Source: Candidatus Magasanikiibacteriota bacterium
GTDB lineage: Bacteria > Patescibacteriota > Patescibacteriia > Magasanikbacterales > UBA922
Direction: 5' to 3'
Length of the DNA: 64,000 bases
Assembly (NCBI GenBank): GCA_052033375.1
Contig: JBPOJQ010000008.1
Coordinates: 1,185-65,184 of the forward strand
The notes under the pieces were generated by a model, which worked only from the letters and a program-made list of their open reading frames with translations, did no database searches and was not told the origin of the DNA. A program made the translations under genes and the position numbers. Shown here in pieces: positions 1 to 64,000 of this stretch (position 1 is the first letter of the stretch; every line of letters begins with the position of its first letter).

Positions 1-60
1 GTCACCGTATCGAAACGGTTTTTAATTGGGATGTCCAGTTGGAGAAAATGAAACCATGGA

Positions 61-678
61 TTGAATAACTATATGCCAAAAATTCCTCTCCGCAAAGACG
101 AACAAATTGTTGCAGAAATTCGGCGTTTTGGGTTCACCTATCTGTGGCGCTGGGTCGGGGCACTCATACCATTTGCAGTCGCAGGAATATATATGTTCTG
201 GCTCATGCGTCAGGGAACTATCGGTATGATTGGTTTTTCGGCACTCATCCTGATCGGAGTTGCGGGATGTATTTCAAATTATGTCAGATTTCGAGGCACA
301 GTCCTTATTCTCACTAATTATCGAATTATTGATATTGCAAAGGATGGAATCACTGGGCGTACCATCTCAGAAGCAGAATTGGGAGATATTGAAGATGTAG
401 TCGTGAGACAGAGAGGGCTGTGGCGCATGATGATCAATTATGGGACGATTGAAATCAGGGTGCGAGATTCAAAAATACGGATTGACGTGGAGTATGTGCG
501 TCGTCCACAAGGAGTTCAAAGATTGATTAATGAATTAAAGAAACAAGTGAATGGTGGAGTATCACACCCCCGATTTTCAGTAGAAGATCTTCATAAAGGC
601 ATTACTGAGCTCGATACTGAAGACTTATTGTATATACGAAAAATTATTGATGCCCGTCTCAAGCAATTGAGGGGGTAG
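61..678 (+). CDS. Membrane protein with bacterial PH-like (YdbS/YdbT-type) domain, hypothetical
   Basis: 205-aa ORF; two N-terminal hydrophobic helices followed by a soluble domain typical of bPH_2-like proteins; no catalytic motif recognised. Confidence 0.45.
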   Translation: MNNYMPKIPLRKDEQIVAEIRRFGFTYLWRWVGALIPFAVAGIYMFWLMRQGTIGMIGFSALILIGVAGCISNYVRFRGTVLILTNYRIIDIAKDGITGRTISEAELGDIEDVVVRQRGLWRMMINYGTIEIRVRDSKIRIDVEYVRRPQGVQRLINELKKQVNGGVSHPRFSVEDLHKGITELDTEDLLYIRKIIDARLKQLRG

Positions 679-706
679 GTGTACTCGTGCTATACTAGAC
701 ATCACT

Positions 707-1126
707 ATGAGTCGGGAATCCTCGCGTGTACGGACATTTTTTGGGTCAAAATTTTTTTTAGGTTGTGCATTAGTGCTCACCCTTGCGTTTGCATTTGGAT
801 TTGCACGAGCATATTTCAAAGATTATGCGTTCCGGGAAGAAGTACGACGTCTGGAAAGTGAAATCAGTAAACTGGAAAAGAAAAAGTTGGAGTCTCTCGA
901 GCTACTCAAATATGTATCAAGTACCGCATATCTCGAAGATACTGCCCGGGTGGACCTGAATCTAAAAAAGCCAGGGGAACGAGTGCTGTTTATCGATCAG
1001 GGGGGTGTGGATGCAACTGATGTGGCAGATACCCGAGAGGGGGATTTCTCCAATGGACAAGAGATTTCAAATCCGCTAAAATGGTGGTATTATTTTATTC
1101 ACCGATCGCCCGATTCAGGGCATTAA
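707..1126 (+). CDS. Septum formation initiator (FtsB/DivIC-like) protein
   Basis: Short cytoplasmic N-terminus, single TM helix (FFLGCALVLTLAFAFGF), then a coiled-coil (EEVRRLESEISKLEKKKLESLELL), characteristic of the FtsB/DivIC family. Confidence 0.5.
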   Translation: MSRESSRVRTFFGSKFFLGCALVLTLAFAFGFARAYFKDYAFREEVRRLESEISKLEKKKLESLELLKYVSSTAYLEDTARVDLNLKKPGERVLFIDQGGVDATDVADTREGDFSNGQEISNPLKWWYYFIHRSPDSGH

Positions 1127-1142
1127 TCTAATCTATACAGAT

Positions 1143-2237
1143 ATGGAAGAAACTCCACGAATGGAAGAAGGGAATGTGTCACCCGCTCCCGTAGAAGAAA
1201 AAAAGGAATCTCGATCTTCAAAAGCGAGTACTCTGTTGGTCGCAGGACTAGCAGTCGCTGTTGTGGTCGGGGGGATCATATGGTATGTCGTCGGATTGCA
1301 AAGTGTACGCGGACTTTCTGAATCGTCATTTACGCTTACAACTGCGCGCATTTTCAAACTCCCTGTAGCCTCAGTGAATGGAGAAAAAGTACCCTATACC
1401 GAATATGTCGACAATCTCCAGGCCATGCGAACGTTTTATGATACAGAGACTGAGTTGGGGACACGTCCCACTGATGCTGAGATGTCTGACTATATTTTGA
1501 GTAGATTACTCGTGAATCATCTGGTAGAACAAGTGGCTGCTGAATTCTCTGTATCTCTCGAACAATCTGATATTGATGCAATAATTGATGCTAAATTACT
1601 TCCTAGTTTTGAGAGTAGAGAGAAGGCAGAGCAAGAAATTATGAGACGATACGGATGGACACTCGATGAATTCGTCCAAAATATTGTCGTACCAACTGAA
1701 CTCGAACAGAAATTGAGTACCGCGTATCTCGAGTCAGTGAAAAATCCTGCGGAAAAAGAGGCAATAAAAACGAAAGCGCAAGAAGTATTGGACCGGATAA
1801 AAAAAGGAGAATCATTTGAAAAACTTGCCAAAGAATTCAGCTCTGATAGTACAGCCGAAGTTGGAGGAGATCTCAAGTGGTTTGCAAAGGGTGCGATGGT
1901 GCCTGAATTTGAATCAGCGGTATTTGCACTCAAAAAAGGAGAACTTGCTGAAAATCTCGTAGAGACTAAATTCGGATATCACATTATCAGACTTGATGAC
2001 CGACGAACAGTGAAGGGTACAAATGGTGAAGATGTGGAACAAGTCCGAGCTCACCATATCTTATTTAAGACCAATGAGATGGATACGTCGAAATTCGGGT
2101 CCTACATGAATCAGCGCCTACTCTCTTCTGAAATTAAAGTGTCAAAAGGTCTTCGTAATCCATTCGAAGAGATGGGAAACTCAGCTGAAGTGCTCGAAAC
2201 CGAAGATACTCCTGTCACCACAACTACACTTGAATAA
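1143..2237 (+). CDS. PpiC-type peptidyl-prolyl cis-trans isomerase (PrsA/SurA-like foldase)
   Basis: N-terminal TM anchor; C-terminal parvulin motif GGDLKWFAKGAMVPEFESAVFALKKGE...TKFGYHIIRL. Confidence 0.75.
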   Translation: MEETPRMEEGNVSPAPVEEKKESRSSKASTLLVAGLAVAVVVGGIIWYVVGLQSVRGLSESSFTLTTARIFKLPVASVNGEKVPYTEYVDNLQAMRTFYDTETELGTRPTDAEMSDYILSRLLVNHLVEQVAAEFSVSLEQSDIDAIIDAKLLPSFESREKAEQEIMRRYGWTLDEFVQNIVVPTELEQKLSTAYLESVKNPAEKEAIKTKAQEVLDRIKKGESFEKLAKEFSSDSTAEVGGDLKWFAKGAMVPEFESAVFALKKGELAENLVETKFGYHIIRLDDRRTVKGTNGEDVEQVRAHHILFKTNEMDTSKFGSYMNQRLLSSEIKVSKGLRNPFEEMGNSAEVLETEDTPVTTTTLE

Positions 2238-2256
2238 TGGTATTGAGTATTAGTAT

Positions 2257-2290
2257 CACAGTCCCGCCCCTTGCGAAGGGCGGGACTGTG
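2257..2290 (+). terminator. Perfect 13-bp inverted repeat hairpin downstream of PPIase gene
   Basis: CACAGTCCCGCCC-CTTGCGAA-GGGCGGGACTGTG read directly; no T-run follows, so a stem-loop rather than a canonical intrinsic terminator. Confidence 0.4.
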
Positions 2291-2375
2291 TTACGCGGGA
2301 TTAGTATAATGGTATTATGCTGGCTTCCCAAGCCAGAGAAGCGAGTCCGATTCTCGTATCCCGCTCCAGAAAGTA

Positions 2376-3548
2376 ATGAGGTGGTTCTCTGTATTTATGA
2401 GTATGCGATTTCGAAGTGCATTATTTCATGTTTTGTATCGAGGGTTAGTAAAACCAATTTTTTTTGCACAAGATCCAGAGTCGATTCACGATCGAATGGG
2501 TATCGTCGGCGAGCGATTGGGGCGGAGTCGGATTGGGCGTGCACTCATTCGTATCTGCTTTGGCTACACGCATCATTCACTCGAGCAACATCTGTGGGGT
2601 ATGCATTTTTCAAATCCGGTGGGACTTGCTGCAGGATTTGATAAAGAGGGGACTATTCATAGCATTCTTCCGAGTCTGGGATTTGGCTTTGCAGAAGTCG
2701 GTACTGTCACCTTTGGTGCGTATGAGGGTAATCCGAAGCCACGACTCTATCGTCTTCCGAAGTCACACGGATTGGTAGTGTATTATGGTCTGAAGAATAG
2801 TGGAGCGCATGCAGTGGCAAAATATCTGAAAAACCAACCCAAAAAAATACCACAGATAATCTCGATAGGAAAAACGAATTGCAGTAGAACTGCTGATGAG
2901 GCGAAAGGTGTAGATGATTATCGAAGTGGTCTTGCTGTGTTTGAAGATGCGGGAGTGGGAGATGCCTACGAGCTGAATATCTCATGTCCAAATACGTTTG
3001 GAGGAGAACCATTCACTACTCCTGAAAAATTACGCAGACTACTGGAGACACTTGAAGTGCAAAAAAATTCAAAACCAATAATTTTAAAAATGCCCATCAA
3101 TCTGGATTGGGACGCATTTCGTGGACTACTCGATGTGGCAATACAATTCCGTGTGCATGCGGTAAATATTGGTAATTTGAATAAAGACAGGAATGATCCT
3201 GAGCTCAAAGAAAAAATTCCAACACATATCAAAGGTGCTCTCAGTGGCAAGCCTACGTGGGAGCGTTCAAATGATCTCATTTCACGGACATATGCATATT
3301 GTGGACAACGCATGGTAATTATTGGTACCGGGGGTATTTTTTCTGCCGCAGACGCGTATGAAAAAATAAAACGGGGTGCGTCACTAGTCGAATTGATCAC
3401 GGGTATGATTTATGAAGGCCCTCAATTGATTGGAGAGATTACACATGGTCTCGTGCACCTGCTCGCGCGTGATGGATATAGTCATATCAGTGAAGCGGTA
3501 GGAGCGTATCATCGGACAATGATTGACAAAATGCCCAAGAATAGCTAA
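2376..3548 (+). CDS. pyrD: Dihydroorotate dehydrogenase (quinone), class 2
   Basis: Hydrophobic N-terminus; conserved GFAEVGTVT and NISCPNT motifs; FMN-binding C-terminal GTGGI; start may lie a few codons downstream of 2376. Confidence 0.85.
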   Translation: MRWFSVFMSMRFRSALFHVLYRGLVKPIFFAQDPESIHDRMGIVGERLGRSRIGRALIRICFGYTHHSLEQHLWGMHFSNPVGLAAGFDKEGTIHSILPSLGFGFAEVGTVTFGAYEGNPKPRLYRLPKSHGLVVYYGLKNSGAHAVAKYLKNQPKKIPQIISIGKTNCSRTADEAKGVDDYRSGLAVFEDAGVGDAYELNISCPNTFGGEPFTTPEKLRRLLETLEVQKNSKPIILKMPINLDWDAFRGLLDVAIQFRVHAVNIGNLNKDRNDPELKEKIPTHIKGALSGKPTWERSNDLISRTYAYCGQRMVIIGTGGIFSAADAYEKIKRGASLVELITGMIYEGPQLIGEITHGLVHLLARDGYSHISEAVGAYHRTMIDKMPKNS

Positions 3549-3566
3549 AATTTAACAAAATTATGT

Positions 3567-3639
3567 GCCGATGTAGCTCAGCTGGTAGAGCGGCAGTATC
3601 GTAAACTGTAGGTCTCGGGTTCGATCCCCGACATCGGCT
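3567..3639 (+). tRNA. tRNA-Thr (anticodon CGU)
   Basis: Cloverleaf read by hand: acceptor GCCGATG/CATCGGC, D-arm GCTC-AGCTGGTA-GAGC, anticodon stem GCAGT/ACTGT with loop ATCGTAA (CGT), T-arm CGGGTTCGATCCCCG; CCA not encoded. Confidence 0.8.
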
Positions 3640-3651
3640 CTCGTAGTAACT

Positions 3652-4161
3652 ATGGAACATACATCTGAAGCCCCGACGAGTAGTCCTGAGTATCGGTGTG
3701 AGAAGTGTGGTAAATTATTGTTGAAAAAAAATCACGACCAGAATCATTTTGAAATCAAATGTCTGCGATGTGGCACACTGAACACGATCTTTTATGAGAT
3801 GAAAGAACAAGTGGTGATTACTGATCCAGCAGGACGTATCCTTTTTGTAAATGGAGAGGTTGAACGAGTCACAGGGTATCATGCACATGAAATTATCGGC
3901 AAAACTCCGAAATTGTGGGGGAATCAGATGTCACGAGCATTCTATGAGGAGTTGTGGAGAATTATTTCCATTGAAAAAAAATCACTCAAAGCAAAGGTTC
4001 TCAATAGACACAAATCTGGAAAAACTTATCATGCGTTATTGAGGATTTCACCTATTTTGAATACGGACGGCAGTATTCTTTTTTTTATTGGCATTGAGAG
4101 TAGGCTCGAAGATGAATTGGTAATGGGTGGAAGTAATTCCGTTCTTCCACAGATTGCCTAG
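3652..4161 (+). CDS. Com-like zinc-ribbon fused to PAS sensor domain protein
   Basis: N-terminal CEKCGKLL...EIKCLRCGTLN (Mu Com-type 4-Cys ribbon) followed by a PAS-fold region (VVITDPAGRILFVNGEVERVTGYHAHEIIGK...). Confidence 0.55.
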   Translation: MEHTSEAPTSSPEYRCEKCGKLLLKKNHDQNHFEIKCLRCGTLNTIFYEMKEQVVITDPAGRILFVNGEVERVTGYHAHEIIGKTPKLWGNQMSRAFYEELWRIISIEKKSLKAKVLNRHKSGKTYHALLRISPILNTDGSILFFIGIESRLEDELVMGGSNSVLPQIA

Positions 4162-4286
4162 AAAAATATTAGTAGACTCTCCATGGATAATGGTGGTATA
4201 CTCACCTAAACAAAATTCTCGGTGTAAGGGGAGAATGTACGCATATAGAAGCTCACTGAAGCTCAAACATGGAAAATCACTAGTGT

Positions 4287-4829
4287 TTGCTTTTATATAA
4301 TATTTATTTTGTAACGTACAATCATATGGGGGCACCATTACATGCGCAAGAAAAAGAACGTCTTGACGCAGTTCACAACATGCATATTTTGGATACACCA
4401 TCAGATCCTCTATATGATGCGCTGACGATTGAGGCAACCGAGCGATTGAGGGTGCCTATCTCTACCGTATCGATTCTCGACAAGAATCGCGAATGGTATA
4501 AGTCCTGTCAGGGATTGCCGATGCATGAAGGACCTCGTGATGTTGCGTTTTGTAGCTGGGCATTGTTATCAAAAAATATTTTTATTATCGAAGATACTCT
4601 AAATGATGATCGTTTCAAAGATAATCCATATGTGGTGGGTCCGCCCTATATTCGATTCTATGCAGGATTTGCGCTCATTGACACACAGAGTGGATTGCCT
4701 GTAGGAGTATTTTGTATCAAAGATACCAAACCGAGAAAATTATCCGTCGATGAAGTTGGAATATTGTTTGATTTGGCAAAAAAAGCAGAAGCATTGATTA
4801 ATAGTCAAAAAAAGCAGAGTAACGCGTAA
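4287..4829 (+). CDS. GAF domain protein
   Basis: GAF-like core (ISTVSILDKNREWYKSCQGL...FCSWALLSKNIFIIEDTLNDDRFKDNPYVVGPPYIRFYAGFALI). Confidence 0.55.
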   Translation: MLLYNIYFVTYNHMGAPLHAQEKERLDAVHNMHILDTPSDPLYDALTIEATERLRVPISTVSILDKNREWYKSCQGLPMHEGPRDVAFCSWALLSKNIFIIEDTLNDDRFKDNPYVVGPPYIRFYAGFALIDTQSGLPVGVFCIKDTKPRKLSVDEVGILFDLAKKAEALINSQKKQSNA

Positions 4830-4831
4830 GA

Positions 4832-5749
4832 CTAGCTGAGTATCTCGTCGATATCAGCGGTCAATATTTTTTGCAGTAGTTCACGTACCAAACGTTCTCT
4901 TTTTCTGTGTCCCAATGCCTCAGACACATTGGATACAACACGAATAGTCAGAGGTAGGAGTATTTCCGACCGTATATGTTCTCTAGGATATTCTTCTTCA
5001 AATCGTCTAATGAAATAGGCAAGACTTTTTTGCGCGAATGAGACATCGGTGAGGCATGTGTATGTCTGTAGGAAGAAATATGCAATATCATAGTACCGCA
5101 TCGTGGATCGAGAAAATTCTGCATCAACGAGCGCAATTGTGTTTCCCTGGGACAAAAGCATGTTCCATAATACAAAATCATGGTGTTGAAATGCTCGTGT
5201 GATTTTGTATGAATCAATAATAGATTGTAGACGTGTAATCTCTCGAGAGGTGAGTATGGATGTGCCCGAGATTTTTGCGCGCTGCTCTATCTGCTCTTGA
5301 TAGTAGGCGATAGTGGGGGCTGGCTTCCGATGCTTCAAAAGATGCGGTACTGAGTTCAGGGGGATGTGTAGGTAAAAAGAGGAGATCTGATAGAGAGTTT
5401 CGAGTATCCCACGAGTAATATGCCGGTGTGCAAATGTGCGGTGATTTGCAAGTGGATGTCCTGGTATATATTCACATACCAAGATGGTATAGGCTTCTTT
5501 TTCAATAATTTGTGTACGCGGAATGTAGAGAGGGACTGTCAGTGGCTGTATATTTCGGATAAAAATATTAGCAGCATATTCTGTGTGCACAGTATCTCGT
5601 GTGTTTAGATGCGTGGAAATTTTTAGAAAATATACTACCCCGTTTCTTTCTGCAAGCAGGACATCGCTCCGGTCAGAATGTGTGATATATTTTTTTACCG
5701 AGAATGAGTTTTCTTTCAATATGGATATGAGAAGGGGGGTGGGTTTCAT
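4832..5749 (-). CDS. Aminoglycoside/choline-kinase-like phosphotransferase (APH family) protein
   Basis: Catalytic-loop-like HHDFVLWNML and IALVDAEFS motifs of the APH/protein-kinase-like fold. Confidence 0.5.
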   Translation of the reverse strand: MKPTPLLISILKENSFSVKKYITHSDRSDVLLAERNGVVYFLKISTHLNTRDTVHTEYAANIFIRNIQPLTVPLYIPRTQIIEKEAYTILVCEYIPGHPLANHRTFAHRHITRGILETLYQISSFYLHIPLNSVPHLLKHRKPAPTIAYYQEQIEQRAKISGTSILTSREITRLQSIIDSYKITRAFQHHDFVLWNMLLSQGNTIALVDAEFSRSTMRYYDIAYFFLQTYTCLTDVSFAQKSLAYFIRRFEEEYPREHIRSEILLPLTIRVVSNVSEALGHRKRERLVRELLQKILTADIDEILS

Positions 5750-5825
5750 AGGGATTTACACTTGCGCCTCAGTATAGCAGTGTGATAAATTTATGTAAAA
5801 TAGTATATCTAAATATAGGTGTTAT

Positions 5826-6695
5826 ATGAAAAAAGTATTGGTAATTGGAGCAGGGAAAATCGGAAGTGCGATTGGGCAGACGATTCAGCATGTAGGGCAT
5901 GAGGTGAATTGGTGGGATATCGATCAGAGCAAGATTACAGGCACCAAAACACTCGAAGAGCGGATAGTCGATGCAGAAGTAGTATTTCTTTGCATCCATT
6001 CATGGGTCATACGTGAGACGCTTGAGCGAGTGAAATCATACCTGCGATCAGATGCGATTATAGTATCTGTGGCAAAAGGGTTTGAAAAAGATACCATGAA
6101 GACGGCCGATCAAGTAGTCGAGGACGTATTACCAGATCATGCATTTGCATTTTTTGGTGGTCCTATGGTCGCTCCAGAGATTGCGGGGGGCAAATATGCA
6201 TTCGGTGCAATTGCGTCACGCTCTCCCGAAGTCTACAGCGTCATTGTGTCACTATTTGAAGGAAGTCGGGTATTGCTGAATTACAGTGATGATGTGCATG
6301 GGACAGTCCTCGCGGGTGTGCTAAAGAATGTCTATGCCATGGGATTGGGAATGCTCGATGAGCAAGGGATGGGGAGTAATGCACGGGGGTGGTATGCGAC
6401 CAAGGTGGTAGAAGAGATGGGTAGAGAAATTGAAGCATTGGGAGGAAAGAAAGAAACCGCCTATACTCTTGCAGGAATAGGTGATTTCATTGCTACAGGG
6501 ATGAGTGAGGATTCAAGACATCGAAGTGAAGGGCGGAGGATTGCAAAAGGAGAAGCACCGACCCAATGTGAGGGTGTAGTCTCGACTCCGACCGTCGTAC
6601 AATTATTGGGAGACATCAGCTCGTACCCGTTGCTCCATACGATTCATCATATCCTGCAAGGAAAACATGAATTATTAAGTGAGATTGTGAAATAA
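5826..6695 (+). CDS. gpsA: NAD(P)H-dependent glycerol-3-phosphate dehydrogenase
   Basis: N-terminal Rossmann GAGKIGSA; FFGGPMVAPEIA, GVLKNVYAMGLG and GIGDFIATG blocks align with GpsA. Confidence 0.7.
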   Translation: MKKVLVIGAGKIGSAIGQTIQHVGHEVNWWDIDQSKITGTKTLEERIVDAEVVFLCIHSWVIRETLERVKSYLRSDAIIVSVAKGFEKDTMKTADQVVEDVLPDHAFAFFGGPMVAPEIAGGKYAFGAIASRSPEVYSVIVSLFEGSRVLLNYSDDVHGTVLAGVLKNVYAMGLGMLDEQGMGSNARGWYATKVVEEMGREIEALGGKKETAYTLAGIGDFIATGMSEDSRHRSEGRRIAKGEAPTQCEGVVSTPTVVQLLGDISSYPLLHTIHHILQGKHELLSEIVK

Positions 6696-6771
6696 ATCTG
6701 GCGCGGTAAAGGTGAAAATTGTATGTGTATCACATGATATGCTATACTATATTTCACTTGTATAATTTTTT

Positions 6772-7452
6772 ATGATTACGCTCAAAAACGTAAGTAAACA
6801 ATATTCTCGCGATAGTATTGGGTTGCATGAGGTAAGTCTGCATATCGAACCAGGTGAATTTGTATCAATTGTAGGGCAGAGTGGTACCGGAAAAACAACA
6901 CTCGTGAAAATGCTTATTGCCGAAGAGCGTCCGACAGCAGGATCGATTGAAATTGGTGGATGGGATATTACCAAAATTTCATTGCATGATATTCCGTTGC
7001 TACGCCGACAAATCGGGGTTATTTTTCAGGATTTCAAATTATTACCAAAACGGACGGTGGAAGAAAATGTATCATTTGCCCTCGAAGTCGCAGGTGAGAA
7101 ACGAAAACGAATCGGCCAGATTGTGCCACGCGTATTGGAAATCGTAGGTTTGAAACACAAAGTCGATCGGTATCCGCATCAACTCTCCGGTGGGGAACAA
7201 CAGCGTGTTGCAATTGCGCGTTCGCTCGTACATCGACCAAAAATTCTCGTAGCAGACGAACCTACGGGAAATTTGGATTCAATCAATACACAAGAAATTA
7301 TTGAAATTTTAAAAAAAATAAATGAATTTGGTACGACAATCATGCTCGTGACCCACAATCGAGAAATTGTCAATCAGCTCCGTCGTCGTGTCGTCGTGCT
7401 CCATGATGGACGGGTGGTATCAGATGAGCGTGAAGGTAGATATCGAATTTAG
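6772..7452 (+). CDS. ftsE: Cell division ATP-binding protein FtsE
   Basis: Walker A GQSGTGKTT, ABC signature LSGGEQQR, Walker B ILVADEPTGNLD; immediately upstream of an FtsX-like permease. Confidence 0.85.
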   Translation: MITLKNVSKQYSRDSIGLHEVSLHIEPGEFVSIVGQSGTGKTTLVKMLIAEERPTAGSIEIGGWDITKISLHDIPLLRRQIGVIFQDFKLLPKRTVEENVSFALEVAGEKRKRIGQIVPRVLEIVGLKHKVDRYPHQLSGGEQQRVAIARSLVHRPKILVADEPTGNLDSINTQEIIEILKKINEFGTTIMLVTHNREIVNQLRRRVVVLHDGRVVSDEREGRYRI

Positions 7453-7517
7453 TTCATAGCTAATAGCGAGAAAATCAAAAGGAGTGTGTATTTCCTATGC
7501 ATATAAGTATTTAATGT

Positions 7518-8423
7518 ATGTCCCTCGGCCGAATTATCAAATTTTCATTTCAGGATATTGTACGGAATATGAGTCTCTCATTCATGACCATACTCATTCT
7601 GATTCTTATGTTGCTCTCAATCAATACACTGATTATCGTCCGTGTATTGACCAACCAGTCTATCCAGTCGGTGAAAGACCAGATCGATGTGAGCATCTAT
7701 TTTGATCCGACGGCGAGTGATGAGAAAATTCAGGAGGTGCGCGATTTTGTAGCATCCCTTCCCGAAGTAGAAGAGGATCGGTATCTCACCAAAGAAGCGG
7801 TACTCGAAGAATTCAAAAAAACCTATTCAGGTAATACTGAAATTATTGATTCCCTAAATGAGCTGGGAGGAAATCCGCTCGGGTCTACATTGATTGTAAA
7901 GACAAAAGAGCCGAAAGATTATCAGACGATTATCTCAGCGCTGTCGGTACCCGAGTATGAGAGTATTATTGAGGCAAAGACGTTTGGGGATACAGAGACT
8001 GCAATTGACCGAATTCAGACGATTACCGTACAAGTCGAGCGATTCACCTATGCGCTTACTGCACTCTTTGCGATTATCGCTTTTGTGATTATATTCAACA
8101 CGATTCGGGTAGCTATTTATACACAGCGGGCAGAGATTGGAATCAAGCGATTAGTAGGCGCCACCAATTGGTTTATCAGCGGGCCCTATCTGGTAGAATC
8201 TTTTATTTTCACAGTCATTAGTATCGTCATTACCAGTGCCATTGCCTATTTCACACTGACCTTTCTCGACCCCTATATCAGCGTCATTTTTGAGTCACCA
8301 GCTATCTTGACAAATTACTTCACCTCGCATATACTTTTGCTGACTGGGGTGCAATTTGGGGCAGTATTTTTCCTCACATTGTTCTCAAGTATGCTTGCAA
8401 TGCGCAGGTATCTCAGGACTTAA
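7518..8423 (+). CDS. ftsX: Cell division permease FtsX
   Basis: N-terminal TM, large periplasmic domain, three C-terminal TM helices; operon partner of ftsE. Confidence 0.8.
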   Translation: MSLGRIIKFSFQDIVRNMSLSFMTILILILMLLSINTLIIVRVLTNQSIQSVKDQIDVSIYFDPTASDEKIQEVRDFVASLPEVEEDRYLTKEAVLEEFKKTYSGNTEIIDSLNELGGNPLGSTLIVKTKEPKDYQTIISALSVPEYESIIEAKTFGDTETAIDRIQTITVQVERFTYALTALFAIIAFVIIFNTIRVAIYTQRAEIGIKRLVGATNWFISGPYLVESFIFTVISIVITSAIAYFTLTFLDPYISVIFESPAILTNYFTSHILLLTGVQFGAVFFLTLFSSMLAMRRYLRT

Positions 8424-8510
8424 TTGGAAGTCCTCACAATCTATACAGTCATAAAGTATATTGTATACTACTTTATGATCATGTGGACTTTTTACTTTCA
8501 AGTTAATTAT

Positions 8511-8581
8511 TCGGGGATCGTCTAATGGTAGGACTTTGGGTTTTGGTCCCAACTATCGGGGTTCGAATCCCTGTCCCCGAG
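8511..8581 (+). tRNA. tRNA-Gln (anticodon UUG)
   Basis: U1:A72 acceptor TCGGGGA/TCCCCGA, anticodon stem TTGGG/CCCAA with loop TTTTGGT (TTG), T-arm CGGGGTTCGAATCCCTG; discriminator G. Confidence 0.8.
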
Positions 8582-8583
8582 CT

Positions 8584-8621
8584 AAAAAAAGAATATAGCC
8601 AATTGGCTATATTCTTTTTTT
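8584..8621 (+). terminator. Rho-independent terminator after tRNA-Gln
   Basis: A-run, perfect hairpin GAATATAGCCAATTGGCTATATTC, then T7 run. Confidence 0.8.
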
Positions 8622-8625
8622 AAGT

Positions 8626-8812
8626 CAGAGATAAAGAGGGATTCGAACGAGGGAAGGGTGAAACCGTGAGGTTTCACTGGACTGAGGAAAGCACACGAAA
8701 ACCCGAAGGTTTTCGTGATATTTTCGAATAGCGAAGCGCCCTGTCCCCGAGCAAGAGAGTTTGGTGAAAGTGGCCCGACTCTATCCGAAAACCGCCCTCA
8801 AAGGCGGTTTTT
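8626..8812 (+). ncRNA. Candidate structured small RNA or att-site remnant carrying a 14-nt copy of the tRNA-Gln 3' end
   Basis: Three hairpins: GTGAAACC-GTGA-GGTTTCAC, CACGAAAACC-CGAAG-GGTTTTCGTG and terminator AAACCGCC-CTCAAA-GGCGGTTTTT; CCCTGTCCCCGAGC at 8739-8752 repeats tRNA-Gln 8569-8582. Confidence 0.3.
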
Positions 8813-8816
8813 GATA

Positions 8817-8845
8817 TTGACTGAAAAAAGTTAGCAGTCTATAAT
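8817..8845 (+). promoter_or_regulatory. Consensus sigma70-type promoter upstream of the nucleotidyltransferase gene
   Basis: TTGACT (8817-8822), 17-nt spacer, TATAAT (8840-8845); about 35 nt upstream of ATG 8880. Confidence 0.6.
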
Positions 8846-8879
8846 TGAGAGTGATAATTTACATAAAAACAAAACAAAT

Positions 8880-10268
8880 ATGAACATGGGTAAATACTTT
8901 TTCTCCTCCAATCCAGATAAAGAGACCTTACATAGTCGAATTATCCCAACTGAGGAACAAAAAGAAAGTCAAATAGAACGATGGAACGATTTGCGTGATT
9001 ATTTAGTGGAAAAACTTGGTGAGGCATCAGGGTACAAAATAACCTGGTGGCTTCAAGGTTCCTATAAGCTTGCAACACAGACCCGACCACCTAAAATTGG
9101 AGAAGAATTCGATGTCGACGTCGGTATTTATTTTAATTGGGATGGTGATGAGGACAACAGTCGGTTCACGGCTTTAGATCTAAAAACAATGGTCCAAAAA
9201 AATCTTTTAGACTATAAAGAAAAAGAAGGTGTTGATGATGTTAAAGAGGTGACAATTCCACCAAAAGAACGCTGCTGTCGAATTAGCTTTGAAGGAAACT
9301 TTCATATTGATGTGCCAGTCTATCATCAAGATGAAAAAAACGACACACGAAGATTAGCAACGAATAGCGATATCTGGGAAAAAAGTGATCCAAAAGAATT
9401 TTCTGATTGGTTCGTAAATCTATTACAGGACGAGGATAAGGCAAGTCAGCTACGACGCAGTATAAAGTATTTGAAAATATGGAGTGCTTTACATTTGAAG
9501 AAACAACCATCTTCCATATTATTGACAGTATTAGCTGCCAATGTGTATGTCAGGCAAAGTATCATTACTCAGGATGATGTTTGTCTAAAAATTATAGTTG
9601 ACGGAATAGTGGAAGATCTCTCTGTCAATCAAGCAGTCCTCAACCCTGTTAATCCAGAGGAGGATTTGAATAGACTCACAGAAAGTGAAACTACCGAACT
9701 AATCAATAACTTGAACACACTATCCCAACAAATTGATATTGCACTAAAAGCAGAAAGAGAAATAGATGCTTATTCGATTTGGTCAGAAATTTTCTGTCAC
9801 TTTTTTCCACCGATTGAAGATGTGAGCAATGATTCAAAAAATAATTCAATCATTCCTGTTACTTTTATCCCAAGAGTTTCTGTTAATGCCTACGACAAAT
9901 TCGGAAACAATAGAAGTTCGGGTATTAATCGTGTTGGTCCTATTCCTAAAGAGTGTACAATTTATTTTGAATTGACCAATGCACGCCTACTGCAGAGTGT
10001 ATACTATACCCAATGGGTAGTAAGAAACGCTGGCACTGAAGCAGATTACACAAACGATTTGGGTCATTTTGCAGGTAGTGATTCATTGAGAGCTAAGGAA
10101 AAATCTGCTTACAATGGGACGCATCATATGGATTTAATAATTAAATCACCTATTGGTCTCGTTCTGGGCTATGGGCATATACCAGTAATAATAGAGGATA
10201 TTCCTACCGTACCAAGAAATCCATTAAAAAAACCACCATATACTCAAATTAATAAAAAACATAAATAA
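8880..10268 (+). CDS. cGAS/DncV-like nucleotidyltransferase (CD-NTase/SMODS-like) candidate with C-terminal extension
   Basis: Pol-beta NTase signature in CD-NTase order: WWLQGSYKLATQT (GS), EEFDVDVGIYF ([DE]hDh), FHIDVPVY (third Asp); helical region follows, plus an unassigned ~160-aa C-terminal region. Confidence 0.55.
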   Translation: MNMGKYFFSSNPDKETLHSRIIPTEEQKESQIERWNDLRDYLVEKLGEASGYKITWWLQGSYKLATQTRPPKIGEEFDVDVGIYFNWDGDEDNSRFTALDLKTMVQKNLLDYKEKEGVDDVKEVTIPPKERCCRISFEGNFHIDVPVYHQDEKNDTRRLATNSDIWEKSDPKEFSDWFVNLLQDEDKASQLRRSIKYLKIWSALHLKKQPSSILLTVLAANVYVRQSIITQDDVCLKIIVDGIVEDLSVNQAVLNPVNPEEDLNRLTESETTELINNLNTLSQQIDIALKAEREIDAYSIWSEIFCHFFPPIEDVSNDSKNNSIIPVTFIPRVSVNAYDKFGNNRSSGINRVGPIPKECTIYFELTNARLLQSVYYTQWVVRNAGTEADYTNDLGHFAGSDSLRAKEKSAYNGTHHMDLIIKSPIGLVLGYGHIPVIIEDIPTVPRNPLKKPPYTQINKKHK

Positions 10269-10277
10269 TATAAACAT

Positions 10278-10859
10278 ATGCAGATTAGTCCAGAAAAAAA
10301 GGAAGATATATTGTTGGTCGCACTACAAGAGCGTTACGCATCAATACACAAAATTAGAGAACGTGTACAGTCAGTCGGGATTTGGGCATTAGGATTGATG
10401 TTAGCTGCCGGCGGTTGGATCATCCAGAGCGGTATAGTTTTAGAGGGCTTAGAAAAAATTCTGATTGTACTATTTTTAATTACAATATTTGTCATATTGC
10501 GTTTTACGTACTTGAAAGATCTGAATACCGGATTTAAAGGTCAGCAAAGAACTGCATCGGCGCTAGAAACAGAATTAGGATTTTACACCCCAGGTGTTTT
10601 TAACGAGACGAGTGTTCCTTTGTATCCTGAGAAATGGCAGAAAGCAGGAACAGAAGAAGGCGAAGGTAGATTTTTCAAAACATCGTACTACCTAATTTAT
10701 GTAGGTATTATTTTCCTCATATTGGTTGTTTTACTGAACGGTTTGAGTATAACCAGCAATTATGATCAAAATTCAATGACATACCGAACGTGTATGGAAG
10801 ACAGGAATGTTTTTATTCATAAGTTTCAGGATGATAAAATATGGTTTCACAGAAGATAA
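10278..10859 (+). CDS. Small 3-TM membrane protein (candidate effector of the nucleotidyltransferase operon)
   Basis: 10 nt after the upstream stop; predicted TM helices at GIWALGLMLAAGGWIIQ, ILIVLFLITIFVIL and YYLIYVGIIFLILVVLL. Confidence 0.45.
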   Translation: MQISPEKKEDILLVALQERYASIHKIRERVQSVGIWALGLMLAAGGWIIQSGIVLEGLEKILIVLFLITIFVILRFTYLKDLNTGFKGQQRTASALETELGFYTPGVFNETSVPLYPEKWQKAGTEEGEGRFFKTSYYLIYVGIIFLILVVLLNGLSITSNYDQNSMTYRTCMEDRNVFIHKFQDDKIWFHRR

Positions 10860-11275
10860 AACAAGAAATAGAAACAAGATTCCAACTTGCATTAACCATA
10901 TCAATTTTGTTTCCAACCTTTTTAGCAACAGCATCTCAAAGAGTAAAAACTGAGGATGTGCAAATAGCACAAACTGTTTTAACGTGGTCTATTTTAATTG
11001 GTGGATTTTTATTGGATTATGTATTTTTTTCTCTGATTAAAAATAAAATTAAGAATTGGACATATGTATGGGTAAATAGGATGCTCATTTTTGGTATAAG
11101 TCTATTTATTTTTCCTATTCTTTTTCTTTCCACCGTCAACCTAGAGGGACCGGATCCTGGCTTGATTAATACAGTCGGACTTCAAGGCTCTCTATATGCG
11201 TTATTAGTTGTTCCTCTTATTATTTTGGTAATACTACTAATAAGCTTTTTAAGTTTTGCAGCGGGTAAAAAGTAA
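10841..11275 (+). CDS. Small 4-TM membrane protein (second candidate effector)
   Basis: Overlaps the upstream gene by 19 nt (operonic); four hydrophobic helices; no soluble domain. Confidence 0.45.
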   Translation: MVSQKIKQEIETRFQLALTISILFPTFLATASQRVKTEDVQIAQTVLTWSILIGGFLLDYVFFSLIKNKIKNWTYVWVNRMLIFGISLFIFPILFLSTVNLEGPDPGLINTVGLQGSLYALLVVPLIILVILLISFLSFAAGKK

Positions 11276-11986
11276 TTACGTCGACAAACTAATCTCTTTA
11301 TTTTGTAATAGTAATTTACTGTTTAGATGTTTGAGTACTTCTCGTTTCTGATCTTTCGTTCCATCTCTCAAAATATATTTAGCATAATTTCGCATATCTC
11401 CGGTCGTGAGTGTATTAAAAACTTCGCCCCCTGTTCCAAATACTCCTAGAGCAAATTTCTTTAGTTTAAGAACCTCTTGTTCCATTTTTTCCTGCAGGAC
11501 AAATTGATCGAGCTCTATTTTATCCATCAAATGCAATATCTGCCTCAATAGCTCCTCTTCACGTATTGCACCCTCCTTACAGTCCCGATTCTTGCCTTTG
11601 GTGCAGTGATAATACACGTACCGATGCGTATTCCCATTCTGCTGGTGCTTGAACTTTTCTTCAGCACATATTCCTGATCCACATCCTCCGCAATATAGTA
11701 GATTGGTAAACTCATACTCAGTATTCCCTGGATGTCGTCGTGCTGGAGCTAACAAATTAGCTTGAGCTAAATCAAAGAGATGTTTCGTAATAATCGGATA
11801 ATGGCTTCCGGTATAGAACTTCTTACTGCCGACTGGAAATTCAAACATCCCGTGATAGATGGTTTCTTTCAGCACTCGGTGTATGTGTGCTATACTCGTT
11901 TCATCTATGTGTTTTTCAGCCACAGCCAGCTTCACCGCGAGTGCACTTCTCGCGACGACCGGAGTTGCGTCAATTATGCAGACCAA
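11276..11986 (-). pseudogene. C-terminal remnant of a large serine recombinase
   Basis: Recombinase-domain and Cys-rich zinc-ribbon region (NLLYCGGCGSGI...HRYVYYHCTKGKNRDCKEG) plus coiled-coil tail; catalytic N-terminal resolvase domain absent. Confidence 0.55.
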
Positions 11987-12554
11987 ACATACACGAATGC
12001 TACCGTTTGCGAGTATTCCGTTGATTTTTGCAATTCAACAAGCAATCGAAGGTGGCCTCTGGATGACTCTGCGTGGTTCGGGGGAAGAGACAATGCTTCT
12101 GACTGGAATGTTTTTATTTTTTGCGTTGTGGTGGTGGCCAGCATTCACTCCATTTGCACTCTATCAGATAGAGCCTCCCGGCTGGCGACGGACAATATTA
12201 GCACTCAGTGCAGGGCTCGGATTGGCGCTTGGATTATTTTTATTTGCACGGTTTCTCATAAATCCGAATCCAGCGACTATTGTGAATCAATGTATATATT
12301 ATGAATACACTGCGCCGTATAGTACCGCAGTCATTGTGATGTATATTGCAACAACCGTCGGTGTGGGAGTAATGTCGAGTAGATACATGATCAAGACGCT
12401 TTTTGCAGTGATTGGTCTGTGCGCTTTTGTGTCATCGGTGGTATATTTTGAAAATTTTACGTCGGTCTGGTGTTTCTTTGCCGCCGTTGTCAGTGCGTGG
12501 ATTTATTTTATTGTACGAGGGACAAAGAAACGTGAGGTACATCGGAAACACTAA
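11976..12554 (+). CDS. Multi-TM membrane protein, hypothetical
   Basis: About 6 hydrophobic helices; ORF opens at 11859 but ATG 11976 avoids most overlap with the recombinase remnant; moderately GC-enriched. Confidence 0.35.
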   Translation: MQTKHTRMLPFASIPLIFAIQQAIEGGLWMTLRGSGEETMLLTGMFLFFALWWWPAFTPFALYQIEPPGWRRTILALSAGLGLALGLFLFARFLINPNPATIVNQCIYYEYTAPYSTAVIVMYIATTVGVGVMSSRYMIKTLFAVIGLCAFVSSVVYFENFTSVWCFFAAVVSAWIYFIVRGTKKREVHRKH

Positions 12555-12610
12555 TTTGTGCGGTGGTACAGATACGCTGTGAACGGCGTTTTTTTTGTAT
12601 ACAGTAAGAA

Positions 12611-12639
12611 TTGACAAAAATACTATACCATGATAATTA
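12611..12639 (+). promoter_or_regulatory. Putative sigma70-like promoter upstream of GC-rich gene
   Basis: TTGACA (12611-12616) with TGATAATT -10-like element 15-17 nt downstream. Confidence 0.3.
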
Positions 12640-12722
12640 TTTCTATTGGTTTACCATGGGTTATCTGACAACAACGTCAAGCGAATGAACTCACAACAAC
12701 ACACTGAGGGGAGAGTGCACAC

Positions 12723-13400
12723 GTGATTCTCAGATATGCAGAGTATGTCGCACTCCATCAGGAAGCATGCGAAAGGCTTCACATAGAAGCTGGGCGTATG
12801 CTCATGCATGGAGTGACAGGGGATCCTATACTGAACACAGGGAGGATTGTATCGGGGTACATGACTGCACTGGTTCCGAGCAGGGAGATGGCGAATCACT
12901 CCGCGCAGTTGGCAGAGAGGATCGGGGACATGGTGCCCTCCTTCCTGCCGTACCGCGCAGAACAGCTGTGTCTGCCGTTCATGGTGACCAGTGACTGGGT
13001 GAACCCCAGCCTGATCGCTGAATGCGTCGGTGGGGTGTTCGGGAATCTCCATGCGACGAAAGACATGGTGCAACTGCTGTGGACGGGGGCGTTCTGTGGG
13101 AGTCAGCGAGTCTTCGCGACTGTCCTGCCGAATCGAGAACTCTTCTCGATCATGCGAGATGTGGCGCTCTGTGCGCTGTGTCGAGGTATGATGTCCGGAA
13201 ACCCATTCACGGAGATGCATCTCACCCTCGGTCACTTCCGGGAGGCCCTGCCTCGGGAAGAAATCGAAGGTGTTCTCAAGCTCACGGGGAACTTCCATAT
13301 CCAGCAGTCGTTGCAGCCCGCGGCAATCGCGGTCTCTCGGTTTGCAATCGGACGAGAAGATGTCGAAGTCGAGATCGTGGAGCGATTCACGTTCGGCTAG
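12723..13400 (+). CDS. Hypothetical protein in high-GC islet (A)
   Basis: GTG start preceded by GAGGGGAGAG SD; coding region visibly GC-rich versus flanks; plus-frame composition balanced while overlapping minus ORF is His/Arg-rich. Confidence 0.4.
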   Translation: MILRYAEYVALHQEACERLHIEAGRMLMHGVTGDPILNTGRIVSGYMTALVPSREMANHSAQLAERIGDMVPSFLPYRAEQLCLPFMVTSDWVNPSLIAECVGGVFGNLHATKDMVQLLWTGAFCGSQRVFATVLPNRELFSIMRDVALCALCRGMMSGNPFTEMHLTLGHFREALPREEIEGVLKLTGNFHIQQSLQPAAIAVSRFAIGREDVEVEIVERFTFG

Positions 13401-13465
13401 ACCATCTACTCATTCCTGCACAAGCTCGGATGGACGCAGGTCCTGTCACGGCGAGTGTGGGTAGT

Positions 13466-13548
13466 TCTACAAAACCACCCACATATCGCTTGTACTGAGT
13501 ATGCCTCTATAATGAGGATAATCAGTAGAAGTGGTGGGTGGTTTTGTA
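13466..13548. repeat. 15-bp perfect inverted repeat flanking a ~50-nt spacer at the islet boundary
   Basis: TACAAAACCACCCAC at 13468-13482 and GTGGGTGGTTTTGTA at 13534-13548. Confidence 0.6.
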
Positions 13549-13592
13549 TACTGGGTTGTATTTTTCAAGGTAAATGCGTTACAATACGTTTT

Positions 13593-14786
13593 ATGAAAAA
13601 AAAGCTGTTTATTATTCTCATAGTAGTAGTTCTCGGAGTGGCGGGGTGGTATCTATTCCGCACGATATTGTGGTATCGTTCGGGAGATACGGCTCGGGCA
13701 GAAGCACAAGCGCGTGAAGAAGCGATTGATCGGGTATTGGATGCCCGTCGGGTGCGAGTAGAAGAGGGTGTGGCAGCTGATCCATTTGGCAAAGACGGGA
13801 TAGTGCGGGTATTGTTGATTGGGCTGGATAAGCGGGTGGGTCAGACTGCAGGACATTGCGATGTGATTCAGATGATTACGATAGATTCGATACAGAATAA
13901 AATAAATATTACTGCCGTACCACGAGGTACATATTCACCACTTCCGCCAGGGACAGGAGTCACTTCTTCTGATTATTATGTATCAAATGCATGCGGACTC
14001 GCGGGTATTGAATATGGTATTGCACAGATTGAAAAAATTGTAGGAATGAAAGCTGATTATCTCGTAATCGTTGGATTTTCTGAAACACTCGGAGTTCTTC
14101 GGAGTTTGCGTCTGCCTACTACCGAGACACTCCAATGGCTCCGACAGAGACATGTCTATGCAATTGGTGAACCACAGCGCGCCCACAATCATTCTACTTT
14201 TTTGAAACAGATGTTGATTGATTATATTCCAGACGAGCCTTCAAAAATTGATAAAGCCCTTCATTATGTCGTATACAAGATTGTAAAAACCGATTTATCA
14301 TTTGATGAGGCGGAGGCAATCGTCACAGCGCTTACCCGTATGAAGATGTCTGAGCATCCAGATGATATTACACTCTCGATGCGTCCTGCACATAGTGTCG
14401 CTGACATTCCCTATATTCCTGCGGAATTGAAAAAATATCTGGATAGTACGCTCGGCAGAATCAAAGGAAGTTTGTCAAAAGATGATTATAGCGGAAATAC
14501 GGATGATGAAATACAGAGCACATTACGCGCAATGATTGAGGAGAAAAAGAATGATACTCAATTTATTCTGTGGGGGTTTGAAAATAATCTCTGGCTTCAG
14601 ATTGAAGAAGAGCCTGTGCGATTGGCAGTACAATATCAATTTTTAGTCGGATATCTGAATATAGAGAAAGATAGTGCAAAGAGAAAGACAGCGATTACTG
14701 ATTATATACTTGAGATGGAGCATGGCGGGTATGAAGAGTGGGCGTCCAAAGGCAGGGAAGAATTAGCCCGTGAAATAAAAAAATGA
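13593..14786 (+). CDS. LytR-CpsA-Psr (LCP) family cell-envelope phosphotransferase
   Basis: N-terminal TM anchor; LCP core (VRVLLIGLDKR...GHCDVIQMITID...NITAVPRGTY...GLAGIEYGI); ATG 13593 (MKKKLF) chosen over upstream 13455. Confidence 0.75.
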   Translation: MKKKLFIILIVVVLGVAGWYLFRTILWYRSGDTARAEAQAREEAIDRVLDARRVRVEEGVAADPFGKDGIVRVLLIGLDKRVGQTAGHCDVIQMITIDSIQNKINITAVPRGTYSPLPPGTGVTSSDYYVSNACGLAGIEYGIAQIEKIVGMKADYLVIVGFSETLGVLRSLRLPTTETLQWLRQRHVYAIGEPQRAHNHSTFLKQMLIDYIPDEPSKIDKALHYVVYKIVKTDLSFDEAEAIVTALTRMKMSEHPDDITLSMRPAHSVADIPYIPAELKKYLDSTLGRIKGSLSKDDYSGNTDDEIQSTLRAMIEEKKNDTQFILWGFENNLWLQIEEEPVRLAVQYQFLVGYLNIEKDSAKRKTAITDYILEMEHGGYEEWASKGREELAREIKK

Positions 14787-14790
14787 ACTA

Positions 14791-14819
14791 CCACTGGCAT
14801 AAGCCAGTGGTGTTGTTTT
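14791..14819 (+). terminator. Rho-independent terminator after LCP gene
   Basis: CCACTGGC-ATAA-GCCAGTGG followed by TGTTGTTTT; second A-run/GC-stem/T-run element near 14920-14950 serves convergent greA. Confidence 0.6.
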
Positions 14820-14940
14820 AGTGATACAAGTCTTTTCACCCCCCCCCATAGAGTTTTTGTACAATTTCAAGAACGTTGCATAGTGTATATACACCGATGT
14901 GATGTCGGTGATGTGTTTGGTGGGTAAAAAAGCGTGTTGT

Positions 14941-15441
14941 CTAGCGCGCTTTTTTTGTAATCGTATATTCGATTATGTTTTCCCCTATTGTGACACTGAC
15001 AGTGTCTCCAACTTTTTTCCCCAGTAATGCGGTACCGATTGGTGAGTGATGTGAAATGATTCCTCGATCAGGATTAGTCTCGCTTGAGCCGAGAATGTGA
15101 TAGGTCTTTTCCAATCCATGACTACTGACAGTGACTATGTCTCCGATGGAAATCGTGTCACTTGTAGATTGAGAAGAAATTACTTCAGCGTGTTTAATTT
15201 GGTTTTCGAGAACGAGTATTCGTTGATTTACGGAGCGAAGTTTTGCTTTGGCAAGCTGGTATTCGACGTTTTCTGAAAAGTCGCCCAGTTCGGCAAGTCG
15301 TCCTACTTCTTTTGCGAGTATTGGACGCTGAATATGCAGTCGATCGAGTTTGCGCGTGAGTTCATCGAGTTTTTCTTGGGTAATAAAAGGATCCAGTGGA
15401 GTATGTGCGTATTTTCCTGGTTTTCGATAGGGGAGTTGCAT
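14941..15441 (-). CDS. greA: Transcription elongation factor GreA
   Basis: N-terminal coiled-coil (EKLDELTRKLDRL...ENVEYQLAKAKL) and C-terminal FKBP-like domain (ISHHSPIGTALLGKKVGDTVSV). Confidence 0.85.
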   Translation of the reverse strand: MQLPYRKPGKYAHTPLDPFITQEKLDELTRKLDRLHIQRPILAKEVGRLAELGDFSENVEYQLAKAKLRSVNQRILVLENQIKHAEVISSQSTSDTISIGDIVTVSSHGLEKTYHILGSSETNPDRGIISHHSPIGTALLGKKVGDTVSVTIGENIIEYTITKKAR

Positions 15442-15624
15442 AGAGTAATATCATAACATCTCAGGTGTATTTTACAAGATAGGGGTATGTGATAATGGTG
15501 GGTGGAGTGTCGGCACACTCCACCATGCTACAGAATTTCCACTGGCCGAACACCTGCGCGAACCGACGTCGGGTAGCGTGCTTGTGTACAGAGGAATATG
15601 ACAGATAGAGGAGGAGGTCTGGGG

Positions 15625-16278
15625 TCATTCGTCGTGAGTGTTTGAGTGTCGGATGCATGGCGGGAGATATGCGCTGGCACGGGGAGCAGCATGGAGTTTG
15701 GCACTCAGCACCTTTCGTGCTTTGAGGAGTCTGCCCGCGATGGTTTTGGGAGAAACATCGAGTATGTCTGCGGCCTCTTGGTAGGAAAAACCATACAGAT
15801 CGATCAATGCGAGCGTATTTTTGTGCTTGTCACGCATCGAAGAATTCTGGAGGGCTGTATGCATGATATCTCGAAGTTCCGACAGTTCCGCTTCTTGGTG
15901 TGGGTTGGTTCCATCTGGGTGGGTGTAGTCATTCAGGTCGATTTCGGGCCGGTGTTTCAGACGATGATTCAATAATGAAATTCGTGCGTCGATCGCCACA
16001 TGTTTGGCGATGTGAAAGATCCAGGATGTGAGATTTCGACCATCGAAGCGGGAATGGATGGATTTGAAGACTTTGAAGAAGGTATCCTGTGTCGCTTCTT
16101 CAGCAGTCGGGATGTCGCGAATGATTCCAAGAACGAAGCGGAAAATACCCTTCCAGTAGAGCTGGTAGAGAGCGCGATATACCCGGTTTACCGTGCGCTC
16201 GTCAGGTGCAGACATGAGCGAAGTGTAGATATCCCGCGCACGTGTCGCAGCAGTACTTTTTTTTCTCGGATTGTCCAT
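15625..16278 (-). CDS. ECF-type RNA polymerase sigma-70 family factor
   Basis: Region 2 (FFKVFKSIHSRFDGRNLTSWIFHIAKHVAID) and region 4 HTH (YGFSYQEAADILDVSPKTIAGRLLKARKVL); ATG 16278 (MDNPRKK) preferred. Confidence 0.75.
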   Translation of the reverse strand: MDNPRKKSTAATRARDIYTSLMSAPDERTVNRVYRALYQLYWKGIFRFVLGIIRDIPTAEEATQDTFFKVFKSIHSRFDGRNLTSWIFHIAKHVAIDARISLLNHRLKHRPEIDLNDYTHPDGTNPHQEAELSELRDIMHTALQNSSMRDKHKNTLALIDLYGFSYQEAADILDVSPKTIAGRLLKARKVLSAKLHAAPRASAYLPPCIRHSNTHDE

Positions 16279-16471
16279 TGGCGTACCTCTATATATCTGT
16301 AAAAGAACGTCATACAATGGGATGAACGCCCACGTATGATTATATAAACGTACCAACTGTATGATAGGGGGTCAAGTGCGGTCTAGAGTGGTGCTGTGAA
16401 ATAAAACGAGGTGGTGAGGTGTATACTATATATGAATGGGTGTATACTACCGTTCAATTCTATGCCACTGT

Positions 16472-17026
16472 ATGGATCGTAATCTGCAGGATGAAGAGCT
16501 TGCGTTGGAAGTGCAAAAAGGCAGACATGAGGCGTTTGCTATATTGTACGAAAGATATGAACAAAAGATGCTTCGCTATGGCAGGCGATTTTTGTATACC
16601 TACGAAGATTTGGAAGATGCTGTGCAGGAAGTGTTTATCAAAACATACAAAAATATCAAAAGTTTTAATGTAGAAAAGAAATTTTCTACTTGGCTGTATC
16701 GGGTGGCTCATAATACATTTATCAATGTAATTAAAAAAAATGGAAGAGAGCCTGTATCATTTTTTGATTTCGATACACTTGTCAATATACCCAACAAGAC
16801 AACGGAAACACTCGAAGATGATTTTCTCAAAGCAGAAAACAAGGAATCGATAATTGAAATGATGAAAAAGATGGCTCCCAAATATCGTGAGGCACTTATA
16901 TTATTTTATTTTGAGGAATTGGGATATAAAGAAATCGCAGAAATTTTGAAAATCCCAGTGTCTACCGTGGGCGTGCGAATCACGAGAGCGAGAACTATGC
17001 TCAAAAAAATGATTTCTAATACGTAA
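16472..17026 (+). CDS. ECF-type RNA polymerase sigma-70 family factor
   Basis: Region 2 (VFIKTYKNIKSFNVEKKFSTWLYRVAHNTFIN) and region 4 (LILFYFEELGYKEIAEILKIPVSTVGVRITRARTMLKK); divergent from the 16278 sigma gene. Confidence 0.8.
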   Translation: MDRNLQDEELALEVQKGRHEAFAILYERYEQKMLRYGRRFLYTYEDLEDAVQEVFIKTYKNIKSFNVEKKFSTWLYRVAHNTFINVIKKNGREPVSFFDFDTLVNIPNKTTETLEDDFLKAENKESIIEMMKKMAPKYREALILFYFEELGYKEIAEILKIPVSTVGVRITRARTMLKKMISNT

Positions 17027-17030
17027 TAAT

Positions 17031-17735
17031 ATGCAGGAAGAACCAACTAACATCAATGCGTCGCATCTCCTTGAGTCAATACGAAAGGGGGAATTAAAGA
17101 TGCGCCCCAAGTGGCACTTTGTATTGAAGACTGTCCTCATTCTATTGGGCGCTATCATTCTTTTGTTGTCAATTTTGTACCTAGTTAGTCTTATTATTTT
17201 TGGGTTGCGAGAAACGGGAGTCATCTTTACTCCAGGGTTTGGAATGAAAGGTACCATACTTTTCTTTAGATCATTACCGTGGGTATTGATTATACTCGTC
17301 GGAGTATTTTTGATTATTTTGGAAATTTTGGTACGAAAATATTCTTTTGCGTACAAGACTCCCTTACTGTATTCCGCTTTTGTGATTGTACTCGGTGCGC
17401 TTATGGGCGGATGGATAATTGCGCGCACCCCGCTGCATTGGGTGGTGATACACCGTGCACCTGAATTCAATATACCACTGGTGGGTCCGATGTATCGCGA
17501 CATACGGTATCCGGCGTTCAAAGAAATACATACCGGAAAAATTGTATTCATTACACCTCGCGGTTTTGATATGCAGAATCCTCGGGATGAGATGATTGTG
17601 GTCGTGATGAATCCAGAGACGCGAGTGATGAAACGGATGGAATTACACGTGGGGGATAATGTGATGGTAATTGGTCCGCGTATTGGGAACACAATCGACG
17701 CATTTGCGGTGAGAAATATATCAGGAATGAAATAA
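17031..17735 (+). CDS. Membrane protein, candidate anti-sigma factor
   Basis: 4 nt after sigma-factor stop; 3-4 TM helices; assignment by position only. Confidence 0.35.
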   Translation: MQEEPTNINASHLLESIRKGELKMRPKWHFVLKTVLILLGAIILLLSILYLVSLIIFGLRETGVIFTPGFGMKGTILFFRSLPWVLIILVGVFLIILEILVRKYSFAYKTPLLYSAFVIVLGALMGGWIIARTPLHWVVIHRAPEFNIPLVGPMYRDIRYPAFKEIHTGKIVFITPRGFDMQNPRDEMIVVVMNPETRVMKRMELHVGDNVMVIGPRIGNTIDAFAVRNISGMK

Positions 17736-17810
17736 AGAGATACGTGGAGGTGTAGTAGTAGATGTGACCCGGGAAACACACAAGTCTATTCTTAATACAA
17801 CAGTATATCT

Positions 17811-18269
17811 ATGACATATACCAAAATAGCTGCTTTCGCAGCACTACCAGTACTCGGACTCGGCATCTTCGGTGCAAGCCAGGTCGCATCCGCGCACGGA
17901 TTATTCAGAGGTGCATCGAGTGCGACTCCAGAAGAAATTGCCGCGCATCATACCGAGATGTTCGAACATCAATCAGAAATTCTCGGATTAAGTGTCGATG
18001 AAATCAAAGAAGCCTGGGCGGCGGGTAAGGGTATGAAAGAATTAATGGAAGAAAAAGGGATTGACGAAGAAGCTGTGCGTACAAAGATGAAAGCGGAGAT
18101 GGAATCACGTGTGAAAGAACATATGCAGACATTGGTAGAAAAAGGTGTGATTACTCAAGAACAAGCACGTACACGTCTCGAGACAATGAAAAATAATGAA
18201 GGGAAAATGGGAGATAGATTTGGAAAAGGCGGACATAGGCAGGGTATTCCATTCGAAGAAAGAATGTAG
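17811..18269 (+). CDS. Secreted helical protein, hypothetical
   Basis: Signal peptide (AAFAALPVLGLGIFGASQVASA), K/E-rich helical remainder. Confidence 0.4.
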   Translation: MTYTKIAAFAALPVLGLGIFGASQVASAHGLFRGASSATPEEIAAHHTEMFEHQSEILGLSVDEIKEAWAAGKGMKELMEEKGIDEEAVRTKMKAEMESRVKEHMQTLVEKGVITQEQARTRLETMKNNEGKMGDRFGKGGHRQGIPFEERM

Positions 18270-18371
18270 GAGATATATAAAAAACACCTCGACTGCACAT
18301 CGGGGTGTTTTTTGTATACATAGTATGCGCATATATTTTTCAAATCGAAAAAAATTTGCTATACTGAACTC

Positions 18372-19769
18372 ATGAAAAAAGTAAAGAAAGTGTTTTATTT
18401 TTTGCTACTTATTTTTCTCATATCGATTTGCCTTCCCGCAGGCAATTCTTATGGTGCAGAAGAAAAAAAAGAAAAAATAGCGGTATTTTTTTCTCCAGCA
18501 AATCAGACGGTTATTGAAGGATCGACATTTGTCGTTTCAGTATTTGTAAACACCCGCCAACGAAGTATTAACGCGATGGATTTGACAATACTTTTTCCTC
18601 CAGACAAAGTCACGATTGTAAAGCCGTCGACAGGGACATCATTGATTCAGCTCTGGGCTGAACCACCCTCATATTCCAATACCAAAGGTGTGGCGCGTCT
18701 ATCTGGGGTTATTCCGAATGGTGTCACGACTCAGAGTGGATTGATCACCGCGATCACTTTTCAGGCAATTGCAACCGGGGATGTTACGATCAATATTCTT
18801 CCAACTTCAAAAATTCTCGCAAATGATGGTCTGGGGACTGAGTTGCCCGTAGAATTTGGGCGAGGTAGGTATACGATTAGTCCAAAACCTCCCGAAGGGA
18901 CCAGAATCTATTCGTCGACGCATCCATTTGAAAGTCAGTGGTACAATAACAAAAATGTAATTATAAATTGGGAAAAAGATCCTGATATTACTAGTTTTAG
19001 TTTTATCATGGATAATGAACCATTGACGATACCAGATAATATTCCGGAGACCGATGCGTCAGGGACACAGATGTATTACGAAGACTTGAATGATGGACTC
19101 CATTATTTTCATATCAAAGCAAGCAAAGGCGACGTATGGGGGACACCGAGTCATTTTTTAGTTCGAATTGATACAATCCCTCCTGCAGGATTTCGTCCAA
19201 AAATTGATTTATTGAGTGCGGGAAATCAGACCAGAGGTCTGGTGAATTTCCTCACCACAGATTCTCTTTCCGGAATCGATCATTATGAAGTCGCTGTAAT
19301 CAATAAGGCCGAGTCGGCAGATATTTCTCCTGTATTTGTGAGGTCTGAAAATCCGTATCAATTGTCGAACCCGCCGTCGGATAAATTGCTGATTATTGTG
19401 CGTGCGATAGATGGAGCAGGGAATATACGTGATGAGTCAATTGATGTAAAACTGCCATTTGTCGTTGCCTCATTCTTGGACAAATATCTGCTATTCATTA
19501 TTATTGGCGTGCTTTCTTTCATTCTGTTGTTTGTATTTATTCACTATTTCTTTGGGCATCATGTAGCAAGACGTGTTCGCCAGGTAGTACATCTCATGAA
19601 TCATGAAGAAGAATTGCAGAAAATAGAAAAAGTGATACACCCCGAAAATCAGCCGGTACAGCCACCTGCACCACAACAACCTGTAGTGCCACCTCCTCCT
19701 GTGAGACCACTCCCTCCGACCAATGGAAATCCACCGAACAGGGAATTACCACCAGATGAATTTACCTAA
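18372..19769 (+). CDS. Surface-anchored protein with C-terminal TM helix and proline-rich tail
   Basis: Signal peptide, beta-rich extracellular region, C-terminal TM (LLFIIIGVLSFILLFVFIHYFF) and PVQPPAPQQPVVPPPPVRPLPP tail. Confidence 0.45.
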   Translation: MKKVKKVFYFLLLIFLISICLPAGNSYGAEEKKEKIAVFFSPANQTVIEGSTFVVSVFVNTRQRSINAMDLTILFPPDKVTIVKPSTGTSLIQLWAEPPSYSNTKGVARLSGVIPNGVTTQSGLITAITFQAIATGDVTINILPTSKILANDGLGTELPVEFGRGRYTISPKPPEGTRIYSSTHPFESQWYNNKNVIINWEKDPDITSFSFIMDNEPLTIPDNIPETDASGTQMYYEDLNDGLHYFHIKASKGDVWGTPSHFLVRIDTIPPAGFRPKIDLLSAGNQTRGLVNFLTTDSLSGIDHYEVAVINKAESADISPVFVRSENPYQLSNPPSDKLLIIVRAIDGAGNIRDESIDVKLPFVVASFLDKYLLFIIIGVLSFILLFVFIHYFFGHHVARRVRQVVHLMNHEEELQKIEKVIHPENQPVQPPAPQQPVVPPPPVRPLPPTNGNPPNRELPPDEFT

Positions 19770-19793
19770 ATGATGGACGTATTTTTGAATGAG

Positions 19794-20480
19794 TTATATT
19801 TCATAAATCACGTCTTTTCGTTCTACGACAGTCTTCCAACCGCGTTGTTTTGCTTTTGCAAATAATTCTTGACTTGGGTTGAAAACAATTGGATGTTCTA
19901 CGAGATTGAGAAATGCTATGCCTCCATTAGTATCTCCAATACCGATAGATCCTTCGAGACTGAGGCCGTGCTCAGTACAGAAATTAGTCAGAGTCTGATC
20001 TTTGATTTCATATGAAGGGAATACGACATCCCCGGTGTAGACTCCATTTTCTGAGCCGTAGATCGTGCCATATGATGTATCAAACTTCCAGTTTTCAGTG
20101 AATGCATCGACAATTTCTCGAGGTGACCCAGAGATTGCAACGAGGAGATATTCTGAACGTAATCGCTCGATCATATCACGGGTGTATACATACACGTGCT
20201 CCATTTTTTCAGCAACAATAAATCTGCTGACTTTTTGTATATCTTCGACTACTTTTCCTTTCAATCGGTTTTGGTACGAAACAATTAATGATTTTTCAAA
20301 GTCGCGATAATGTCCACGGCGGTTGATCCAGTCATCATGATATTCTTCAATTTCTTTCAATACAATTGCCGGGAATATGCCATACTCTACCAATCCTTTG
20401 AACAATTCAAAATGTAAGTTTGATCGAAAAATGGTTCCATCGATATCAAACACGGCAATCTTTTTTTTCATGGTATCCAT
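19794..20480 (-). CDS. HAD-superfamily hydrolase
   Basis: Motif I IAVFDIDGTIF, motif IV GIGDTNGGIAF. Confidence 0.75.
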   Translation of the reverse strand: MDTMKKKIAVFDIDGTIFRSNLHFELFKGLVEYGIFPAIVLKEIEEYHDDWINRRGHYRDFEKSLIVSYQNRLKGKVVEDIQKVSRFIVAEKMEHVYVYTRDMIERLRSEYLLVAISGSPREIVDAFTENWKFDTSYGTIYGSENGVYTGDVVFPSYEIKDQTLTNFCTEHGLSLEGSIGIGDTNGGIAFLNLVEHPIVFNPSQELFAKAKQRGWKTVVERKDVIYEI

Positions 20481-20644
20481 ACGTATATATAGGTATTACA
20501 TATTAAGTGAAGATGCTACAGTATAGCTCATCGTAGGGGTATAGGCAAGTGTAGTGTACGCGTACAACTATTCGATAATTGGGGGGGACACACTGTCGAG
20601 GCGTGGTGCCAGCGACAGTGTGTCTATGGGTACGTCATCGCGGA

Positions 20645-20971
20645 TCAGGCGTCGAGGTAGTGACCTCGGTGCGACTTCGGTTGACCACAGCGGATCTCAC
20701 CCTGCTTGGTCTCGATGTCGTATGTGCCTGTACACGGACGCTTATCGTCCGCGTGACCTCTGATCTCCCACCGCGTGCTACCTCCTTCTTCGCTCCACTT
20801 GAGACTGCCCACCCTCAGGTGAAGAGTGATCAGGTGACCCTGGTCGTCTTCACCGTAGAACGGTACAGTGTCTCCGAAGAACGAACGCGCATTCAGATAC
20901 GCGTGGGCGATGCACGGGCCGGACGGATTTCGAGGGTCACCCGTAATGCGTACAATCAGCTCTTTGGCCAT
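20645..20971 (-). CDS. Hypothetical protein in high-GC islet (B)
   Basis: 108-aa frame starting MAKELIV with AAGGAGAG SD upstream; GC-rich; 12-bp perfect hairpin at 20587-20624 downstream; upstream portion of the 232-aa ORF is low-GC and overlaps a sigma gene. Confidence 0.4.
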   Translation of the reverse strand: MAKELIVRITGDPRNPSGPCIAHAYLNARSFFGDTVPFYGEDDQGHLITLHLRVGSLKWSEEGGSTRWEIRGHADDKRPCTGTYDIETKQGEIRCGQPKSHRGHYLDA

Positions 20972-21157
20972 GCGGCCACTCTCTCCTTGGACGGCATTAT
21001 TGAAAGTCACCTGTTTCCTAAGTATGCCGTAAAACCTAGGGGGTAGTAGCGTAGCATGTTTGGTGATATGAGAAAATATGCCTGTGTGTATAAAAATAGA
21101 ATATGTTACTTTTTGTCTCGGTTGCCGTATACTATATACAGATTTTAATTTTATAGT

Positions 21158-21733
21158 ATGGCTATGGGTTTTTTTGAAGATAAGCTGGTACTGGCGCAAA
21201 AAGGTGACCGTGCTGCTTTTGGCGAAGTCTACGATGGATTTGTAAAGAAACTGTATGACTATGCTTTTTTTCGGGTAAAAAACAAACAATCTGCCGAAGA
21301 TATTGTCGCAGACACATTCATGAAAGCACTTGAGCATGTGCACTCATTTGATCCGAACAAAGGTTCTGTCGCTTCATGGCTGTACCGAATAGCGAGAAAC
21401 ACGTTGGTGGATCACTATCGAATAGGCAAGAAAACAACTGGATTTCCCGAAGATTTTGATGTGGTAGATACAACGGATTTGAAAACACATATAGAAAATA
21501 AAGACATGCTCAAAAAAGTGGAAATTGCATTGAAAAAATTATCAGAGCGCGAACGTGAAATTATTACACTGCGTGTATGGGACGAACTTTCGTACAAAGA
21601 AATTGCTGAGGTGCTGGGAAAAAGTGAAGCCAGTCTGAAAATGGCTGCCTCCCGAGCTTTGAAGTCGCTTCGAAAAGAGTTACCGTTGGGGGTATATCTA
21701 GGGATTCTCTTAGTGATGAGTAATAAGTTATAA
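21158..21733 (+). CDS. ECF-type RNA polymerase sigma-70 family factor
   Basis: Region 2 (IVADTFMKALEHVHSFDPNKGSVASWLYRIARNTLVDHYR) and region 4 (ITLRVWDELSYKEIAEVLGKSEASLKMAASRALKSL). Confidence 0.8.
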   Translation: MAMGFFEDKLVLAQKGDRAAFGEVYDGFVKKLYDYAFFRVKNKQSAEDIVADTFMKALEHVHSFDPNKGSVASWLYRIARNTLVDHYRIGKKTTGFPEDFDVVDTTDLKTHIENKDMLKKVEIALKKLSEREREIITLRVWDELSYKEIAEVLGKSEASLKMAASRALKSLRKELPLGVYLGILLVMSNKL

Positions 21734-21865
21734 GTAATAAGTAATAAGTGGCAAGTGAATACAATTTATTTTCTAACTTACAACTTATTTGTTACTGCCT
21801 ACTACTGATTACGTAGTACAAGTGTAAGGATATCCAATGTATTAATATAATGTACTAATCATAAT

Positions 21866-23392
21866 ATGGAAAAAAATATTCAATTCATTCTTGATGAGCT
21901 CTACCAGATTGATCCAGAGTTGAAAAATCATCAAGTAGAAATCGCACAAATAGTTGATACTATGATGAAAAACAAGCCACACACGCAATTCGATGAGAAT
22001 TTTGCCCGTGAACTGAAAACAAAAGTACTTGAAAAGTTTTCTCACGGGATTACGACAGAAAAAAAGCCGTTCTCATTTTTTAGATCAAAATTTGTCTATA
22101 CACTCAGTGGTGCGCTCGCAACACTTGCGATTGCACTGCCGATTGTGTATGTGACGTCAGGAAACATCTCGAATCAATGGGTAAAAAATAGTTTTACAGG
22201 TGGAACACAGGTCGTACGAGCTGAGGCAAATGCATTTGGTCCATTATCACCAGTGACAGCGAATGTGAATACTGCTGAAAGTGCGACTGATGTAGCGGCT
22301 CCGATGACAGCTGGTATGGGGGGTGATGCAGCTAAGATCAGCGGCACGTCTCTCTTGTATAATCCAGAATATATTAATTATCATTTTGTATTTAATGGAG
22401 AATTGCCCGAAGTGGGTGATAGTATCGAGGTATTGAAACGTGAATCAGGAATTGATGCTGCGAAACAATATGCAGGAATACTACAAAAAATAAAATTAGG
22501 TATTTTTGATCTGGGAAAAGTACAACAGGCACGAGTACAAAACTTTTCTCTTGCTGAAGACCGAGAACAGGGTTATATAATAAATGTGGATATGATTGGA
22601 GGAACAGTATCGATTTCAGAAAATTACTCTGCATGGGCGTGGCGTTCAGCGCGACCATTCATCGAATGTAGTGCCGATTCTTGTGTTGATCCGAATAGAA
22701 TTACGATTGATGAAGTGCCTGAAGATGCCGAATTATTGAAAGTTGCTGATGAATTTTTGAAAGAATATGGGATAGACATGAGCTCGTATGGCACGGGGAA
22801 GGTAGATACTCGTTGGAGAATTGGATATGAACGTGCAGAAGATAAGGATGCATTCTATATCTCAAATATACAGACTATCATATACCAGCTGATGATTGAC
22901 GACATGCCTGTCTATGAAGAATATGGTGAGCCGATGGGTATCCGAGTGAATGTCAATGCGACTGAGATGAGAGTAACCAATGTCGATGGAATTATGACAA
23001 AGAAATTTAGCGCATCTTCCTATGTCGGAGAGACTAATGATGCACGCCTTCGTGCGCTGATTGAAAAGGGGAGAATGGTCGCATATGATCAGCCTACTAA
23101 GACAGTAGAAGCAGAGTTAGAAAATGCAAAAAAAGGATATATGCGCCGGTGGCAATACAATGAGAGTAACGGAATTTCAAGTGAAATATTTGTTCCTGCA
23201 ATTGTGGTCGAGGTAAAAGATTTTGAACGATTGCAGGGCGAGGGACTGTGGCAGAGTAATATCGTCATTCCGCTTGCAAGTGAAATGTTGACCGAGCTTG
23301 AAAAGCAAGCAGAAGAACCTATACATATCATGCCATTTGATGCGACACTGAAAGACGCGGTGAGTGAGCCTGCGGTAGAGCCACGAGGCTAA
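21866..23392 (+). CDS. Single-pass membrane protein with large extracytoplasmic domain, candidate anti-sigma factor
   Basis: Directly downstream of ECF sigma gene; cytoplasmic N-terminus, one TM (LSGALATLAIALPIVYV), ~400-aa outside domain. Confidence 0.4.
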   Translation: MEKNIQFILDELYQIDPELKNHQVEIAQIVDTMMKNKPHTQFDENFARELKTKVLEKFSHGITTEKKPFSFFRSKFVYTLSGALATLAIALPIVYVTSGNISNQWVKNSFTGGTQVVRAEANAFGPLSPVTANVNTAESATDVAAPMTAGMGGDAAKISGTSLLYNPEYINYHFVFNGELPEVGDSIEVLKRESGIDAAKQYAGILQKIKLGIFDLGKVQQARVQNFSLAEDREQGYIINVDMIGGTVSISENYSAWAWRSARPFIECSADSCVDPNRITIDEVPEDAELLKVADEFLKEYGIDMSSYGTGKVDTRWRIGYERAEDKDAFYISNIQTIIYQLMIDDMPVYEEYGEPMGIRVNVNATEMRVTNVDGIMTKKFSASSYVGETNDARLRALIEKGRMVAYDQPTKTVEAELENAKKGYMRRWQYNESNGISSEIFVPAIVVEVKDFERLQGEGLWQSNIVIPLASEMLTELEKQAEEPIHIMPFDATLKDAVSEPAVEPRG

Positions 23393-23395
23393 GAA

Positions 23396-23437
23396 TAAAA
23401 ACATCCCGGTTTAAGTCGGGATGTTTTGTTTTTTTTA
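23396..23437. terminator. Bidirectional rho-independent terminator
   Basis: AAAACATCCCG-GTTTAAGT-CGGGATGTTTT flanked by A- and T-runs; between convergent genes. Confidence 0.75.
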
Positions 23438-24079
23438 TTCGGTAATTACACATGTTCCATTATTGTAGGCTTCGGTTAGTGGGTCATTTAGTTGATCTTC
23501 ACCATCTAAGGTTACGTTGCTTGAGCCGCTACTGCTCCCTTTAAATGTTGAAGTCACATTTTCGTTCTCAATATCAACTGTACCTTCAGCTTCAAACCCT
23601 ATGCCCGCTTCAATAGTAATTTCTTCTGCAGATAGTAATTTTTTATAATATTCAGCAATCACAACTCGAGTATTTTGATCATAGTTACATACCGCATGTT
23701 CATTGTATTTACTATTAGTTTCTTCTATCGTTTTACATTTGCCATTCACCATACCGACTATTTCTTTTTGGAATTTATACTCGGGGTTTAATAAAAATGG
23801 GTGTAAACATGTATACGGTGTGCAACTTTTTAATTTATCAGGAAATAAGTCGCAGTTAGAAGCTATGTTAGATTTAGGAGATACTTGTAGAGGTATTTCA
23901 GTTTTTTTAGTAGTTTCGGTACTGGTGGATAATAATGTTGAGGTAACATGCAAAGTTGTAGTAGTATTTTGCTGAATTTCAACTGGTGCCTGTTTTTTCG
24001 GTTCTTCAGTTCTGGTATTCGTGTTGCATGATGCACCTAGTAACAAAAAACATGTGCTAATTAAAATTTTTTTGTACAT
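23435..24079 (-). CDS. Secreted Cys-rich protein (putative lipoprotein)
   Basis: Signal peptide with LLGASC lipobox-like site, Thr-rich linker, 8 Cys in mature part. Confidence 0.45.
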   Translation of the reverse strand: MYKKILISTCFLLLGASCNTNTRTEEPKKQAPVEIQQNTTTTLHVTSTLLSTSTETTKKTEIPLQVSPKSNIASNCDLFPDKLKSCTPYTCLHPFLLNPEYKFQKEIVGMVNGKCKTIEETNSKYNEHAVCNYDQNTRVVIAEYYKKLLSAEEITIEAGIGFEAEGTVDIENENVTSTFKGSSSGSSNVTLDGEDQLNDPLTEAYNNGTCVITE

Positions 24080-24163
24080 ATATATTATACAAGAATATTT
24101 AGTAATTTCATTTACAAGTTGATACTACTCTTCGATATATGACACTGTCAAGTTAAACACATT

Positions 24164-24436
24164 GTGCATTTTCAAGTTTTAGTTTATCCTAGGTGTTATA
24201 TGCACCCAAATTTTTGGAAATATTTTGCGATTATCAGCGTTTCAGCTTGTATCCTTGTTATTGTTACATGGCTACTCTGGCCTTCTGGTTCGACTGGGTC
24301 AGAAACCAAAAATGAATTACGAACCGAAGAAATGGTTGAAGAAATTTTAAAAGCAGAAGAACCCATACATATCATGCCATTTGATGCGACACTGAAAGAC
24401 GCGGTGAGTGAGCCTGCGGTAGAGCCACGAGGCTAA
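24164..24436 (+). pseudogene. Chimeric gene fragment: capA-like 5' end fused to duplicated 3' end of gene 21866-23392
   Basis: N-terminal 35 aa (MHPNFWKYFAIISVS...) paralogous to CapA-like start at 25088; C-terminal 27 aa identical to the end of 21866-23392, with the same terminator. Confidence 0.55.
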
Positions 24437-24470
24437 GAATAAAAACATCCCGGTTTAGTCGGGATGTTTT
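24352..24470 (+). repeat. ~120-bp direct repeat copy of 23308-23430 (gene 3' end plus terminator)
   Basis: Near-identical apart from one substitution and a 1-nt indel in the terminator loop. Confidence 0.8.
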
Positions 24471-24541
24471 GTTATGTGAAATGTAGGGGCCGTCATGCGC
24501 GATATGGAAGTATATGCACGCATGACGGGAATTCAGCGGAC

Positions 24542-25024
24542 TCAGAGGAGTTCGAGAATCTTGGCGAACAGCGCCCGGAGATCGAACACGCCTTTGTCAT
24601 TGGTCATCGCGATCTCTGTCAAGCACTGGGTCGGCAGATCATGTGACCGACTGAATGCCGGGGTGTGGTTGTAGACGCCGGCGAAGGTGCGTGGAGGGTT
24701 CTCTTCGTCGAATTTCCGAGACATCATCGTCATACCCCCACCTCCACTCGTTTCCTGGATCAGGATGAAGGCGCAGGTCGAATCGAGCGGGATCATGCCG
24801 AGCACACGAAACGTCTGGTGAGTGTAGTCGCACACACGCCCGTCGTCATAGACGAAGCGTACAGTGAAGATCGGGTGAGTTCCACCTGTGTGCATGGAGT
24901 AGTACAGACTGGTGACGAGTTCGTCCCAGCCAGACCCTGTATTGATGATGAGTGTGAGCACGCGTTGCTCCTGTATGGCTTGTTGTGTCATTCGATTGGA
25001 GCACATGAGAGAATAGCACTCCAT
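24542..25024 (-). CDS. Hypothetical protein in high-GC islet (C)
   Basis: GC-rich segment with long ORFs on both strands; minus frame looks more protein-like; 10-bp hairpin at 24490-24528 downstream; no clear SD. Confidence 0.3.
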   Translation of the reverse strand: MECYSLMCSNRMTQQAIQEQRVLTLIINTGSGWDELVTSLYYSMHTGGTHPIFTVRFVYDDGRVCDYTHQTFRVLGMIPLDSTCAFILIQETSGGGGMTMMSRKFDEENPPRTFAGVYNHTPAFSRSHDLPTQCLTEIAMTNDKGVFDLRALFAKILELL

Positions 25025-25087
25025 TAGGAAAAGACTACCACACTTAGTGATTTTGTAAAGAAGATGAGTGTGTTATACTAAAATTCT

Positions 25088-26239
25088 ATGCATCCAAACT
25101 TTTGGAAATACTTCGCGATTTTAAGCGTTTCACTCACCGGCGTAGCGGTTATTATTGTTTGGTTGTTTTGGCCATCCAGCCCATCAGATTCTAGTAACAG
25201 CAGTCCACGTGTCAGTAAGACGACTATTGAAGAAAATAATGGCGATGTCGTGCCGATAGTCCCAGAAAAAGATAGATTGAAGATATTCGCAGCAGGGGAC
25301 ATCATGCTCGATCGCACCATGCTCCTCTTGGCACAAAAACATAACGATTTCGGATATTCATTTCGAATGATTTCCTCTACATTACGGCAAGCTGATCTTC
25401 GTGTAGTGAATCTCGAAGGACCTATAACCACAAATAAATCTATTTCAAATGGCGAAGGGGGTGCCCGATTTAGTTTTACGTTTTCACCAAAAGTCACCTC
25501 AACACTCAAAGAAAATTTTGACGTCGTGAGCCTTGCGAATAATCACACCACAAATTTCGGATTCGAAGGTCTAGAACAAACCAAAAAGTTTCTTGACGAA
25601 GCAGGAATAGAGTGGTTTGGTGATCCGAATAATCGAGCAGGGCAACAACTTTCGGTAATCGTGGAAAAAAATGGATTCAAGATTGGATTTGTGGGGCATC
25701 ATCAATTGATTGAAAGTGGATTTGAAAATGTGCTAGCAGAAGTGCAAAAAATTCGTCCCGAGGTAGATATCATTATTGCTTATCCGCATTGGGGAGTCGA
25801 GTATGTGACGACCACCCCCTCACTGCTCCAAGAAAAAGAAGCTCATGCATTGATAGATGCAGGAGTCGATATGGTCATTGGTGCACATCCGCATGTGATT
25901 CAGCCTGTGGAATTATATAAAGACCGGATAATTTTTTATAGCCTAGGAAATTTTGTGTTCGATCAATATTTTTCACTTGAAACCATGCAAGGATTGTTAC
26001 TTTCATTAGAATTAGAAAAAGATACTGAAAATATTGATACAAGAATTACTTTAATTCCTGTACATATCAGCAAAGAAAGTCAGCCCGCGGTGGCGGGAGC
26101 TGTTGAGAGGGAAGATATACTGTCATTAGTAGGGAGAGTGTCGATCGGGGATGAGGTATTCAGAGAATCGGTCAAAAATGGTGTCTTATCTGTGACTATA
26201 CCACATCAGAAAACAGAGACGATTATTCCTATGAAATAA
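25088..26239 (+). CDS. CapA/PGA_cap-family metallophosphoesterase (poly-gamma-glutamate capsule synthesis protein-like)
   Basis: N-terminal TM; motifs AAGDIMLDR, NLEGPIT, SLANNHTTNFG, AYPHWGVEY, GAHPHVIQ, GNFVFDQ. Confidence 0.75.
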   Translation: MHPNFWKYFAILSVSLTGVAVIIVWLFWPSSPSDSSNSSPRVSKTTIEENNGDVVPIVPEKDRLKIFAAGDIMLDRTMLLLAQKHNDFGYSFRMISSTLRQADLRVVNLEGPITTNKSISNGEGGARFSFTFSPKVTSTLKENFDVVSLANNHTTNFGFEGLEQTKKFLDEAGIEWFGDPNNRAGQQLSVIVEKNGFKIGFVGHHQLIESGFENVLAEVQKIRPEVDIIIAYPHWGVEYVTTTPSLLQEKEAHALIDAGVDMVIGAHPHVIQPVELYKDRIIFYSLGNFVFDQYFSLETMQGLLLSLELEKDTENIDTRITLIPVHISKESQPAVAGAVEREDILSLVGRVSIGDEVFRESVKNGVLSVTIPHQKTETIIPMK

Positions 26240-26305
26240 TATTGACACCTGAGAGGTAGTATCAGTATACTACTCAAATAATTTATTTTTTTATCATATA
26301 CCTAT

Positions 26306-26722
26306 ATGTACAGATTGAGTATTTTCGTCGGCGCGCTTCTCCTCCTCGGTGCAGGATGTTCGTCATATGTAGAGACAGACACACGCCCTGAATCTACCAC
26401 ATCGTATAGTGAGACAAAAGAAATCGCCCCAACAGAGGTGAATAGTACTGATACTAAAACACCTACTGATGCATCGACTGGTACTACCACCTTTACACTT
26501 GCAGATGTCGCAAAACATAATACAAAAGATGATTGCTATACTACAGTGCGTGGGTCGGTGTATGAAGTGACTTCCTGGATTTCGAAACATCCTGGAGGTG
26601 AGAAAGCCATAGTGTCTCTCTGTGGAAAAGATGGTACTGCAGTATTTGAAGGAAAGCATGGAGGACAGCCACGACCTGAGAATGAACTTAGTTCATTCAA
26701 GATAGGTACATTAGTGCAGTAA
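26306..26722 (+). CDS. Cytochrome b5-like heme-binding domain lipoprotein
   Basis: Lipobox LLLGAGCSS, Thr/Ser-rich linker, b5 fold with HPGG motif (FTLADVAKHNTKDDCYT...SKHPGGEKAI). Confidence 0.65.
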   Translation: MYRLSIFVGALLLLGAGCSSYVETDTRPESTTSYSETKEIAPTEVNSTDTKTPTDASTGTTTFTLADVAKHNTKDDCYTTVRGSVYEVTSWISKHPGGEKAIVSLCGKDGTAVFEGKHGGQPRPENELSSFKIGTLVQ

Positions 26723-26819
26723 GATTATATCGTAATAAAAGAAAAACACCGACAAATCGGTGCTTTTCTTTTGTACCCGCTAATGCTAGAATGAGCATAT
26801 TCAATTTTAAAATAATTCT

Positions 26820-27230
26820 ATGAGCTTTATCCAGGATTTCAAAAAATTTGCCATGCGAGGAAATATGATCGATATGGCTGTCGGTATTATTATTGGGGGT
26901 GCGTTTGGAAAAATTGTATCTTCGCTCGTGAATGATGTGATTATGCCTCCGCTCGGGTATATAATTGGCGGAGTAGATTTCAAGAATCTGAAAGTTGTAT
27001 TAAAACCAGAAGAAATTAATGCAGTGGGTGAGGTGGTGACACAAGCAGTGTCTTTCAATTACGGCATGTTTATTCAAAACGTGATTGATTTTTTGATTAT
27101 TGCCCTTGCGGTATTTATGATGGTAAAGATTGCAAATAAAATGGCAAAGAAAAAAGAACCAGAACCAGCGACTCCACCAAAACAAGAAATGCTACTAGAA
27201 GAAATTAGAGATCTATTGAAGAAACAGTAA
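26820..27230 (+). CDS. mscL: Large-conductance mechanosensitive channel
   Basis: MscL signature [33 protein letters not shown], second TM, charged C-terminal helix. Confidence 0.9.
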
Positions 27231-27315
27231 ATTTTCTAAATTAGCTGAGTTAAATTAGCAATTTTAGCATCTCAAGCCTTTTGAGCATCCTAAGCTTCTC
27301 TAGCCTGTATTAACT

Positions 27316-28953
27316 ATGAAAGCATCAGAATTATTCGTCAAAGCACTAGAACATGAAGGGGTGGAATATGTGTTTGGTATTCCTGGGGAAGAGAATTTGG
27401 ATTTTTTAGAAGCACTTAGTCATTCATCGATAAAACTTATTGTTACGCGCCACGAACAGAGCGCAGGGTTTATGGCAGCTACGTACGGGAGGCTAACTGG
27501 AAAAGTGGGGGTGTGTCTTTCAACCCTTGGTCCGGGAGCCACCAATCTGGTCACCGCAGCAGCATACGCGCAATTGGGTGCAATGCCCATGCTCATGATT
27601 ACCGGACAAAAGCCGATTAAGAAAAGCAAACAGGGACATTTCCAAATTGTCGATATAGTACAGATGATGCGACCTCTCACGAAATTCACCAAGCAAATCG
27701 TACATGCGGAAAATATTCCAGCGCGTGTCCGGGAAAGCTTTAGGATCGCGGTAGAAGAGCGTCCGGGTGCGGTACATCTCGAATTACCAGAAGATATTGC
27801 TGCAGAAGAAGTCGGAAATATAGAATTATTTGAAATAAATCAGGTGAGGCGTCCGGCAGCAGAAGACAAAGCTGTCATGCGTGCGGTCAAAATGATTGAA
27901 GAATCAAAACACCCCTTGATTTTAGTTGGAGCCGGGGCAAATCGAAAATTAGTGAGTAAATCGCTTGTGCGATTTATTGAAAAAACAAATATTCCATTTT
28001 TTACCACCCAAATGGGAAAAGGAGTAATTGATGAATCGCATCCGATGTATCTTGGGTGCGCGGCACTTTCAGCAAATGATTATCTGCACTGCGTGACTGA
28101 TCGCGCTGATTTGATTATCAATGTGGGGCATGATGTTGTCGAGAAACCGCCTTTTTTTATGAACAAAGAACAGAAAGTTATTCATGTGAATTTTTGTTCA
28201 GCACATGTTGATGCAGTGTATTTTCCACAATGGGAAGTAATAGGCGACATTGGAAATGCTCTCTGGCAAATAGCTGAGCGTATCACTCCACAAAATTGGG
28301 ATACGAGTTATGCGTTCAAAGTAAAATCAGAATTGTTCCAAAAAATGGATAGTGAGATGAATGAAATCTCTTTTCCATTAAAACCTCAATCAATTGTAAA
28401 AACGGTTCGAGACGTGTTGCCACGAGATGGAATACTGTCCCTCGATAATGGAATGTATAAATTGTGGTTTGCGCGGTACTTTCCTGCATACGAAAGAAAT
28501 ACGATACTCCTCGATAATGCGCTTGCGACTATGGGGGCGGGATTACCTGGTGGAATTGCAGCAAAACTCGTGAATCCAGAAAAAAAAGTCATTGTCGTTG
28601 CAGGAGATGGGGGATTTATGATGAATTCTCAGGAATTAGAAACAGCACTTCGACTCAGACTCGATCTGGTTATCCTTATTCTGAATGATAATGGATATGG
28701 TATGATCAAGTGGAAACAAGAAAGTCAGAAGATGACTGATTTTGGATTAAGCGTTGGCAATCCTGACTTTGTAAAATATGCTGAGAGCTATGGCGCACAT
28801 GGATATCGAGTTTCTGAATCAGAATCTGTGCGTTCACTATTAGAAAAAACGATTTCCATACCAGGAGTTCATGTGATTGAAATCCCGATTGATTATAGTG
28901 AAAATTACAAAGTGTTTACGAAAGAGTTACAGGATAAAGTGTGTCCTGTGTAG
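27316..28953 (+). CDS. Thiamine-pyrophosphate-dependent acetolactate-synthase-like enzyme
   Basis: N-terminal TPP-pyrimidine domain (VFGIPGEENLDFLEAL), central FAD-like domain, C-terminal GDG...NDNGYGMI; substrate specificity not resolvable. Confidence 0.75.
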   Translation: MKASELFVKALEHEGVEYVFGIPGEENLDFLEALSHSSIKLIVTRHEQSAGFMAATYGRLTGKVGVCLSTLGPGATNLVTAAAYAQLGAMPMLMITGQKPIKKSKQGHFQIVDIVQMMRPLTKFTKQIVHAENIPARVRESFRIAVEERPGAVHLELPEDIAAEEVGNIELFEINQVRRPAAEDKAVMRAVKMIEESKHPLILVGAGANRKLVSKSLVRFIEKTNIPFFTTQMGKGVIDESHPMYLGCAALSANDYLHCVTDRADLIINVGHDVVEKPPFFMNKEQKVIHVNFCSAHVDAVYFPQWEVIGDIGNALWQIAERITPQNWDTSYAFKVKSELFQKMDSEMNEISFPLKPQSIVKTVRDVLPRDGILSLDNGMYKLWFARYFPAYERNTILLDNALATMGAGLPGGIAAKLVNPEKKVIVVAGDGGFMMNSQELETALRLRLDLVILILNDNGYGMIKWKQESQKMTDFGLSVGNPDFVKYAESYGAHGYRVSESESVRSLLEKTISIPGVHVIEIPIDYSENYKVFTKELQDKVCPV

Positions 28954-28960
28954 TATCCGT

Positions 28961-29081
28961 GTCATTTCGAGTGAGGAGTGCAACCGACGATTCGAGGAAT
29001 CCCTTGTGTAAAGCAAGACTGGCTTAATGCAAGGGATTCCTCGACTCCACTACGCTACTGCTTCGTTTTGCTCGGAATGAC
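28961..29081. repeat. Nested palindromic element, copy 1 (GTCATTYCGAG...CTCGGAATGAC)
   Basis: Outer near-inverted repeat GTCATTTCGAG/CTCGGAATGAC enclosing perfect 14-bp CGAGGAATCCCTTG (28993-29006) / CAAGGGATTCCTCG (29030-29043); intergenic. Confidence 0.6.
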
Positions 29082-29095
29082 AAATACCAAATACT

Positions 29096-30460
29096 ATGCC
29101 CATAATCTCCCACAATCCAGCACTAGGTAAGGATATTCAAAAATTCGAAGAGCTGACAGATGAACAAGTGCAGAAAAAAATTGCACAGGCGCAATCTGCT
29201 TTTGGTGTATATAAAAAATTGCCGATAGAAAAAAGAAGTGAGATGTTGAAGAGAGTTGCAGCGCATCTTCGGGAAAACAAAGTAACATACGGAACACTGA
29301 TTACTGAAGAAATTGGCCGACCACTCGCTCCGTCTATTGCTGAGATTGAAAAATGTGCACTTACTTGTGAGTATTATGCAGAACATGGCCCTGAGATGCT
29401 CCAGCGCGAAATGGTTGCAACTGACGCGAAAGAAAGTTATGTGTCACTCGAGCCACTAGGAATTGTATTTGCAGTGATGCCATGGAATTTTCCATTCTGG
29501 CAAGTGCTTCGGTTTGCTGCGCCTGCACTCATTGCTGGAAATGTTGGTCTACTTAAACACGCTTCAAATGTACCTCGATGTGCCGAAGCAATTGAAAAAA
29601 TATTTATCGAATGTGGATATGGCGAAGGAATATTTCAGAATTTGTTTGTAAGCGGTGGACGCACCGAGATCATTATCCGCGACCCACGGGTCAGAGCTGT
29701 CACGCTGACGGGAAGTGAATGGGCGGGTAGAAAAGTGGCAGAAATTGCAGGAGATGAGATAAAACCTGCAGTTTTAGAGCTTGGCGGGAGCGATGCATTT
29801 ATCGTGCTTGCTAGTGCGGATATAGAACAAGCTGCAAAAATTGGTGCTGCTGCTCGGCTCCAAAATTGCGGACAGAGCTGTATTGCAGCAAAGCGATTTA
29901 TTATTGAAGAATCGGTATACGATAGATTTTTGGAATTATTTACCGCTGAATTCAAAAACTATATTCCGGATGATCCGACGAAAGAAGGTGTATTGATTGG
30001 TCCGATTGCGTCACAATCAGGATTGGAGGAGGTGGAAAAGCAAATAGTGTCATCAGTTGAAAAAGGAGCACGAGTGGTGATTGGAGGAAGTAAAATACAA
30101 AAGCCAGGGTATTTTTATATGCCTACTATTTTGACTGGAGTGAAATCAGGAATGCCTGCATATAACGAAGAAATTTTTGGGCCAGTCGCGTCGGTTATCA
30201 AAGTAAGAGATGAGGTCGAAGCAATCAGCGTTGCAAATGATTCGCCCTTTGGGTTGGGGAGTTCTTTGTGGTCAAATGATCGAGAACAGGTCGAGCGATT
30301 GATACCGCAAATCGAAGCTGGATGCGTATTTGTAAATTCAATGGTAAAATCAGACCCACGACTTCCGTTCGGTGGAATAAAAAAGTCAGGAATAGGGCGC
30401 GAACTTTCATATTTTGGACTTCGGGAGTTTGTAAATGTAAAAACTGTTTCAATTCAATAA
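29096..30460 (+). CDS. NAD(P)-dependent aldehyde dehydrogenase (succinate-semialdehyde dehydrogenase-like)
   Basis: ALDH fold with catalytic LELGGSDA (Glu) and NCGQSCIAAKRF (Cys). Confidence 0.8.
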   Translation: MPIISHNPALGKDIQKFEELTDEQVQKKIAQAQSAFGVYKKLPIEKRSEMLKRVAAHLRENKVTYGTLITEEIGRPLAPSIAEIEKCALTCEYYAEHGPEMLQREMVATDAKESYVSLEPLGIVFAVMPWNFPFWQVLRFAAPALIAGNVGLLKHASNVPRCAEAIEKIFIECGYGEGIFQNLFVSGGRTEIIIRDPRVRAVTLTGSEWAGRKVAEIAGDEIKPAVLELGGSDAFIVLASADIEQAAKIGAAARLQNCGQSCIAAKRFIIEESVYDRFLELFTAEFKNYIPDDPTKEGVLIGPIASQSGLEEVEKQIVSSVEKGARVVIGGSKIQKPGYFYMPTILTGVKSGMPAYNEEIFGPVASVIKVRDEVEAISVANDSPFGLGSSLWSNDREQVERLIPQIEAGCVFVNSMVKSDPRLPFGGIKKSGIGRELSYFGLREFVNVKTVSIQ

Positions 30461-30568
30461 AAAGTTGTATAATAGAACACGGATTGGACAAATCGTACGG
30501 AATAAAGACAGAATAAATTCTGCACTAATTCTGTGAGATTCTGTCTGATCCGTGTTCTATTTTAAGAT

Positions 30569-32452
30569 ATGCAAACTGATTACAAACAACTCGCACAAAT
30601 ATGTGCCAAATCCTGCCGCAAGTCTATTCTCGAAATGACTGCACATGCGGGCAGTGGGCATCCGGGTGGATCACTGTCGTCAATTGATTATCTATCAGCG
30701 CTCTATACATCTATAATCTCACACACAGGTGAGCCGGTGTTTATTTCAAATGGCCATATCTCACCGGCTGTATATTCAGTGTTGGCTGAAATGGGGTGGG
30801 TATCAAAAAAAGAAGCAATCGAAGGATTTAGAAAATATGGCTCCAAGTTCGAAGGACATGTGACTCGTCATGTACCTGGTGTGTGGTATGGCACGGGACC
30901 GCTTGGTATTGGTCTCAGTGTTGCATGTGGTACTGCATTGGGTTATAAAATAAAAAAAGATACGCGTCGTGTATTTGCACTTATTGGTGATGGAGAAGGG
31001 AATGAAGGGCAAATATATGAAGCCATGAATGTTGCACACAAATACAAATTGGATAATTTGATTGTTGCAATGGATTACAATCGAGTACAGCTCTCTGACT
31101 CGACTGAGTCTATTATGCCATACAATCCGGTTGAGTTCTTCAAAGCGGCAGGATGGAATGTGCTCGAAATTGACGGACATGCGTATGATGATATTTTTGA
31201 AGCCCTTGAAATAGCACAAAATCAAAATGGATATCCCACCTTTATTTGTGCAAGTACAATTATGGGTAAGGGTGTAGATTTTATGGAAAGCGAAGGAATA
31301 AAGCATAAAGCTACGTGGCACGGTAAAGCTCCGAGTAATGAACAAATTGTTGATGCAGTTACGAAACTAACGCTGAGTAGCGAAGAGGAAAAAATACTTA
31401 AAAAATTTAGAAAAGAGATTAGGGTAACGCCTAAAATTTTTGAATCAGTGAAGCTCGGTGACGTACTCAATGTGAGAGCAGGAAAAGCAAAATTATATAC
31501 GACTGATACACTCACTGATTGTAGAAGTGCATATGGGGCAGCTCTAGTTGATTTGGCAAAAGCAAATAAGAATATCGTAGCGCTCACTGCAGATCTCGGA
31601 GGATCGGTAAAAACTGATGGAATACACCACGCATTTCCCAACCGTCATATCGAATGTGGTGTAGCTGAACAGTTCATGGTTTCTGCGTCAGCCGGGCTTG
31701 AGATTGCTGGATTTGTACCATTTTGTTCCACATTCGGTGTATTTATGACGAGCCGTGCAAAAGATCAGGCTCGGGTAAATGATATCAATGAGGCCAATGT
31801 GAAGATGGTCGCGACTCATTGCGGTCTCTCTGTCGGAGAAGATGGTCCGACACATCAGGCAATCGATGATTCGGCATCAGTTGTCGGCTTTTTCAATACG
31901 ATGCAATTGGAACCCGCAGATCCGAATCATTGTGACAGACTCGTCCGATTTGCCGCGACACATCAGGGCAATGTGTATCTACGTATGGGGAGACATAAAA
32001 TCCCCGTGCTCACGACTGGATCGGGAAAGCCATTTTTTGATGAAAAATATGTGTATACCTATGGAAAGACTGATATTCTCCGTAAAGGTGAATCAATTAC
32101 AGTTATCGCAATGGGTGGGGTAGTAAGTGAAGCGCTGCATGCGTGGGAATTGCTCAAATCCCAAGGAATTTCAGTTGAAATTATGATTGCTAGCTCGATC
32201 AAAGCATATGATGAGACTGTTTTTGACTCAATCAAAAAAACAGGCAAGGTGCTAACAGTTGAGGATCATAATCCGTATTCAGGATTAGGCGGAATGCTGG
32301 CTCGAGAATGCGCTATGCGTGGGGTAACACATCATATGTTTGAAATGCTCGGAGTCACTACTTACCAACTTTCAGGAACCGCGGAAGAATTGTATCGTGC
32401 GGCAGGTATTGATTCATCTGCTATTGTTGCAAAAGTAAGAAGTATGATATAA
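30569..32452 (+). CDS. tkt: Transketolase
   Basis: N-terminal TPP motif (GSGHPGGSLS...GDGEGNEGQIYEA), pyrimidine-binding middle and C-terminal domains in a single 627-aa chain. Confidence 0.9.
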   Translation: MQTDYKQLAQICAKSCRKSILEMTAHAGSGHPGGSLSSIDYLSALYTSIISHTGEPVFISNGHISPAVYSVLAEMGWVSKKEAIEGFRKYGSKFEGHVTRHVPGVWYGTGPLGIGLSVACGTALGYKIKKDTRRVFALIGDGEGNEGQIYEAMNVAHKYKLDNLIVAMDYNRVQLSDSTESIMPYNPVEFFKAAGWNVLEIDGHAYDDIFEALEIAQNQNGYPTFICASTIMGKGVDFMESEGIKHKATWHGKAPSNEQIVDAVTKLTLSSEEEKILKKFRKEIRVTPKIFESVKLGDVLNVRAGKAKLYTTDTLTDCRSAYGAALVDLAKANKNIVALTADLGGSVKTDGIHHAFPNRHIECGVAEQFMVSASAGLEIAGFVPFCSTFGVFMTSRAKDQARVNDINEANVKMVATHCGLSVGEDGPTHQAIDDSASVVGFFNTMQLEPADPNHCDRLVRFAATHQGNVYLRMGRHKIPVLTTGSGKPFFDEKYVYTYGKTDILRKGESITVIAMGGVVSEALHAWELLKSQGISVEIMIASSIKAYDETVFDSIKKTGKVLTVEDHNPYSGLGGMLARECAMRGVTHHMFEMLGVTTYQLSGTAEELYRAAGIDSSAIVAKVRSMI

Positions 32453-32504
32453 TTATGCGTAATGTAATCATTGTGTCGCGTATATACCTACACTAACAAT
32501 TACA

Positions 32505-33041
32505 ATTCCAACAATAAATGAATGGAAAGAGCTTCGAGCGCTTCGCCTTGAAGCTCTCAAAAAAGAACCTCATGCATTTAAAAAAAGTTATGCAGATGAA
32601 GTGACTGTGAATAGTAGACAATGGCAAGAGAGAATTAATCAATCATGTGAACCTCATTCACATGATTTTTTTATTGTGGCGAAAATAGACAATAATAGTA
32701 TCGGTATTGTAGGTGCTGAAAAAAAATCAGACACTATCTGGACTCTAAAGGAGGTATACGTACGGGATAAGTATCGTGGACAAGGTATTGGTCGGCGACT
32801 ACTCGAAGCAATTATCTGGAAACTCGATCATCAATACAGTGCTCAGATAATCGAACTCAGAGTAAATACGAGACAGGAGGCAGCGATTAATTTATATAAA
32901 AAATGTGGTTTTAGTATTGTTTCTACGATTGAAAATCAGGAGTCAGGCGATGGTAATCGATATACCAAATTTAACATGTGTCGGAAACGTAGTAGGGTAC
33001 ACGTACAATCTCTCGAGCAGAAAGCTTTTTTGACAAAATAA
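32505..33041 (+). CDS. GNAT family N-acetyltransferase (start uncertain)
   Basis: CoA-binding RGQGIGRRLL; conserved N-terminal block WKELRALRLEALKKEPHAF lies in frame upstream of first ATG (32601), open back to a stop at 32460 with no ATG/GTG/TTG; ATT at 32505 is the nearest possible start. Confidence 0.5.
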   Translation: MPTINEWKELRALRLEALKKEPHAFKKSYADEVTVNSRQWQERINQSCEPHSHDFFIVAKIDNNSIGIVGAEKKSDTIWTLKEVYVRDKYRGQGIGRRLLEAIIWKLDHQYSAQIIELRVNTRQEAAINLYKKCGFSIVSTIENQESGDGNRYTKFNMCRKRSRVHVQSLEQKAFLTK

Positions 33042-33094
33042 TGAGACTAGGGTTTTATATCCCAGGGTTCTCAACACCGTGGAAGGAGCACAAG

Positions 33095-33340
33095 ATGGAA
33101 CCGAGATTCGAAGAAGATCGTGGAGTTCTCATCGTCGGCGGACAGAGGTACGTTCTCACGACGAAGACGGATAAGAAGGTCCAACGCCTCCTCAAGAGGC
33201 TCGCTCGGCGTGGTGACATCACCCCGGAAGACGAGAAGAGGCTGAGGAGGGAGATGAGACTGCGCTTCAAGCAGATGGTCGAGGAAGCGAGGGTGGCCTT
33301 CTACGCCGAAGCGCGCAAGCGGGGTAGTCTGGCCCCGTAG
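33095..33340 (+). CDS. Small basic hypothetical protein in high-GC islet (D)
   Basis: GGAAGGAG SD 8 nt upstream of ATG 33095 (MEPRFEED...); Arg/Lys/Glu-rich helical protein. Confidence 0.35.
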   Translation: MEPRFEEDRGVLIVGGQRYVLTTKTDKKVQRLLKRLARRGDITPEDEKRLRREMRLRFKQMVEEARVAFYAEARKRGSLAP

Positions 33341-33441
33341 CGTCGGGTCGACTTCTTCATTTCCGTCAAAGCCTACAAAGGTTCTCGTTGCGGGTAGCAT
33401 GGCAATCGAAAATATTGCTGTGCTATCCGCCCCTTGCTTTT

Positions 33442-34674
33442 TTATATAGTGTGGGTATGTAGAGGGGAATTATTTTTTTTAATCGCTGGTTTTTTTGTGC
33501 TGTAATATCGAGTAGCAATAAATGTTGTAATCGGCACTGCAATAATAAGTGTGATACTACCAATCAGCATACGAATGACTTCTTCCATAATAATTTCACT
33601 ATTCAAGGTGACCCATGCAGGGCGCTCATAAATTTTGAATAATAGAATCAATGGGAGTGATGCCCCAGTGTATGCGAGGACCAGGGTATTCACTAGTGAT
33701 AAGATATGTTCGCGCCCGACGAGTGATGCACGATGATATAGCTCTCGTCCGCTCAATTCTGGATTAGCATGATAAATCTGTTCTACCACTGCAGTCTGTG
33801 CTGTCGTGATATCATCGAGAATACCGAGTACACCGATGATAATACCACCAAGCAAGAGACCACGTAGATTGATGATCGCGCCGGGTGCAAATTGGAGATA
33901 GAATGCTTCCTCGCTCCCCATTCCAAAAAGATGAGTAAATGTAACAAAAAAATACGAAATACCCAGTGCAATAGAGATAGAGAGAAGTGTGCCGAGAAGT
34001 GCGAGCGATGTACGTGCCTGAAATCCGTGTGCGATGTAGAGTGAAGTTGCGGCAATGATGCTCGTACCGATAAGACTTATTAGGAGCGGGTTTCCTCCCT
34101 GTATGATGTGTGGCACAATATACCATCCGATGACAAAAAAACTGATCAATAATCCTACAAATGCTCTAAAGCCGTGAAATTTCGTGAGTAGAAGAGTCAC
34201 TAGTAGAAAAATACCGAATACAATCCAGAGTGCATCGAGACGGTACATGTCGCTGATATAATATTGTGCTTCTCCTGCAATCGTACTTTTTCCAATGATG
34301 ATGAGATCGCCTACATCCAATTGCCAGCCACCGGTATTTTTTCTGAGGATTTCATTGGCTACGATTACTTTCTTTCCATCTTCTGGACCCGAAATAATTT
34401 CAGCCTCGAGTTCTTGGGTGAGAATATACTCACCGTCTGTGTACCCAGGCTGTTCTGTCTCAGTGACAACTCGAATAATTTTTCCGCGGTAGAATTCATC
34501 AGTCACCTCGACAGGTCCCTCGAGTGCAGACTCATCAGATTCAGGGAATGAAAAAGAAGTGTCAGTCTCGATTGATTCCCCGACAGAACCAGAAAGTGGT
34601 GTTTGCGCAAAAGCGAATTGCGGAATGGAGGAAAAAAATATAATGAGAAGCAATATACTGATACGTCGATACAT
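33442..34674 (-). CDS. YibE/F-family integral membrane protein
   Basis: Signal peptide, ~150-aa extracytoplasmic domain, ~8 TM helices with Gly-rich loops. Confidence 0.65.
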   Translation of the reverse strand: MYRRISILLLIIFFSSIPQFAFAQTPLSGSVGESIETDTSFSFPESDESALEGPVEVTDEFYRGKIIRVVTETEQPGYTDGEYILTQELEAEIISGPEDGKKVIVANEILRKNTGGWQLDVGDLIIIGKSTIAGEAQYYISDMYRLDALWIVFGIFLLVTLLLTKFHGFRAFVGLLISFFVIGWYIVPHIIQGGNPLLISLIGTSIIAATSLYIAHGFQARTSLALLGTLLSISIALGISYFFVTFTHLFGMGSEEAFYLQFAPGAIINLRGLLLGGIIIGVLGILDDITTAQTAVVEQIYHANPELSGRELYHRASLVGREHILSLVNTLVLAYTGASLPLILLFKIYERPAWVTLNSEIIMEEVIRMLIGSITLIIAVPITTFIATRYYSTKKPAIKKNNSPLHTHTI

Positions 34675-34814
34675 ATGGGGTATGGGATTAAAACTCTAGA
34701 GTAGTATAGACCATATAGTAGAGAAAAGAAAATATAGGGGGATGTGTGGTGATTTTGTGTTTTCATAGTGTATAGGCTATACTATTTCTACTATTCTTAA
34801 AACCGTGTCGAACT

Positions 34815-35396
34815 ATGAAAAAAGTATTAATCGGGGTGGGGGTACTGGTAGTATTATTTGGACTGTTTATCTGGTGGGGAACCACGCTCGAAGATACGCC
34901 ACAGTCGACAACTACTGAGCAAAAAGCACCGGAAGTAACTCAAAAAAGTATACAGAATTTTACGTCGGATAAAGGAAATTTTTCTATTTATTTCGAAGGA
35001 TCTCCAGAATACACACTCGAACCGCTCACATTGGAAAGTGGCGAATCTTTTCCAGCGCATCTGTATCAATATCAGGATGCTGATGGTAGCGTCTGGCAAG
35101 TATTTTTCACTGAATATCCAGAAAAAGCAGTATTGGCTTCAAATGATGTAGATTCATTGCTAAACACAATCAAAGGTACCGAAGGGTCGATTGGTGGAAA
35201 ATTGATATCGACAAATGTCACTTCGTATCAGGGATATACTGCAATTGATTACGAAATGTATGTCGAAGCAGACAAATATTATTTCAAAGGAAGAAATGTG
35301 CTCAATGGACGAAAACTCTATTCAGTGGCGTATATTCATGGAGAGGGAAAGACAGGAGATTATCAAAAATTCTTTGATTCATTGTTGATTAAATAA
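34815..35396 (+). CDS. Membrane-anchored secreted protein, tandem paralog 1
   Basis: N-terminal anchor MKKVLIGVGVLVVLFGLFIWWG; shares a DKGNFS..YF...PEYT...WQVFFTEYP...YYFKGRN.L.GRKLYSV.YI core with downstream paralog. Confidence 0.55.
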   Translation: MKKVLIGVGVLVVLFGLFIWWGTTLEDTPQSTTTEQKAPEVTQKSIQNFTSDKGNFSIYFEGSPEYTLEPLTLESGESFPAHLYQYQDADGSVWQVFFTEYPEKAVLASNDVDSLLNTIKGTEGSIGGKLISTNVTSYQGYTAIDYEMYVEADKYYFKGRNVLNGRKLYSVAYIHGEGKTGDYQKFFDSLLIK

Positions 35397-35433
35397 CTAT
35401 ATTAATTTGTTTACTTATTAGTATTGGAATACT

Positions 35434-36009
35434 ATGAAAAAAGTATTAATCGGGGTGGGGGTAGTGCTCGTGTTATTTGTATTATTTATCTGGTGGGGGA
35501 GTACTATTGAGGATACGCCGGAATCGAACAATTCTGGGACGATGGATACAGCGCCCGTCACTACTCAGGACTTCACTTCGGATAAAGGAAATTTCTCAGT
35601 ATATTTCGGAGGAGCTCCTGAATACACCCCAGGTACACTCTCACTGAAGAATGGGGATTCATTTGCGACACATCTCTATCAGCACCGCGCAGAGGATGGT
35701 AGTGTCTGGCAAGTATTTTTTACTGAATATCCGAAGAGTGCTGATCTATCCAATGAGGAAAACTTTTTGTTGAATAGTATCAAAGGAACCGAAAGTTCAA
35801 TCAATGGAAAAATTGTATCGAGTAATAGTACAAAATATCAGGGATTGCCTGCCATTGACTATCTGATCTATCTCGAGAATGAAAAATATTATTTCAAGGG
35901 TAGAAATATTCTCGATGGACGAAAACTTTATTCAGTCGTATATATCTACGATGATGGAAAAGAAGTTTCTTCTGAAAAGTTTTTCAGCTCATTCAAGATA
36001 CTCAAGTAG
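35434..36009 (+). CDS. Membrane-anchored secreted protein, tandem paralog 2
   Basis: First 27 nt identical to paralog 1; about 55% identity overall by eye. Confidence 0.55.
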   Translation: MKKVLIGVGVVLVLFVLFIWWGSTIEDTPESNNSGTMDTAPVTTQDFTSDKGNFSVYFGGAPEYTPGTLSLKNGDSFATHLYQHRAEDGSVWQVFFTEYPKSADLSNEENFLLNSIKGTESSINGKIVSSNSTKYQGLPAIDYLIYLENEKYYFKGRNILDGRKLYSVVYIYDDGKEVSSEKFFSSFKILK

Positions 36010-36123
36010 CTTTCATTGAAACAAAAAAATCCCTGCCGGAAGAGCGGGGATTTTTTGTATCAGATAATCGTCGATTGATGTTGCGTATTCGGAATCTGTA
36101 TCTGGTGCACTAGTCTGAATAGT

Positions 36124-37302
36124 TTAGGCGTAGGCGCTCGTACCAGTCGGGATACGATATTCTGTGGAGGCGCTCAGGTGCTCCTGGGAAGCACAGCGCT
36201 GCATCGCGTATTCTCCAAGGAGTTTTCCGACATCGACACCACTCTGTGCACAATAGACTCCGATAGGACCGACGTTCACCTCACACACGACAGTCCTCCC
36301 TTCTGCGTACAAGAGATCGACACCAGTGCATGTCGCACCGACTGCTTGTGTGGCTGCAATTGCCATGTCTTCTTGCTCTTTCGAAAGGGAAATACGAGTC
36401 GCGATACCACCGTGAGAAATATTGGGGGTCACTGCGCGTGTATTGGATTTTTTTACAGCCTCGACCACACGATTGCCGATCACCGTACAGCGCAGACAAT
36501 AGAATTCATCAGTACCATCACCAAAAAAAGGTTCGAGCATGAGTGGACGATACGTGAAATTCTGTTCCAGCTTGTGTGGGATGTGAAGTGTGCTTGCAAT
36601 GATTGAAAAACTCATGAGCAGTGTACCTGCCAGAGGGAATATTTGTAGAATGAGGGAGACGAGAGAGATGGCAAAAAGTCCGAGATATATATAAGATTGT
36701 ATTCCGAGTGTGCTTGAAATGGCGAGTCCCTGTGTAGTATCTCGTACCCGCATTTTTTTCCATGCGCCATCGAGATATTCGAAAAAATCAGTATCAGTTC
36801 GTTGTATCAATTTTACACCCCATCCAGATTTGGAATCATGTAATTTTCCCACATACATTTTTTCTCGCTCCATTTTCTGCCAGAGTTCTGAGCGAGTATG
36901 GATGGGAGTATCTGGAAGGACGGGGATATTGCGTGTGCGCAGGATTCGCTTGGTCTCGAATTTATCATCAGCCACATGTACTGCTTTGGTATTGAGAAAT
37001 GGGACACATGCTTCGAGATAATCCAGTCCGCGTTCTAGTTTTTTTCGTTCGGGGATAATTCTGCTGTCATGATAGATGACGAATGCAATATTGTGTGCTG
37101 TCACAAATGCACGCGCCTCCTCAATTGAAGCAAAGGAACAATCAGATGGTTTAATTTTTAGTAAGTGATAGTGTGTGCTTTTTTTGATCGAGCGGTAGAG
37201 TCCTCGGACAAAAATAGTGATTCCCGTATCAAATATATACAACCAGGTGGGGACATATACAGCGATAGTTTGCTTTTGTACCCCAGTACCATTCTGCGAC
37301 AT
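36124..37302 (-). CDS. ATP-grasp (RimK-like) family protein with internal hydrophobic segment
   Basis: ATP-grasp blocks (KFETKRILRTRNIPVLPDT; C-terminal ISHGGIATRISLS...GATCTGVDLLYAE...VCEVNVGP) interrupted by ~45 hydrophobic residues; ATG 37302 (MSQNGTG) preferred. Confidence 0.55.
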   Translation of the reverse strand: MSQNGTGVQKQTIAVYVPTWLYIFDTGITIFVRGLYRSIKKSTHYHLLKIKPSDCSFASIEEARAFVTAHNIAFVIYHDSRIIPERKKLERGLDYLEACVPFLNTKAVHVADDKFETKRILRTRNIPVLPDTPIHTRSELWQKMEREKMYVGKLHDSKSGWGVKLIQRTDTDFFEYLDGAWKKMRVRDTTQGLAISSTLGIQSYIYLGLFAISLVSLILQIFPLAGTLLMSFSIIASTLHIPHKLEQNFTYRPLMLEPFFGDGTDEFYCLRCTVIGNRVVEAVKKSNTRAVTPNISHGGIATRISLSKEQEDMAIAATQAVGATCTGVDLLYAEGRTVVCEVNVGPIGVYCAQSGVDVGKLLGEYAMQRCASQEHLSASTEYRIPTGTSAYA

Positions 37303-37563
37303 ACGAGTAGTGTATTGGCATCTAATATAAGAATAAAAGGCGATAGCCCTATAGCTATAGTATATCAATTCTCGGTTTTTCTATACAAATATGCATGGGG
37401 ATTTTTCTGTGCGTAATGTGCCATATGTTATGGTACTTCCCAAGACGTCTGCATCATGAATTTGACTATTCTGTCACCACATATTAGTATGTGGTATTCG
37501 ATATGGCTCTTTCTGTAATGTACGTGAGAGAAAAAAGAGAAACACCCAAAGGAGAACATCATC

Positions 37564-37950
37564 GTGACGACTGAGAAATGGAAGCTTCCTGCTTCCGAGG
37601 ACACGAAATCTTTGTTGATCAAAAGTATATGGGGGAGGGGATGGAAAGACGTCTTGAATGGTGGCTGGCTTCTCTGGTACGAGATCGGCGACATCACAAG
37701 TCTCACTGATGAAGAGTGCGCCTCGATCACTCAGGAACTTTTCGTCGGACAGCGCGGATCTGGCAGTATCGAACTGCATCGAAGCCGCAAACTGGATGGT
37801 GCGCCAATGATCCTCTGTCTTCGGGGTAACCTGCGCCTACATCCGGCACTCATCATTCGTGGCCGCTACTGCCCGCTCTACACGGTGGCAGACCCGGCCG
37901 GTAGCTGCATCAACTTCTACTCGGTGTGGTTATGGCACAAGTTCTCATGA
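37564..37950 (+). CDS. Hypothetical protein in high-GC islet (E)
   Basis: GTG start 9 nt after AAAGGAG; Trp/Gly-rich N-terminus; 7-bp GC hairpin 37958-37991 and T-run 38011-38025 downstream. Confidence 0.35.
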   Translation: MTTEKWKLPASEDTKSLLIKSIWGRGWKDVLNGGWLLWYEIGDITSLTDEECASITQELFVGQRGSGSIELHRSRKLDGAPMILCLRGNLRLHPALIIRGRYCPLYTVADPAGSCINFYSVWLWHKFS

Positions 37951-38169
37951 ACTACTAGACGGCGTTGGATTCGTCAGGGACCAGCGCCGTCGTCCCCAAC
38001 TCTCATCAAAGAGTTTTTTTGTTTTAAAAGGTAAATACTCATTTCACTCTAACAAAAATCCGAACCATTCCTAGCTTGAATTTTACGTACTTGGCTCGGA
38101 CGGCTGGACGATGTTAGAACTAAACTAGGCTAAATTAAGTTAAACTCTGTTATATATCAATTATTACAT

Positions 38170-40428
38170 TTATAAAGTCTTAATTAATTCAAAAACATCT
38201 TTTATATCTTTTTTATAGTCATTTAAGCCAAGTTGACCTTCAGGATACTGACCGTTGGTAGAATTATCATGATGTGTCAAATTAGTAAGTATAGAATTTA
38301 TTTCTGTACGCTTACTTACTTCTGCATAAGGTCCTCCTGGTTCTTCTAGTTTTGTCAGCATGTCACCTACAGTATTAATCTCTTTTGTCAGTTCAATAGG
38401 ATACTTAACCTTAAGAACATGCTCAATAACTTTTCTTATGCAACCATGAGCATTCTTCACTACAGCTATATCCTGCGATGATCCTGCACTCTTCATGTCA
38501 GTAATCCAGCAGTTATAGTCACTCATAAACTCTGCGTCTTCGTGAGGGTTGCATACCGTAAAGTCACTTCCGTTTACTGAATCAAGGGATATTCTCAAAA
38601 AAGCTGTTGTCGCATCTCCTGCACTTTCAGCATGCAAGAGTTGGTAGAAGCCCTTTTCGTGAGTAAGAATTATTAGTTGCTTGTCGGTGGCTGACAAGAT
38701 TCTCTTAATCTCAGTTAGAATAATTCTCTTTCTATCAGAGTCGAAGCTTGATACTGGATCGTCCATGACCACAACTTTGATCGTTGCGTCGTTCTTTACA
38801 GTAGCTAAAAAGAAAGCGAGAGCGAGCACCCACTTATCACTATCACTCAAACAGTTTTTAACTGTCATCTCCGAGTCATCACCATCATTGGATATCTCAC
38901 TGCCAGACATACTCAATACAAGCAGTTCTTGTCTTTGATTTCCTTTAAAATTAAATTTCTGTACCGTAAAATCGCAGTTACACGCAGTCAGAACATCATT
39001 GATATCTTTAAGCATCGCGGTTGAGAGTCCGTTTGCATATACCAAGTATTCTTCCCAAAGCTTTGTCTTTTCCGCACTAAGAGTTTTACTCTCTTTCTGA
39101 GCTTTCAGATAATTTTCACATCGGTCTTTCCAAGAATCGAATCGTTCCTTGTTTGCTTCAAGTGTCTTTAGTGATGTTTCGAGTTCAGCTTTCTTTTTTG
39201 TAGGATTCTTGAAGTTCACTAGTTCAGCATCAATAGCAACAATGTGAGCATCAGCTTTTGTTGAAATATCCGCAAACGGCACTGTGTCGAAGTCGCTTGA
39301 TAGATCATCTTTTTTGTTTGTGATTGATTTCTTGCAAGACTCAAAAAGTCCATCAATATCAGAAAAGTCTATTTCCAAAATGTACCCCGCTTGTTTGAGG
39401 TCTGTTTTAATTTTCTCTATCTCAGTTGAAAAACTCTCCTGAGGGAATAGACCCTCTGTTTCTTTGATCGCTTGCTGAAGATTTCGGTACTTATTGTTAT
39501 AGATCAGATCAATTGTCGCAAGGAATTCTTTTACTGAATCCTCTTTAATCTCTTGCGTACAAAATGGGCAGTGCTCATTTTCGGCACGAGAACGTAATTT
39601 AGCTCCTGATTGTAGAAAAGCACTATACGATTGCTTTGTTTCTTTTGAATTTACATGACTCTCGAAATGATTTGCTATGAGTTCACTGTTTACAGAAAGA
39701 TTTTCGGAAATTTGAGTAGTATCAAAATTCTTGTATCGCTCAAGCAAAGTTTTTATACTCCCGAGTTTACTCGATATCAACTCTGAATTTTTTACTTTAT
39801 CAAGATCCTTTTGCCCTTTCTCGATTTTAGTATCAATATCAGCAACTTCAGTAAGCCCGAGAAAAGTTTCAAAAGATAGCCCTCCTAAAAGGTGTTTGTT
39901 TCTTGTGTACTCGCCATTAATTGATGTTTGAGTCTTTGTGTTCTCAGCTATTTGTTCAGCAAGTCCTGCGATTTTTACATTATATTCAACACCTTTTGCA
40001 CCGAGCATAAACGCCTCAATGTTCTTCTGCTGTTCCTGACCAATTTGCTGGTTTTGAGTGTAGACACTTTCTCTGACAAAGTGGTTATCAAAAACTATGA
40101 TGTCCTTATACTCCGCACTCCACTTAGCTTCGTCTGTTGTGTATCTATACTCTCCTGTAGGCGTAGTGACTTCGGGAATAATCTTTATAGTCTGCTTTTG
40201 GCTTCCGATTGTCTTTCTTCCAATAATGTAGTCTGGCTTGTTTTCCTTTAATGAACGAAAAATTGATGTGAGGGTGCTTTTACCAAAAGTGTTTTTTCCA
40301 TACACAAAAGTATTCTTCTTGAAGAATTGTTCATCACCCTCTGTTTTGGCGGATTTGAATCGACCAACATTATTTATTTCTATTTTTTTTAACATATTTA
40401 AAATTATACCTTCTTCAAAAACTCCCAA
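38170..40428 (-). CDS. RloC/PrrC-like ABC-ATPase with zinc hook and C-terminal HEPN nuclease domain
   Basis: Walker A VYGKNTFGKST; central coiled-coil with CPFC; ABC signature LSDSDKWVLALAFFLA; Walker B/D-loop IKVVVMDDPVSSFD; C-terminal Rx4H (HGCIRKVIEH). Confidence 0.7.
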   Translation of the reverse strand: MGVFEEGIILNMLKKIEINNVGRFKSAKTEGDEQFFKKNTFVYGKNTFGKSTLTSIFRSLKENKPDYIIGRKTIGSQKQTIKIIPEVTTPTGEYRYTTDEAKWSAEYKDIIVFDNHFVRESVYTQNQQIGQEQQKNIEAFMLGAKGVEYNVKIAGLAEQIAENTKTQTSINGEYTRNKHLLGGLSFETFLGLTEVADIDTKIEKGQKDLDKVKNSELISSKLGSIKTLLERYKNFDTTQISENLSVNSELIANHFESHVNSKETKQSYSAFLQSGAKLRSRAENEHCPFCTQEIKEDSVKEFLATIDLIYNNKYRNLQQAIKETEGLFPQESFSTEIEKIKTDLKQAGYILEIDFSDIDGLFESCKKSITNKKDDLSSDFDTVPFADISTKADAHIVAIDAELVNFKNPTKKKAELETSLKTLEANKERFDSWKDRCENYLKAQKESKTLSAEKTKLWEEYLVYANGLSTAMLKDINDVLTACNCDFTVQKFNFKGNQRQELLVLSMSGSEISNDGDDSEMTVKNCLSDSDKWVLALAFFLATVKNDATIKVVVMDDPVSSFDSDRKRIILTEIKRILSATDKQLIILTHEKGFYQLLHAESAGDATTAFLRISLDSVNGSDFTVCNPHEDAEFMSDYNCWITDMKSAGSSQDIAVVKNAHGCIRKVIEHVLKVKYPIELTKEINTVGDMLTKLEEPGGPYAEVSKRTEINSILTNLTHHDNSTNGQYPEGQLGLNDYKKDIKDVFELIKTL

Positions 40429-40529
40429 ATTCTAACCATTGCCATCGTATCAAATTTACAATACTCAAAAATATTTTTTGTGTACGTTGGGCCATTATCG
40501 ATAGTACCCTCTATACTCTAAATCGTCAA

Positions 40530-40560
40530 ACAAAAAAACCAGTCCTTCTAGACTGGTTTT
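40530..40560. terminator. Bidirectional rho-independent terminator
   Basis: AAAAAACCAGTC-CTTCTA-GACTGGTTTTTT just beyond the CCA end of the minus-strand tRNA-Asn. Confidence 0.75.
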
Positions 40561-40933
40561 TGGCTCGGCGGGCGGGGCTCGAACCCGCGACCCACTGGTT
40601 ACAGTATCCTTCCTCTTTCAAGGAAGACTGGACTATGTCATCACCCATGCCGTAAACCTGGCAGAATAAATTCTCCAAGAGCCTGGGGGTGCGGAGCGCT
40701 TCCCGCCCCGACGTTGTCGGGGAAGTACTCCCATAAAGGGATAGTCTCTGAACCTTTCTAATCCGCCGCTAATTCCAGTAAAACTGGAGCATCGGATTAA
40801 ACTTGGCTGCAGGTTACCCTATGGAAAACCATAGTAGCGGCTTCCTGCAATTCACTCCGTTGGCATCCTGACATTACTATCAAGAGCTGCTAATTTTTAA
40901 CAGCCAGTTGCTCTACCGCTGAGCTACCGCCGA
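40561..40933 (-). tRNA. tRNA-Asn (anticodon GUU) interrupted by a ~298-nt group I intron in the anticodon loop
   Basis: 5' exon (~40900-40933): TCGGCGG-TA-GCTCAGCGGTAGAGC-A-ACTGG-CUGU; 3' exon (40561-40601): UAA-CCAGT-GGGTC-GCGGGTTCGAGCCCCGC-CCGCCGA-G-CCA; spliced loop CUGUUAA gives GUU. Confidence 0.75.
40602..40899 (-). other. Group I self-splicing intron (candidate)
   Basis: Minus-strand core elements: AATTGCAGGAAG (P-like), CTGCAGCCAAGT (P4/P6 Q-like), GGTTCAGAGACTA (R/P7 5'), ATAGTCC (S/P7 3'); terminal G before 3' exon; U at 5' splice site. Confidence 0.65.
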
Positions 40934-40953
40934 ATATATATAAAACCTGCTAC

Positions 40954-40982
40954 AGTATACTACAGATATATTCATTAGTCAA
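40954..40982 (-). promoter_or_regulatory. Sigma70-type promoter for tRNA-Asn
   Basis: Minus strand TTGACT (40977-40982), 17-nt spacer, TATACT (40954-40959), ~20 nt upstream of tRNA 5' end. Confidence 0.5.
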
Positions 40983-41050
40983 TCATGTAAAAAATTCTCT
41001 TATCCAAGGGATTTTTGTTGACTCGAAAACGTGTATGAGATATTCTAGAG

Positions 41051-41668
41051 TTGATTTACTCTGTATCTTATTTTTCTATGCATTCTCCAGAAAACGAAAG
41101 GCGCATGCCGACTGAAAACATACAGCTCGCAGAAAAAATAAAACGTATCATGCATCACATGAAATATGCAGAGGGGAGTACAGCATATGCAGGATGCACG
41201 AAAATGCTTCGAGCGCTCGATATGAATTCAGAGTTGGTGTATAACAAGCGTGATCCAGAGCAATGGCTGTCTGAATTGGAGAGTAGGGGTGTGATTAGCA
41301 CACGAGAGTATGATGTCTGTCTTGATATTATCACTTCTGAAATACATTTTGAAAAACCATCGACCGAAACACGCGAAGATGAATATACTGCCGAAGATGA
41401 TGTGGTGTGGAATAGTGCATGGGATGAAGCTGTGAGAGGATTTGTAGCAACGTATCCTACTCATCGCAAGGTAGTCGATACCATTACGGAGATGTGTCAG
41501 AAGTCCCGATGTGGGAGAAATCAATATGTCGATGATTTTATTGCGCCATATGTACGCGCAGGAGTGATCTCGCGTACAGATGAGAATAAATATATAGATG
41601 TCTTAGCTACAATACAGGAAAAAGCGCAGATAGAGTATGAAAAGAAACGGCAGAATTCCGACATCTAA
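41051..41668 (+). CDS. Hypothetical protein
   Basis: 205-aa acidic soluble ORF with no recognised motifs; divergent from tRNA-Asn. Confidence 0.35.
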   Translation: MIYSVSYFSMHSPENERRMPTENIQLAEKIKRIMHHMKYAEGSTAYAGCTKMLRALDMNSELVYNKRDPEQWLSELESRGVISTREYDVCLDIITSEIHFEKPSTETREDEYTAEDDVVWNSAWDEAVRGFVATYPTHRKVVDTITEMCQKSRCGRNQYVDDFIAPYVRAGVISRTDENKYIDVLATIQEKAQIEYEKKRQNSDI

Positions 41669-41719
41669 AATTTCAAAACATACAAAAAATCCCTCGATAT
41701 GCTCGGGGGATTTTTTTGC

Positions 41720-42220
41720 TTAACTTTTCTTGATTTCTTTGATATTCGTCGCTTTGGTGGTGAACAGTACACCATTTAGATGATCAACTTCGTGCTGTAT
41801 CACTCGGGCAAAGAAATTTCGTGCGTCGAATGAGAGTTTTTTTCCATTTCGATCCAGTGCTTCGACATGAATGTCTGAATACCGCTTGACTGTTCCATAG
41901 AGTCCAGGAATCGAGAGACACCCCTCCTGGTCAGTATTGGTTTTTTTGGTTGTCTTGTGCCAGATGGGATTGATAAGTACCAGATCTTCATGAGGTACAC
42001 CGGATTTTCGGTCTGTACGCACTGCTTCTTTTCCGATAATGCATACCTGGACTGAATGATTCACCTGTGGAGCGGCGAGTCCGATACCTTCACTCGCATA
42101 CATCGTTGGAATCATCTGAGTGATGAGTTGTTGTATGTCTGTAGAAATGATTTCACTCTCAGTGAGTTCACGCGCGGGTGTTTCGAGAATGGTATTTGGG
42201 ACTGTGATAATGTGTAGCAT
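41720..42220 (-). CDS. def: Peptide deformylase
   Basis: GIGLAAPQV (motif 1), EGCLSIPG (motif 2), HEVDHLNG (motif 3); ATG 42220 (MLHIITVP) preferred over 42322. Confidence 0.85.
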   Translation of the reverse strand: MLHIITVPNTILETPARELTESEIISTDIQQLITQMIPTMYASEGIGLAAPQVNHSVQVCIIGKEAVRTDRKSGVPHEDLVLINPIWHKTTKKTNTDQEGCLSIPGLYGTVKRYSDIHVEALDRNGKKLSFDARNFFARVIQHEVDHLNGVLFTTKATNIKEIKKS

Positions 42221-42233
42221 AGGTAGAAAAAAA

Positions 42234-44150
42234 CTAGGGAGAAAAAATAGAAAGTGGCTGTACATCGACGACACATCCCATGGGGAGATACGGGTGGATA
42301 CGCTGTGCAATTGATAGTACATTCGCAGGCGATGTTTTTATGAGCATACCCCGTCGATACATCCGCTGGTGAAATGCAGGATGTGTCTCATATATTTCGC
42401 TGATAGTAGCAGTAATTCCCTCTGATGTCAATCGTCGTTGGACGTCTTCCCGGAATTGTGTAGCCTGTGTATGTGCCGTATTCCGATGAGGAGAGGATAG
42501 TGTATATTTTATCATACTTTGATAGGGAGGGTAACCAAGTTTTTGTCTCAGATTGAGTTCTGATCGGTAGATACGATCACGTTCGGAAAATAATTTGAAG
42601 ATAGGTTTGTCTGCAGTGTGTGTCTCGATAATGAATTGAGAGTCTGGTTTTCTCAGATAATTGAATGTACTGAGCAGGTGTACCACATGTTCGACTGATT
42701 GGAATTCTGGTATTGCGAGATATCGGTCGAGATCAAGAATGATGAAGAGTCCGGTGCGGTGAGGGCGGATGTAGGGGAATATTTTTTCAGTCCCGACGAT
42801 TAGTCGAGGTGTGTCAGACACGAGTTCGCGTAGGGTATTCTCATCACTATTATCATCAATACGAAATATCGGTCGGGTGATGCCTTCGGAGTGGAATATG
42901 GTAGAAAAATGAGAAGCAATTTTTTCAGTACCTATACCACGGAGAAGCATCACAACTGAGCCACAGGCACTGCAGGTGAGTGGGAGTGGACGAGAATCAG
43001 TGTGGTGTGTGCCGTGGAGCATGCGCGTCTCCGCTCGATATACCATGGGTAATCCGGTGAGAGCGGATGTCTCGATATGTCCGCAATCTTTGCAGACGAC
43101 CATAGTCGCATAGCCTTTGCGTTGCACGAGTATCACGATATCTTCGGCAGTGTGTCTCGCATGATAGAGAATCTGCTCCTCGGTCTGTATTGCACAGACG
43201 CGTACCTCACGTGGTTGGGGCACCTGTTCGATGATGCGAATAGTAGTACTCTGATGTGCGCTGGTAGGAAATAGCAATCCATCATGATACGGGGTCGAGT
43301 CGATCATGCAGGGCATTTTTTCTTTGAGAATTCGATAATAGAGTTCGAAACTGGGAGAAAAACTCGCATATACACATTCGCAGGCGTGTGCAGTGCCGAC
43401 GAGTCTTACGAGGTCGCGTGCATGATATTTGGGTTGTTGATCATAGCTTTTGTATTGTTCATCATGCTCGGCATCCATGATGATTCGGTCGAGGTGTACA
43501 AAAGGTAGGGTGAGCGCACTGCGTGTGCCGAGTACAATGAGTGGCCCGGTAGTATTACGCACCTGTAGCCATCGAGCGAATTTTTCTTTGTCTGATAAAT
43601 CCGAATGCCAGATGACACAGGGTATACCGATCTGGTTGAGTAATGCATGTGTAGTCTCAAGAGCACCAAGCTCGGGCACAAGCACGAGAGTCGTGTGTGT
43701 CGGGTCTATCAGGGAAAAAAGTTCGGCGCGTTCCTGGGGAGAAGTATAGAGTCTATAGGACTCGGTGTACGTGCGACGAGGTGGTCGATTGTTCAATTCT
43801 GGCTCGAGATGCATTTTCTGCAATTTTCTTTTTTGGATGGGCAAGGCAGATGTCTTGTATACGGTAGCAAGGGAGGTTGCATAGAGCAGGGAGAGATCTC
43901 GGAGTATTGCTCGAGTGGTCGAGGGAAATAGTGGAGTAGTGTGCACGAGAGCGGTAATTGGTTTGTAGGCAAAATCAGGATTTGGTGTATCAGAAAGCAA
44001 GACTACGATACCGAATTGAGTAGTCTTTCGAAGTTCAATTTCTACGAGCTGTCCGAGGGCAATCGTCTGTTCAAACTCGGGGGGTATGGCGTAATCAAAT
44101 AGCGAAGAATGCCGCGGAAGACGCTTCAGGGGGACAATAGTCGCAATCAT
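42234..44150 (-). CDS. priA: Primosomal protein N' (PriA)-like helicase, possibly degenerate
   Basis: PriA-like N-terminal 3'-DNA-binding region, DEAH-like IIMDAEHDEQY, Cys4 cluster (CKDCGH...CSACGS); canonical Walker A not evident. Confidence 0.55.
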   Translation of the reverse strand: MIATIVPLKRLPRHSSLFDYAIPPEFEQTIALGQLVEIELRKTTQFGIVVLLSDTPNPDFAYKPITALVHTTPLFPSTTRAILRDLSLLYATSLATVYKTSALPIQKRKLQKMHLEPELNNRPPRRTYTESYRLYTSPQERAELFSLIDPTHTTLVLVPELGALETTHALLNQIGIPCVIWHSDLSDKEKFARWLQVRNTTGPLIVLGTRSALTLPFVHLDRIIMDAEHDEQYKSYDQQPKYHARDLVRLVGTAHACECVYASFSPSFELYYRILKEKMPCMIDSTPYHDGLLFPTSAHQSTTIRIIEQVPQPREVRVCAIQTEEQILYHARHTAEDIVILVQRKGYATMVVCKDCGHIETSALTGLPMVYRAETRMLHGTHHTDSRPLPLTCSACGSVVMLLRGIGTEKIASHFSTIFHSEGITRPIFRIDDNSDENTLRELVSDTPRLIVGTEKIFPYIRPHRTGLFIILDLDRYLAIPEFQSVEHVVHLLSTFNYLRKPDSQFIIETHTADKPIFKLFSERDRIYRSELNLRQKLGYPPYQSMIKYTLSSPHRNTAHTQATQFREDVQRRLTSEGITATISEIYETHPAFHQRMYRRGMLIKTSPANVLSIAQRIHPYLPMGCVVDVQPLSIFSP

Positions 44151-44160
44151 GAAGAAAATG

Positions 44161-44955
44161 TTATGAAAAAACGAATTCTGCTGTGAGGTATCCTACGCCA
44201 AAAGGATGCTCATAGGCAAGACGTTTGAATTCGTAATTGATGTTTTTGAGAGAACCAAGTAATAACAATAATGGCCTGTATCCAGTTTCGACCGCGTGTT
44301 CGACCAATTGAGGATCAAGTGTCGCAATACCACTCGTATTGTGTGATTGGAGCAATTCAATAATGGTGCTATCGAATTTTTTTCCCTCTTCACGGAATCC
44401 TGCCGGTGAATCAGTCGTAATGCCGTGGGAAAGATTTGCGGATGCAATCAAGGCTACACGTTTGTCAGAGTCCATACACACCTCCTTGATAAGGTTGCCA
44501 AAATTCAGATGAGTCTTGGCGTCGAGGTCACACGGGCCGACAGGGAGTACTTTTATATGAGGAAGATGATTGGTAAGAGCAAAGAGAGGTACTGATGAAC
44601 CGTGATCGAGCTTTTCTTCGCTTATGAGCTGGAGGGGAACATGTTCTCGACTCGCTGCATGAGATATTTTTACTGCAAAATCAGGAGAGCCGGTGAATTC
44701 TCGTTTCAATGAATGATCCCCGAATTTTTCAAATGAGGAAGTGAATGCCGTATGCGCGTTGATAACAAATGTGTCGCTATGTGCCTGTGAATGTGGAGTA
44801 TAGATAATAATTAAATGTGGTTTTGAGAGATACAAATTTTCTTCGAGTACACTGAGTGCCTCTATCGTTTTTATTGCCTTCGTGCGATCTGTACCGCCGA
44901 CCGAGGGAATGAGTACTGGTGAATGTGGGACAATTGCGCCAAATACGAGAGGCAT
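44161..44955 (-). CDS. Memo/LigB-like (class III extradiol dioxygenase fold) family protein
   Basis: N-terminal FGAIVPHSPVLIP resembles Memo/AmmeMemoRadiSam-B and LigB His-containing start; start at MPLVFGA avoids overlap. Confidence 0.4.
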   Translation of the reverse strand: MPLVFGAIVPHSPVLIPSVGGTDRTKAIKTIEALSVLEENLYLSKPHLIIIYTPHSQAHSDTFVINAHTAFTSSFEKFGDHSLKREFTGSPDFAVKISHAASREHVPLQLISEEKLDHGSSVPLFALTNHLPHIKVLPVGPCDLDAKTHLNFGNLIKEVCMDSDKRVALIASANLSHGITTDSPAGFREEGKKFDSTIIELLQSHNTSGIATLDPQLVEHAVETGYRPLLLLLGSLKNINYEFKRLAYEHPFGVGYLTAEFVFS

Positions 44956-44971
44956 AGGAGGGGAGTTGGAA

Positions 44972-47245
44972 TTAAAAATTTTTGAGAGCCCATGAGGCAA
45001 ATCGATGTGGCTCATCAAATCGAGATTCACTGCCGAAATCAGGATTTCCCATGGTGAGTACTATGAATTTTTTGCCATCAGTATTCCTCTCAATCAGCAT
45101 GACGAGACAACTCCCTGATTCATAGAGAAAACCAGTCTTACTGGCGAGAATCGTGTAGGGAATATTCCGTCTGAGGAGGCCATTACTGTGTGTTTCAGTA
45201 TGAGTGACTGTGGTGTCTGCACTGGAGATTTCATTATACGTATATCGTGTGGTGCCGAGCACTGAGGCTATCGTAGCATTTTTGAGTGTTTCGCGGAATA
45301 GTGTGAGAACTTCGCGCGGAGTTCCCTGGTTATTCGGATCATATCCATACGAATCAGTGAACGTCATTTCAGTCAATCCTAATTTCTCTGCCTCGGTAGT
45401 CATAAGTTTTGCAAAAGCAGGGACTGTATAGCCGAGGCTGTCGACGAGCATGACTGACGCTGTATTATTCGATCCGATAAGCATGGAATAGAGAATATCT
45501 TTGTTTTGGATGCTGTCACCTTCGGCCACTGGAAAATTGTGATATGCAGATTTGTGTGCCGATGCTGTGTAGGTGGTAGACTCAGAGAGTGGTAATTTCT
45601 GGTCCATGAGAATATGCGCGGTCATGAGTTTGGTGAGAGAAGCGAGGGGGCGTACAGTATCGATATTTTTACCCGCAAGAATAGTCCCTGATTCATCAGC
45701 GAGAATATATGAATCTATGGGCGTTTCAAATGTGGTGCCAATGAAAGAGACACGATCCGAAGGGGTGACTACCATGTAATCGACTGGTTTTTTGGTATTG
45801 GTATTCGTTGTAGGGGGTACAGTGGTGGTTGGCGGTGTATTGACTACAGTCTGTGATGAGTGGTTGCTTGAGGATGGTTTCAGGTAGATAGGTTCTCCTG
45901 TTTCATGAGCCATGCCCACATACTCACTTACCCATACCACATTTTTCATATTAAATCCTAGTCCATGAAATACCTCCTCATTTGCGATATGTCGTTTTTT
46001 GCCTTTTTCAACTACATATATTTCATTGAATCCCGTGATGCCAAATATGGTACCATCTTTGAGGATTACCGGTGGACCAAAGGTTGCTTGAAGTGTCCCT
46101 AGTTGTTCGGTGGAGAGTTTTTCAAGTGTGAGATGAGGGAAATTAATGTTGAGAATTGCACGGTCAAAAATTGGATGCATCAATCCATTATCTACGAAAT
46201 ACAAATTTTTTGATTCTTTGACTTCAATAATTCGACCGAGAGGTGCGCTAGCCCCCGTTCCTTCGATGGTTTTGCCCAAGATATAGGAATCCAGATCGCT
46301 TGCATTGACTTCAATAATTTCATCTGGATTATATCCGATTTGTCTGAGAGTGTCGGCACTCGCAAATGGGCGTTTGAAATCATAATCGAGCAAGTAGTAG
46401 GTAGATCCATCAAACGCGATTGAATAGTTTGGCAATGAAATATTTTTTCCATCAGCGTAACGTGAGAGTTCACTCACGGGAACTGTAAGTATTAATTTTG
46501 GGTCAAATCGAGTAGCGAGAGCGCTCATGCTAGTAAATCGTCGTTTTTCTCCATCCTGGATCAGATATACATCAGGAGAATCTGTTGTCTTGATAACCGA
46601 TCCGTCCGGGTATACTTGATCAAACCATTCTTGCCATAATTTCCAAAAATTAAGGTTGCCGTGAATGTGTGGTGTATAGGTGTAGAGAAATGCGGTCGCA
46701 AAATTTGCAGGAACTACGGGTGTACTATCGATGAGATAGGTATTTGCAGGACGTTTGATCCAATTCTCAGATCCTACGTTATCATAATACCAGCGGATAA
46801 TACCCGCAGCGCTGTCGACCTGTGTGCCGAATCCTTTGTGTTTCTGGATGTTTGGATCATCCATTGAACAGCTGTCACACACACCATATCCGGTTGCCCA
46901 ATCCAATTGTTTTTGTGTTGGGCTGTCTTCAGTAATGAGACTTTGCTCCTTTTGGAGTTTTACCAATACATATTTTGGATTAATCTTATTATCCACAGCA
47001 GCGCGATAGATGATGTCAGATACAGGGCGTTCAATTCCATCTTTATCTGCGGTAGTGAGGTTGGCAATATAGCTTCCTTTATCAGTAAGAAACGCCTGAA
47101 TATCTTCACGATTCATACTCTGCCAGTTTTGCATTTCTTCATCACTGAGAAGATAATTCGGGTCAAATGTCGCAGTGTAGAGCGAGCTCGGCAGGATGAG
47201 TGAGAGTGAGATAAAACTTAAAAAAGCCTTATTATATAATTTCAT
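44972..47245 (-). CDS. Secreted protein with C-terminal D-alanyl-D-alanine carboxypeptidase (peptidase S11, PBP5-like) domain
   Basis: Signal peptide; ~480-aa N-terminal region of unknown function; Thr/Pro linker; C-terminal SxxK (LASLTK), SxN (IGSNN), KTG (SKTGF). Confidence 0.65.
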   Translation of the reverse strand: MKLYNKAFLSFISLSLILPSSLYTATFDPNYLLSDEEMQNWQSMNREDIQAFLTDKGSYIANLTTADKDGIERPVSDIIYRAAVDNKINPKYVLVKLQKEQSLITEDSPTQKQLDWATGYGVCDSCSMDDPNIQKHKGFGTQVDSAAGIIRWYYDNVGSENWIKRPANTYLIDSTPVVPANFATAFLYTYTPHIHGNLNFWKLWQEWFDQVYPDGSVIKTTDSPDVYLIQDGEKRRFTSMSALATRFDPKLILTVPVSELSRYADGKNISLPNYSIAFDGSTYYLLDYDFKRPFASADTLRQIGYNPDEIIEVNASDLDSYILGKTIEGTGASAPLGRIIEVKESKNLYFVDNGLMHPIFDRAILNINFPHLTLEKLSTEQLGTLQATFGPPVILKDGTIFGITGFNEIYVVEKGKKRHIANEEVFHGLGFNMKNVVWVSEYVGMAHETGEPIYLKPSSSNHSSQTVVNTPPTTTVPPTTNTNTKKPVDYMVVTPSDRVSFIGTTFETPIDSYILADESGTILAGKNIDTVRPLASLTKLMTAHILMDQKLPLSESTTYTASAHKSAYHNFPVAEGDSIQNKDILYSMLIGSNNTASVMLVDSLGYTVPAFAKLMTTEAEKLGLTEMTFTDSYGYDPNNQGTPREVLTLFRETLKNATIASVLGTTRYTYNEISSADTTVTHTETHSNGLLRRNIPYTILASKTGFLYESGSCLVMLIERNTDGKKFIVLTMGNPDFGSESRFDEPHRFASWALKNF

Positions 47246-47395
47246 AGGGGTATTAATTATGAACAAGGGTTAGTATAGCAAAGAATTCATGAGTGCTCCA
47301 ATATGGAACAAAGGACTTTGGCAAAAGAGCTAGATTGAGCTATATAAAGAATAGATTAAGCCGGAATTAGCCGGTAAAAGGAAGGGGGTTCGTTA

Positions 47396-47533
47396 TGTTC
47401 GAATGGCTGCATGATCTGTGGGAAAACTTGGTGGCTTTGGCGGGGATCGTCATCTTCGGAGGAGTGGTCGTCATCGCCTTCGGTCCCAAGCGTGTTCTCG
47501 TGCTAACTCACGCACTGTTGACCATGAGGTAGT
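47396..47533 (+). CDS. 45-aa hydrophobic peptide in mini high-GC islet
   Basis: GGAAGGGGG SD 6 nt before ATG; MFEWLHDLWENLVALAGIVIFGGVVVIAFGPKRVLVLTHALLTMR; GC-rich; hairpin terminator follows. Confidence 0.3.
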
Positions 47534-47559
47534 TCCGCACGTATCGACCGAAGGATGGT

Positions 47560-47592
47560 AGCCCCTGTATCTCAATACAGGGGCGTTCGTTT
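47560..47592 (+). terminator. Rho-independent terminator after the mini-ORF
   Basis: CCCCTGTA-TCTCAA-TACAGGGG then CGTTCGTTTTTT. Confidence 0.7.
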
Positions 47593-47653
47593 TTTATGTT
47601 GCATTTTATTTACTTTTAGCTCTTTTTCTGCTACGATGTGGATACTTTATACT

Positions 47654-48334
47654 ATGGAAACACCTGGAATACTCTATATAGTAGCCACTCCAATCGGAAA
47701 CATGACTGATATTTCTAGTCGAGCTCTTGAGGTACTCGGTTCCGTAGATGTGATCCTTTGTGAGGATACTCGAGTCACCGCGAATCTGCTCACCAGGTAT
47801 AATTTGAAAAAAGAAACAAAAAGTTATCATCACCATTCAACTGATGCGGTGATTAATGAAATTATTGAGCTTTTGAGAAGTGGAAAGACTCTTGCGTGCG
47901 TGTCTGATGCAGGTACTCCAGGGATTAGTGATCCAGGGAATATTCTGGTTTCAAAAGTTCGTGAAGCACTCCCAGAATGCCAAATAATTCCGATTCCAGG
48001 AGCAAGTGCCGTAATTTCAGCTCTTTCAGTATCAGGTTTCCCCACAGATAAATTTTTGTTCCTCGGTTTTCCACCGCACAAGAAAGGTAGAAAATCTTTT
48101 TTTGAGGAAGTGGCTAACGCTGAATACACAGTAGCATTCTATGAATCAAATCATAGGATCAAAAAATGTATTGATGAGCTTGCTCATGTCCTTGAAAGTA
48201 CAAGACAGGTAGTTTTCTGTCGTGAACTTACCAAAAAATTTGAAACAACATATGTAGGAACGATTGAACAAATTAAAGACATGAATATTTCAGAAAAAGG
48301 GGAGTTTGTAGTAATCGTACGAGGTAAAAGATAA
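47654..48334 (+). CDS. rsmI: 16S rRNA (cytidine1402-2'-O)-methyltransferase
   Basis: LYIVATPIGNMTDIS...ILCEDTRVTANLL and tetrapyrrole-methylase-like fold; ATG 47654 (METPG) preferred over 47555. Confidence 0.85.
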   Translation: METPGILYIVATPIGNMTDISSRALEVLGSVDVILCEDTRVTANLLTRYNLKKETKSYHHHSTDAVINEIIELLRSGKTLACVSDAGTPGISDPGNILVSKVREALPECQIIPIPGASAVISALSVSGFPTDKFLFLGFPPHKKGRKSFFEEVANAEYTVAFYESNHRIKKCIDELAHVLESTRQVVFCRELTKKFETTYVGTIEQIKDMNISEKGEFVVIVRGKR

Positions 48335-48344
48335 ACACTATATT

Positions 48345-49877
48345 ATGAAAACAAAAAAACCATTCTACATTTCAACTGCAATTCCATACGTGAATGCCAA
48401 ACCTCATATAGGGTACGCTTTAGAATGTGTGCAGACGGATGCAAGAGCACGTTTTGAACGACTACAAGGTCGCGATGTATTTTTTTTGACTGGAACAGAT
48501 GAGAACTCGCTCAAGAATGTTCAGGCTGCAGAAAAAGCAGGTGAGAAGGTAGAAAAATTTGTTGATGAACATGCAGAAAATTTTAAAGAATTAAAAACTA
48601 TCCTCAATATTTCCTACAATGATTTTATTCGAACGACTGAAAAACGGCATTTTGATGGAGCACAAAAACTTTGGGAAAAGTTCAAACCAGAAGACGTATA
48701 CAAAAAAGAATACAAAGGATTGTACTGTGTTGGGTGCGAAGCATTTTACACCGAAGAAGAGTTGATTGATGGAACATTGTGCCCTGAACACAAAAAACCA
48801 GTTGAAATTGTGGAAGAAGAAAATTATTTTTTTAAACTGGGTAACTATTCAAAACAACTTCGAGAACTAGTTGAAAAAAACGTGATCAAAATCTATCCAG
48901 AAGCTCGCAAAAACGAGTGGCTCGCATTTATTGATCGCGGACTCGAGGATTTTAGTATTTCACGCTCGATTGAACGCGCACATGGCTGGGGAGTACCAGT
49001 CCCAGGGGACGAATCACAGATTATGTATGTGTGGGTCGACGCGCTTTCAAACTATATAACAGCGCTTGGGTATGGTGGCGACGAAAAGAAGTATGATACA
49101 TATTGGGTACAAGAAAAAGATAGACAAGTAGCGCATGTAATCGGAAAAGGAATCGGTAAATTCCACGTACTCTACTGGCCAGCATTCTTGCTCTCAGCAG
49201 GAGTTCCGTTGCCAACTGAAATTTTCATTCATGGCTACGTCACAGTCGAAGGAGAAAAAATTAGTAAGTCTCTTGGTAATGTAATCGATCCTGGTGAAGT
49301 GGTAGAGAAATATGGGATTGACGCCACTCGCTATTATCTCCTCGGTGCAATTCCTGCCGCACAGGACGGTGATTTCTCATACGCACGATTTGAAGAATTC
49401 TATACAGCACATCTCGCAAACGGAATTGGAAACCTCACGCACCGAATTCTCACCATGCTGGAGAAATATACTGACAACAAAATTCCAGAAAAAAATACTG
49501 AAGATATTTTTGGTGTAGAAACATTTTGGAAAGACTATATTTCGTCATTTGAAAATTATTCATTTGATGAAGTAACTCAACATATCAATAAACTGACAAC
49601 ACAAATCGATACTGCAATTTCAACGTACAAACCATGGGAAAAAGCAAAAGCAGGGGAAAATATTACGGGTCATTTATATCAAATTTCAGAAGGATTGTTT
49701 CATCTCGGAGTAGCATTACTACCTTTAATTCCTTCTGCTGCAGAAAAAATTCTTACGTCACTTGGGATAGATTCAAAAGATGTGGTGTTATCTGAAATTA
49801 CGAAGTGGGGGAATCTAGAAACAGGGCACCAGACGAAGAAAGGTGAGCCGGTTTTTCCGAGATTGGAAAAGAAATAA
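48345..49877 (+). CDS. metG: Methionine--tRNA ligase
   Basis: HIGH-type PHIGYA, KMSKS-type KISKSLGN, anticodon-binding C-terminal domain. Confidence 0.9.
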   Translation: MKTKKPFYISTAIPYVNAKPHIGYALECVQTDARARFERLQGRDVFFLTGTDENSLKNVQAAEKAGEKVEKFVDEHAENFKELKTILNISYNDFIRTTEKRHFDGAQKLWEKFKPEDVYKKEYKGLYCVGCEAFYTEEELIDGTLCPEHKKPVEIVEEENYFFKLGNYSKQLRELVEKNVIKIYPEARKNEWLAFIDRGLEDFSISRSIERAHGWGVPVPGDESQIMYVWVDALSNYITALGYGGDEKKYDTYWVQEKDRQVAHVIGKGIGKFHVLYWPAFLLSAGVPLPTEIFIHGYVTVEGEKISKSLGNVIDPGEVVEKYGIDATRYYLLGAIPAAQDGDFSYARFEEFYTAHLANGIGNLTHRILTMLEKYTDNKIPEKNTEDIFGVETFWKDYISSFENYSFDEVTQHINKLTTQIDTAISTYKPWEKAKAGENITGHLYQISEGLFHLGVALLPLIPSAAEKILTSLGIDSKDVVLSEITKWGNLETGHQTKKGEPVFPRLEKK

Positions 49878-49919
49878 AATATACGCAACAAAAATCAAAA
49901 AACTAATTTTAAATAGTTT

Positions 49920-50744
49920 ATGGACATAGTATCTACGACCACAATTAGTGCCTTTGAACTAATTAATTTCTCAAAAGATATTGCACAGCTTAATTTAGGT
50001 TATTTGGGTATTGCAGTTACAATCCTTGGAATACTAGGGGTAGTCTTTGTTTATTTTAATATTAAACCACTGAAAGATACTCTTAATAAGCAGGAAAGTA
50101 CTATTGAAAATCTAAAGAAAGAAGCTCAAGAGTTACTGGATAAATCAGATATAAAAACTCAAAGTACACTAGAAAGTTTTGAAAAAAAACAATTATTATC
50201 ATTATCTAACTTGTTTGAGCAACAAAAAGAGAATATTAGCCTGGAGGTAAGTAATAAAATTCAAACTTCGGAAAACGTTTTGCTAGGGAAAATAGACTCA
50301 ATATCGAATGAAAAAGATTTAAGTTTAAAAGAAATACTTTTATCAGAAATGACTAACAAAATTCTCTCTCTCGAAAAATCTCTAGCTCTTACAATAGAAG
50401 AATCCAATAAGACGTACAATAAAGAGTTCTTATTATTTAAGAACAAGGTTGATGCAGATATTTTAGAATTGAAAGCTTACAAATATGATAAGGAAGGTAA
50501 GATGGGTGGAATAATTTTTAGCATTCAAGCTATTGAGAATTGTATAAAAAATGAGCCTTATTTATTAGAATTTAAGTTAAAGGATCTGAAAGAAATTATT
50601 GGAAACTATACTATAGATCCCGAACTTTTTATTCGGCTAAAAGGAGTGCTTAACGCTGCTAAAGAAAAAAAAGATCAAAAGCTCGATACACTTATAGAGG
50701 AAATACAAGCTTTGATTACTGTTCAAAGTAAACCACAAATATAG
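49920..50744 (+). CDS. Membrane-anchored coiled-coil protein, hypothetical
   Basis: One N-terminal TM (LGYLGIAVTILGILGVVFVYF), K/E/L/I-rich heptad-like remainder; very AT-rich. Confidence 0.4.
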   Translation: MDIVSTTTISAFELINFSKDIAQLNLGYLGIAVTILGILGVVFVYFNIKPLKDTLNKQESTIENLKKEAQELLDKSDIKTQSTLESFEKKQLLSLSNLFEQQKENISLEVSNKIQTSENVLLGKIDSISNEKDLSLKEILLSEMTNKILSLEKSLALTIEESNKTYNKEFLLFKNKVDADILELKAYKYDKEGKMGGIIFSIQAIENCIKNEPYLLEFKLKDLKEIIGNYTIDPELFIRLKGVLNAAKEKKDQKLDTLIEEIQALITVQSKPQI

Positions 50745-50789
50745 TTTGCTCTTTGAATAATTTTTTTAAAATAGACCCATATTAATGTT

Positions 50790-51323
50790 ATGAACTTCCT
50801 CGACATTATAATCATCATCACCGTCGCCATATTCGCTCTTATGGGATTATGGCTCGGACTACTGCACACGATAGGTTCTCTCTTTGGGCTGGTGGTCGGA
50901 GCATATATTGCAAGTAGATATTATGAAGGTGGGGCACAGTGGCTCATACATACGACTGGCTGGGGAGAAAATGTATCGCGCGTACTCGTGTTTATTGCAA
51001 TATTCTTTGTCATTACACGTGCAATCGGTGCTGTATTCTGGTTATTTGGAAAAATAGGGGGAGCCATCATACCAATACCATTCAAGCAAGCACTAAATCG
51101 ATTTCTCGGTATGATTGTAGGAGCTACTGAGGGGGTGCTCACGATTGGACTTGTACTCTACTTTATAGACAAATTTCCACTGGGCGATCGTGTGATGGAT
51201 TCGATCCTCACCTCTGTGTTTGCGCCGTCGGTAATTGCATTCGCCTCAATTCTTATTCCATTATTTCCTGAAGCACTAAGAGTGCTTGAGACGACGATAG
51301 ATAAAATAGAAAACTCACTATGA
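50790..51323 (+). CDS. cvpA: CvpA-family membrane protein
   Basis: MNFLDIIIIITVAIFALMGLWLGL start and four TM helices. Confidence 0.7.
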   Translation: MNFLDIIIIITVAIFALMGLWLGLLHTIGSLFGLVVGAYIASRYYEGGAQWLIHTTGWGENVSRVLVFIAIFFVITRAIGAVFWLFGKIGGAIIPIPFKQALNRFLGMIVGATEGVLTIGLVLYFIDKFPLGDRVMDSILTSVFAPSVIAFASILIPLFPEALRVLETTIDKIENSL

Positions 51324-52180
51324 CAATCGACACACATTGCCATATTCATTTCAAAGCATTTGAGAATAATCGAGACGAAGTGGTCGCTCGATGCAAGGAA
51401 AAAGAAATGATACTCAATCTGGTCGGTACACAGCAGAGCACCAGTAAAAAAGGTGTTGAAATGGCTGAAAAGTACGATTGGATGTATGCGACCATTGGGC
51501 TTCATCCGATCCATATTCACGAGGTGGACGTACATGAAGAAACAACGAATTTTACGTCGCGGGGGGAAGATTTTGATCCAGAGTTTTATCGTGAACTCGC
51601 GAAAAATCCGCGAGTAATCGCAGTGGGGGAAACAGGACTCGATAAATTTCATATTCCAAAAGACCAGTCAGAAGAATTAATCCTTTCGGCGCAAAAAGAA
51701 GTGTTTAAAAAACATTATGATGTGGCGAGTGAGTTCGGTCTACCACTCGTGATGCATGTACGAGATGCGCATAATGAAATGATTGAACTATTGCGAGAAA
51801 TTAAAAAAGAAAAAGGATCACTCATTCGTGGGGTAGTACATTGTTATACTGGAAATTGGGCGGAAGCAGAGCAGTATCTCGAGCTTGGGTTTAATCTCGG
51901 TTTTACTGGGGTGGTTACGTTTCCTGCAAAGAAGACCAATCCACAGCCACAACTAGAGCTTGAGAAAGTGTTACAGAATATTCCACTTGATCGTATTTTG
52001 GTTGAAACTGATGCGCCATTCCTCGCTCCGCAGGCCTACAGAGGAGAACAGTGTGAACCATGGATGGTTGAGGAAGTGATCAAAAAATTTGCGACAGTCA
52101 GGGGTCTCAGTATTGATGAGATGACTAGTCAAATTAATAAAAATACGCTAGACTTATTCAGTAAAATTAAAATTATATAA
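51320..52180 (+). CDS. tatD: TatD-family metal-dependent hydrolase
   Basis: IDTHCHIH, GETGLD, HVRDAH, HCYTG, ETDAPFLAP motifs; overlaps cvpA by 4 nt. Confidence 0.85.
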   Translation: MTIDTHCHIHFKAFENNRDEVVARCKEKEMILNLVGTQQSTSKKGVEMAEKYDWMYATIGLHPIHIHEVDVHEETTNFTSRGEDFDPEFYRELAKNPRVIAVGETGLDKFHIPKDQSEELILSAQKEVFKKHYDVASEFGLPLVMHVRDAHNEMIELLREIKKEKGSLIRGVVHCYTGNWAEAEQYLELGFNLGFTGVVTFPAKKTNPQPQLELEKVLQNIPLDRILVETDAPFLAPQAYRGEQCEPWMVEEVIKKFATVRGLSIDEMTSQINKNTLDLFSKIKII

Positions 52181-52259
52181 CTTTTTTCACATGATTCACG
52201 CGGAAGCATGGATCTGATATCCCCGTTTGCTACGAGGATGATGGTGGAATACTAAAACT

Positions 52260-53192
52260 ATGCTAGAAGCTATATTGATAATAATGGGGCTCGTCGTATT
52301 CGAAGTTATTAGCTCGATTGACAATGCAATCGTGAATGCTCATGTATTGAAAACGTTACCTGAAAGGTTTAGAAAAATTTTTTTGGTGTGGGGATTACTT
52401 CTCGCTGTAGTAGTCGTCCGCGGTGTACTACCGTTTGCAATCATCTGGATTGCCAACCCTGCAATGGGGTTGGGGGAAGTGTGGGGAGTCGCGTTTTCAG
52501 AAGGTGGAATTGGTGATGCGCTTGATGAGTCGCGTCCGTTATTGTTGTTGGGTGGCGGAATGTATCTGATTATGGTGTTTCTCGGGTGGTTGTTTTTGGA
52601 AGAAAAAAAATACGCATTTTTGGTCGAGCATTTTATTCACCGACAGGGCATGTGGTTTTACTTTATCTCGTCATTATTATTCACGATTGTTATCTGGCTG
52701 TCTCTAAAGACGAATCCTGCGCTTGCGCTTGCGACAGCAATTGGTACGACTGCATACTTCCTGACCGATGGGTTCAAGCGGAATGCTGAAGAGAAGGAAC
52801 GGCAGCTCGTAAGCGGTACCTCGAATATGAGTGCGTGGAGCAAGATTCTCTATCTTGAAATTCTTGATGCGTCATTTTCGATTGATGGTGTTATCGGAGC
52901 ATTTGCATTCACGATGTCTGTTCCGTTAATTCTTATCGGGAACGGTATTGGTGCATTTGTCGTTCGAGAGTTTACTATCAAAGGAATTAATTTGATTTCA
53001 AAATACGCATATTTGAAAAATGGAGCAATGTATTCAATTGGCGTTCTTGGAACTATTATGGCACTTGAGGCATTTCATGTGCATGTGCCATTCTGGCTTG
53101 CTCCAATGAATACCGTATTCATTGGAGGTCTGTTCTTATTCCTCTCGATAAAAGAGGTACGTATGGCAGAAAAGAAGATCGTCAAAATGTAG
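52260..53192 (+). CDS. TerC/DUF475-family integral membrane protein
   Basis: SSIDNAIVNA N-terminal motif and 7-9 TM helices. Confidence 0.55.
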   Translation: MLEAILIIMGLVVFEVISSIDNAIVNAHVLKTLPERFRKIFLVWGLLLAVVVVRGVLPFAIIWIANPAMGLGEVWGVAFSEGGIGDALDESRPLLLLGGGMYLIMVFLGWLFLEEKKYAFLVEHFIHRQGMWFYFISSLLFTIVIWLSLKTNPALALATAIGTTAYFLTDGFKRNAEEKERQLVSGTSNMSAWSKILYLEILDASFSIDGVIGAFAFTMSVPLILIGNGIGAFVVREFTIKGINLISKYAYLKNGAMYSIGVLGTIMALEAFHVHVPFWLAPMNTVFIGGLFLFLSIKEVRMAEKKIVKM

Positions 53193-53315
53193 TACGTGCA
53201 TTTACCCCATGAAGAAAAAAAGGGGTGGTGTGTATATCATGCGTGTTCATACTTGAAATAAATACAGTCCAGGCGTATACTGCGTTGGTCTTTTTTTTAC
53301 GTCCAATACAAAAAT

Positions 53316-55082
53316 ATGAAGAAAATACTCTCAGCGTATCTTTTGCTACTAGGCTCATTGGCAGGCACAATTGTCATTTCACGTTTTTCCCCCGCATTAT
53401 TTTCTCTTTTCGAACACAGTTCGGACGAACACTTGTTAGTGGCTTTTTTCAGTATATCAGTTTTGTGTATTTTGAGTTTTATTATTTACCATCTTTCAGT
53501 AAAAACAATTTTTCCGTCATTCGTGGTGGCAATTTTTTTTGGTATCGCAGCACAGCCATTACTCCAGGGAATTGTATCTGAAAAAAGTTTGCTCAATGTT
53601 GTTGTGGGTGCGGGTGCTACATTGATTTTATTTAGCGGTGGACTTGAGACACCATTTGAAAATTTTAAAAAATTGATTTGGAAAATTCTCTCACTTTCAT
53701 TCGTTGGACTTTTTTTCACCGCAGCAGCATTTTCTTTTGGGGTCGATATCATTGGTAGGGTCGTGGGTGTTGAAGTGCCGATTGTGGTGTCGGTGTTACT
53801 GGGCGCATTACTTGCATCGACCGATCCTGCGGCAATTATACCAATTCTCAAAAAATTAAGATTCAATAAACGGGCCACCAAAGATTTGATTATTTCAGAA
53901 AGCGCAGTGACTGATGTGACTGGCACACTTCTCACGTTGGTATTTTTGGGTGTATTGGCGCATGGTGCGTTATTACCGTCGATCAAAGATGCATATGTGG
54001 GACTATTTACTCGTGATGTAGGGCATGTGCTTTTCGAAGAAATACTCTTCGGTGTAATTTTTGGTGGGATTGGATATCTATTGTTGGATTTTCTTTCAAA
54101 ATTTACGAAAAATGGTGGTGAGGAGTCAGAAGCACATGCGGCGTATTTTTTGTTTGTACCGATTGCTATTTTTACACTCGCAGTGGCGTTTGGGGGAAGT
54201 GGATATCTCGCAGCGTTTGTTGCAGGGTTGTTGTTTGTAATGAGCAAACATCTTCACAATACTGAACGTTTTTTCAATCACACAATTGAAGGTTTTTTTA
54301 AGCCGACCATCTTTATCTTGCTTGGTGCACTGGTAGATCTACAAAGTCTGATTGAGTATGCGGGCATAGGTATTCTTGCATCGCTCTTATTTATGTTTGT
54401 GACACGTCCATTGTCAGTATTTATCGCACTTGGACCATTTTCATTTTTTGGAAAAGAAAGATTTACTCTTCGAGAGTTGTTATTTATTTCATCCGTACGA
54501 GAAACAGGTGCTATTCCCGCAGTGTTGTTGGTAACAGTGGTGAGCATGGGAATTCCGAATCTCGAGGGTCTGGTGCCGATTGGAATGTGGGTTATTCTCG
54601 CTACACTGATTATTGAACCGCCATTGACTCCATTTTTAGCAAAATACCTAAAGGTAGCTGTTCCTATTTCTGATAAAAATGCCCTGACTATTACCAAAGA
54701 GTCACCATTTGTGGTATTGGGATCACGCGGGTACTCATTTATGGAGCGTCTGCCAATGGTCACCGACTGGGCGGTCAAACATCATATATATAGTGTTGTA
54801 TTACTCCATTGTTTGGAGGATAAATATACACCAGAGTTAGCAAAAGATATTGGGGAGCAAGCGGGTGTGCTATTCAAACAGATCAACGAAAAGAGGTCTG
54901 CAGCTGGTGAACACGATATCGATTTCGAATATGTGAGTCGAAAAGGCTTCTTGCAGGATAATATTGATGAATTGTCTAGACAGCGTAGCAATGTGACTAC
55001 TATTTTTGTGGGCAGAAAAGTGCTAGATTTCCGTCTGGAACACATAAAAAAGCTCTCAGTACCTATATTTTTTGTCGATTAA
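53316..55082 (+). CDS. Monovalent cation:proton antiporter (CPA1, NhaP-type) with C-terminal cytoplasmic domain
   Basis: ~12 TM helices with CPA motifs (LLGALLASTDPAAIIPIL; ISESAVTDVTGTLL) plus ~130-aa soluble C-terminus. Confidence 0.65.
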   Translation: MKKILSAYLLLLGSLAGTIVISRFSPALFSLFEHSSDEHLLVAFFSISVLCILSFIIYHLSVKTIFPSFVVAIFFGIAAQPLLQGIVSEKSLLNVVVGAGATLILFSGGLETPFENFKKLIWKILSLSFVGLFFTAAAFSFGVDIIGRVVGVEVPIVVSVLLGALLASTDPAAIIPILKKLRFNKRATKDLIISESAVTDVTGTLLTLVFLGVLAHGALLPSIKDAYVGLFTRDVGHVLFEEILFGVIFGGIGYLLLDFLSKFTKNGGEESEAHAAYFLFVPIAIFTLAVAFGGSGYLAAFVAGLLFVMSKHLHNTERFFNHTIEGFFKPTIFILLGALVDLQSLIEYAGIGILASLLFMFVTRPLSVFIALGPFSFFGKERFTLRELLFISSVRETGAIPAVLLVTVVSMGIPNLEGLVPIGMWVILATLIIEPPLTPFLAKYLKVAVPISDKNALTITKESPFVVLGSRGYSFMERLPMVTDWAVKHHIYSVVLLHCLEDKYTPELAKDIGEQAGVLFKQINEKRSAAGEHDIDFEYVSRKGFLQDNIDELSRQRSNVTTIFVGRKVLDFRLEHIKKLSVPIFFVD

Positions 55083-55178
55083 GGGTCTCCAGGGTGAAAA
55101 AGAAGGGTATGGGTGGGGATAAATACAAAATTATATTGACAGATTGGGTAATTTCATCTACACTTGAGGGCGCTTTCT

Positions 55179-55454
55179 ATGGAAACCCCAAACCCTAAAA
55201 AAACGACTGATCGAGAGTATATACTGCTTGGTTTGTCTATCATCGGGGACTTCGGAGCAACCATTGCAGTACCTGTCGTCGTCTTTGTTCTCATAGGACA
55301 ATGGCTCGAAGGAAAATACGGATATGCACCATGGTTTACGGTCACCGCATTTGTACTCGCAGCACTGCTCTCAGGAAGAATGATTTATACGAAAGCAAAG
55401 GAATACAACGCGAAATATCAAGCAATAGAAAAAAGTAAGACTGAAAATAAATAA
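55179..55454 (+). CDS. ATP synthase protein I/AtpZ-like small membrane protein
   Basis: Two TM helices and basic tail, immediately upstream of atpB; ATG 55179 preferred over TTG 55164. Confidence 0.5.
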   Translation: METPNPKKTTDREYILLGLSIIGDFGATIAVPVVVFVLIGQWLEGKYGYAPWFTVTAFVLAALLSGRMIYTKAKEYNAKYQAIEKSKTENK

Positions 55455-55457
55455 GAT

Positions 55458-56249
55458 ATGGCTGAAATTCACATTCCAGGATTAGCACCAGAAGTATTGT
55501 TCCATATGGGACCGGTTCCGGTTACCAATACTATTGTGAATGTGTGGATTGCACTTATCATTTTTCTTGTCATGGGAATTGCGATCAAGCGAAAAATTTC
55601 CATGCGACCAGGGAAATTCCAAAATGGGTTTGAATATATTCTAGAGCTCTTACTTCCATACTTCGACCAAGTCACGGGAGATCGAAAAAAGACTATTCGC
55701 TTTTTGCCTATAGTCGGAACGATCTTCTTTTTTATTTTACTTTCAAACTGGCTTGGGCTGTTGCCTGGAACGGGGAGTATTAGCGTCGGACACAACATGT
55801 TACTTCGTCCCGCAAATACTGATTTGAATTTGACGGTGGTCATGGCGCTCGTGTCAGTCATTGCATCACATGTGTTTGCGTTTATGAGTATTGGAGTATT
55901 TACTCACTTGGGAAAGTTTGTGCAATTCGGAAATGTAATTCGAAGTATCAAAAAAGGGCCAATGGCAATATTCTCAGCACTGATCGAATTTGCGGTTGGT
56001 TTGCTTGAGATTGTGAGTGAAATGGCAAAAATTCTTTCACTCTCGCTTCGTTTATTTGGAAATATTTTTGCCGGAGAAGTGTTGATCTCGGTTATGAGTG
56101 CACTTGTTGCAGCTCTCGTCCCAACCCCCTTTATGTTACTTGAATTGTTGGTCGGATTAATCCAGGCGAGTGTGTTTGCAATGCTTACATTGGTGTATAT
56201 GACTGTTGCAAGTTCAGCTCCACACGGCGCTGATGAAGCACATCATTAG
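55458..56249 (+). CDS. atpB: F0F1 ATP synthase subunit a
   Basis: LSLSLRLFGNIFAGEVL with essential Arg; 5-6 TM helices. Confidence 0.9.
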   Translation: MAEIHIPGLAPEVLFHMGPVPVTNTIVNVWIALIIFLVMGIAIKRKISMRPGKFQNGFEYILELLLPYFDQVTGDRKKTIRFLPIVGTIFFFILLSNWLGLLPGTGSISVGHNMLLRPANTDLNLTVVMALVSVIASHVFAFMSIGVFTHLGKFVQFGNVIRSIKKGPMAIFSALIEFAVGLLEIVSEMAKILSLSLRLFGNIFAGEVLISVMSALVAALVPTPFMLLELLVGLIQASVFAMLTLVYMTVASSAPHGADEAHH

Positions 56250-56297
56250 AGAATACGTTTCATAGAAGAATACTTCTTCTATGATATTATTCTTTAA

Positions 56298-56606
<309 letters not shown>

Positions 56607-56666
56607 ATTTATCACAGTATCCTAACGAAAGTTGGGGTACTGCATGAATTAATTTCAAAAAGATAT

Positions 56667-57296
56667 ATGTACTTAGTATACAACGGGGAAGGACAAACGT
56701 ATGAAACAACTCAGGCAGATCTTGCTGAGGTTCAGGTTGCGGGAGTAAATACAGAAACGGAGACTACGGCTGAAGTTGGGCATGAGACGACCGCCTCAGA
56801 TGAGGGGTTGCTCGCTGGTCTCGGTATCAATGGCCCACTATTTTTATTCCAATTGCTCAATTTTGCATTAGTAGCGGTAATTGTATGGTTTTTGATTTTG
56901 AAACCATTGACCAAAAAAATGGAAGAGCGAAAAAATATTATTGATGAAAGTCTCGACCGTGCAAAAGAAGTTGAAACCAATTTGAAGATGAGCGAAGTGC
57001 GATTTCAAGAAAAATTGGAAGAAGCAAAAAAAGAAGCTAATGCAATTATTGCAGGGGCACAGGAAGAGGCTACTCGAGTACAGGAGACCATGAAGCAAAA
57101 AACAAAAGATGACGTGGAGGCACTCGTATTAGCTGCAAAGAAAAACATTGAAGTCGAAAAAACAGAAATGCAGGCAAGTCTCAGAAAAGAAACCGTAGAG
57201 ATTGTGGTTGCTGCTATGGAAAAAGTATTAGGTGAAAAAATGGATGACAAAAAAGACAAGAAGTTTGTAGAGGAAATTTTGAAAACAATCAAATAA
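56667..57296 (+). CDS. atpF: F0F1 ATP synthase subunit b (with ~55-aa acidic N-terminal extension if ATG 56667 is used)
   Basis: TM (LFLFQLLNFALVAVIVWFLILKPL) then long charged coiled-coil; an internal TTG/GTG near 56800 would give a canonical b. Confidence 0.75.
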   Translation: MYLVYNGEGQTYETTQADLAEVQVAGVNTETETTAEVGHETTASDEGLLAGLGINGPLFLFQLLNFALVAVIVWFLILKPLTKKMEERKNIIDESLDRAKEVETNLKMSEVRFQEKLEEAKKEANAIIAGAQEEATRVQETMKQKTKDDVEALVLAAKKNIEVEKTEMQASLRKETVEIVVAAMEKVLGEKMDDKKDKKFVEEILKTIK

Positions 57297-57298
57297 AT

Positions 57299-57682
57299 AT
57301 GGCAAAATTGCTTACGAGACAATACGGAAAAATTTTATTTGAAAGCACCAAAGGGCTGAAAGGAGCTGAGCTTGATGGTGTGATTAAAAATTTCCTTTTA
57401 TTTCTACAAAGTAAGCAAATGCTTGGGAAAGCGGATCGCATCATGAAAGAGTATGAAACATATGCGAAACAAGCTGAAGGTATACAGATGATCGAGATAA
57501 TGAGTGCGAGAGAATTATCAGAGAGTTCAATAAAACAAATTAGTAAACATTTTGGAGAAAAAGTAGAAGCATCGGTGACGATTGACCCGACACTCCTCGG
57601 AGGAATCATGGTGAAGACTGAGAATGAGATTTTCGATGGAAGTATCAAAGGACAATTGGAGAAACTTAAAACTCAACTATAA
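57299..57682 (+). CDS. atpH: F0F1 ATP synthase subunit delta (short form)
   Basis: C-terminal OSCP/delta domain (IDPTLLGGIMVKTENEIFDGSIKGQLEKL); 127 aa, N-terminal domain shortened. Confidence 0.7.
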   Translation: MAKLLTRQYGKILFESTKGLKGAELDGVIKNFLLFLQSKQMLGKADRIMKEYETYAKQAEGIQMIEIMSARELSESSIKQISKHFGEKVEASVTIDPTLLGGIMVKTENEIFDGSIKGQLEKLKTQL

Positions 57683-57690
57683 CTTAGCAC

Positions 57691-57755
57691 GTCATTCCCG
57701 CGAAAGCGGGAATCCAGAGATACAAATACTGGGTTCCTGTTTCCACAGGAATGAC
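57691..57755. repeat. Nested palindromic element, copy 2, between atpH and atpA
   Basis: Outer GTCATTCC/GGAATGAC enclosing ATTCCCGC-GAAA-GCGGGAAT and CCTGT-TTCC-ACAGG; shares outer octamer and GGAATCC with copy 1. Confidence 0.6.
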
Positions 57756-57780
57756 ACAAAGAGATTAATTAATAAAAAAT

Positions 57781-59271
57781 ATGGCATACACCGATCAAGT
57801 GATTGCATCACTTAAGAAAAATATCGAATCGTTCAAAAAAGAAGTCCAGGTCGAAGAAGTTGGTACTGTTATTGAAATTGGAGATGGAATCGCGCGCATG
57901 AGTGGGCTTGAGAAATGTCAGGCTCAGGAAATGTTGGAATTCCCTGGAAATACGTTTGGTATTGCATTGAACTTGCAGGAAGAGACTGTCGGTGCAGTAA
58001 TTTTGGGTTCATACCAGCATATCAAAGAAGGTGACACCGTAAAAAGAACAGGACGTATCATGTCTGTTCCGGTTGCTGACGCACTCATTGGTCGCGTAGT
58101 AAATGCGATTGGTGAACCTATTGATGGAAAGGGCGCGATTAATACCAAAACATTCTATCCAGTAGAGCGAATTGCGCCAGGTGTGATGACCCGCGAACCA
58201 GTCAGTCGCCCGATGCAGACTGGTATCAAAGCGATTGATGCACTCATCCCGGTAGGACGTGGACAGCGTGAACTCATCATCGGTGATCGCCAAACGGGAA
58301 AAACCGCAATTGCGATTGATACGATTCTCAATCAGAAAGGTCAGGATATTATTTGTATCTATGTTGCTGTTGGACAAAAAGAATCAAAAGTTGCCCGAAT
58401 TGTATCAAAATTGAAAGAAGCGGGGGCAATGGATTATACAATTGTAGTCTCTGCTGGTGCATCTGAACCTGCTCCGATGTCATATCTTGCTCCATATGCA
58501 GGGGTTGCGATTGGAGAATATTTCATGGACAAAGGAAAAGATGTGTTGATTATCTATGATGATTTGACCAAACAAGCATGGGCATATCGTGAAATGTCAC
58601 TCTTGCTCCGACGCCCACCAGGACGTGAAGCATATCCTGGAGACGTATTTTATCTTCACTCACGTCTGCTTGAACGCGCCTGCAGTCTGAATAAAGAAAA
58701 TGGCGGTGGATCGATTACTGCATTGCCAATTATCGAAACTCAGGCAGGGGACATCTCAGCATACGTTCCAACCAATGTAATTTCGATTACTGATGGACAG
58801 ATCTTCCTTGAGACTGATCTCTTCTTCCGTGGTATCCGCCCAGCTCTGAACGTAGGTTTGTCAGTATCTCGTGTAGGAGGATCTGCTCAAATCAAGCCAA
58901 TGAAGAAAGTTGCCGGAAGTTTGAAGCTTGGACTTGCACAGTTCCGAGAACTTGAAGCATTTGCACAATTCGCAAGTGATCTTGATCCAGAAACCAAAAA
59001 ATCCATCGAACGCGGTCGCCGAATGACTGAGCTCTTGAAGCAACCTCAGTATGTACCAGAAGCAGTCGAAGATCAGGTTGTGTCAATTTACGCCATGTCA
59101 CAGGGGTTATTCGATACTGTAGAAGTTGCACAGGTGAAAGATACAGAAAAGAAATTCCTCGAATTCATGCGAGCGTCAAAATCAGCGCTTCTTGGAAAAA
59201 TCAAGAAAGGTGAGTGGAATGAGGATGTAGAAAAAGAATTGAAAGAAGCTATTAAGGAATTTGCAAAATAA
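57781..59271 (+). CDS. atpA: F0F1 ATP synthase subunit alpha
   Basis: Walker A GDRQTGKT, Walker [10 protein letters not shown], full alpha-subunit collinearity. Confidence 0.95.
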
Positions 59272-59276
59272 TATTG

Positions 59277-59300
59277 TATGGCAGTCAGTGGAAAAGCAAT
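59277..59300 (+). repeat. 24-bp perfect direct repeat (copy 1; copy 2 at 60367-60390) flanking the inserted gene
   Basis: TATGGCAGTCAGTGGAAAAGCAAT at both positions; includes ATG and first 7-8 codons of atpG. Confidence 0.85.
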
Positions 59301-60363
59301 GGAACAAAGTATGAATACAGAAAAAAATAAAGATATAGAGTTTTTTTCTGTATCGCGTACTCGGCTTGCTATTTTGTCCATACTCACGTTTCGTTTGTAT
59401 GAGGCATATTGGTTTTATAGAAATTGGAAGGCAATCAAAGATGTTGAACAGTCAGAAATTTCACCAATAGGAAGGGCTATCTTTGGGATATTTTACTGCA
59501 GTAATCTAGCTAAGAAAGTTCTAGAATCAGCACAGTTACATGGATATGCAAAGTCGTATATACCCAAAAATGTAGCAATAATTTACTTCCTTCTTTTCAT
59601 TTTGAGTAGCCTCCTTTTCAAAGGTATTTTTATGGCTTTGATTCCTACATTTATACCTCTATTCTCGATACAGAGGGCAATTGAATATAATAATTCGAAA
59701 ATTGTACCAAGTAATAATCAGAAAAAAAAGTTTGCCAAAGGAGAATTAATTATAATTATTGTGGGGGTAGCCCTATTTTGTTTAGGAATTTTTGAGACTT
59801 ATACGCTACTAAAAGAAAGTTACCGAACTTATTTCCCACAAACAGTAGAGCAAAAGAATGTAGAATGGAAAGAGTTTGTTTCACCAGAAGGAGACTTCAA
59901 AATGAATTTTCCTGTTGAACCGAATCATGAGTTAGAAAATATACAGGTACCAGGAACTAATTTTACAATTAAAAGAGACTATTATAGCAATGCGATATCC
60001 AATGACGAAAAATTATTAACATTTTATGAGGTCAACATTCTTACTTTGCCTAAACAATTTGCTGATGAATATAATTCCCAAGGCCCAGAAGCAGAGTTCA
60101 AATTACTACAAGTTTTTGTTGATAAACTACTTATTTCAGATGAAAAAGAACCAAAGGCAGAATTAATTTTCTCTACCTCAACTACATTTGGGAAAGTTCA
60201 GGCAGTAGATTTTCTTATTCAGCGTAAAGATGAAACCCTTTTAAAAGGGAGAAGCTTTAGGGTAGAATCAAAGGTGTATAGTTTAATGGTAGATTATGAG
60301 AAGGATAATTATAATGAGACTGAGTACAGTAAATTTATCAATTCATTTACCTTGCTAAAGTAA
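59278..60363 (+). CDS. AT-rich membrane protein gene inserted at the atpG start; first 8 codons identical to atpG
   Basis: MAVSGKAM... begins with the same 24 nt as atpG; ~4 TM helices then ~190-aa soluble C-terminus; markedly lower GC than atp genes. Confidence 0.5.
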   Translation: MAVSGKAMEQSMNTEKNKDIEFFSVSRTRLAILSILTFRLYEAYWFYRNWKAIKDVEQSEISPIGRAIFGIFYCSNLAKKVLESAQLHGYAKSYIPKNVAIIYFLLFILSSLLFKGIFMALIPTFIPLFSIQRAIEYNNSKIVPSNNQKKKFAKGELIIIIVGVALFCLGIFETYTLLKESYRTYFPQTVEQKNVEWKEFVSPEGDFKMNFPVEPNHELENIQVPGTNFTIKRDYYSNAISNDEKLLTFYEVNILTLPKQFADEYNSQGPEAEFKLLQVFVDKLLISDEKEPKAELIFSTSTTFGKVQAVDFLIQRKDETLLKGRSFRVESKVYSLMVDYEKDNYNETEYSKFINSFTLLK

Positions 60364-60367
60364 GAAT

Positions 60368-61297
60368 ATGGCAGTCAGTGGAAAAGCAATAAAACAACGC
60401 ATCAAGTCGGTAAAAAATACCAAAAAAATCACCAAAGCAATGGAGATGGTTTCGGCTGCAAAAATGCGAAAAGCAATCCAAGCGGTGACTGCGACCCGTA
60501 CGTATGCATTACTTGCGCGTGAACTCATGGAAAAATTGAGTATGAACGGTGAGGTAAAAAGTCCGCTGACTGAAGTACGCCCAGTAAAAAAAGTATTAGT
60601 AATATTGTTTAGTTCAAATAGAGGGCTTGCGGGAAGTTTCAATTCAAATATTTTCAAAAAAACTAGAAATCTTCTCACACGCGCAGACGTGTTTGGCAAT
60701 GTGTCAGTCAATGATCTGATGTATGACATTATCGGGGTTGGGAAAAAGAGCGCGTATTTTGCAAAACGATTCAATTATCCGCTCGTTGCGGCATATGATG
60801 CAATTCGTGATAACCCGACCGTAGAAGACATTCTTCCAATTACGAATACCGCGCTTGAGAAATTCAAATCAGGTGAATATGATGCAGTGCTTGTGGCATA
60901 CACTGATTTCAAATCGAGTATCGTGCAAGTTCCAAAAATACGAAAATTGCTCCCCATTACCAAAGAAGATATTGAATCAATGCTCGATGATGTAGGAGAA
61001 GAAAAGACTGAGAAGGAAGTGAGTATAGAAGATACGACGGAATATGAATTTGAACCAGATACGGCAATGATTATGGAAACAGTTCTACCCCGACTATTCG
61101 AAGTCCAGCTCTACCAGACACTTCTGGAATCGAGAGCGAGTGAGCATAGTGCCCGAATGGTCGCGATGAAGAATGCGACGGAAGCAGCGGGGGACATGAT
61201 CGATGCATTAACGGTAGAATTCAATAAAGCACGGCAAGCTGGTATTACGAAAGAAATTGCAGAAATCGCCGGAGGCGCAGCTGCACTGGAAAATTAA
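60368..61297 (+). CDS. atpG: F0F1 ATP synthase subunit gamma
   Basis: MAVSGKAIKQRIKSVKNTKKITKAMEMVSAAKMRKA start and conserved C-terminal helix. Confidence 0.9.
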   Translation: MAVSGKAIKQRIKSVKNTKKITKAMEMVSAAKMRKAIQAVTATRTYALLARELMEKLSMNGEVKSPLTEVRPVKKVLVILFSSNRGLAGSFNSNIFKKTRNLLTRADVFGNVSVNDLMYDIIGVGKKSAYFAKRFNYPLVAAYDAIRDNPTVEDILPITNTALEKFKSGEYDAVLVAYTDFKSSIVQVPKIRKLLPITKEDIESMLDDVGEEKTEKEVSIEDTTEYEFEPDTAMIMETVLPRLFEVQLYQTLLESRASEHSARMVAMKNATEAAGDMIDALTVEFNKARQAGITKEIAEIAGGAAALEN

Positions 61298-61329
61298 TTT
61301 AATCTATAATAAAACCATTCAATTAATAA

Positions 61330-62703
<1,374 letters not shown>

Positions 62704-62784
62704 TCTAAAGTCAAAAAGTCTATAAAGTCGAAAGTGAATACAAATCCGTTTTAATCCGTTTGATCCGTGTTCTATTAGCTAGCT

Positions 62785-63204
62785 ATGATAAATTTCAAAA
62801 TAGTTAAACCCGAGGGCATTGTCTATTCAGACGAGGCTGTAGAAAAAGTAACTATTCCCACAAAGGAAGGATATATTACGGTTTTACCACACCATGTTCC
62901 TCTCATTACCATACTTGATGCAGGGGAATTGATTGTATTCAAAAAAGATCATGAAGTACCGATTGCAGTCTCGGGCGGAGTAGCTGAAGTGCGGAAGGAT
63001 AATACAGTCTATATCTTAGCGGATAGCGCAGAGCGAGCAGAAGAAATCGATCTTGAACGAGCTGAAGCTGGGCGTAAACGAGCAGAAGAATTACTTGCAG
63101 CAGAAGAGAAATCTGCAGACGTCGACTTCGCACGTGTACAAGCTTCGCTTGAAAAAGAAATGAATCGCTTGCGTATTGCGAAGAAGTACAAGCCGACGAG
63201 ATAA
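62785..63204 (+). CDS. atpC: F0F1 ATP synthase subunit epsilon
   Basis: N-terminal beta-sandwich and C-terminal helical hairpin; operon position. Confidence 0.85.
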   Translation: MINFKIVKPEGIVYSDEAVEKVTIPTKEGYITVLPHHVPLITILDAGELIVFKKDHEVPIAVSGGVAEVRKDNTVYILADSAERAEEIDLERAEAGRKRAEELLAAEEKSADVDFARVQASLEKEMNRLRIAKKYKPTR

Positions 63205-63217
63205 AATTATTTTACAA

Positions 63218-63246
63218 AATAAAACTCCCCAATTTGGGGAGTTTTA
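63218..63246 (+). terminator. Rho-independent terminator of the atp operon
   Basis: AAAACTCCCC-AATT-GGGGAGTTTT. Confidence 0.8.
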
Positions 63247-63321
63247 TAATTGACGAGATGTATTTTTTGTGTTGTAATGTCGTCGCCTGAATTTCCAGGT
63301 GATCAGAAGGAGTCTTCGCAC

Positions 63322-63774
63322 ATGTCATCCACTACGCCTAGAAGACCGTGTATCTGCGGACCGTCGGCAAAATTGCCGATCGACCTGCGGGACACGGTAA
63401 ATGAGTTCTACTCGAAGCTCGCGGACATCTGCGAGCAGGTTCTCGGAGCTCGTGCACACATGAAGCACGAGGGTAGACGTACGAACGTGGACGAGAGGGA
63501 ACGCATACTGAAGTATACGTCCCTTCTCGTGGTCGTCGCGATCGCAGAGGACTATGATACCGGGATCTTGGTCGAAATGGCCGACAGATACCTGGTGCCG
63601 GTCGTCATCCTCTGCGAACAGAGCGCGCTGGAGACAAGCCGGATCTCCGAGCGCATCTCGCCTCTGCTGCTGGGAAATCCCGCAGTCAGAGGAGTGATCG
63701 CGTACAAAAGCTTCGACGAAGCTCTCAAGCTCTTCACGGACTGGCTCAAGACGAATCGTTCGGAGATCAGTTAA
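63322..63774 (+). CDS. Hypothetical protein in high-GC islet (F)
   Basis: AAGGAG SD 8 nt before ATG 63322 (MSSTTPRRPCICGP...); GC-rich; GCGAATG-CACTCT-CATTCGC hairpin and AGCAGC..GCTGTTTTT element downstream. Confidence 0.35.
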   Translation: MSSTTPRRPCICGPSAKLPIDLRDTVNEFYSKLADICEQVLGARAHMKHEGRRTNVDERERILKYTSLLVVVAIAEDYDTGILVEMADRYLVPVVILCEQSALETSRISERISPLLLGNPAVRGVIAYKSFDEALKLFTDWLKTNRSEIS

Positions 63775-64000
63775 GAGAGAGCTGGGGGTCATGGAAATCA
63801 GGGGTGTCGCGAATGCACTCTCATTCGCACGCTCCAAAAGCAGCTTTATATAAGGCTGTTTTTGTTTTCATGGTATACTTATATGCATTATGCAACCATC
63901 CGAAGTTACCAATAAACAAGTATTACAATTATTTTGGAAATATTTACGATCGAATAAGGCCGTATTTTTTACGTCAACTGTTTCTGCGCTAGTGTGGAAT

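Follow-up and report, generated by a model that had tools for sequence, protein, structure and literature searches.

Small GC-rich, Shine-Dalgarno-led genes in core-gene spacers of a Candidatus Magasanikbacteria chromosome: moron-like islets of probable horizontal origin

Seven GC-rich single-gene islets (A to G) were analyzed in a 64,000-nucleotide stretch of DNA ("the window") from a Candidatus Magasanikbacteria (Patescibacteria/CPR) chromosome with a window mean of 41.7% GC. They are best read as moron-like, horizontally acquired mini-genes residing at recombination hot spots, and not as the product of a new capture machine. The explanation that we moderately favour is that the islets are unrelated small accessory genes, acquired horizontally at different times and turned over by homologous recombination.

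Organization of the islets

12611..13486, plus strand: islet A module (promoter, SD, ORF, 3' hairpin)
12611-12640, plus: candidate promoter of A, TTGACA-N18-AATTAT
12706-12715, plus: Shine-Dalgarno (SD) site of A, GAGGGGAGAG
12723-13400, plus: ORF of A, GTG start, 225 aa
13456-13483, plus: 3' hairpin of A
20587..21075, minus strand: islet B module (leader, SD, ORF, hairpin)
20972-21075, minus: conserved SD-sequestering leader of B, with compensatory changes
about 20981-20988, minus: SD of B, AAGGAGAG
20645-20971, minus: ORF of B, 108 aa
20587-20624, minus: 3' hairpin of B, 12 bp
24490..25030, minus strand: islet C module (ORF, SD, leader, hairpin)
24542-24961, minus: ORF of C, GTG start, 139 aa
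24968-24972, minus: SD of C, AGGAG, with the GTG start lying 6 nt after it
near 25050-25062, minus: conserved CTTTACAAAAT box to which the C leader extends
24490-24528, minus: 3' hairpin of C, then a bidirectional terminator at 24442-24470
33029..33443, plus strand: islet D module (TTGACA box, SD, ORF, hairpin)
about 33029, plus: TTGACA box of D
33081-33088, plus: SD of D, GGAAGGAG
33095-33340, plus: ORF of D, 81 aa
about 33390-33430, plus: hairpin of D, 17 bp, then a T-run (z -3.8)
37462..38021, plus strand: islet E module (promoter-like boxes, SD, ORF, hairpin, terminator)
37462-37490, plus: candidate promoter-like boxes of E, TTGACT-N17-TAGTAT
37550-37554, plus: SD of E, AGGAG
37564-37950, plus: ORF of E, GTG start, 128 aa
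37958-37991, plus: hairpin of E
37998-38021, plus: terminator of E
47380..47596, plus strand: islet F module (SD, ORF, terminator)
47380-47388, plus: SD of F, GGAAGGGGG
47395-47532, plus: ORF of F, 45 aa, a hydrophobic peptide
47561-47596, plus: intrinsic terminator of F
63250..63870, plus strand: islet G module (-35-like box, SD, ORF, hairpin, terminator)
63250, plus: -35-like TTGACG of G
63306-63312, plus: SD of G, GAAGGAG
63322-63774, plus: ORF of G, 150 aa
about 63801-63833, plus: hairpin of G
63836-63870, plus: terminator of G

The coordinates of the initial annotation were mostly right; F is placed here at 47395-47532, and C likely starts at the GTG at 24961, which corresponds to the ATG start of its orthologues in L004 and L040. 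The islets are spaced 4-16 kb apart with core genes between them, scattered and not arrayed, and in every relative the genes that flank them are conserved core genes. Each had been described as standing alone between unrelated housekeeping genes, which does not hold for E (part of a 4.6-kb island), and holds only partly for A and C. Upstream of A, at a distance of 0.7-4 kb, the window holds a serine-recombinase fragment and a CBASS-type nucleotidyltransferase gene (8880-10268). Several islets carry long ORFs on both strands, and relatives also hold GC-rich spacer segments without a convincing ORF.

Composition, codon usage and initiation signals

GC content of islets A to G was 56.9, 58.1, 54.9, 59.3, 54.0, 54.3 and 56.1%, respectively (54-59% vs the 41.7% mean), and taken as a whole the initial observation proved stronger than first described. 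Islet-level GC was reached by 0.2-4.8% of same-length windows, a set that includes the islets themselves. GC3 was 0.59-0.74 in the islets (A 0.67, B 0.65, C 0.70, D 0.74, F 0.72, G 0.72, the values of D and F being those after frame correction; range 0.64-0.72 for A, B, C, E and G in the proposed frames) vs 0.27-0.44 in 20 large core ORFs. Codon adaptation, calculated against a reference set of 43 core genes, was 0.49-0.59 vs 0.72 +/- 0.03 in the core, with all islets below the core minimum of 0.661 (z -4.4 to -7.9; A, -4.4). The islets are outliers in GC, GC3 and codon adaptation, the measures that the initial annotation had proposed to compute, and the atypical GC3 and codon usage by which horizontally transferred genes are recognized were found in all seven.

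A strong SD precedes 7/7 islet ORFs, including C, the one for which no clear SD had been seen, vs 1/45 core ORFs in the window under a lenient criterion by which even a 4-mer match was counted (Fisher's exact p = 6e-8). Among called low-GC3 genes of relatives, 12/123 had a loose 4-mer SD; strong SDs were found in most of the relatives' GC-rich ORFs. Low-GC accessory genes of the window (the CBASS-type nucleotidyltransferase, AAA_13 and x23435) have no SD and core-like codon usage. Since these genes show neither signal, GC/codon usage and SD travel jointly and are read as the mark of a donor, not as something common to accessory genes at large. High GC3 with aberrant codons and a strong SD are two independent, co-varying foreign signatures.

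The 3' ends of all seven islets form a stable hairpin (z -2.3 to -7.1 vs shuffles), as first proposed. No DNA motif common to the seven modules was found, the hairpins also share no sequence, and the seven proteins do not resemble one another, again in agreement with the initial reading. Candidate sigma-70-type promoter matches lie 73-82 nt upstream of A and E; D and G have upstream TTGACA/TTGACG boxes with -10 elements that fail the scan rule.

Coding status and homologues

Contrary to the first impression of no recognisable homology, B, C and D have orthologues in relatives, and about 30 and 45 remote homologues were found for E and G, respectively. The exhaustive protein search covered the islets other than F. 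No homologue of A was found in either of two protein searches (1.84 billion representative proteins), and because of this A is the least certain coding gene. The best external homologues of islet proteins have 44-56% identity; the matched proteins carry no taxon names.

AlphaFold2 models of E and G were confident. PF05014 (Pfam) was matched by 5/43 G-family members, the window copy of G being without a Pfam match. The G-family profile matched PDB sequences of BlsM and MilB/BcmB-type hydrolases (5e-5 to 4e-3), and the G model aligned to DNPH1 and BcmB with TM 0.5-0.7, so by profile and by its predicted flavodoxin-like fold G is assigned to the nucleoside 2-deoxyribosyltransferase-like superfamily. 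In the window copy the conserved 'PHEH.DP' region is short of about 11 residues, and Cys replaces a near-invariant family Tyr. In a genome of 39% GC one family member shows no GC elevation, and GC richness is therefore not intrinsic to the G family. E-family genes look compositionally native and are SD-led in contigs of 62% and 65% GC, which may represent donor-type genomes, and in genomes of 39-44% GC they form GC-rich islets of varying strength.

That the ORFs are spurious, the islets being structured non-coding RNAs or assembly chimeras in GC-rich DNA with few stop codons, is highly improbable. The ORFs on both strands of several islets, the ORF-less GC-rich spacer segments of relatives and the exceptional folding of A, B and G would fit such a reading. 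Codon-position GC periodicity is present in the proposed islet frames, however, and start codons follow correctly spaced SDs; dN/dS is below 1 (B 0.30-0.41; C 0.39); B, C, D, E and G have protein homologues, with the confident models of E and G in addition; and no Rfam match was obtained, the B leader included. Both junctions of A are reproduced at 100% identity in an independent assembly (L001, sample SRR34217543), which shows that the islets are not assembly chimeras.

Distribution among relatives and gene turnover

Islets A, F and G were absent from every relative covering their spacers. The A spacer is occupied in L004 and L007 by low-GC genes instead, and that of F is empty in L009, L011, L031 and L032 and holds an unrelated GC-rich 189-aa ORF in L010. 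G lies as an insertion with a terminator on either side; neither L009 nor L010 has it, and there the ABC transporter gene directly follows the ATP synthase epsilon gene (~60 bp gap in L010). B, C and D occupy the same spacers in related Ca. Magasanikbacteria genomes. Homologues of B lie in the same HAD/sigma-factor spacer in L005, L006 and L007 (28-31% aa identity) and in L034; this spacer is occupied in at least five genomes by two deeply diverged alleles, all GC-rich with the same leader, and B was removed from L004 by a clean deletion. Orthologues of C in the same spacer (L004, 82-84% aa identity; L040, 56%) are both GC-rich; L006 and L007 have an empty spacer of 60 bp, and L005 has an unrelated GC-rich ORF in it. 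For D, L006 alone has a homologue (43% aa identity) in the matching GNAT/YibE-F spacer. Patchy distribution across relatives was seen for A, C, D, E, F and G, and the C and G insertions are precisely bounded against empty sites. Conserved core genes with normal codon usage at the same sites in relatives would speak against foreign origin; B, C and D are indeed at the same sites there, but remain GC-rich and SD-led and have not been normalised.

In comparison with the nearest relative of the window, dS of neighbouring genes ranges tenfold, from 0.19 to 2.2, and the C spacer retains a single-crossover (Campbell-type) duplication scar. This mosaic and the scar both point to turnover by homologous recombination, and the clean loss of B from L004 fits the same route.

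Although synonymous sites in the flanking genes are saturated, orthologues of B, C and D have kept GC3 of 0.58-0.70 and an SD. When third-position changes in B and C were polarised, 23 went from GC to AT and 16 from AT to GC, in a weak test with small counts and with controls biased by a saturated outgroup; simple decay towards host composition would predict a GC-to-AT excess of about 3.4 to 1. The SD of B lies inside a conserved regulatory leader and so is in use, not a fossil. The persisting GC3 and SD, the near-balanced changes and the B leader suggest that selection maintains these features, which plain transfer with amelioration does not predict and which counts against our favoured explanation.

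On this evidence the islets might instead be a native, selection-maintained gene class whose GC-rich codons, structured leaders, SDs and 3' hairpins are functional; such features would separate their translational control or mRNA stability from the SD-less bulk, and composition would be no trace of transfer. We regard this as unlikely, if well worth weighing. Besides the substitution balance and the two B alleles behind one compensated leader, it would account for the syntenic, GC-rich C at 56% identity, the pairing of whose 3' hairpin is preserved via compensatory change in L040; for unusual mRNA structure in several islets (z vs shuffles -4.4 to -6.7 for A, B and G, with A -4.9 and G -6.7; z < -2.5 in 9/23 islet ORFs vs 1/12 controls); and for contig L023 (53% GC), where ribosomal protein genes have no SD, unlike the G homologue and small ORFs near it, which are strongly SD-led and show no GC contrast. 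Against it, no relative examined has A, F or G, mRNA folding is inconsistent among orthologues (B in L034, z +0.8; C in L040, z +1.5), the seven modules have no common regulatory motif, and the E and G families span very different GC, their genes matching their surroundings in L043 and L023 (G) and in L044 and L042 (E).

Islet E and the tRNA-Asn island

35987..40556, no strand assigned: accessory island holding E, 4.6 kb, on the 3' side of tRNA-Asn
36124-37368, minus: RimK-like ATP-grasp gene of the E island
38170-40428, minus: AAA_13 ATPase gene of the E island
40557..40960, minus: tRNA-Asn(GUU) gene with a group I intron, at the edge of the E island

The tRNA-Asn exons were read directly, the intron was matched by Rfam Intron_gpI (85 bits, 40609-40909), and the gene is 92% identical to L031 3790-4191. 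Within the island only E is GC-rich and SD-led. The island is missing from L031 and L032, which have 69 bp between the flanking gene and the tRNA. It thus has the placement of a tRNA-linked island, 3' of a tRNA gene and absent from relatives; it differs from such islands in that it holds no integrase gene and its far edge no direct repeat of the tRNA 3' end, the sole repeat at its edges being an 11-nt A-rich run. One of the seven islets lies in such a setting.

Searches for donors and mobile elements

The initial proposal of repeated acquisition from a high-GC donor stands in part: the GC3, codon and SD signatures, the absences of A, F and G and the native look of the E family in 62-65% GC contigs agree with foreign origin, but a recent single donor is not supported, given best identities of 44-56% and no homologue of A. 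Nor is the suggestion of the episymbiont's host as donor supported by these values, or by the phage and plasmid collections, in which no match was found.

Phage morons, or remnants of degraded prophages or defence islands left by mobile elements infecting the lineage, are a rather improbable source. The architecture of promoter or leader, ORF and terminator with deviant composition is that of a moron; E shares its tRNA-adjacent island with an AAA_13 ATPase gene; the N-glycosidase-like fold predicted for G is also used in nucleotide-modifying and defence contexts; and the CBASS-type gene and recombinase fragment lie upstream of A. On the other side, no phage structural or integrase genes were found beside any islet, PHROG and PADLOC gave no matches, IMG/VR held no relatives of C, E or G, tblastn against GenBank phages and plasmids gave no match for E or G, no structural match to E was found among predicted viral proteins, and the flanks are conserved core in every relative.

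An integron-like cassette origin, or a hitherto unknown site-specific capture system as entertained initially, is exceedingly improbable and largely refuted here. Single ORFs ending in an imperfect hairpin, with different genes per spacer across genomes, resemble cassettes. Yet a scan of both strands over the 170 nt after each of the seven ORFs gave no attC core pair (RYYYAAC...GTTRRRY), and there was no tyrosine recombinase among 47 ORFs scanned against Pfam (a set that takes in part of the small ORFs), no shared end motif, and no direct repeats or target duplication at insertion edges; the units are scattered, several with promoter-like boxes or long leaders. As initially noted, no transposon ends were found around the islets, and no adjacent integrase was found either.

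Relationship to known systems

Phage morons are reportedly autonomous extra genes with their own signals and terminator and a composition unlike that of their neighbours (Juhala et al. 2000; Hendrix et al. 2000). The islets likewise are single genes between two conserved genes, with their own upstream signals (promoters being candidate or partial), a factor-independent terminator, deviant composition and junction content that varies between genomes. They differ in lying in a cellular chromosome among housekeeping genes, with no phage genes or homologues found, and in departing from their host also in translation-initiation signal.

Integrase-free accessory-gene hot spots, also called 'genomic islets', are reportedly filled via recombination in flanking core genes (Oliveira, Touchon et al. 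2017). Variable content between core genes, lack of integrase or transposase and frequent flank recombination (mosaic dS, single-crossover scar) are common to both; the islets are 0.3-0.9 kb, of one gene and uniformly GC-rich and SD-led, whereas the hot spots tend to be larger and mixed in composition. Integron cassettes and CALINs (attC clusters without integron integrase) share the short ORF, hairpin element and interchangeable content, but the islets have no attC cores, arrays or IntI, and cassettes are typically promoterless. Genomes in which SDs are rare but a few regulated genes keep one are known from Bacteroidota-type initiation, e.g. rpsU autoregulation in Flavobacterium. An SD-less bulk with a small, strongly SD-led minority is shared with these, as is an SD in a potentially sequestering structure (B); here that minority is made up of accessory genes that are GC-rich and poorly conserved, not of a conserved ribosomal-protein regulator.

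Proposed history of the islets

Each islet has the layout of its own expression unit, with a long leader and a strong SD before a short ORF that is followed by a stable 3' hairpin or terminator, in a chromosome whose own genes are AT-rich at synonymous sites and start without an SD. Transfer was most likely from higher-GC, SD-using lineages at different times: A, F, G and the E island are strain-specific, and B, C and D are older and common to related species. Single-gene horizontal transfers, most of them between Patescibacteria, have been documented (PMC12455944). Gain, loss and allele swapping most likely went by homologous recombination of the ordinary kind within the core genes on either side. 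The process would be as at chromosomal hot spots of transformable bacteria, making dedicated site-specific capture unnecessary.

Composition and codon usage of the islets

Seven GC-rich segments of the window are treated here as islets A to G, each a module of leader, Shine-Dalgarno (SD) site, ORF and 3' hairpin. Syntenic loci were recovered from eight related assemblies (loci from other assemblies carry L numbers); window proteins cluster with proteins named Candidatus Magasanikbacteria by NCBI.

Islets of the window and the corresponding positions in relatives
12723-13400, islet A, between DUF6629 and LytR; low-GC membrane-protein genes in L004 and L007, A missing
20645-20971, islet B, between HAD and sigma factor; homologue at the same place in L005, L006 and L007, also in L034
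24542-25024, islet C, between a 508-aa gene and PGA_cap; orthologues in L004 (82-84% aa) and L040 (56%)
33095-33340, islet D, between GNAT and YibE/F; homologue (43% aa identity) in L006 only
37564-37950, islet E, inside a segment of 4.6 kb (35987-40556) that also has genes for a RimK-like ATP-grasp protein and an AAA_13 ATPase; segment missing in L031 and L032
47395-47532, islet F; spacer empty in L009, L011, L031 and L032, unrelated GC-rich 189-aa ORF in L010
63322-63774, islet G, in a unit of 620 bp with a terminator on either side; the ABC transporter gene comes straight after ATP synthase epsilon in L009 and L010

The islets are 54.0-59.3% GC against a window mean of 41.7%, values reached by only 0.2-4.8% of same-length windows with the islets themselves counted in. 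GC3 in the proposed frames is 0.64-0.72 for A, B, C, E and G, and 0.74 for D and 0.72 for F with frames corrected to 33095-33340 and 47395-47532, compared with 0.27-0.44 in large core (housekeeping) ORFs (n = 20). Codon adaptation, calculated with 43 core genes as the reference, is 0.49-0.59 in the islets and 0.72 ± 0.03 in the core (minimum 0.661), and all seven islets are outliers. The GC-rich islets reported in the initial annotation are confirmed and more sharply defined by these values. Islet A and both its flanks were reproduced at 100% identity in L001, an independent assembly from another sequencing run, and misassembly is therefore excluded.

A-depletion by a diversity-generating retroelement was ruled out, as the sign of the AT skew differs between islets. 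An ECF-type sigma factor gene at 15625-16278 (-) is 49% GC with a GC3 of 0.54 and a codon adaptation z of -3.7, has a GAGG site ahead of its likely ATG, and is poorly conserved or missing among relatives; it could be an older representative of the islet class.

Coding status, protein families and RNA folding

Codon-position GC periodicity was present in the proposed islet frames, and B and C had dN/dS of 0.30-0.41 and 0.39, respectively. With all islets except F as queries, HMMER was run exhaustively on 1.84 billion representative proteins and returned about 30 homologues of E, about 45 of G, two of B and one each of C and D. Islet A matched only itself there and in a word-indexed search of 5.8 billion proteins, and is the sole islet whose coding status is argued purely from frame statistics and its SD. 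Islet F encodes a 45-aa hydrophobic peptide. The seven islet proteins themselves had no match in Pfam, PHROGs or PADLOC and, as first reported, share no similarity with one another.

AlphaFold2 models built from family alignments were confident (pLDDT 94.5 for E, 90.7 for G). E represents an uncharacterised family whose fold is predicted with confidence and has no structural match; its reduced alignment, used as a scan query, recovered a single real locus in JGI metagenomes. G falls within the nucleoside 2-deoxyribosyltransferase-like superfamily: PF05014 is matched by five members of the family, the family profile matches BlsM and MilB-type CMP hydrolases, and the structure model matches DNPH1 and BcmB. 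The window copy of G diverges from its family in a conserved region. A hairpin with 19-nt arms lies at 63491-63530, where G is shortened by a deletion compared with its protein family.

The hairpins previously described at the islet ends were found at all seven 3' ends (z -2.3 to -7.1 vs shuffled controls); in C, E and G a GC-rich hairpin is followed by a separate U-tract terminator. Rfam contained nothing matching the islets or the GC-rich spacers of relatives. The coding regions of A (12723-13400), B (20645-20971) and G (63322-63774) also fold much more stably than dinucleotide shuffles (z -4.9, -4.4 and -6.7). mRNA structure as a general cause of the GC richness was rejected, the z-scores being inconsistent among orthologues.

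Shine-Dalgarno sites in islets and core genes

With even a 4-mer match counted, 2-17 nt before the start, an SD was found in 1 of 45 core ORFs of the window, operon-internal genes such as those of the ATP synthase being likewise without one, whereas all seven islets carry an SD of 5-9 nt at a spacing of 6-10 nt (p = 6e-8, Fisher's exact test). The initial annotation had listed SD sites as common to the islets with no clear one at C; the first part holds, and C too has an SD if translation is taken to begin with the GTG at 24961, the position of the ATG start in C orthologues. The islet SD sites are more than a shared feature, being an anomaly against an SD-less core. In gene calls from seven related loci, a loose SD 4-mer precedes 12 of 123 low-GC3 genes, approximately the chance level, and AGGAG- or GGAGG-type sites precede most GC-rich ORFs.

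Core starts are preceded by AT-rich sequence, with TATACT-type -10 boxes often only 10-35 nt ahead of the ATG (starts 1143, 10278, 57299, 59278 and 61336). Because of these AT-rich regions and the near absence of SD sites, core genes appear from sequence to be initiated independently of SD in this lineage. Low-GC accessory genes of the window (the CBASS-type nucleotidyltransferase at 8880-10268, AAA_13, x23435 and RimK-like) have no SD and core-like codon usage; high GC and SD are therefore coupled with each other and do not mark accessory genes in general. In L023 (1314-11158), a 53% GC contig with a G homologue, ribosomal protein genes have no SD while a strong GGAGG precedes the G homologue and small ORFs close to it, so the split exists without a GC contrast. 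Full-text literature searches on Shine-Dalgarno in CPR/Patescibacteria gave no description of GC-rich codons coupled with SD-led initiation. This strict coupling, in a genome otherwise using neither, is the most unusual aspect of the islets.

Islet spacers in related genomes

The comparison of orthologous loci divided the islets: A, F and G are missing where compared, and B, C and D recur at the same spacers yet are GC-rich there also. In relatives, the B, C and D orthologues have a GC3 of 0.54-0.69 vs 0.23-0.44 in neighbouring genes, and most are SD-led. B homologues in L005-L007 share 28-31% aa identity with the window copy and 59-69% with one another, while L034 carries the allele type of the window; B is gone from the nearest relative, L004, by a clean deletion of about 530 bp, and a B paralogue occupies another spacer in L009. 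The C spacer is just 60 bp in L006 and L007 and holds an unrelated GC-rich 179-aa ORF in L005. Relatives also hold GC-rich, SD-led, hairpin-terminated units missing from the window, such as a 73-aa gene at 2183-2404 of L031.

The E segment lies directly 3' of a tRNA-Asn(GUU) gene that a group I intron interrupts. This gene, at 40557-40960 (-), has its intron of about 300 nt after the anticodon (Rfam 85 bits) and was missed by ARAGORN; it is 92% identical in L031, and the match in L032 is only 42 nt around the 5' exon. Further GC-rich spacer segments (50-60% GC) absent from the window were seen at L004 20164-20631, L006 19630-20071, L007 19912-20325 and L031 423-764. They are conserved across reading frames, have no convincing ORF and no Rfam match, and are candidates for unclassified non-coding RNAs. 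Just ahead of the full ATP synthase operon, L009 (6889-8546) and L010 (7013-8627) have an additional, incomplete set of a, c and b genes, which the window and L031 lack.

Gain and loss of islets

The suggestion that the islets reflect a cassette-capture mechanism not previously described was not borne out. No attC cores were found at the islets, no end motif or other DNA motif was common to the seven modules, no target duplication was present at the edges of C and G, which are mapped precisely, and a Pfam scan of 47 ORFs showed no tyrosine recombinase. The only sign of a recombinase is a serine-recombinase Zn-ribbon fragment by the CBASS-type genes, 0.7 kb from A. A dedicated capture system is not supported by anything found.

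The islet flanks show heavy homologous recombination. Values of dS between the window and L004 are 0.19 for the 508-aa gene, 0.21 for C, 0.55 for PGA_cap, 0.81 for transketolase and 2.2 for the HAD gene, a more than tenfold variation between adjacent genes (window 19794-32452) that marks the genome as a recombination mosaic. In the C spacer (window 23310-24473) the final 120 bp of the 508-aa gene is duplicated, and the region is the scar of a single-crossover (Campbell-type) integration.

Features of the recombined C spacer and of the region upstream of islet A
23310-23430 and 24353-24473, duplicate copies of the 3' end of the 508-aa gene
23435-24079 (-), low-GC 214-aa cargo gene, between the copies
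24164-24436, chimeric ORF of a PGA_cap 5' fragment and the duplicated 3' end, between the copies
11276-11986 (-), serine recombinase fragment (Zn-ribbon domain), after the CBASS-type CD-NTase gene

Islets would thus be gained and lost by homologous recombination in the flanking genes. Integrase-free hot spots of recombining bacteria behave in the same way as the islet flanks, and phage morons have the same unit architecture as the islets; both are established in the literature. The region 8511-11986, with a tRNA-Gln, a CBASS-type CD-NTase gene with an AGS-C sensor domain (8880-10268), two unannotated ORFs and the recombinase fragment, is probably a low-GC defence islet.

Origin and persistence of the islets

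The most economical reading is transfer from genomes that are richer in GC and use SD, since two independent signals of donor type occur together, several islets are restricted to the strain and the E family spans a gradient of composition; a foreign origin is plausible, if unproven. The E family is compositionally native and SD-led in L044 (62% GC contig) and L042 (65% GC contig), and forms islets of 62.6% (L025), 54% (window) and 51% (L019) GC in genomes of 39-44% GC. The G-family gene is not GC-elevated in L043 (39% GC genome) and matches its surroundings in L023 (53% GC), so GC richness is not built into this family. The acquisition from a high-GC donor first proposed is favoured by composition, SD sites and strain-specific islets, but the donor was not found: the best external identities are 44-56%, no taxon labels accompany the hit proteins, no relatives of C, E or G turned up in IMG/VR scans (which reach close relatives only), and E and G had no tblastn match in GenBank phages or PLSDB plasmids. 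For these reasons no donor can be named. Transfer of individual genes has been reported, mostly among Patescibacteria (PMC12455944).

A substantial rival is a native class of SD-led, GC-rich genes maintained by selection. Two B alleles, only about 30% identical, stand at one locus behind the same leader of roughly 100 nt (20972-21075, -), which is conserved in five genomes and has a CCUCC-like stretch that pairs with the SD; pairing in the inner hairpin is kept through compensatory changes in L034, and no Rfam family matches. The leader is a candidate riboswitch or RNA thermometer, and an SD paired inside it argues that SD is in use in this lineage. All B copies have a GC3 of 0.58-0.68 despite synonymously saturated flanking genes; dS of B among L005-L007 is 0.5-0.8, below that of the flanks, which could reflect synonymous constraint or more recent exchange between lineages. 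Neutral decay towards host composition predicts about 3.4 GC-to-AT changes to each AT-to-GC change, and 23 vs 16 polarised third-position changes were counted in B and C, a weak hint only, as counts are small and the saturated outgroup, with parsimony bias, gives AT-rich control genes an artefactual AT-to-GC excess.

Selection on a native class was retained as a rival because the conserved B leader, the persisting GC3 and the near-balanced substitutions are unexplained by transfer; the strong mRNA folding of A, B and G points the same way, but its inconsistency among orthologues speaks against the rival. That GC-rich codons, a strong and sometimes sequestered SD and a 3' hairpin define a separately translated class of small genes, kept distinct by selection over long times, is regarded as rather unlikely. 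If true, the islet features would not be passive scars of gene transfer, and the class would form a translational 'second channel', switched for example by anti-SD availability or by ligand- or temperature-sensing leaders like that of B.

With transfer as the preferred reading, the islets are a case of moron-like single-gene islets at recombination hot spots, and the question raised is why GC3 and SD signals persist in long-resident orthologues. How Patescibacteria, with tiny genomes and dependence on other cells, gain new functions is poorly known; here new genes would arrive as single self-contained expression units at often-recombining spacers. Two sequence signals, GC3 and the presence of a ribosome-binding site, directly show which part of a Magasanikbacteria genome is flexible, and the split between SD-less core and SD-led islets offers an easy way to recognise such genes in other CPR genomes.

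Follow-up and report, generated by a model that had tools for sequence, protein, structure and literature searches.

A probable RloC-type defence gene beside an intron-bearing tRNA-Asn gene in a Patescibacteria genome

The gene at 38170..40395 on the minus strand of the window (the whole stretch of 64,000 nucleotides of DNA analysed here) probably encodes an RloC-type enzyme, a single protein that defends the cell by abortive infection. The reading that the protein is such an enzyme, and that the window copy is a horizontally acquired, standalone gene, is the best explanation of the data, and we put its probability as a whole at about 0.8. The predicted fusion of an ABC ATPase, a zinc hook and a C-terminal nuclease supports assignment to the RloC type and not to the PrrC type. 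With it, CPR/Patescibacteria would gain a clean case of an intact RloC-type anticodon nuclease gene, indicating that ultrasmall bacteria with reduced genomes still keep a costly suicide defence. It represents a known type of defence gene and reveals no new mechanism, and its proximity to an intron-bearing tRNA gene does not appear to be biologically meaningful.

The gene has 741 codons plus stop, and residues are numbered throughout according to this 741-aa product of the ATG at 40395. In the open reading frame list the frame extends to 38170..40428, also on the minus strand, and yields 752 aa when opened at a TTG at position 40428. The ATG (MLKKIEINN...) is almost certainly the true start, since around 55 orthologs are 738–742 aa long, the PADLOC alignments open at residue 12 of the TTG frame, and homology stops upstream of it; the TTG start would add 11 non-conserved residues. 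At the DNA level homology with the orthologs is confined to 38169–40402, ending 1–6 nt upstream of the ATG. The dN/dS ratio of approximately 0.06 (0.057–0.060) points to strong purifying selection, and judging from its sequence the gene is intact.

The family match of the protein lies far beyond chance. Pfam AAA_13 matches it with E=7.9e-33 (114.5 bits versus a cutoff of 36), and ten PADLOC models of PDC-S06 do so with a best E of 1.8e-48. PDC-S06 is a computational candidate defence system, and no mechanism has been reported for it. NCBIfam holds no model for the family. In the JGI annotation the orthologs, and even fragments comprising the C-terminal part only, are called ‘wobble nucleotide-excising tRNase’, which we take to be the label of COG4694. 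The AAA_13 match, the JGI name and the collinearity of motifs with published residue numbers support membership in the RloC family. The residues mutated in the 804-aa RloC of Geobacillus kaustophilus (GkaRloC) are K44, C291, D572, R692, E696 and H737 (PMC2610378, PMC3458546); the counterparts in the 741-aa protein, i.e., K39 of Walker A, C276/C279, D545/D546 of Walker B, R654, E658 and H708/H709, follow in the same order with similar spacing. The domain order given in the original prediction is confirmed, and all of the motifs listed there are present. GkaRloC and the RloC of Acinetobacter baylyi (AciRloC) share this architecture and order of landmarks, with ABC head motifs, a coiled-coil insert with a central CX2C, and a C-terminal Arg-X3-Glu-X(36-52)-His. 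Like the protein studied here, RloC is encoded by a single gene that is sometimes linked to restriction-modification (R-M) genes. The proteins are also of similar size. Among the differences, a Thr precedes the His-His doublet where RloC often has a Ser before its His, and in the CPR clade alone a further His follows the catalytic Glu immediately (R-x3-E-H).

Conservation was scored over 39 sequences, down to 21% identity. All features given below lie on the minus strand unless stated otherwise. In the Walker A motif or P-loop GKNTFGKST (40273..40299, residues 33–41), N35, G38, K39 and T41 are invariant. The same holds for L516 and D520 in the ABC signature-like LSDSDK (38833..38850, residues 516–521), for D545, D546, P547, S550 and D552 in the Walker B motif with the D-loop, VVVMDDPVSSFD (38740..38775, residues 541–552), and for H579 of the H-loop or switch THEKG (38650..38664) together with Q573. 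In the full-length AlphaFold2 model (pLDDT 86.3) the ATPase head is interrupted by a helical, coiled-coil insert at 38983..40038 (residues ~120–471), with long helices at 120–165, 187–222, 238–267, 286–335, 345–393 and 398–471. The CPFC motif (39559..39570, residues 276–279), both Cys residues of which are invariant, lies roughly halfway along this insert, where the chain is briefly non-helical. Two weak matches fall on the CPFC segment: that of Pfam Rad50_zn_hook (E=0.14, residues 282–311 of the 752-aa frame) and that of the Rad50 hook structure 1l8d (E=0.064, profile positions 256–307). The modelled architecture is that of an SMC/Rad50-like ABC-ATPase head whose chain is broken by an antiparallel helical insert; the invariant CxxC of the insert is the predicted zinc hook.

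The head and coiled coil are closest in fold to SMC, Rad50 and SbcC structures; Foldseek matched the full-length model to SMC, Rad50, Lamassu LmuB and JetC (Wadjet) heads with coiled coils at E values from 1e-9 to 1e-5, and the profile from LSDSDK through the H-loop aligns to Rad50 structures with E=1.2e-8. These similarities, together with the weak zinc-hook matches, would also suit a repair ATPase of the Rad50/SbcC type or an SMC-like ATPase, which would act on DNA ends with a separately encoded nuclease and whose C-terminal domain would bind protein or DNA instead of being an RNase. We regard this as extremely unlikely. Rad50, SbcC, SMC, LmuB and JetC are the best structural matches and resemble the protein in the fold of the head, in an antiparallel coiled coil and in a CxxC like that of a zinc hook, but they lack a nuclease domain at the C-terminus and work with separate partners, none of which is encoded beside the gene. 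Its upstream neighbour is a tRNA gene and its downstream neighbour a convergent ORF, neither of them Mre11/SbcD. The insert of about 350 residues is much shorter than that of Rad50/SbcC, and the genes around those of the RloC type belong to R-M systems and mobile elements and not to DNA repair. The grouping with Rad50/SbcC and the SbcD partner, against which the original prediction had set its reading, did not emerge: a gene for the metallophosphatase Mre11/SbcD is absent from nine annotated ortholog contexts, and the extra C-terminal domain, which Rad50 and SbcC do not have, is conserved with an invariant R-x3-E and HH.

The features of the C-terminal domain argue for the RloC-type assignment. 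This predicted anticodon-nuclease domain (38173..38562, residues 612–741) is an all-helical unit of about 130 residues, modelled with six helices at a pLDDT of 83.6. No Pfam model matched the domain alone. A search of 1.84 billion representative proteins with a profile built from it gave matches (E≤1e-3) to 1244 representative clusters. In all of the best 150 of these 1244 matches the domain lies at the C-terminus, mostly of proteins of ~730–790 aa. The published RloC/PrrC triad is Arg-X3-Glu-X36-52-His (PMC2610378). Its predicted Arg-X3-Glu part is found in R654-K-V-I-E658-H659 (38419..38436), with R654 and E658 invariant in the 39 sequences, and the predicted catalytic histidine or histidines in T-H708-H709-D-N-S (38260..38277), 49–50 residues after E658. 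Within the ortholog clade H708/H709 are invariant, and at least 90% of the 39 sequences retain them. The arrangement R654-x3-E658-x49-H708 (or x50-H709) fits the X36-52 range; in some distant relatives, by hand count on the alignment, the spacing from Glu to His is about X53–54. Residues 711–719, close to the predicted catalytic His, have a pLDDT below 50 in the full-length model.

The similarity of this domain to the HEPN fold is suggestive, though not significant. Nine of the top 20 PDB matches of the modelled domain in Foldseek are HEPN proteins (Csm6', SsR10, HepT/MntA toxins, TTHA HEPN and SO_3166), with a best E of 0.86 and TM scores of 0.44–0.50, and neither sequence nor fold searches of the PDB turned up a structure of RloC or PrrC. 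A published analysis placed the nuclease domains of RloC and PrrC in the HEPN superfamily (PMC3710099). The domain resembles HEPN RNases (Csm6/Csx1, HepT, RnlA/LsoA, KEN domains) in being small and all-helical, with predicted Arg/His-type metal-independent catalytic residues; it differs in that its fold matches have E values of at least 0.86 and that a canonical Rx4-6H motif is not found family-wide. The original prediction had read RKVIEH (654–659) as the HEPN Rx4H motif. Within the CPR clade the sequence fits, but H659 is confined to this clade and replaced by G, E, N, T or R outside it, and the segment differs from that of the HEPN-type pair of PrrC, R349/H356 (PMC3025547, PMC3710099). H708/H709, on the other hand, have no conserved Arg 4–6 residues upstream.

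The comparison with PrrC of the E. coli prr/EcoprrI locus points to likeness at the level of the general plan. In both proteins an N-terminal ABC-ATPase domain is fused to a C-terminal nuclease domain, known or predicted, with an Arg-Glu-His triad, and linkage to R-M genes (here in the relatives) and a role in abortive infection (here a predicted one) are further likenesses. However, PrrC has ~396 aa and no coiled-coil/zinc-hook insert, against 741 aa and an insert of 350 residues here, and it is always found inside a type Ic hsd operon and carries the PrrC box and the LARP motif, whereas the window copy has no hsd genes. The PADLOC PrrC model PDLC02360 did not match the protein at E≤1, and in family members its matches reach no further than the ATPase motifs. 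A further candidate link to PrrC, proteins of ~400 aa sharing the C-terminal domain, was dismissed, as these turned out to be pieces of 760-aa proteins that do not resemble PrrC.

We infer the nuclease activity, substrate and trigger of the protein by analogy with characterised RloC proteins. As in Geobacillus and Acinetobacter RloC, dimers may be held inactive at rest through zinc-hook joints. Binding to DNA ends, or a failure of restriction control when phages attack or DNA is damaged, could switch on a DNA-dependent ATPase, which would unleash the metal-independent RNase of the C-terminal domain. In the anticodon loop of tRNAs the RNase would cut before and after the wobble nucleotide, which would halt translation and deprive the phage of a productive host. 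The window copy would be expressed from its own promoter-like sites, with the intron-containing tRNA-Asn gene as merely an adjacent transcription unit.

An ABC ATPase of this kind might instead be the sensor of a multi-gene system (Lamassu LmuB-like, Septu PtuA-like, PARIS AriA-like or AbiL-like) that has lost its effector and persists as an inert remnant. We consider this very unlikely. PADLOC gave secondary matches to LmuB (E=1.7e-13), AbiLi and AriA, and LmuB structures are among the fold matches of the model; the sequence matches, however, cover the shared ABC motifs only, and the best PADLOC models are those of PDC-S06, the ‘S’ in the name presumably marking a single-gene system. A small conserved ORF downstream of the orthologs at three loci (L004, L089 and L007) is missing at the window locus, which could hint at a lost partner, but it occurs in just these three of ~12 ortholog contexts. 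Moreover, the gene is intact and strongly constrained, and it carries a candidate effector domain in cis with invariant catalytic-type residues.

The orthologs come from CPR bacteria and show 47–94% identity, while relatives from other phyla (~715–775 aa) are ~21–31% identical to them. By these sequence comparisons, the CPR/Patescibacteria members are a distinct, tightly conserved clade. Genes of this clade travel with R-M operons (types I, III and ISP) and serine-recombinase islands. In close orthologs 1–5 nt separate the gene from an hsdS, hsdR or type ISP gene upstream, or type III genes adjoin it: hsdR-hsdM-hsdS lies directly upstream at L001, hsdMS-hsdR at L005/L006 and a type ISP gene at L087, while type III mod/res genes are adjacent at L090 and L010. 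At L002 a DpnII system and a recombinase are located nearby, and at L004, L088, L089 and L009 the orthologs lie in serine-recombinase or terminase islands. Among more distant relatives, those at L017, L018, L032, L042, L048, L074 and L082 lie within hsd operons. Five of ~12 ortholog contexts are R-M-adjacent, and none of the other ortholog contexts is adjacent to tRNA-Asn. The CPR orthologs are linked to R-M systems and serine-recombinase islands more often than the description of RloC as ‘rarely linked’ suggests. A very unlikely further reading, prompted by the end of homology so close to the ORF, is that the gene in the CPR clade moves as a precise single-gene cassette and inserts behind any R-M operon at hand; if true, this would imply an unrecognised cassette-exchange mechanism. 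The circulation with type I, III and ISP R-M systems and large-serine-recombinase islands helps to catalogue the CPR defensome and to pick a compact ortholog for biochemical or structural work.

In the 64-kb window tblastn with hsdR, hsdM and hsdS from ortholog loci as queries revealed no hsd genes, the sole match being weak and hsdM-like at 18.7 kb (E=0.003). The earlier statements that type I R-M genes are missing nearby and that the gene is standalone hold for the window, but the former describes the window copy only, as orthologs are often R-M-adjacent. At 37.2% GC the gene falls below the 41.7% average of the window and ranks in the lowest 6% of segments of the same size. This low GC and the end of DNA homology at the ORF boundaries were counted for acquisition of the gene. 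No homolog of the protein was found in phage genomes at E≤1e-5, and a metagenome scan with the RimK-like neighbour of the gene as query recovered no relatives.

Upstream of the RloC-type ORF, co-oriented and 165 nt apart, lies a tRNA-Asn(GUU) gene (40561..40933) with a group I intron, as the original prediction had described. Its exons occupy 40900–40933 and 40561–40601, and the intron of 298 nt (40602–40899) is inserted between U35 and U36. Rfam RF00028 matches at 40609–40909 on the minus strand (85.1 bits, E=3e-20). Removal of 40602–40899 leaves a canonical 75-nt tRNA-Asn(GUU) that ARAGORN recognises, having missed the unspliced gene. Directly after the CCA end of the tRNA a strong terminator-like hairpin with a 12-bp stem and a T-run (40534..40561) divides the tRNA gene and the RloC-type ORF into two putative transcription units. 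Between this hairpin and the ORF there are two promoter-like hexamer pairs (40494..40529), TTGACG-17-TACTAT and TTTAGA-17-GATAAT, which are consensus matches only, at 9 of 12 positions each.

The adjacency, and the insertion of the intron at 35/36, beside the wobble nucleotide whose excision by RloC enzymes offers an analogy, could suggest that the nuclease is coupled to this gene, with tRNA-Asn(GUU) as its dedicated substrate or its natural target in this lineage, or with the intron-bearing precursor as a protected reserve beyond the reach of a wobble-excising nuclease. The probability of such coupling is, in our view, very low. The functional link suggested in the original prediction found no support in the orthologs: among 16 loci scanned for tRNA genes, only tRNA-Trp, tRNA-Ser(GGA), tRNA-Ser(GCU) and one distant tRNA-Met appeared, or none at all, and an Rfam scan of nine loci revealed no group I intron. 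A scan for the tRNA-Asn exon/P1 junction recovered one other intron-bearing tRNA-Asn gene, on a distant, non-syntenic contig (L091), with no RloC-type gene downstream. As the orthologs stand beside different tRNA genes or none, the nine loci lack introns, and the tRNA has its own terminator, the linkage looks coincidental; the separate promoter-like sites and the end of DNA homology at the ORF also speak against coupling. tRNA genes commonly border integrated islands, and elsewhere in the window a CBASS-like islet abuts tRNA-Gln. A 17-nt direct repeat shared by the tRNA 3' end (40560–40576) and a site just past the stop codon of the RloC-type gene (38091–38107) was considered as an att site and judged a chance occurrence, since the best local alignment score between the tRNA 3' region and the downstream sequence was reached by 5.5% of shuffles.

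On the other side of the gene, the GC-rich islet gave no Rfam match even at E≤1, and the 128-aa convergent ORF, on the plus strand, with which it coincides no Pfam match at E≤10. The islet itself, noted earlier as a region of high GC, was verified at ~37650–38000, with a GC content of 53–63%.

The open reading frame of the original prediction, 38170..40428 on the minus strand, exists in the ORF listing as a 752-aa frame starting from TTG. The ATG at 40395 (MLKKIEINN..., 741 aa) is the better start, because orthologs are 738–742 aa long (n = ~55), the PADLOC alignments start at residue 12 of the 752-aa frame, and DNA homology with orthologous loci ends 1–6 nt upstream of this ATG. All motifs quoted in the prediction were found in the 741-aa protein: GKNTFGKST (residues 33–41), CPFC (276–279), LSDSDK (516–521), VVVMDDPVSSFD (541–552) and RKVIEH (654–659). 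The protein matches AAA_13 (PF13166) in Pfam (E = 7.9e-33, 114.5 bits versus a cutoff of 36) and ten PDC-S06 models in PADLOC (best E = 1.8e-48), while neither the PADLOC PrrC model nor NCBIfam gave a match. The columns that stay invariant in a 39-sequence alignment, which extends down to 21% identity, are essentially those of functional residues, namely N35, G38, K39 and T41 of Walker A, C276 and C279 of the zinc hook, L516 and D520 of the signature, D545, D546, P547, S550 and D552 of Walker B and the D-loop, and H579 of the H-loop. The C-terminal domain adds two further invariant residues, R654 and E658, and has H708 and H709 in at least 90% of the sequences.

The full-length AlphaFold2 model is confident (pLDDT 86.3) and presents an ABC head interrupted by long helices (residues 120–267 and 286–471), with the CxxC motif in a short non-helical stretch separating both helix sets. 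Foldseek searches of the PDB returned SMC, Rad50, SbcC, Lamassu LmuB and JetC heads (E from 1e-9 to 1e-5). The region from the signature to the H-loop aligned to Rad50 in a sequence profile comparison (E = 1.2e-8), and the same profile touched the Rad50 hook structure 1l8d (E = 0.064). That the protein is a Rad50/SbcC repair ATPase is highly improbable, because no partner nuclease is encoded beside the gene here or in nine annotated ortholog contexts and an extra domain is conserved.

RloC was defined by PrrC-like ABC motifs, a Rad50-like coiled-coil/CX2C insert and a C-proximal Arg-X3-Glu-X36-52-His triad (Davidov & Kaufmann, PMC2610378). Compared by published residue numbers, K39, C276/C279, D545/D546, R654, E658 and H708/H709 are collinear and very similarly spaced with the functionally mutated residues K44, C291, D572, R692, E696 and H737 of the 804-aa Geobacillus RloC (PMC2610378, PMC3458546). 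With this collinearity and an E-to-H distance of X49/50 that falls inside the published range of X36-52, the protein has all three sequence-definable features of RloC.

The C-terminal domain had been read as HEPN, with an Rx4H motif at RKVIEH. The segment was the right one, but H659 occurs in the CPR (Patescibacteria) clade alone, and G, E, N, T or R occupies this position in the other aligned sequences (e.g., 'IRPLLEG', 'RIVLEE'). The residues common to the E. coli anticodon nuclease PrrC and RloC include R320, E324, R349, N352 and H356 in PrrC (PMC3025547), and PrrC H356 takes part in the HEPN-type R...H pair that Anantharaman et al. discuss (PMC3710099). The counterpart of H356 in the window protein is H708/H709, not H659. 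A separate model of residues 612–741 (pLDDT 83.6) has six helices, and 9 of its 20 top PDB matches are HEPN proteins (Csm6', SsR10, HepT toxins, a Thermus HEPN protein and SO_3166). The assignment to HEPN is literature-based and tentative, because the best of these matches reaches only E = 0.86 and Pfam detected no HEPN family in the domain. Searched against 1.84 billion representative proteins, a domain-only profile matched 1244 representative clusters (E ≤ 1e-3); in all of the 150 best matches the domain was C-terminal, in proteins mostly of ~730–790 aa. Matches of ~400 aa turned out to be fragments rather than PrrC-like proteins.

Orthologs 47–94% identical were found among 5.8 billion proteins in Candidatus Nomurabacteria, Pacebacteria/Paceibacteria, Parcubacteria and Saccharibacteria MAGs. 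JGI labels several of them 'wobble nucleotide-excising tRNase', the name used for RloC, and the RloC-type family is already labelled as such by public annotation pipelines. Distant relatives (~715–775 aa) share 21–31% identity, and full-length homologs ~24% identical lie on proteobacterial plasmids; a search of phage genomes found no homologs. Judged by its sequence, the gene is a newly found CPR-clade member of the known family of RloC-type anticodon nucleases. It adds an entry to the CPR defence-island catalogue, and its product is compact enough to be a candidate for structural studies.

The analysis itself shows the architecture, the conserved catalytic-type residues, the purifying selection and the ecology of R-M systems and mobile elements; the mechanism is carried over by homology from the characterised Geobacillus kaustophilus GkaRloC (PMC3458546, PMC3874168). 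By this analogy, zinc-hook joints would silence dimers, and DNA ends with ATP hydrolysis would free the C-terminal RNase, which would excise the tRNA wobble nucleotide and stop translation, as a second defence line behind restriction.

As predicted, the gene stands alone, and a search for hsd genes across the 64-kb window found none. Elsewhere, orthologs begin 1 nt past hsdS of an hsdR-hsdM-hsdS operon (L001, a complete Nomurabacteria genome, 78% identity), 4 nt past hsdR (L005/L006, 87%) or 5 nt past a type ISP enzyme (L087), adjoin type III mod/res (L090, L010), or neighbour a serine recombinase gene and a DpnII system (L002). Four loci (L004, 94% identity; L009, L088, L089) are islands with large serine recombinase, ParB-methylase and terminase-like genes. 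Like prrC, distant relatives sit inside hsd operons (L017, L018, L032, L042, L048, L074, L082). Such settings follow the classic 'restriction-linked ORF' pattern of RloC and PrrC. In L090, a diversity-generating-retroelement-like pair (reverse transcriptase RVT_1 and bAvd, 12570–13970) adjoins the type III R-M/RloC-type island. LOOT RNA (Rfam RF03000, 69–86 bits) turns up repeatedly where an ortholog locus has a large serine recombinase (L004 5266–5388; L088 4480–4594; L009 3826–3938 and 12670–12783; L089 3049–3166), in L004, L009 and L089 within ~150–200 nt of the recombinase gene end, and the window has none at the gathering threshold; this suggests that the motif belongs to the CPR serine-recombinase mobile-element class.

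The window copy looks horizontally acquired, because its GC content is low (37.2% versus 41.7% for the window; lowest 6% of equal-sized windows) and its homology to L001, L004, L005 and L006 (38169–40402, 74–90% nucleotide identity) stops a few nt from the start codon and the stop codon. Between loci, the flanks are wholly unrelated (hsdS, hsdR, type ISP, an HTH gene, recombinase or tRNA), and the gene seems to behave like a one-gene cassette exchanged among differing defence and mobile contexts. Since it is intact, with dN/dS ~0.06 versus two orthologs indicating purifying selection, the copy is probably functional. That it encodes the orphaned sensor ATPase of a multi-gene system is very unlikely: the gene is intact and selected, a candidate effector domain is present in cis, and no partner is conserved. 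In three loci (L004 10277–10690; L089 8227–8685; L007 2326–2781) the RloC-type gene is followed directly by a conserved small ORF (137–152 aa, no Pfam match), which is absent from the window and the other ortholog contexts and may be an optional accessory gene.

The predicted high-GC islet on the other side of the gene (~37650–38000, 53–63% GC) is accounted for by a convergent downstream ORF of 128 aa (37564–37950, plus strand, 54% GC). Neither Pfam, even at E ≤ 10, nor Rfam matched this ORF or the islet, and it has no counterpart beside the orthologs; by eye, its product vaguely resembles SUKH/SMI1-type immunity proteins. Hairpins with a T-run after its stop (~37955–38027) were likewise seen by eye and were not listed by the terminator scan. 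Tandem paralogs (34815–35396 and 35434–36009, plus strand) encode small proteins, 193 and 191 aa long, that each have an N-terminal hydrophobic, signal-like segment; the first, which was the one scanned, had no Pfam match.

The group I intron in the tRNA-Asn(GUU) gene upstream of the RloC-type ORF (40561–40933, minus strand) was confirmed by Rfam (40609–40909, minus strand, 85.1 bits, E = 3e-20). ARAGORN missed the unspliced gene. Excision of 40602–40899 (298 nt, last base G) unites exons 40900–40933 and 40561–40601 into a 75-nt product that ARAGORN calls tRNA-Asn(GUU). The intron lies between anticodon positions U35 and U36; a P1 with a U-G pair can be read off the sequence. A related intron-bearing tRNA-Asn (7647–8124 of L091, JGI metagenome contig Ga0066639_10002902) is 71–81% identical over the exon and intron ends.

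The suggested link between this tRNA and the nuclease is not supported, and their functional coupling is highly improbable, the least likely of the alternatives weighed: although the two are adjacent here, the adjacency is not conserved across ortholog loci, and they form separate transcription units. The tRNA has a promoter-like site (40954–40982) and a terminator-like hairpin with a 12-bp stem (40534–40561), and promoter-like hexamers (40494–40529) lie between the hairpin and the RloC-type ORF. Among 16 ortholog loci, ARAGORN found nearby tRNA-Trp (L002/L003), tRNA-Ser(GGA) (L005) and tRNA-Ser(GCU) (L090) and a distant tRNA-Met (L010), the others having no tRNA. An Rfam scan of nine ortholog loci detected no group I introns, and L091, the only other intron-bearing tRNA-Asn contig retrieved from metagenomes, has no AAA_13 gene. 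Mobile DNA commonly lodges beside tRNA genes, and the differing tRNAs at island edges accord with such ordinary lodging. Beyond the RloC-type stop codon, a short stretch repeats the tRNA 3' end; as a candidate att repeat it was rejected as being at chance level.

The window holds another example of mobile DNA beside a tRNA, a second tRNA-flanked defence islet (8511–11986). Directly after tRNA-Gln (8511–8582, plus strand) comes a CD-NTase gene (8880–10268, plus strand) with a DncV-like NTase and an AGS_C sensor domain, a CBASS-type cyclase, followed by two small ORFs (10278–10859 and 10841–11275) with no Pfam matches. A truncated large serine recombinase (11276–11986, minus strand), 1 kb past the CD-NTase gene, comprises only Recombinase and Zn-ribbon domains, without the catalytic resolvase N-domain. 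The GC content of the islet (~36.5%) is low, as in the RloC-type gene.

Follow-up and report, generated by a model that had tools for sequence, protein, structure and literature searches.

A tRNA-Asn(GUU) gene at positions 40933-40561 (minus strand) of the 64-kb stretch of DNA analysed here, which we call the window, is interrupted within its anticodon by a 298-nt intron that parts U35 from U36. Judged from its sequence, this insert (40899-40602) is a genuine group I intron, and very probably a functional one. We hold with considerable confidence that the locus as a whole is an expressed, monocistronic tRNA-Asn(GUU) gene from an uncultured, ultra-small member of the CPR/Patescibacteria related to Candidatus Magasanikbacteria, and that its intron is splicing-competent and has been inherited vertically, probably with one precise loss.

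A tRNA-Asn gene split within its anticodon

The 5' exon (40933-40900, minus strand) is 34 nt long, has the 3' end ...ACUGGCUGU and comprises the acceptor 5' strand, the D arm, the anticodon-stem 5' strand and the residues C32 U33 G34 U35 (40900..40933). It is followed by an intron of exactly 298 nt (40899-40602, minus strand) that starts with UAAAAAUUAGCAGC and ends with ...GGAUACUG. The 3' exon (40601-40561, minus strand; 41 nt), which reads UAACCAGU...CCGCCGAG-CCA with a GAG-CCA end, supplies U36 A37 A38, the anticodon-stem 3' strand, the variable loop, the T arm, the acceptor 3' strand, the discriminator G73 and an encoded CCA (40561..40601). When the two exons (40933-40900 and 40601-40561, minus strand) are joined, the predicted exon-exon junction CUGU-UAAC has the sequence GGCUGUUAACCAG, and ARAGORN calls the joined sequence as a canonical 75-nt tRNA-Asn(GUU) with the loop CUGUUAA and G73 before CCA. 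The original prediction had described such a tRNA, reconstituted from its exons with this very loop, and an insert of ~298 nt in the anticodon loop; its coordinates, strand and length proved exact. The GUU cloverleaf that appears once the intron is removed, the presence of G73 and a gap-free alignment to three uninterrupted genes described below (L008, L009 and L010) all identify the gene as tRNA-Asn. Run on the unspliced 64-kb window, ARAGORN called no tRNA at 40933-40561, and it found no second, uninterrupted tRNA-Asn within the window. Because its anticodon is split by a group I intron, the gene escapes standard tRNA finders.

The intron begins with U and the anticodon is G34 U35 U36, which leaves two candidate junctions. 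A cut after U35 yields a U35.G pair in P1 (GCUGU/GCAGC, with intron UAA facing UUA) and an intron-terminal G (ACUG|UAACC). A cut after U36 was rejected, as the splice site would then have a Watson-Crick U-A pair and the last intron base would be U. The need for a U.G pair at the 5' splice site and for a terminal G thus leaves a single placement of the junctions, with which the intron-less orthologous tRNA-Asn genes, colinear with the predicted ligated exons, agree independently. The cut, for whose exact location manual folding of P1-P9 had been recommended, thus lies after U35, immediately before the intron at 40899-40602, and the terminal G that had been noted ahead of the 3' exon is the last intron base, 40602.

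When representative genomes were scanned for exact matches, the same exon-intron junction appeared in three metagenome-assembled genomes (MAGs), one labelled Candidatus Magasanikbacteria (L003, intron of 298 nt) and two labelled 'uncultured Gammaproteobacteria' (L001 and L002, introns of 296 nt each). There are eight intron-bearing tRNA-Asn genes in total, namely the window copy (298 nt, NCBI contig) and seven in other assemblies, mostly syntenic Candidatus Magasanikbacteria-like MAGs; besides the three just named, these are L006 (295 nt, GCA_018061425.1), L011 (278 nt, ENA ERZ761600), L013 (294 nt, GCA_034680565.1) and L004 (247 nt, on a JGI metagenome contig). L004 emerged from a pattern scan of metagenomes, which returned as its only other match a chance occurrence in coding sequence (L005). 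All eight copies have a 34-nt 5' exon ending in CUGU and a 3' exon starting with UAACCAG. The tRNA-Asn backbone of L004 is clearly different (acceptor stem UCCCGGG versus UCGGCGG), and the protein encoded beside it has its nearest named relatives in Candidatus Gracilibacteria (78%) and Parcubacteria (73%); the host of L004 is probably also a member of the CPR. The Gracilibacteria locus has no tRNA-Asn nearby.

The neighbours of the gene in the window (peptide deformylase, PriA, a LigB/Memo-like protein, a D-Ala-D-Ala carboxypeptidase and YibE/F) are ordinary chromosomal genes, and the nearest named relatives of the window PriA are from Candidatus Magasanikbacteria (Patescibacteria group, Parcubacteria group). 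A functional link to a neighbouring defence-like AAA_13/PDC-S06 gene was considered and discarded, that gene being absent from all syntenic loci.

The insert has the sequence and structure of a group I intron

A covariance-model search with Rfam RF00028 (Intron_gpI), which the original prediction had proposed as a check, gave a full-length match (model positions 1-253 of 253) to 40909-40609 on the minus strand with 85.1 bits (E=3e-20), against a gathering score of 50 bits. The seven other copies score between 82.6 and 89 bits, all above this threshold. The P3-P7 pairings, whose failure had been named as grounds for abandoning the claim, form in all eight copies and are backed by compensatory changes, and the core motifs that had been singled out are all present on the minus strand where they had been placed: AATTGCAGGAAG corresponds to J3/4 and the P4 5' strand, CTGCAGCCAAGT to the P4 3' strand and P6, GGTTCAGAGACTA to the P6 3' strand, J6/7 and the P7 5' strand, and ATAGTCC to the P7 3' strand. 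All of the sequence-level group I features that we tested are thus present, including the covariance-model score, the U.G pair in P1, the terminal G, a P3-P8 core with a P3/P7 pseudoknot and a predicted G site. Open reading frames overlapping the intron encode only 22-50 aa, the longest of them running out into the 3' exon and the terminator; no endonuclease ORF (LAGLIDADG, GIY-YIG, HNH or His-Cys box) was found within the intron, and all eight copies measure 247-298 nt.

In the folded RNA (all elements on the minus strand), P1 (40887..40903) pairs exon CUGU and intron UAA with the guide UUAGCAG, placing U35 (40900) in a wobble with G at the 5' splice site; it is 100% paired and invariant in seven copies and pairs in L004 too. 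The guide UUA can alternatively pair with the 3'-exon UAA to form a P10 of 3 bp, as read directly from the sequence. P2 (40867..40884) is a hairpin with a GUAA loop (GNRA), in which 5 of 7 pairs change on both sides. The P3 5' strand CGGAGUG (40853..40859) is 100% paired, and its 3' strand CGCUCCG (40692..40698) is supported both by this pairing and by compensatory pairs, two of which occur in L004 (C-G to U-A and A-U to G-C). The P4-P5-P6 domain (40752..40849) consists of P4 (UGCAGG/CCUGCA), P5 (GCC/GGU), P5a, P6 (GC/GU) and a P6a-c extension, with compensatory changes in P4 (L004), P5, P5a and P6a. The P7 5' strand, G-(bulged A)-GACUA (40742..40748), is 100% paired and invariant, and forms the pseudoknot with the P7 3' strand UAGUCC (40630..40635, reading UAGUC-C); the G-C pair beside the bulged A is what we take, by analogy with the P7 arrangement of Tetrahymena, to be the guanosine-binding site.

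Between P7 and the P3 3' strand lies a 43-nt insertion (40699..40741) with two hairpins, one P7.1-like (UCCC/GGGA) and one P7.2-like (CCCCGAC/GUCGGGG on a CUU/AAG base), which also appear in the unconstrained minimum free energy (MFE) fold. P8 (40642..40691) has a CACCC/GGGUG base and distal helices that are 100% paired, with a compensatory A-U to G-C change in L004, and the P9 hairpin CUUCCUU-GAAA-GAGGAAG (40609..40626), likewise 100% paired, has 2 pairs that change on both sides. The intron closes with the terminal guanosine (omega-G, 40602), which is present in 8 of 8 copies. The MFE is -109.2 kcal/mol (z = -4.42; 0 of 200 shuffles fold as well), and the unconstrained MFE fold recovers every nested element, that is P1-P6, both extra hairpins, P8 and P9.

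In a manually curated helix table covering five sequences, the divergent L004 among them, 11 of 11 core helices are fully paired, and two-sided compensatory changes are found in P2, P3 (two), P4, P5, P5a, P6a, P8 and P9. Pairs, 116 of them with the tRNA stems counted in, were tallied in alignment A2 of the seven copies that could be aligned, with L004, in whose peripheral domains MAFFT is unreliable, left to the helix table compiled by hand. Across the seven copies, 97.5% of cells are paired compared to 33-45% when partners are slid by 1-3 columns, a control that is fairer than shuffling. In the shuffles, whose significance is overstated because the sequences are related, 7.5 +/- 2.0 pairs change on both sides versus 21 in the real alignment (0/500), and the covariation score is 0.098 versus 0.164 (0/500). 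The tRNA stems are 100% paired in the same alignment, with 3 pairs changed on both sides. Unpaired cells are few and confined to P2, where L011 has a 2x2 internal loop, to one pair of P7.2, and to P5a and P6a-c, the last two because L011 and L013 differ in length and are misaligned by MAFFT. Among the seven copies there is no variation in P1, P7, P7.1 and most of P3, P4 and P8, which are supported by their pairing and by L004, the invariant P7 by pairing alone. A tertiary covariation between L2 and P8, in which GUAA would go with a CC:GG helix and GAAA with an 11-nt receptor, was also considered and dropped, since L013 has the L2 sequence GAAA yet the P8 base of the GUAA-bearing L011.

Relationship to known group I introns

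In one pairwise alignment with the ribozyme template sequence of the Azoarcus sp. BH72 pre-tRNA-Ile(CAU) intron (IC3; PMC8890501), the window intron shows ~50% overall identity, and the two have in common the core motifs (G/C)AGCCAAG, AGGU..AGAGACUA and CAUAGUCCAG as well as the L9 GAAA loop. Both also pair the terminal U of the 5' exon to G in a short P1 and have GNRA loops in L2 and L9, and with the Agrobacterium tRNA-Arg(CCU) intron they share a site in the anticodon loop of a bacterial tRNA and the lack of an ORF. The window intron is longer (298 nt versus ~205 nt), its P6 and P8 are much longer than those of Azoarcus, and its P7-P3' segment measures 43 nt (32 nt in L004), accommodating extra hairpins, compared to 3 nt in Azoarcus. 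P7.1/P7.2 elements at the P7-P3' site are carried by introns of subgroup IA. In IC3 introns, GNRA tetraloops in L2 and L9 dock into receptors in P8 and P5. The canonical 11-nt Azoarcus P5/P8 receptors CCUAAG...UAUGG were not seen in P5 or P8 of the window intron, in which L2 is GUAA and L9 is GAAA; the P8 of L004 has CCUAAA...UAUGG. Host and site differ as well, tRNA-Asn at position 35/36 versus tRNA-Ile at 36/37, the Azoarcus 5' exon ending with the whole anticodon CAU. The Azoarcus guide, GUG, is consistent with the 36/37 position (PMC8890501).

The window intron resembles IC3 introns in being inserted in a tRNA anticodon loop, between U35 and U36; the compact P7-P3' junction of IC3 introns (few nt, no P7.1/P7.2) was found neither in the window copy nor in L004. 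Because this junction is not compact and the comparison is a pairwise one with Azoarcus only, we do not assign the intron to IC3. By analogy, it would nevertheless work like the IC3 tRNA introns.

Compared by description, the cyanobacterial and plastid tRNA-Leu(UAA) introns and the cyanobacterial tRNA-fMet introns are self-splicing group I introns, likewise in the anticodon loop of a bacterial tRNA and with a sporadic distribution among relatives. They differ in isotype, position and host phylum (cyanobacteria versus CPR/Patescibacteria), the tRNA-Leu intron lying between U34 and A35 (34/35). According to passages in PMC5733544 and PMC8450103, which draw on Paquin et al. 1997 and Rudi & Jakobsen 1999, the tRNA-Leu intron has been inherited vertically over long periods. 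The rRNA group I introns of CPR bacteria come from the same group of organisms and also reside in essential structural RNA genes, but they sit in 16S/23S genes, often with LAGLIDADG genes, whereas the window intron sits in a tRNA gene and has no ORF. Passages in PMC8172020 and in PMC11809585 (citing Tsurumaki et al. 2024) indicate that CPR genomes tolerate self-splicing introns in essential structural RNA genes. In a passing remark, Lui et al. 2021 (PMC8172020) also mention that some tRNAs in complete CPR genomes have group I introns, so that such tRNA introns are known in general and not described in detail; the passages concerned give no isotype, position, structure or distribution, which the tRNA-Asn case supplies.

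Predicted transcription and splicing

Both expression signals claimed in the original prediction, a TTGACT-N17-TATACT promoter and a terminator, were found, at 40982-40954 and 40561-40534, respectively. The promoter (40954..40982, minus strand) is of the sigma-70 type, with 10 of 12 hexamer positions matching and a spacer of 17 nt, and its position implies a 5' leader of ~14 nt to be removed by RNase P. The intrinsic terminator (40534..40561, minus strand) has a CCAGUC/GACUGG stem in an A/U-extended hairpin, followed by a T run. With its own promoter and a terminator at 40534..40561, the gene is therefore predicted to be monocistronic.

We infer that the locus is transcribed, that the intron is catalytic and that production of the tRNA depends on splicing, which would proceed by standard group I chemistry. 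A precursor of ~390 nt would be transcribed from the TTGACT/TATACT promoter and end at the terminator, and its intron would adopt the P1-P9 fold, including the P3/P7 pseudoknot. A guanosine supplied from outside would bind at the G-C pair of P7 and attack the phosphate after U35, at the U.G wobble in P1. The guide UUA would then re-pair with the 3'-exon UAA to form P10, the terminal G at 40602 would enter the G site, and the free 3'-OH of U35 would attack the 3' splice site, joining the exons into the loop CUGUUAA. RNase P and 3' processing would yield the mature tRNA.

Many natural group I introns need protein help, and the P7.1/P7.2-like domain and the long P6 and P8 extensions of this intron could bind a protein or stabilise the fold. 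It is possible, if unlikely, that splicing in vivo requires a host protein (a maturase or chaperone) and that the RNA alone does not self-splice. Against such dependence speak a complete and stable core with GC-rich P3, P7.2 and P8 (MFE -109 kcal/mol, z = -4.4), GNRA loops in L2 and L9 like those of Azoarcus, whose intron needs no protein, and the finding that no co-conserved candidate cofactor gene adjoins the locus.

Intron-less alleles and inheritance

Uninterrupted tRNA-Asn(GUU) genes were found in the same neighbourhood at three loci (L008, L009 and L010), whose PriA proteins are 54-57% identical to that of the window; in L008 and L009 the tRNA-Asn gene directly follows def. These genes align without a gap to the ligated exons of the window, having the same acceptor stem and anticodon loop and compensatory changes in the anticodon and T stems, and the expected spliced product is therefore known. 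Relatives have exactly one tRNA-Asn at the syntenic spot. In a host tree built from one protein (PriA, neighbour joining, midpoint root), L008-L010 fall into one clade together with L007, whose contig ends before the tRNA, and this clade is flanked by intron-bearing lineages, namely the window clade, L011 and L013.

Such a patchy distribution, in which the window clade, L011 and L013 have the intron and L008-L010 lack it, might also reflect a recent horizontal spread, by homing or reverse splicing, into tRNA-Asn genes in several lineages. A related intron occupies the same site in the clearly different tRNA-Asn backbone of L004, and the intron-less alleles keep a perfect target, GGCUGU|UAACC, both of which speak for such spread. 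We nonetheless regard it as improbable. The intron has no endonuclease ORF, the locus is syntenic, and the topology of the intron tree is that of the PriA tree for the seven shared taxa, with intron identity (71-99%) falling as the hosts diverge (45-91%). Moreover, one loss suffices to explain the absences because the intron-less genomes form a single clade. Taken together, these comparisons favour vertical inheritance with one precise loss in one sub-clade. With a host tree built from a single gene and rooted at its midpoint, and with target sites perfectly kept in the intron-less alleles, repeated gain is a less likely alternative. As to an origin outside the chromosome, a distant blastn search with the intron matched no plasmid record, and phage records only over 38 nt of the core, in Prevotella Lak phages, and viral contigs scanned with the pattern that had recovered L004 gave no match; a phage or plasmid origin was set aside, finding no support in the phage and plasmid records or the viral contigs.

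Conservation of the locus

Between the window and L001-L003, the tRNA and intron are 91.6-92.0% identical, compared to 68-74% for the flanking DNA and 63-87% for the flanking proteins. This better conservation relative to the flanks indicates purifying selection on the tRNA and intron. A -35/-10 pair with 17-nt spacing, though with variable spacer sequence, also precedes the genes of L001-L003, L006, L008, L009 and L013; the stretch extracted for L011 contains just the -10, and no promoter hexamers were identified upstream of the L010 gene. Every orthologous gene inspected is followed by a terminator-like hairpin, the sequences of which differ.

This pattern bears on whether the insert could be a decayed, non-splicing remnant, in which case the locus would be a tRNA-Asn pseudogene and an intact tRNA-Asn would exist elsewhere in the genome. 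TRNA finders do not call the gene, and our view of the genome is the 64-kb window, both of which would suit such a scenario. We consider it very improbable, however, given that the tRNA and intron are 92% identical where the flanks are ~70% identical, that core helices are disrupted in 0 of 8 copies with many of the changes compensatory, and that the U.G pair and terminal G are intact, as are the G-site pair and the J-region motifs. Promoter hexamers and terminator-like hairpins at most of the orthologous genes inspected and the single tRNA-Asn at the syntenic spot in relatives likewise argue against a pseudogene, as does the usual occurrence of tRNAs as single copies in CPR genomes. That the interruption is a chimera or artefact of assembly can practically be dismissed even though the genomes were assembled from metagenomes, since the same architecture recurs with lineage-specific substitutions in eight independent assemblies from different projects (NCBI, ENA, JGI).

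Discussion

The classical hosts of bacterial tRNA group I introns are tRNA-Leu(UAA), tRNA-fMet and tRNA-Ile(CAU), as well as tRNA-Arg(CCU), in cyanobacteria and alpha/beta-proteobacteria (PMC11408192, PMC8450103), and further known cases include tRNA-Leu(UAA) of Burkholderia and tRNA-Ile2 of Acidovorax and Burkholderia (PMC8450103, PMC2686568, PMC11408192). In the literature that we searched, no paper was found that names a bacterial tRNA-Asn group I intron, in keeping with the earlier remark that tRNA-Asn would be an uncommon host. What is new here is the host isotype Asn, the insertion at position 35/36, a detailed case from a CPR lineage and the variation of the peripheral domains; the mechanism is already known. 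Specialists will not be surprised by that mechanism, and the case fills a gap and is of practical use for the annotation of CPR tRNAs.

We tentatively propose, as a reading whose chances we put slightly below even, that these introns constitute a distinct and ancient family of CPR/Patescibacteria tRNA introns, defined by an Asn host, insertion at 35/36 and an IC3-like core with a P7.1/P7.2-like domain, residing in what is probably the sole tRNA-Asn gene of these reduced genomes and lost precisely at least once. Should this family prove widespread, CPR annotation would contain systematic calls of a missing tRNA-Asn. By its authors' account, tRNAscan-SE was not built with such introns in mind (PMC8450103), and ARAGORN misses the gene, so that the genomes appear to lack tRNA-Asn; this apparent absence can distort completeness estimates and inferences about translation.

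The eight intron-bearing and three intron-less orthologous loci offer a clean natural system for the vertical inheritance and precise loss of an ORF-less ribozyme, and the ribozyme, whose compact, GC-rich core carries an additional peripheral domain, could serve structural or engineering work. For the organisms themselves, if the interrupted gene is indeed the sole tRNA-Asn gene, all decoding of Asn codons would depend on ribozyme activity.

Sequence surrounding the tRNA-Asn gene

Directly 3' of the tRNA-Asn(GUU) terminator, on the minus strand, the window encodes an AAA_13 ATPase of 752 amino acids (38170-40428). Its match to PDC-S06, a candidate defence family in PADLOC, has E=1.8e-48; its matches to LmuB and AbiLi are weaker. 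This gene was found at none of the syntenic loci and therefore appears to be an insertion specific to the window, within the variable region beside the tRNA gene. On the other side, between the peptide deformylase gene def and the tRNA promoter, lies a stretch of ~0.7 kb (40985-41710) that is unique to the window, the gap measuring ~170 nt in the orthologous loci L001-L003, three intron-bearing copies from other assemblies. This stretch contains a plus-strand ORF of 205 amino acids (41051-41668), for which searches of Pfam, NCBIfam, PADLOC and PHROGs gave no match. The listed def ORF (200 amino acids; 41720-42322, minus strand) overlaps the end of priA and starts ~35 codons upstream of the start in all homologues (165-166 amino acids); the true start is probably downstream of the listed one.

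Two of the orthologous loci, L001 (CAYSXR010000005.1) and L002 (CAYUTO010000001.1), come from MAGs that bear the label 'uncultured Gammaproteobacteria'. Their gene order is that of the Candidatus Magasanikbacteria MAGs L003 and L006, with which they also have 74-91% identity in PriA and a nearly identical tRNA-Asn intron; their taxonomic labels are probably wrong.

The 3'-terminal CCA of tRNA-Asn is encoded in the window (40561-40563), in intron-bearing L004 and in uninterrupted L008, whereas L001-L003, L006, L009-L011 and L013 lack an encoded CCA, and CCA encoding therefore flips between close relatives. Separately, the Candidatus Gracilibacteria contig L014 carries a tRNA-Ile with anticodon UAU (2312-2387, plus strand); AUA decoding by such a tRNA is uncommon in bacteria.

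Peripheral and core elements of the intron

In L004, the L2 loop is GAAA and P8 (675-706) carries CCUAAA...UAUGG, which closely resembles the classical 11-nt receptor of GAAA loops, whereas the window clade has a GUAA loop and lacks this motif. Across L004, the window clade and L013 we detected no clean loop-receptor covariation, since L013 combines a GAAA loop with a motif-less P8.

Intron bases 138-175 (window 40725-40762), spanning the P6'/J6/7/P7 core, match Prevotella phage Lak-A1 (MK250015.1, 209414-209450) over 38 nt at 89% identity, which suggests that Lak megaphage genomes contain an unannotated group I intron.

Follow-up and report, generated by a model that had tools for sequence, protein, structure and literature searches.

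A low-GC membrane-protein gene at the start of atpG, flanked by a 24-nucleotide duplication of that start

In the ATP synthase operon of a Candidatus Magasanikiibacteriota bacterium, a low-GC gene for a membrane protein lies between atpA and atpG, exactly at the atpG start, and the first codons of atpG are found on both sides of it. The probable explanation is that a foreign gene lacking its own promoter entered the operon by short-homology or illegitimate recombination that duplicated its target, and that the encoded protein is a hitchhiker in the operon that does not belong to the ATP synthase. The window, i.e. the whole stretch of 64,000 nucleotides that was analysed, contains the following features at this locus:

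57781..59271, + strand: atpA, F1 alpha subunit, 496 aa (Pfam ATP-synt_ab, E 3e-85)
59277..59300, + strand: left 24-nt repeat copy, which is the original start region of atpG (T, then ATG GCA GTC AGT GGA AAA GCA, then AT), joined to the atpA 3' end as in the empty sites L081-L083 and L087
59278..60363, + strand: chimeric 361-aa ORF, seven atpG-derived codons (MAVSGKA) in frame with a foreign gene (ORF list, homologue alignments)
59301..59329, + strand: imperfect continuation of the repeat, 20/29 positions shared with atpG 60391-60419, unique in the window
59301..60366, + strand: inserted DNA proper, 1,066 nt (composition, repeat and blastn searches)
59335..59832, + strand: DUF4234-related multi-pass membrane domain, approximately residues 20-185 (Pfam, AF2 helices)
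59860..60360, + strand: C-terminal soluble domain, approximately residues 195-361, predicted alpha-beta fold of the PsbP/DcrB/Mog1 type (AF2, Foldseek)
60367..60390, + strand: right copy of the 24-nt repeat, containing the working atpG start codon at 60368 (repeat search, junction alignment)
60368..61297, + strand: atpG, F1 gamma subunit, 309 aa, intact (Pfam ATP-synt over the full profile, E 4e-91)

The direct repeat, TATGGCAGTCAGTGGAAAAGCAAT, is perfect over 24 nt and has two exact copies, at 59277-59300 and 60367-60390, as the first-pass annotation had reported; no third copy exists in the window with 3 mismatches allowed, and 0 chance matches are expected from shuffled sequences. It is composed of one base 5' of the ATG, seven full codons and two bases of codon 8, and the insert boundaries can be placed anywhere inside it. 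Codon 8 is ATG (Met) in the inserted ORF vs. ATA (Ile) in atpG, so that seven codons are duplicated instead of the eight originally counted. In the junction alignment both copies have AGT and GCA at positions where the closest relatives (L081-L084 and L087) have AGC and GCG, and since both copies share these two lineage-specific bases, the duplication is young or has been homogenised. Beyond the 24-mer, in-register similarity runs for 29 more bases with 20 identities, giving a total of 53 nt at 83%, and no other position among the ~128,000 scanned in the window attains 20/29 with this atpG segment. In the inserted protein, these 29 nt (59301..59329) code for residues 8-17, and these residues can also be aligned with the family homologue P0122.

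The ATG now serving the inserted ORF comes 6 nt after the atpA stop codon, and in relatives the identical spacing leads into atpG. At the other end, 3 nt separate the TAA stop of the inserted ORF from the right repeat copy, which sits 4 nt after that stop; the stop itself lies 4 nt before the atpG ATG. Downstream of this junction atpG starts with MAVSGKAIKQ and is 96% identical to P0002. The junction alignment agrees with the earlier proposals that the atpG start region was taken over while an intact atpG start was regenerated downstream, and that the ORF at 59278-60363 opens with the MAVSGKA of atpG. The low GC content noted for the ORF in comparison with the atp genes is likewise confirmed (0.32 vs. 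0.42-0.44). The insert has a GC of 0.322 and a GC3 of 0.27, compared with approximately 0.43 and 0.35 for the atp genes (GC of atpA 0.44, atpG 0.42, atpD 0.44, and 0.417 for the whole window), which supports the inserted DNA being compositionally foreign.

Related genomes provide the empty form of the site, which in the window's own lineage would join atpA directly to ...GCAATAAAACAACG. In seven related lineages atpA adjoins atpG with 2-100 nt between them; the gamma subunits of lineages with the empty site are 96% (L081-L083), 89% (L084), 83% (L085), 81% (L087), 78% (L093), 71% (L095) and 64% (L097) identical to that of the window. Among the aligned junctions, the empty sites of L081-L083 and L087 continue from the atpA 3' end exactly as the left junction of the window does. 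By blastn, none of the relatives has a match to the insert, while the atp genes are 77-91% identical. An insertion had been suspected from the window alone, and this comparison bears it out as a lineage-specific insertion between atpA and atpG. Across the wider clade, unrelated small genes occupy atp junctions in other genomes, and the ORFs that other genomes have in the atpA-atpG slot share no relationship with one another; they encode a PQ-loop protein, a GIY-YIG nuclease, and proteins whose function is unknown. Around the spacer ORFs of distant relatives no significant duplication of the atpG start or atpA end was detected; a marginal 15-nt match in the L002 spacer was attained by 4 of 500 shuffles. 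The genome of the window is a single contig in the collections, from a single-sample assembly, and exact-sequence look-ups of the 361-aa protein, atpG and atpA returned no further contig on record. The junctions are therefore without independent confirmation.

The inserted product was correctly recognised at the outset as a multi-pass membrane protein with a soluble domain (the soluble part spans approximately 170-190 aa), and was wrongly taken to have no recognisable homology; its relatives form a large DUF4234-related family, and its C-terminal domain is PsbP-like. A word-index protein search found only the query itself, and 8 proteins when run with an 11-sequence alignment, whereas an exhaustive profile search with the 361-aa protein revealed the family with 2,634 relatives; among the 150 best hits listed, most span only the membrane domain. 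NCBIfam, PADLOC and PHROG gave zero matches for the protein, phage DNA gave one weak tblastn match (25% identity over the membrane domain), and Rfam gave nothing relevant within 55-64 kb. The ORF is intact, with every invariant family residue present. Family homology starts at Met8 (ATG at 59299), homologue alignments begin at a query residue of at least 4, and the best match covers 8-361; the seven codons ahead of Met8 are therefore taken over from atpG. Residues 1-16 are predicted by AF2 to be disordered. A 13-14 bp A/U hairpin at 59315-59353 was considered as a recombination site and set aside, as it is most simply accounted for by complementarity between the Lys/Asn and the Phe codons of the conserved peptide EKN...FFS. 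The same hairpin tendency is seen in the gene of the homologue.

The Pfam DUF4234 profile (PF14018) scores the protein at 17.4 bits vs. a gathering score of 25.3 (E 0.0048, residues 31-59). The profile matches 9 of 11 full-length family members with a best E of 7.5e-6, and a plasmid tblastn match is annotated as a DUF4234 protein. The 361-aa protein thus appears related to DUF4234, while taken alone it stays below the threshold. As in DUF4234 proteins, its N-terminal half has a YxxYWxYKNW-type motif region and helices; unlike in them, the native N-terminus is replaced by seven gamma-subunit residues. Relatives often have an N-terminal zinc ribbon and interchange their C-terminal domains. For the soluble domain, AF2 with the 11-sequence alignment reached a mean pLDDT of 81 (46 from the single sequence), and the predicted model has a PsbP/DcrB/Mog1-like fold. 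Foldseek against the PDB matched cyanobacterial PsbP 2xb3 (E 1.5e-5, probability 1.00, TM(target) 0.59), with 14 PsbP entries in all at E < 4e-4, and more weakly DcrB 6e8a (E 2e-3), of the DUF1795 type, and EagT6. This likeness is at the level of the fold and comes from a predicted model; sequence identity is 9-17%, and unlike PsbP the domain has no photosystem context. The domain probably lies outside the cytoplasm. The host has two free-standing paralogues of it at 34815-36009, far from the atp operon. The closest homologue, P0122 (44% identity), is on contigs of GC 0.29-0.31 with zinc-ribbon membrane proteins and a trypsin-like protease as neighbours and no atp genes, and both homologues whose context was examined (P0122 and P0125) are in non-atp contexts.

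Various hallmarks of mobile elements were looked for at the insert. The sole ORF of the insert is the 361-aa membrane protein, with no transposase domain by Pfam and NCBIfam; no integrase or other recombinase is present in the insert or adjoining it, where the neighbours are atpA and atpG. No terminal inverted repeats pair the insert ends, no 3' palindrome of the attC type was found at the insert, and no integrase is present among the ORFs of 52-64 kb. The insert has no convincing terminator and no excess of terminators. The 24-mer is absent from metagenome contigs and viral contigs, and no donor sequence, intermediate, second copy or relative of the inserted element was detected. Target duplications of insertion sequences are usually 2-14 bp long. 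The insert resembles insertion sequences and transposons in that a direct target duplication flanks it, and differs from them in the length of 24 bp and in lacking a transposase and terminal inverted repeats, so the insert is not an IS, and the earlier remark that a 24-bp target duplication is atypical of such elements holds. The window has a second low-GC foreign gene at 23.3-24.5 kb (23,307-24,473) that also lies between direct repeats of host sequence, in this case 107 nt long, or ~125 nt including a duplicated terminator hairpin. Flank duplications thus recur in the genome with differing lengths, which speaks against a transposase footprint of fixed length. Integrative elements of tRNA genes and other gene ends are comparable in their direct repeats, the regeneration of an intact target, and a perfect core with imperfect similarity beyond; unlike them, the insert has no integrase, consists of a single 1.07-kb ORF, and has the 5' end of a protein-coding gene as its target. 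Identical cores at both junctions together with a regenerated target gene are what an att-type site would show, and this combination alone is not diagnostic. A dedicated transposase or integrase is the less likely agent.

Illegitimate or short-homology-assisted recombination is the most likely route for the insertion. A promoter-less gene of ~1.07 kb from a low-GC donor would have been inserted exactly at the atpG start, in an event confined to the lineage of the window and falling after ~9% nucleotide divergence from the nearest sampled relative. The joining would have duplicated 24 bp of the target. The upstream copy would retain the old translation-start context of atpG, with seven codons fused in frame to the incoming gene, and the downstream copy would restore an intact atpG that is presumably translated by coupling. 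The join could have come about by anchoring of one end on the patchy 20/29 similarity, through capture of DNA at a staggered break, or when replication switched templates. Homology-mediated insertion was also among the origins first suggested, and homology assistance is plausible because imperfect similarity extends past the perfect 24-mer. Foreign DNA is reportedly integrated in bacteria by homology-facilitated or short-patch illegitimate recombination, in which a single homology, short or imperfect (here 20/29), serves at one end, the opposite end is joined illegitimately, and mobile-element enzymes are dispensable. Textbook cases have anchors of at least 150 bp and usually delete recipient DNA. 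The present case differs in that recipient sequence is duplicated and that the anchor, if real, would be ~30-50 nt. A literature search on DUF4234 and on illegitimate recombination with duplication yielded nothing usable.

The apparent precision of the event is probably a matter of survivorship, a plausible argument in which only compact, in-frame and terminator-free inserts persist in an essential operon. Tolerated insertions would leave atpG, atpD and atpC expressed, and this one may have survived because it is non-polar. The product would be an envelope protein with a DUF4234-type anchor and a PsbP/DcrB-like domain probably facing outward, expressed from the atp promoter as a hitchhiker. 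Horizontally acquired and ORFan genes are said to be inserted into pre-existing operons, and the gene is like such operon hitchhikers in being a single foreign promoter-less gene between conserved genes, served by a host promoter, with collinear relatives that are without it. It is unlike the usual ones in its legible junctions, with a 24-bp duplication, a seven-codon in-frame fusion and a 4-nt spacing between stop and start. Two observations sit less easily with illegitimate recombination: the 20/29 extension could be a diverged longer atpG duplication or an attachment-site arm, and an insert made up of a bare ORF, with its end 3 nt short of the repeat, is neater than most illegitimate events.

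An unlikely alternative is a mobile cassette without its own integrase, in which a circular form with an atpG-like leader, made up of the 24-nt core and an imperfect arm, integrates at the atpG start with catalysis provided in trans. Integration would be site-specific or by Campbell-type short-homology recombination, with the target regenerated as by tRNA-targeting islands, and the circular form would read ...CTAAAGTAAGAA-[24-mer]-GGAACAAAG. The perfect core with its in-register imperfect arm (20/29) is reminiscent of attL/attR anatomy, the insert amounts to precisely a single ORF without surplus sequence, a further insertion between duplicated host sequence is present in the window, and wider-clade genomes have their unrelated small genes at atp junctions. 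However, a recombinase is lacking in and beside the insert, further copies of the 24-mer are absent from the window, metagenome contigs and viral contigs, and the two duplications of the window are unequal (24 vs. ~125 nt). No homologue exceeds 44% identity, the two in examined contexts are outside atp operons, the retrieved homologue sequences have no atpG-like leader at their start, and other occupied atpA-atpG junctions have no significant flank duplication. It is quite improbable that the insert represents a new kind of cassette, ORF-only and recombinase-less, in which a short stretch, here 53 nt and atpG-like, mimics the first codons of a highly expressed host gene and allows short-homology, Campbell-type integration at the start of that gene. 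If true, such an ORF-only cassette would take over the site where translation of a host gene begins and restore that gene downstream of itself, a general route for loading foreign envelope genes into essential operons of small-genome uncultured bacteria.

Placement inside the operon, translation from the former atpG start and a membrane-protein product could also suit a subunit of the F-type ATP synthase, accessory or regulatory, that is specific to this lineage and was recruited for co-expression and co-assembly. PsbP-like domains are protein-binding modules, and distant relatives have other small ORFs in the atpA-atpG slot, both of which would favour such a subunit. The first-pass annotation had raised this role, which is very improbable, as the gene is missing from seven related lineages whose atp operons are otherwise collinear, its base composition is foreign, free-standing paralogues of the C-terminal domain are already present in the host at 34.8-36.0 kb, and the slot ORFs of other genomes are unrelated to one another. 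The role is not supported because the closest homologue sits away from atp genes, and neither homologue of examined context (at most 44% identity) is linked to them. An assembly artefact, in which a fragment from a low-GC organism was spliced in via a shared k-mer (24 nt is k-1 for k=25), would fit the single-sample assembly, the one contig on record, and the match in GC between the insert and another organism carrying the closest homologue. It is most unlikely, as both junctions need the host-specific 24-mer, with the lineage's own variants, joined to insert sequence, and the foreign genome would need the atpG 24-mer on either side of the gene. The in-frame fusion, the stop 4 nt before the atpG ATG, the similarity past the repeat and the intact ORF with all invariant family residues are further points against an artefact. 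The arrangement could instead be old, with atpG codons 1-17 (53 nt) duplicated long ago, decay of the upstream copy in its distal part, and loss of the gene from relatives through recombination between the repeats. The 53-nt repeat at 83% would agree with this, and a perfect empty site would result from deletion between the 24-nt repeats. Such a history is highly unlikely, however, as it requires seven independent losses and the insert composition has not drifted toward that of the host. Simple decay of a 53-nt duplication is further disfavoured because the first 24 nt are perfect, down to the synonymous variants specific to the lineage, whereas 31% of the 29 nt that follow are different and these 29 nt encode residues (8-17) that also align with the cargo family.

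With its duplicated target, the insertion illustrates a known process cleanly; it adds neither a component to the ATP synthase nor a class to the known mobile elements. It provides a natural snapshot of an essential, ancient operon gaining a gene, with junctions intact and the empty site kept in sister lineages, and can serve as a worked example of operon growth by horizontal transfer and of the survival of non-polar insertions. Such an example is of special use in small-genome Patescibacteria-like bacteria, in which recombination pathways are largely unknown. The combination of a DUF4234-type anchor with a predicted PsbP-like domain is an added architecture for a family of unknown function.

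The 24-mer TATGGCAGTCAGTGGAAAAGCAAT is present in exact copies at 59277-59300 and 60367-60390, with no further copy in the window when up to three mismatches are allowed (0 expected from shuffles). The direct repeat with an intervening 361-aa ORF described in the first-pass annotation is thus real and unique within the window. Its genomic context is a standard F-type ATPase operon:

atpI-like gene, start 55164
atpB, start 55458
atpE, start 56376
atpF, start 56667
atpH, start 57299
57781-59271, atpA
59278-60363, inserted 361-aa ORF, between atpA and atpG
60368-61297, atpG
61336-62703, atpD
62785-63204, atpC

The repeat comprises one base 5' of the ATG, codons 1-7 in full and two of the three bases of codon 8, and the N-termini read MAVSGKA for the 361-aa ORF and MAVSGKAIKQ for atpG. 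The earlier statement that it duplicates the first eight codons of atpG holds for seven; codon 8 is ATG in copy 1 and ATA in copy 2. The GC content of the insert (0.322; GC3 0.27) is, as had been noted, far below that of the atp genes (0.42-0.44), the whole window being at 0.417.

Searching proteins with gamma (the atpG product) as query gave relatives in a graded identity series, and the junctions were then read on their contigs. In every relative fetched from this series (gamma 64-96%), atpA is directly followed by atpG.

Empty atpA-atpG junctions in relatives (locus, gamma identity, spacer)
L081 (NCBI GCA_964394405.1), L082 and L083, 96%, 6 nt
L084, 89%, 2 nt
L085, 83%, 82 nt
L087, 81%, 6 nt
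L093/L094, 78%, 100 nt
L095/L096, 71%, 4 nt
L097, 64%, 24 nt

The empty sites of L081-L083 and L087 align collinearly with the left junction of the window (atpA 3' end, TAA, spacer, repeat copy 1), and the sequence 5' of the right repeat copy is insert. By blastn, atpA, atpG and atpD are 77-91% identical to these relatives, in which the insert has zero matches. At two codons that read AGC and GCG in the closest relatives (L081-L084, L087), each copy of the repeat has AGT and GCA, which indicates that the copies originated, or became homogenised, inside this lineage. The proposed insertion between atpA and atpG is borne out by these empty sites, and the comparison identifies the 361-aa gene as a lineage-specific insertion; ancient presence followed by repeated loss in the relatives would be unparsimonious.

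A word-index search with the 361-aa protein matched only itself, and an exhaustive HMMER search returned 2,634 proteins with E-values no higher than 1e-3. Among the best 150 of these 2,634, the majority of matches are confined to residues ~15-175; a smaller full-length set comprises P0122, P0123-P0128, P0133, P0139 and P0159, with P0122 the closest homologue (44% identity, query 8-361). All invariant family residues are present in the multiple alignment. Homologue alignments begin at query residue 4 at the earliest and the top one at residue 8, which places the native start at about Met8 (ATG 59299) and assigns MAVSGKA to atpG. Pfam DUF4234, matched by 9 of 11 family members, some with N-terminal zinc ribbons, scores a sub-threshold 17.4 bits (cut-off 25.3); NCBIfam, PADLOC and PHROGs gave no matches. 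In an AlphaFold2 model from an 11-sequence alignment (mean pLDDT 81), a disordered stretch (residues 1-16) is followed by helices (27-185) and an alpha-beta domain (195-361). A Foldseek comparison of this C-terminal domain with the PDB gave matches to structures of PsbP (2xb3: E 1.5e-5, probability 1.0, TM on target 0.59) and weaker ones to DcrB and EagT6. The family and the predicted PsbP-like fold overturn the initial view that the protein has no recognisable homology. Two paralogous tandem host genes, each with one N-terminal membrane anchor, have a C-terminal domain distantly related to that of the insert (tblastn E 2e-4):

34815-35396, 193 aa
35434-36009, 191 aa

Common motifs are ...AIDY...YFKGR...KLYSV...KFF.S..ILK. 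Since the host has two copies of its own, the domain is an ordinary envelope-domain type in these organisms.

The inserted DNA (59301-60366) consists of little more than a single ORF. It begins either on the cargo's own start codon or 2 nt away from it, and ends 3 nt beyond the cargo's TAA; the atpG start now lies 4 nt past the cargo stop codon. Promoter-like and terminator-like sites are not in excess in the insert, from which we infer that the cargo depends on the atp promoter for transcription and on the former atpG start for translation. Rfam families gave no matches in the region. A perfect 13-bp A/U-rich hairpin (ATACAGAAAAAAA / TTTTTTTCTGTAT, 13-nt loop; RNA fold z-score -2.4) at 59315-59353, within the inserted ORF at its 5' end, where it overlaps the imperfect repeat extension, is probably a by-product of codons for the conserved EKN...FFS peptide.

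That extension lengthens the repeat, still in register, to 53 nt with 83% identity (24 perfect plus 20/29). It is unlikely to be chance, because no other position reached 20 matches when the 29-nt atpG segment was slid over both window strands. The extension codes residues 8-17, which align about equally well with P0122 (xExS/T...EKN) and gamma (I/M-x-Q...KN), and it is for this reason read as prior patchy similarity that may have anchored one recombination end. A perfect, lineage-marked 24-mer beside 31% divergence is not easily explained by simple decay of a longer duplication.

A second insertion between duplicated host sequence lies at 23307-24473:

23307-23413 and 24351-24457, direct repeat, 107 nt, 99%, plus an extra copy of a terminator hairpin
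23435-24079, minus strand, lipoprotein-like 214-aa ORF, GC 0.34, between the repeat copies
24164-24436, chimeric 90-aa ORF, between the repeat copies

The repeat and hairpin copy the last ~29 codons of a 508-aa gene (21866-23392), and the first ~95 nt of the chimeric ORF from ATG 24201 are ~80% identical to the start of a 383-aa gene at 25088. Because flank duplications differ greatly in length within one genome, this argues for recombination or repair rather than a fixed-geometry enzyme.

The atpH-atpA spacer (57683-57780) is 98 nt, versus 13 nt in the 96% relative L081; within it lies a palindrome (GTCATTCCCGCGAAAGCGGGAATC...) that occurs only once in the window and may be a small MITE/REP-like insertion; a similar 'cattcccgcgaa.gcgggaatcc'-type sequence in the atpA-atpG spacer of L013, another genome's locus, is deduced solely from ORF translations. 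A 274-aa ORF at 49920-50744 (GC 0.29, very low; no Pfam match) may be another foreign insert. It combines a single hydrophobic segment at the N-terminus with a long stretch rich in Glu, Lys and Leu, and has a tRNA-synthetase-like gene on one side and a gene for a small membrane protein on the other. Directly 3' of atpC, GC rises to 0.51-0.57 (63250-63900; 174-aa ORF at 63250-63774), and only ~100-150 nt of 63205-64000 are matched by the corresponding regions of relatives; this operon flank therefore also varies by lineage. An extra atpB-atpE-atpF (Fo) module lies immediately 5' of the atpI-led operon in the close relatives L081 (272-1886) and L085 (188-1859); a Na+/H+ exchanger gene occupies this position in the window (53316-55082) and in L087.

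The best-supported mechanism is that the foreign gene was joined at the atpG start by illegitimate or short-homology-assisted recombination, candidate routes being capture at a staggered break, homology-facilitated joining at one side or template switching during replication; every outcome polar on atpGDC would subsequently be purged by selection. The 24-bp duplication, as first remarked, is atypical for IS elements, lying outside the range of transposase footprints, and neither a recombinase nor terminal inverted repeats were found in the insert. Insertion by a dedicated cassette system, for which the att-like anatomy is the sole positive evidence, is improbable. The record of the genome as a single contig is compatible with an assembly artefact, but the junctions are in frame and host-specific on both sides, which makes this unlikely.

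The contigs of P0122 have a GC of 0.29-0.31, its neighbours are zinc-ribbon membrane proteins and a trypsin-like protease, and P0125 adjoins tRNA synthetase genes; no atp genes are near either, in the two homologue contexts examined. Base composition and gene context both favour acquisition from a donor of low GC and speak against a role in the ATP synthase. The accessory subunit suggested at first pass is contradicted both by phylogenetic distribution, the gene being absent from the relatives listed above, and by the non-atp contexts of homologues.

In more distant relatives, whose atpA is 62-74% identical, the atpA-atpG spacer is occupied by small ORFs unrelated to one another, and one locus has a gene between atpG and atpD.

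Occupied atp junctions in other genomes (atpA-atpG spacer unless stated)
L001, 5686-6000, 95-aa protein of unknown function
L002, 5570-6000, 137-aa protein of unknown function
L003, 5677-6000, 104-aa protein of unknown function
L009, 5694-6000, PQ-loop/SemiSWEET-like protein
L076, 5099-5994, GIY-YIG nuclease
L047, 5742-5990, small ORF
L097, 3956-4342, 23S_rRNA_IVP-family gene, between atpG and atpD

No significant flank duplication was found at these junctions, and these data reveal no mechanism common to them. The atp-operon junctions of this group seem to be tolerant of, and recurrent landing places for, hitchhiker genes. The insert is a well-preserved case of an already known process, horizontal gene insertion into an operon, and its junction is unusual and instructive.
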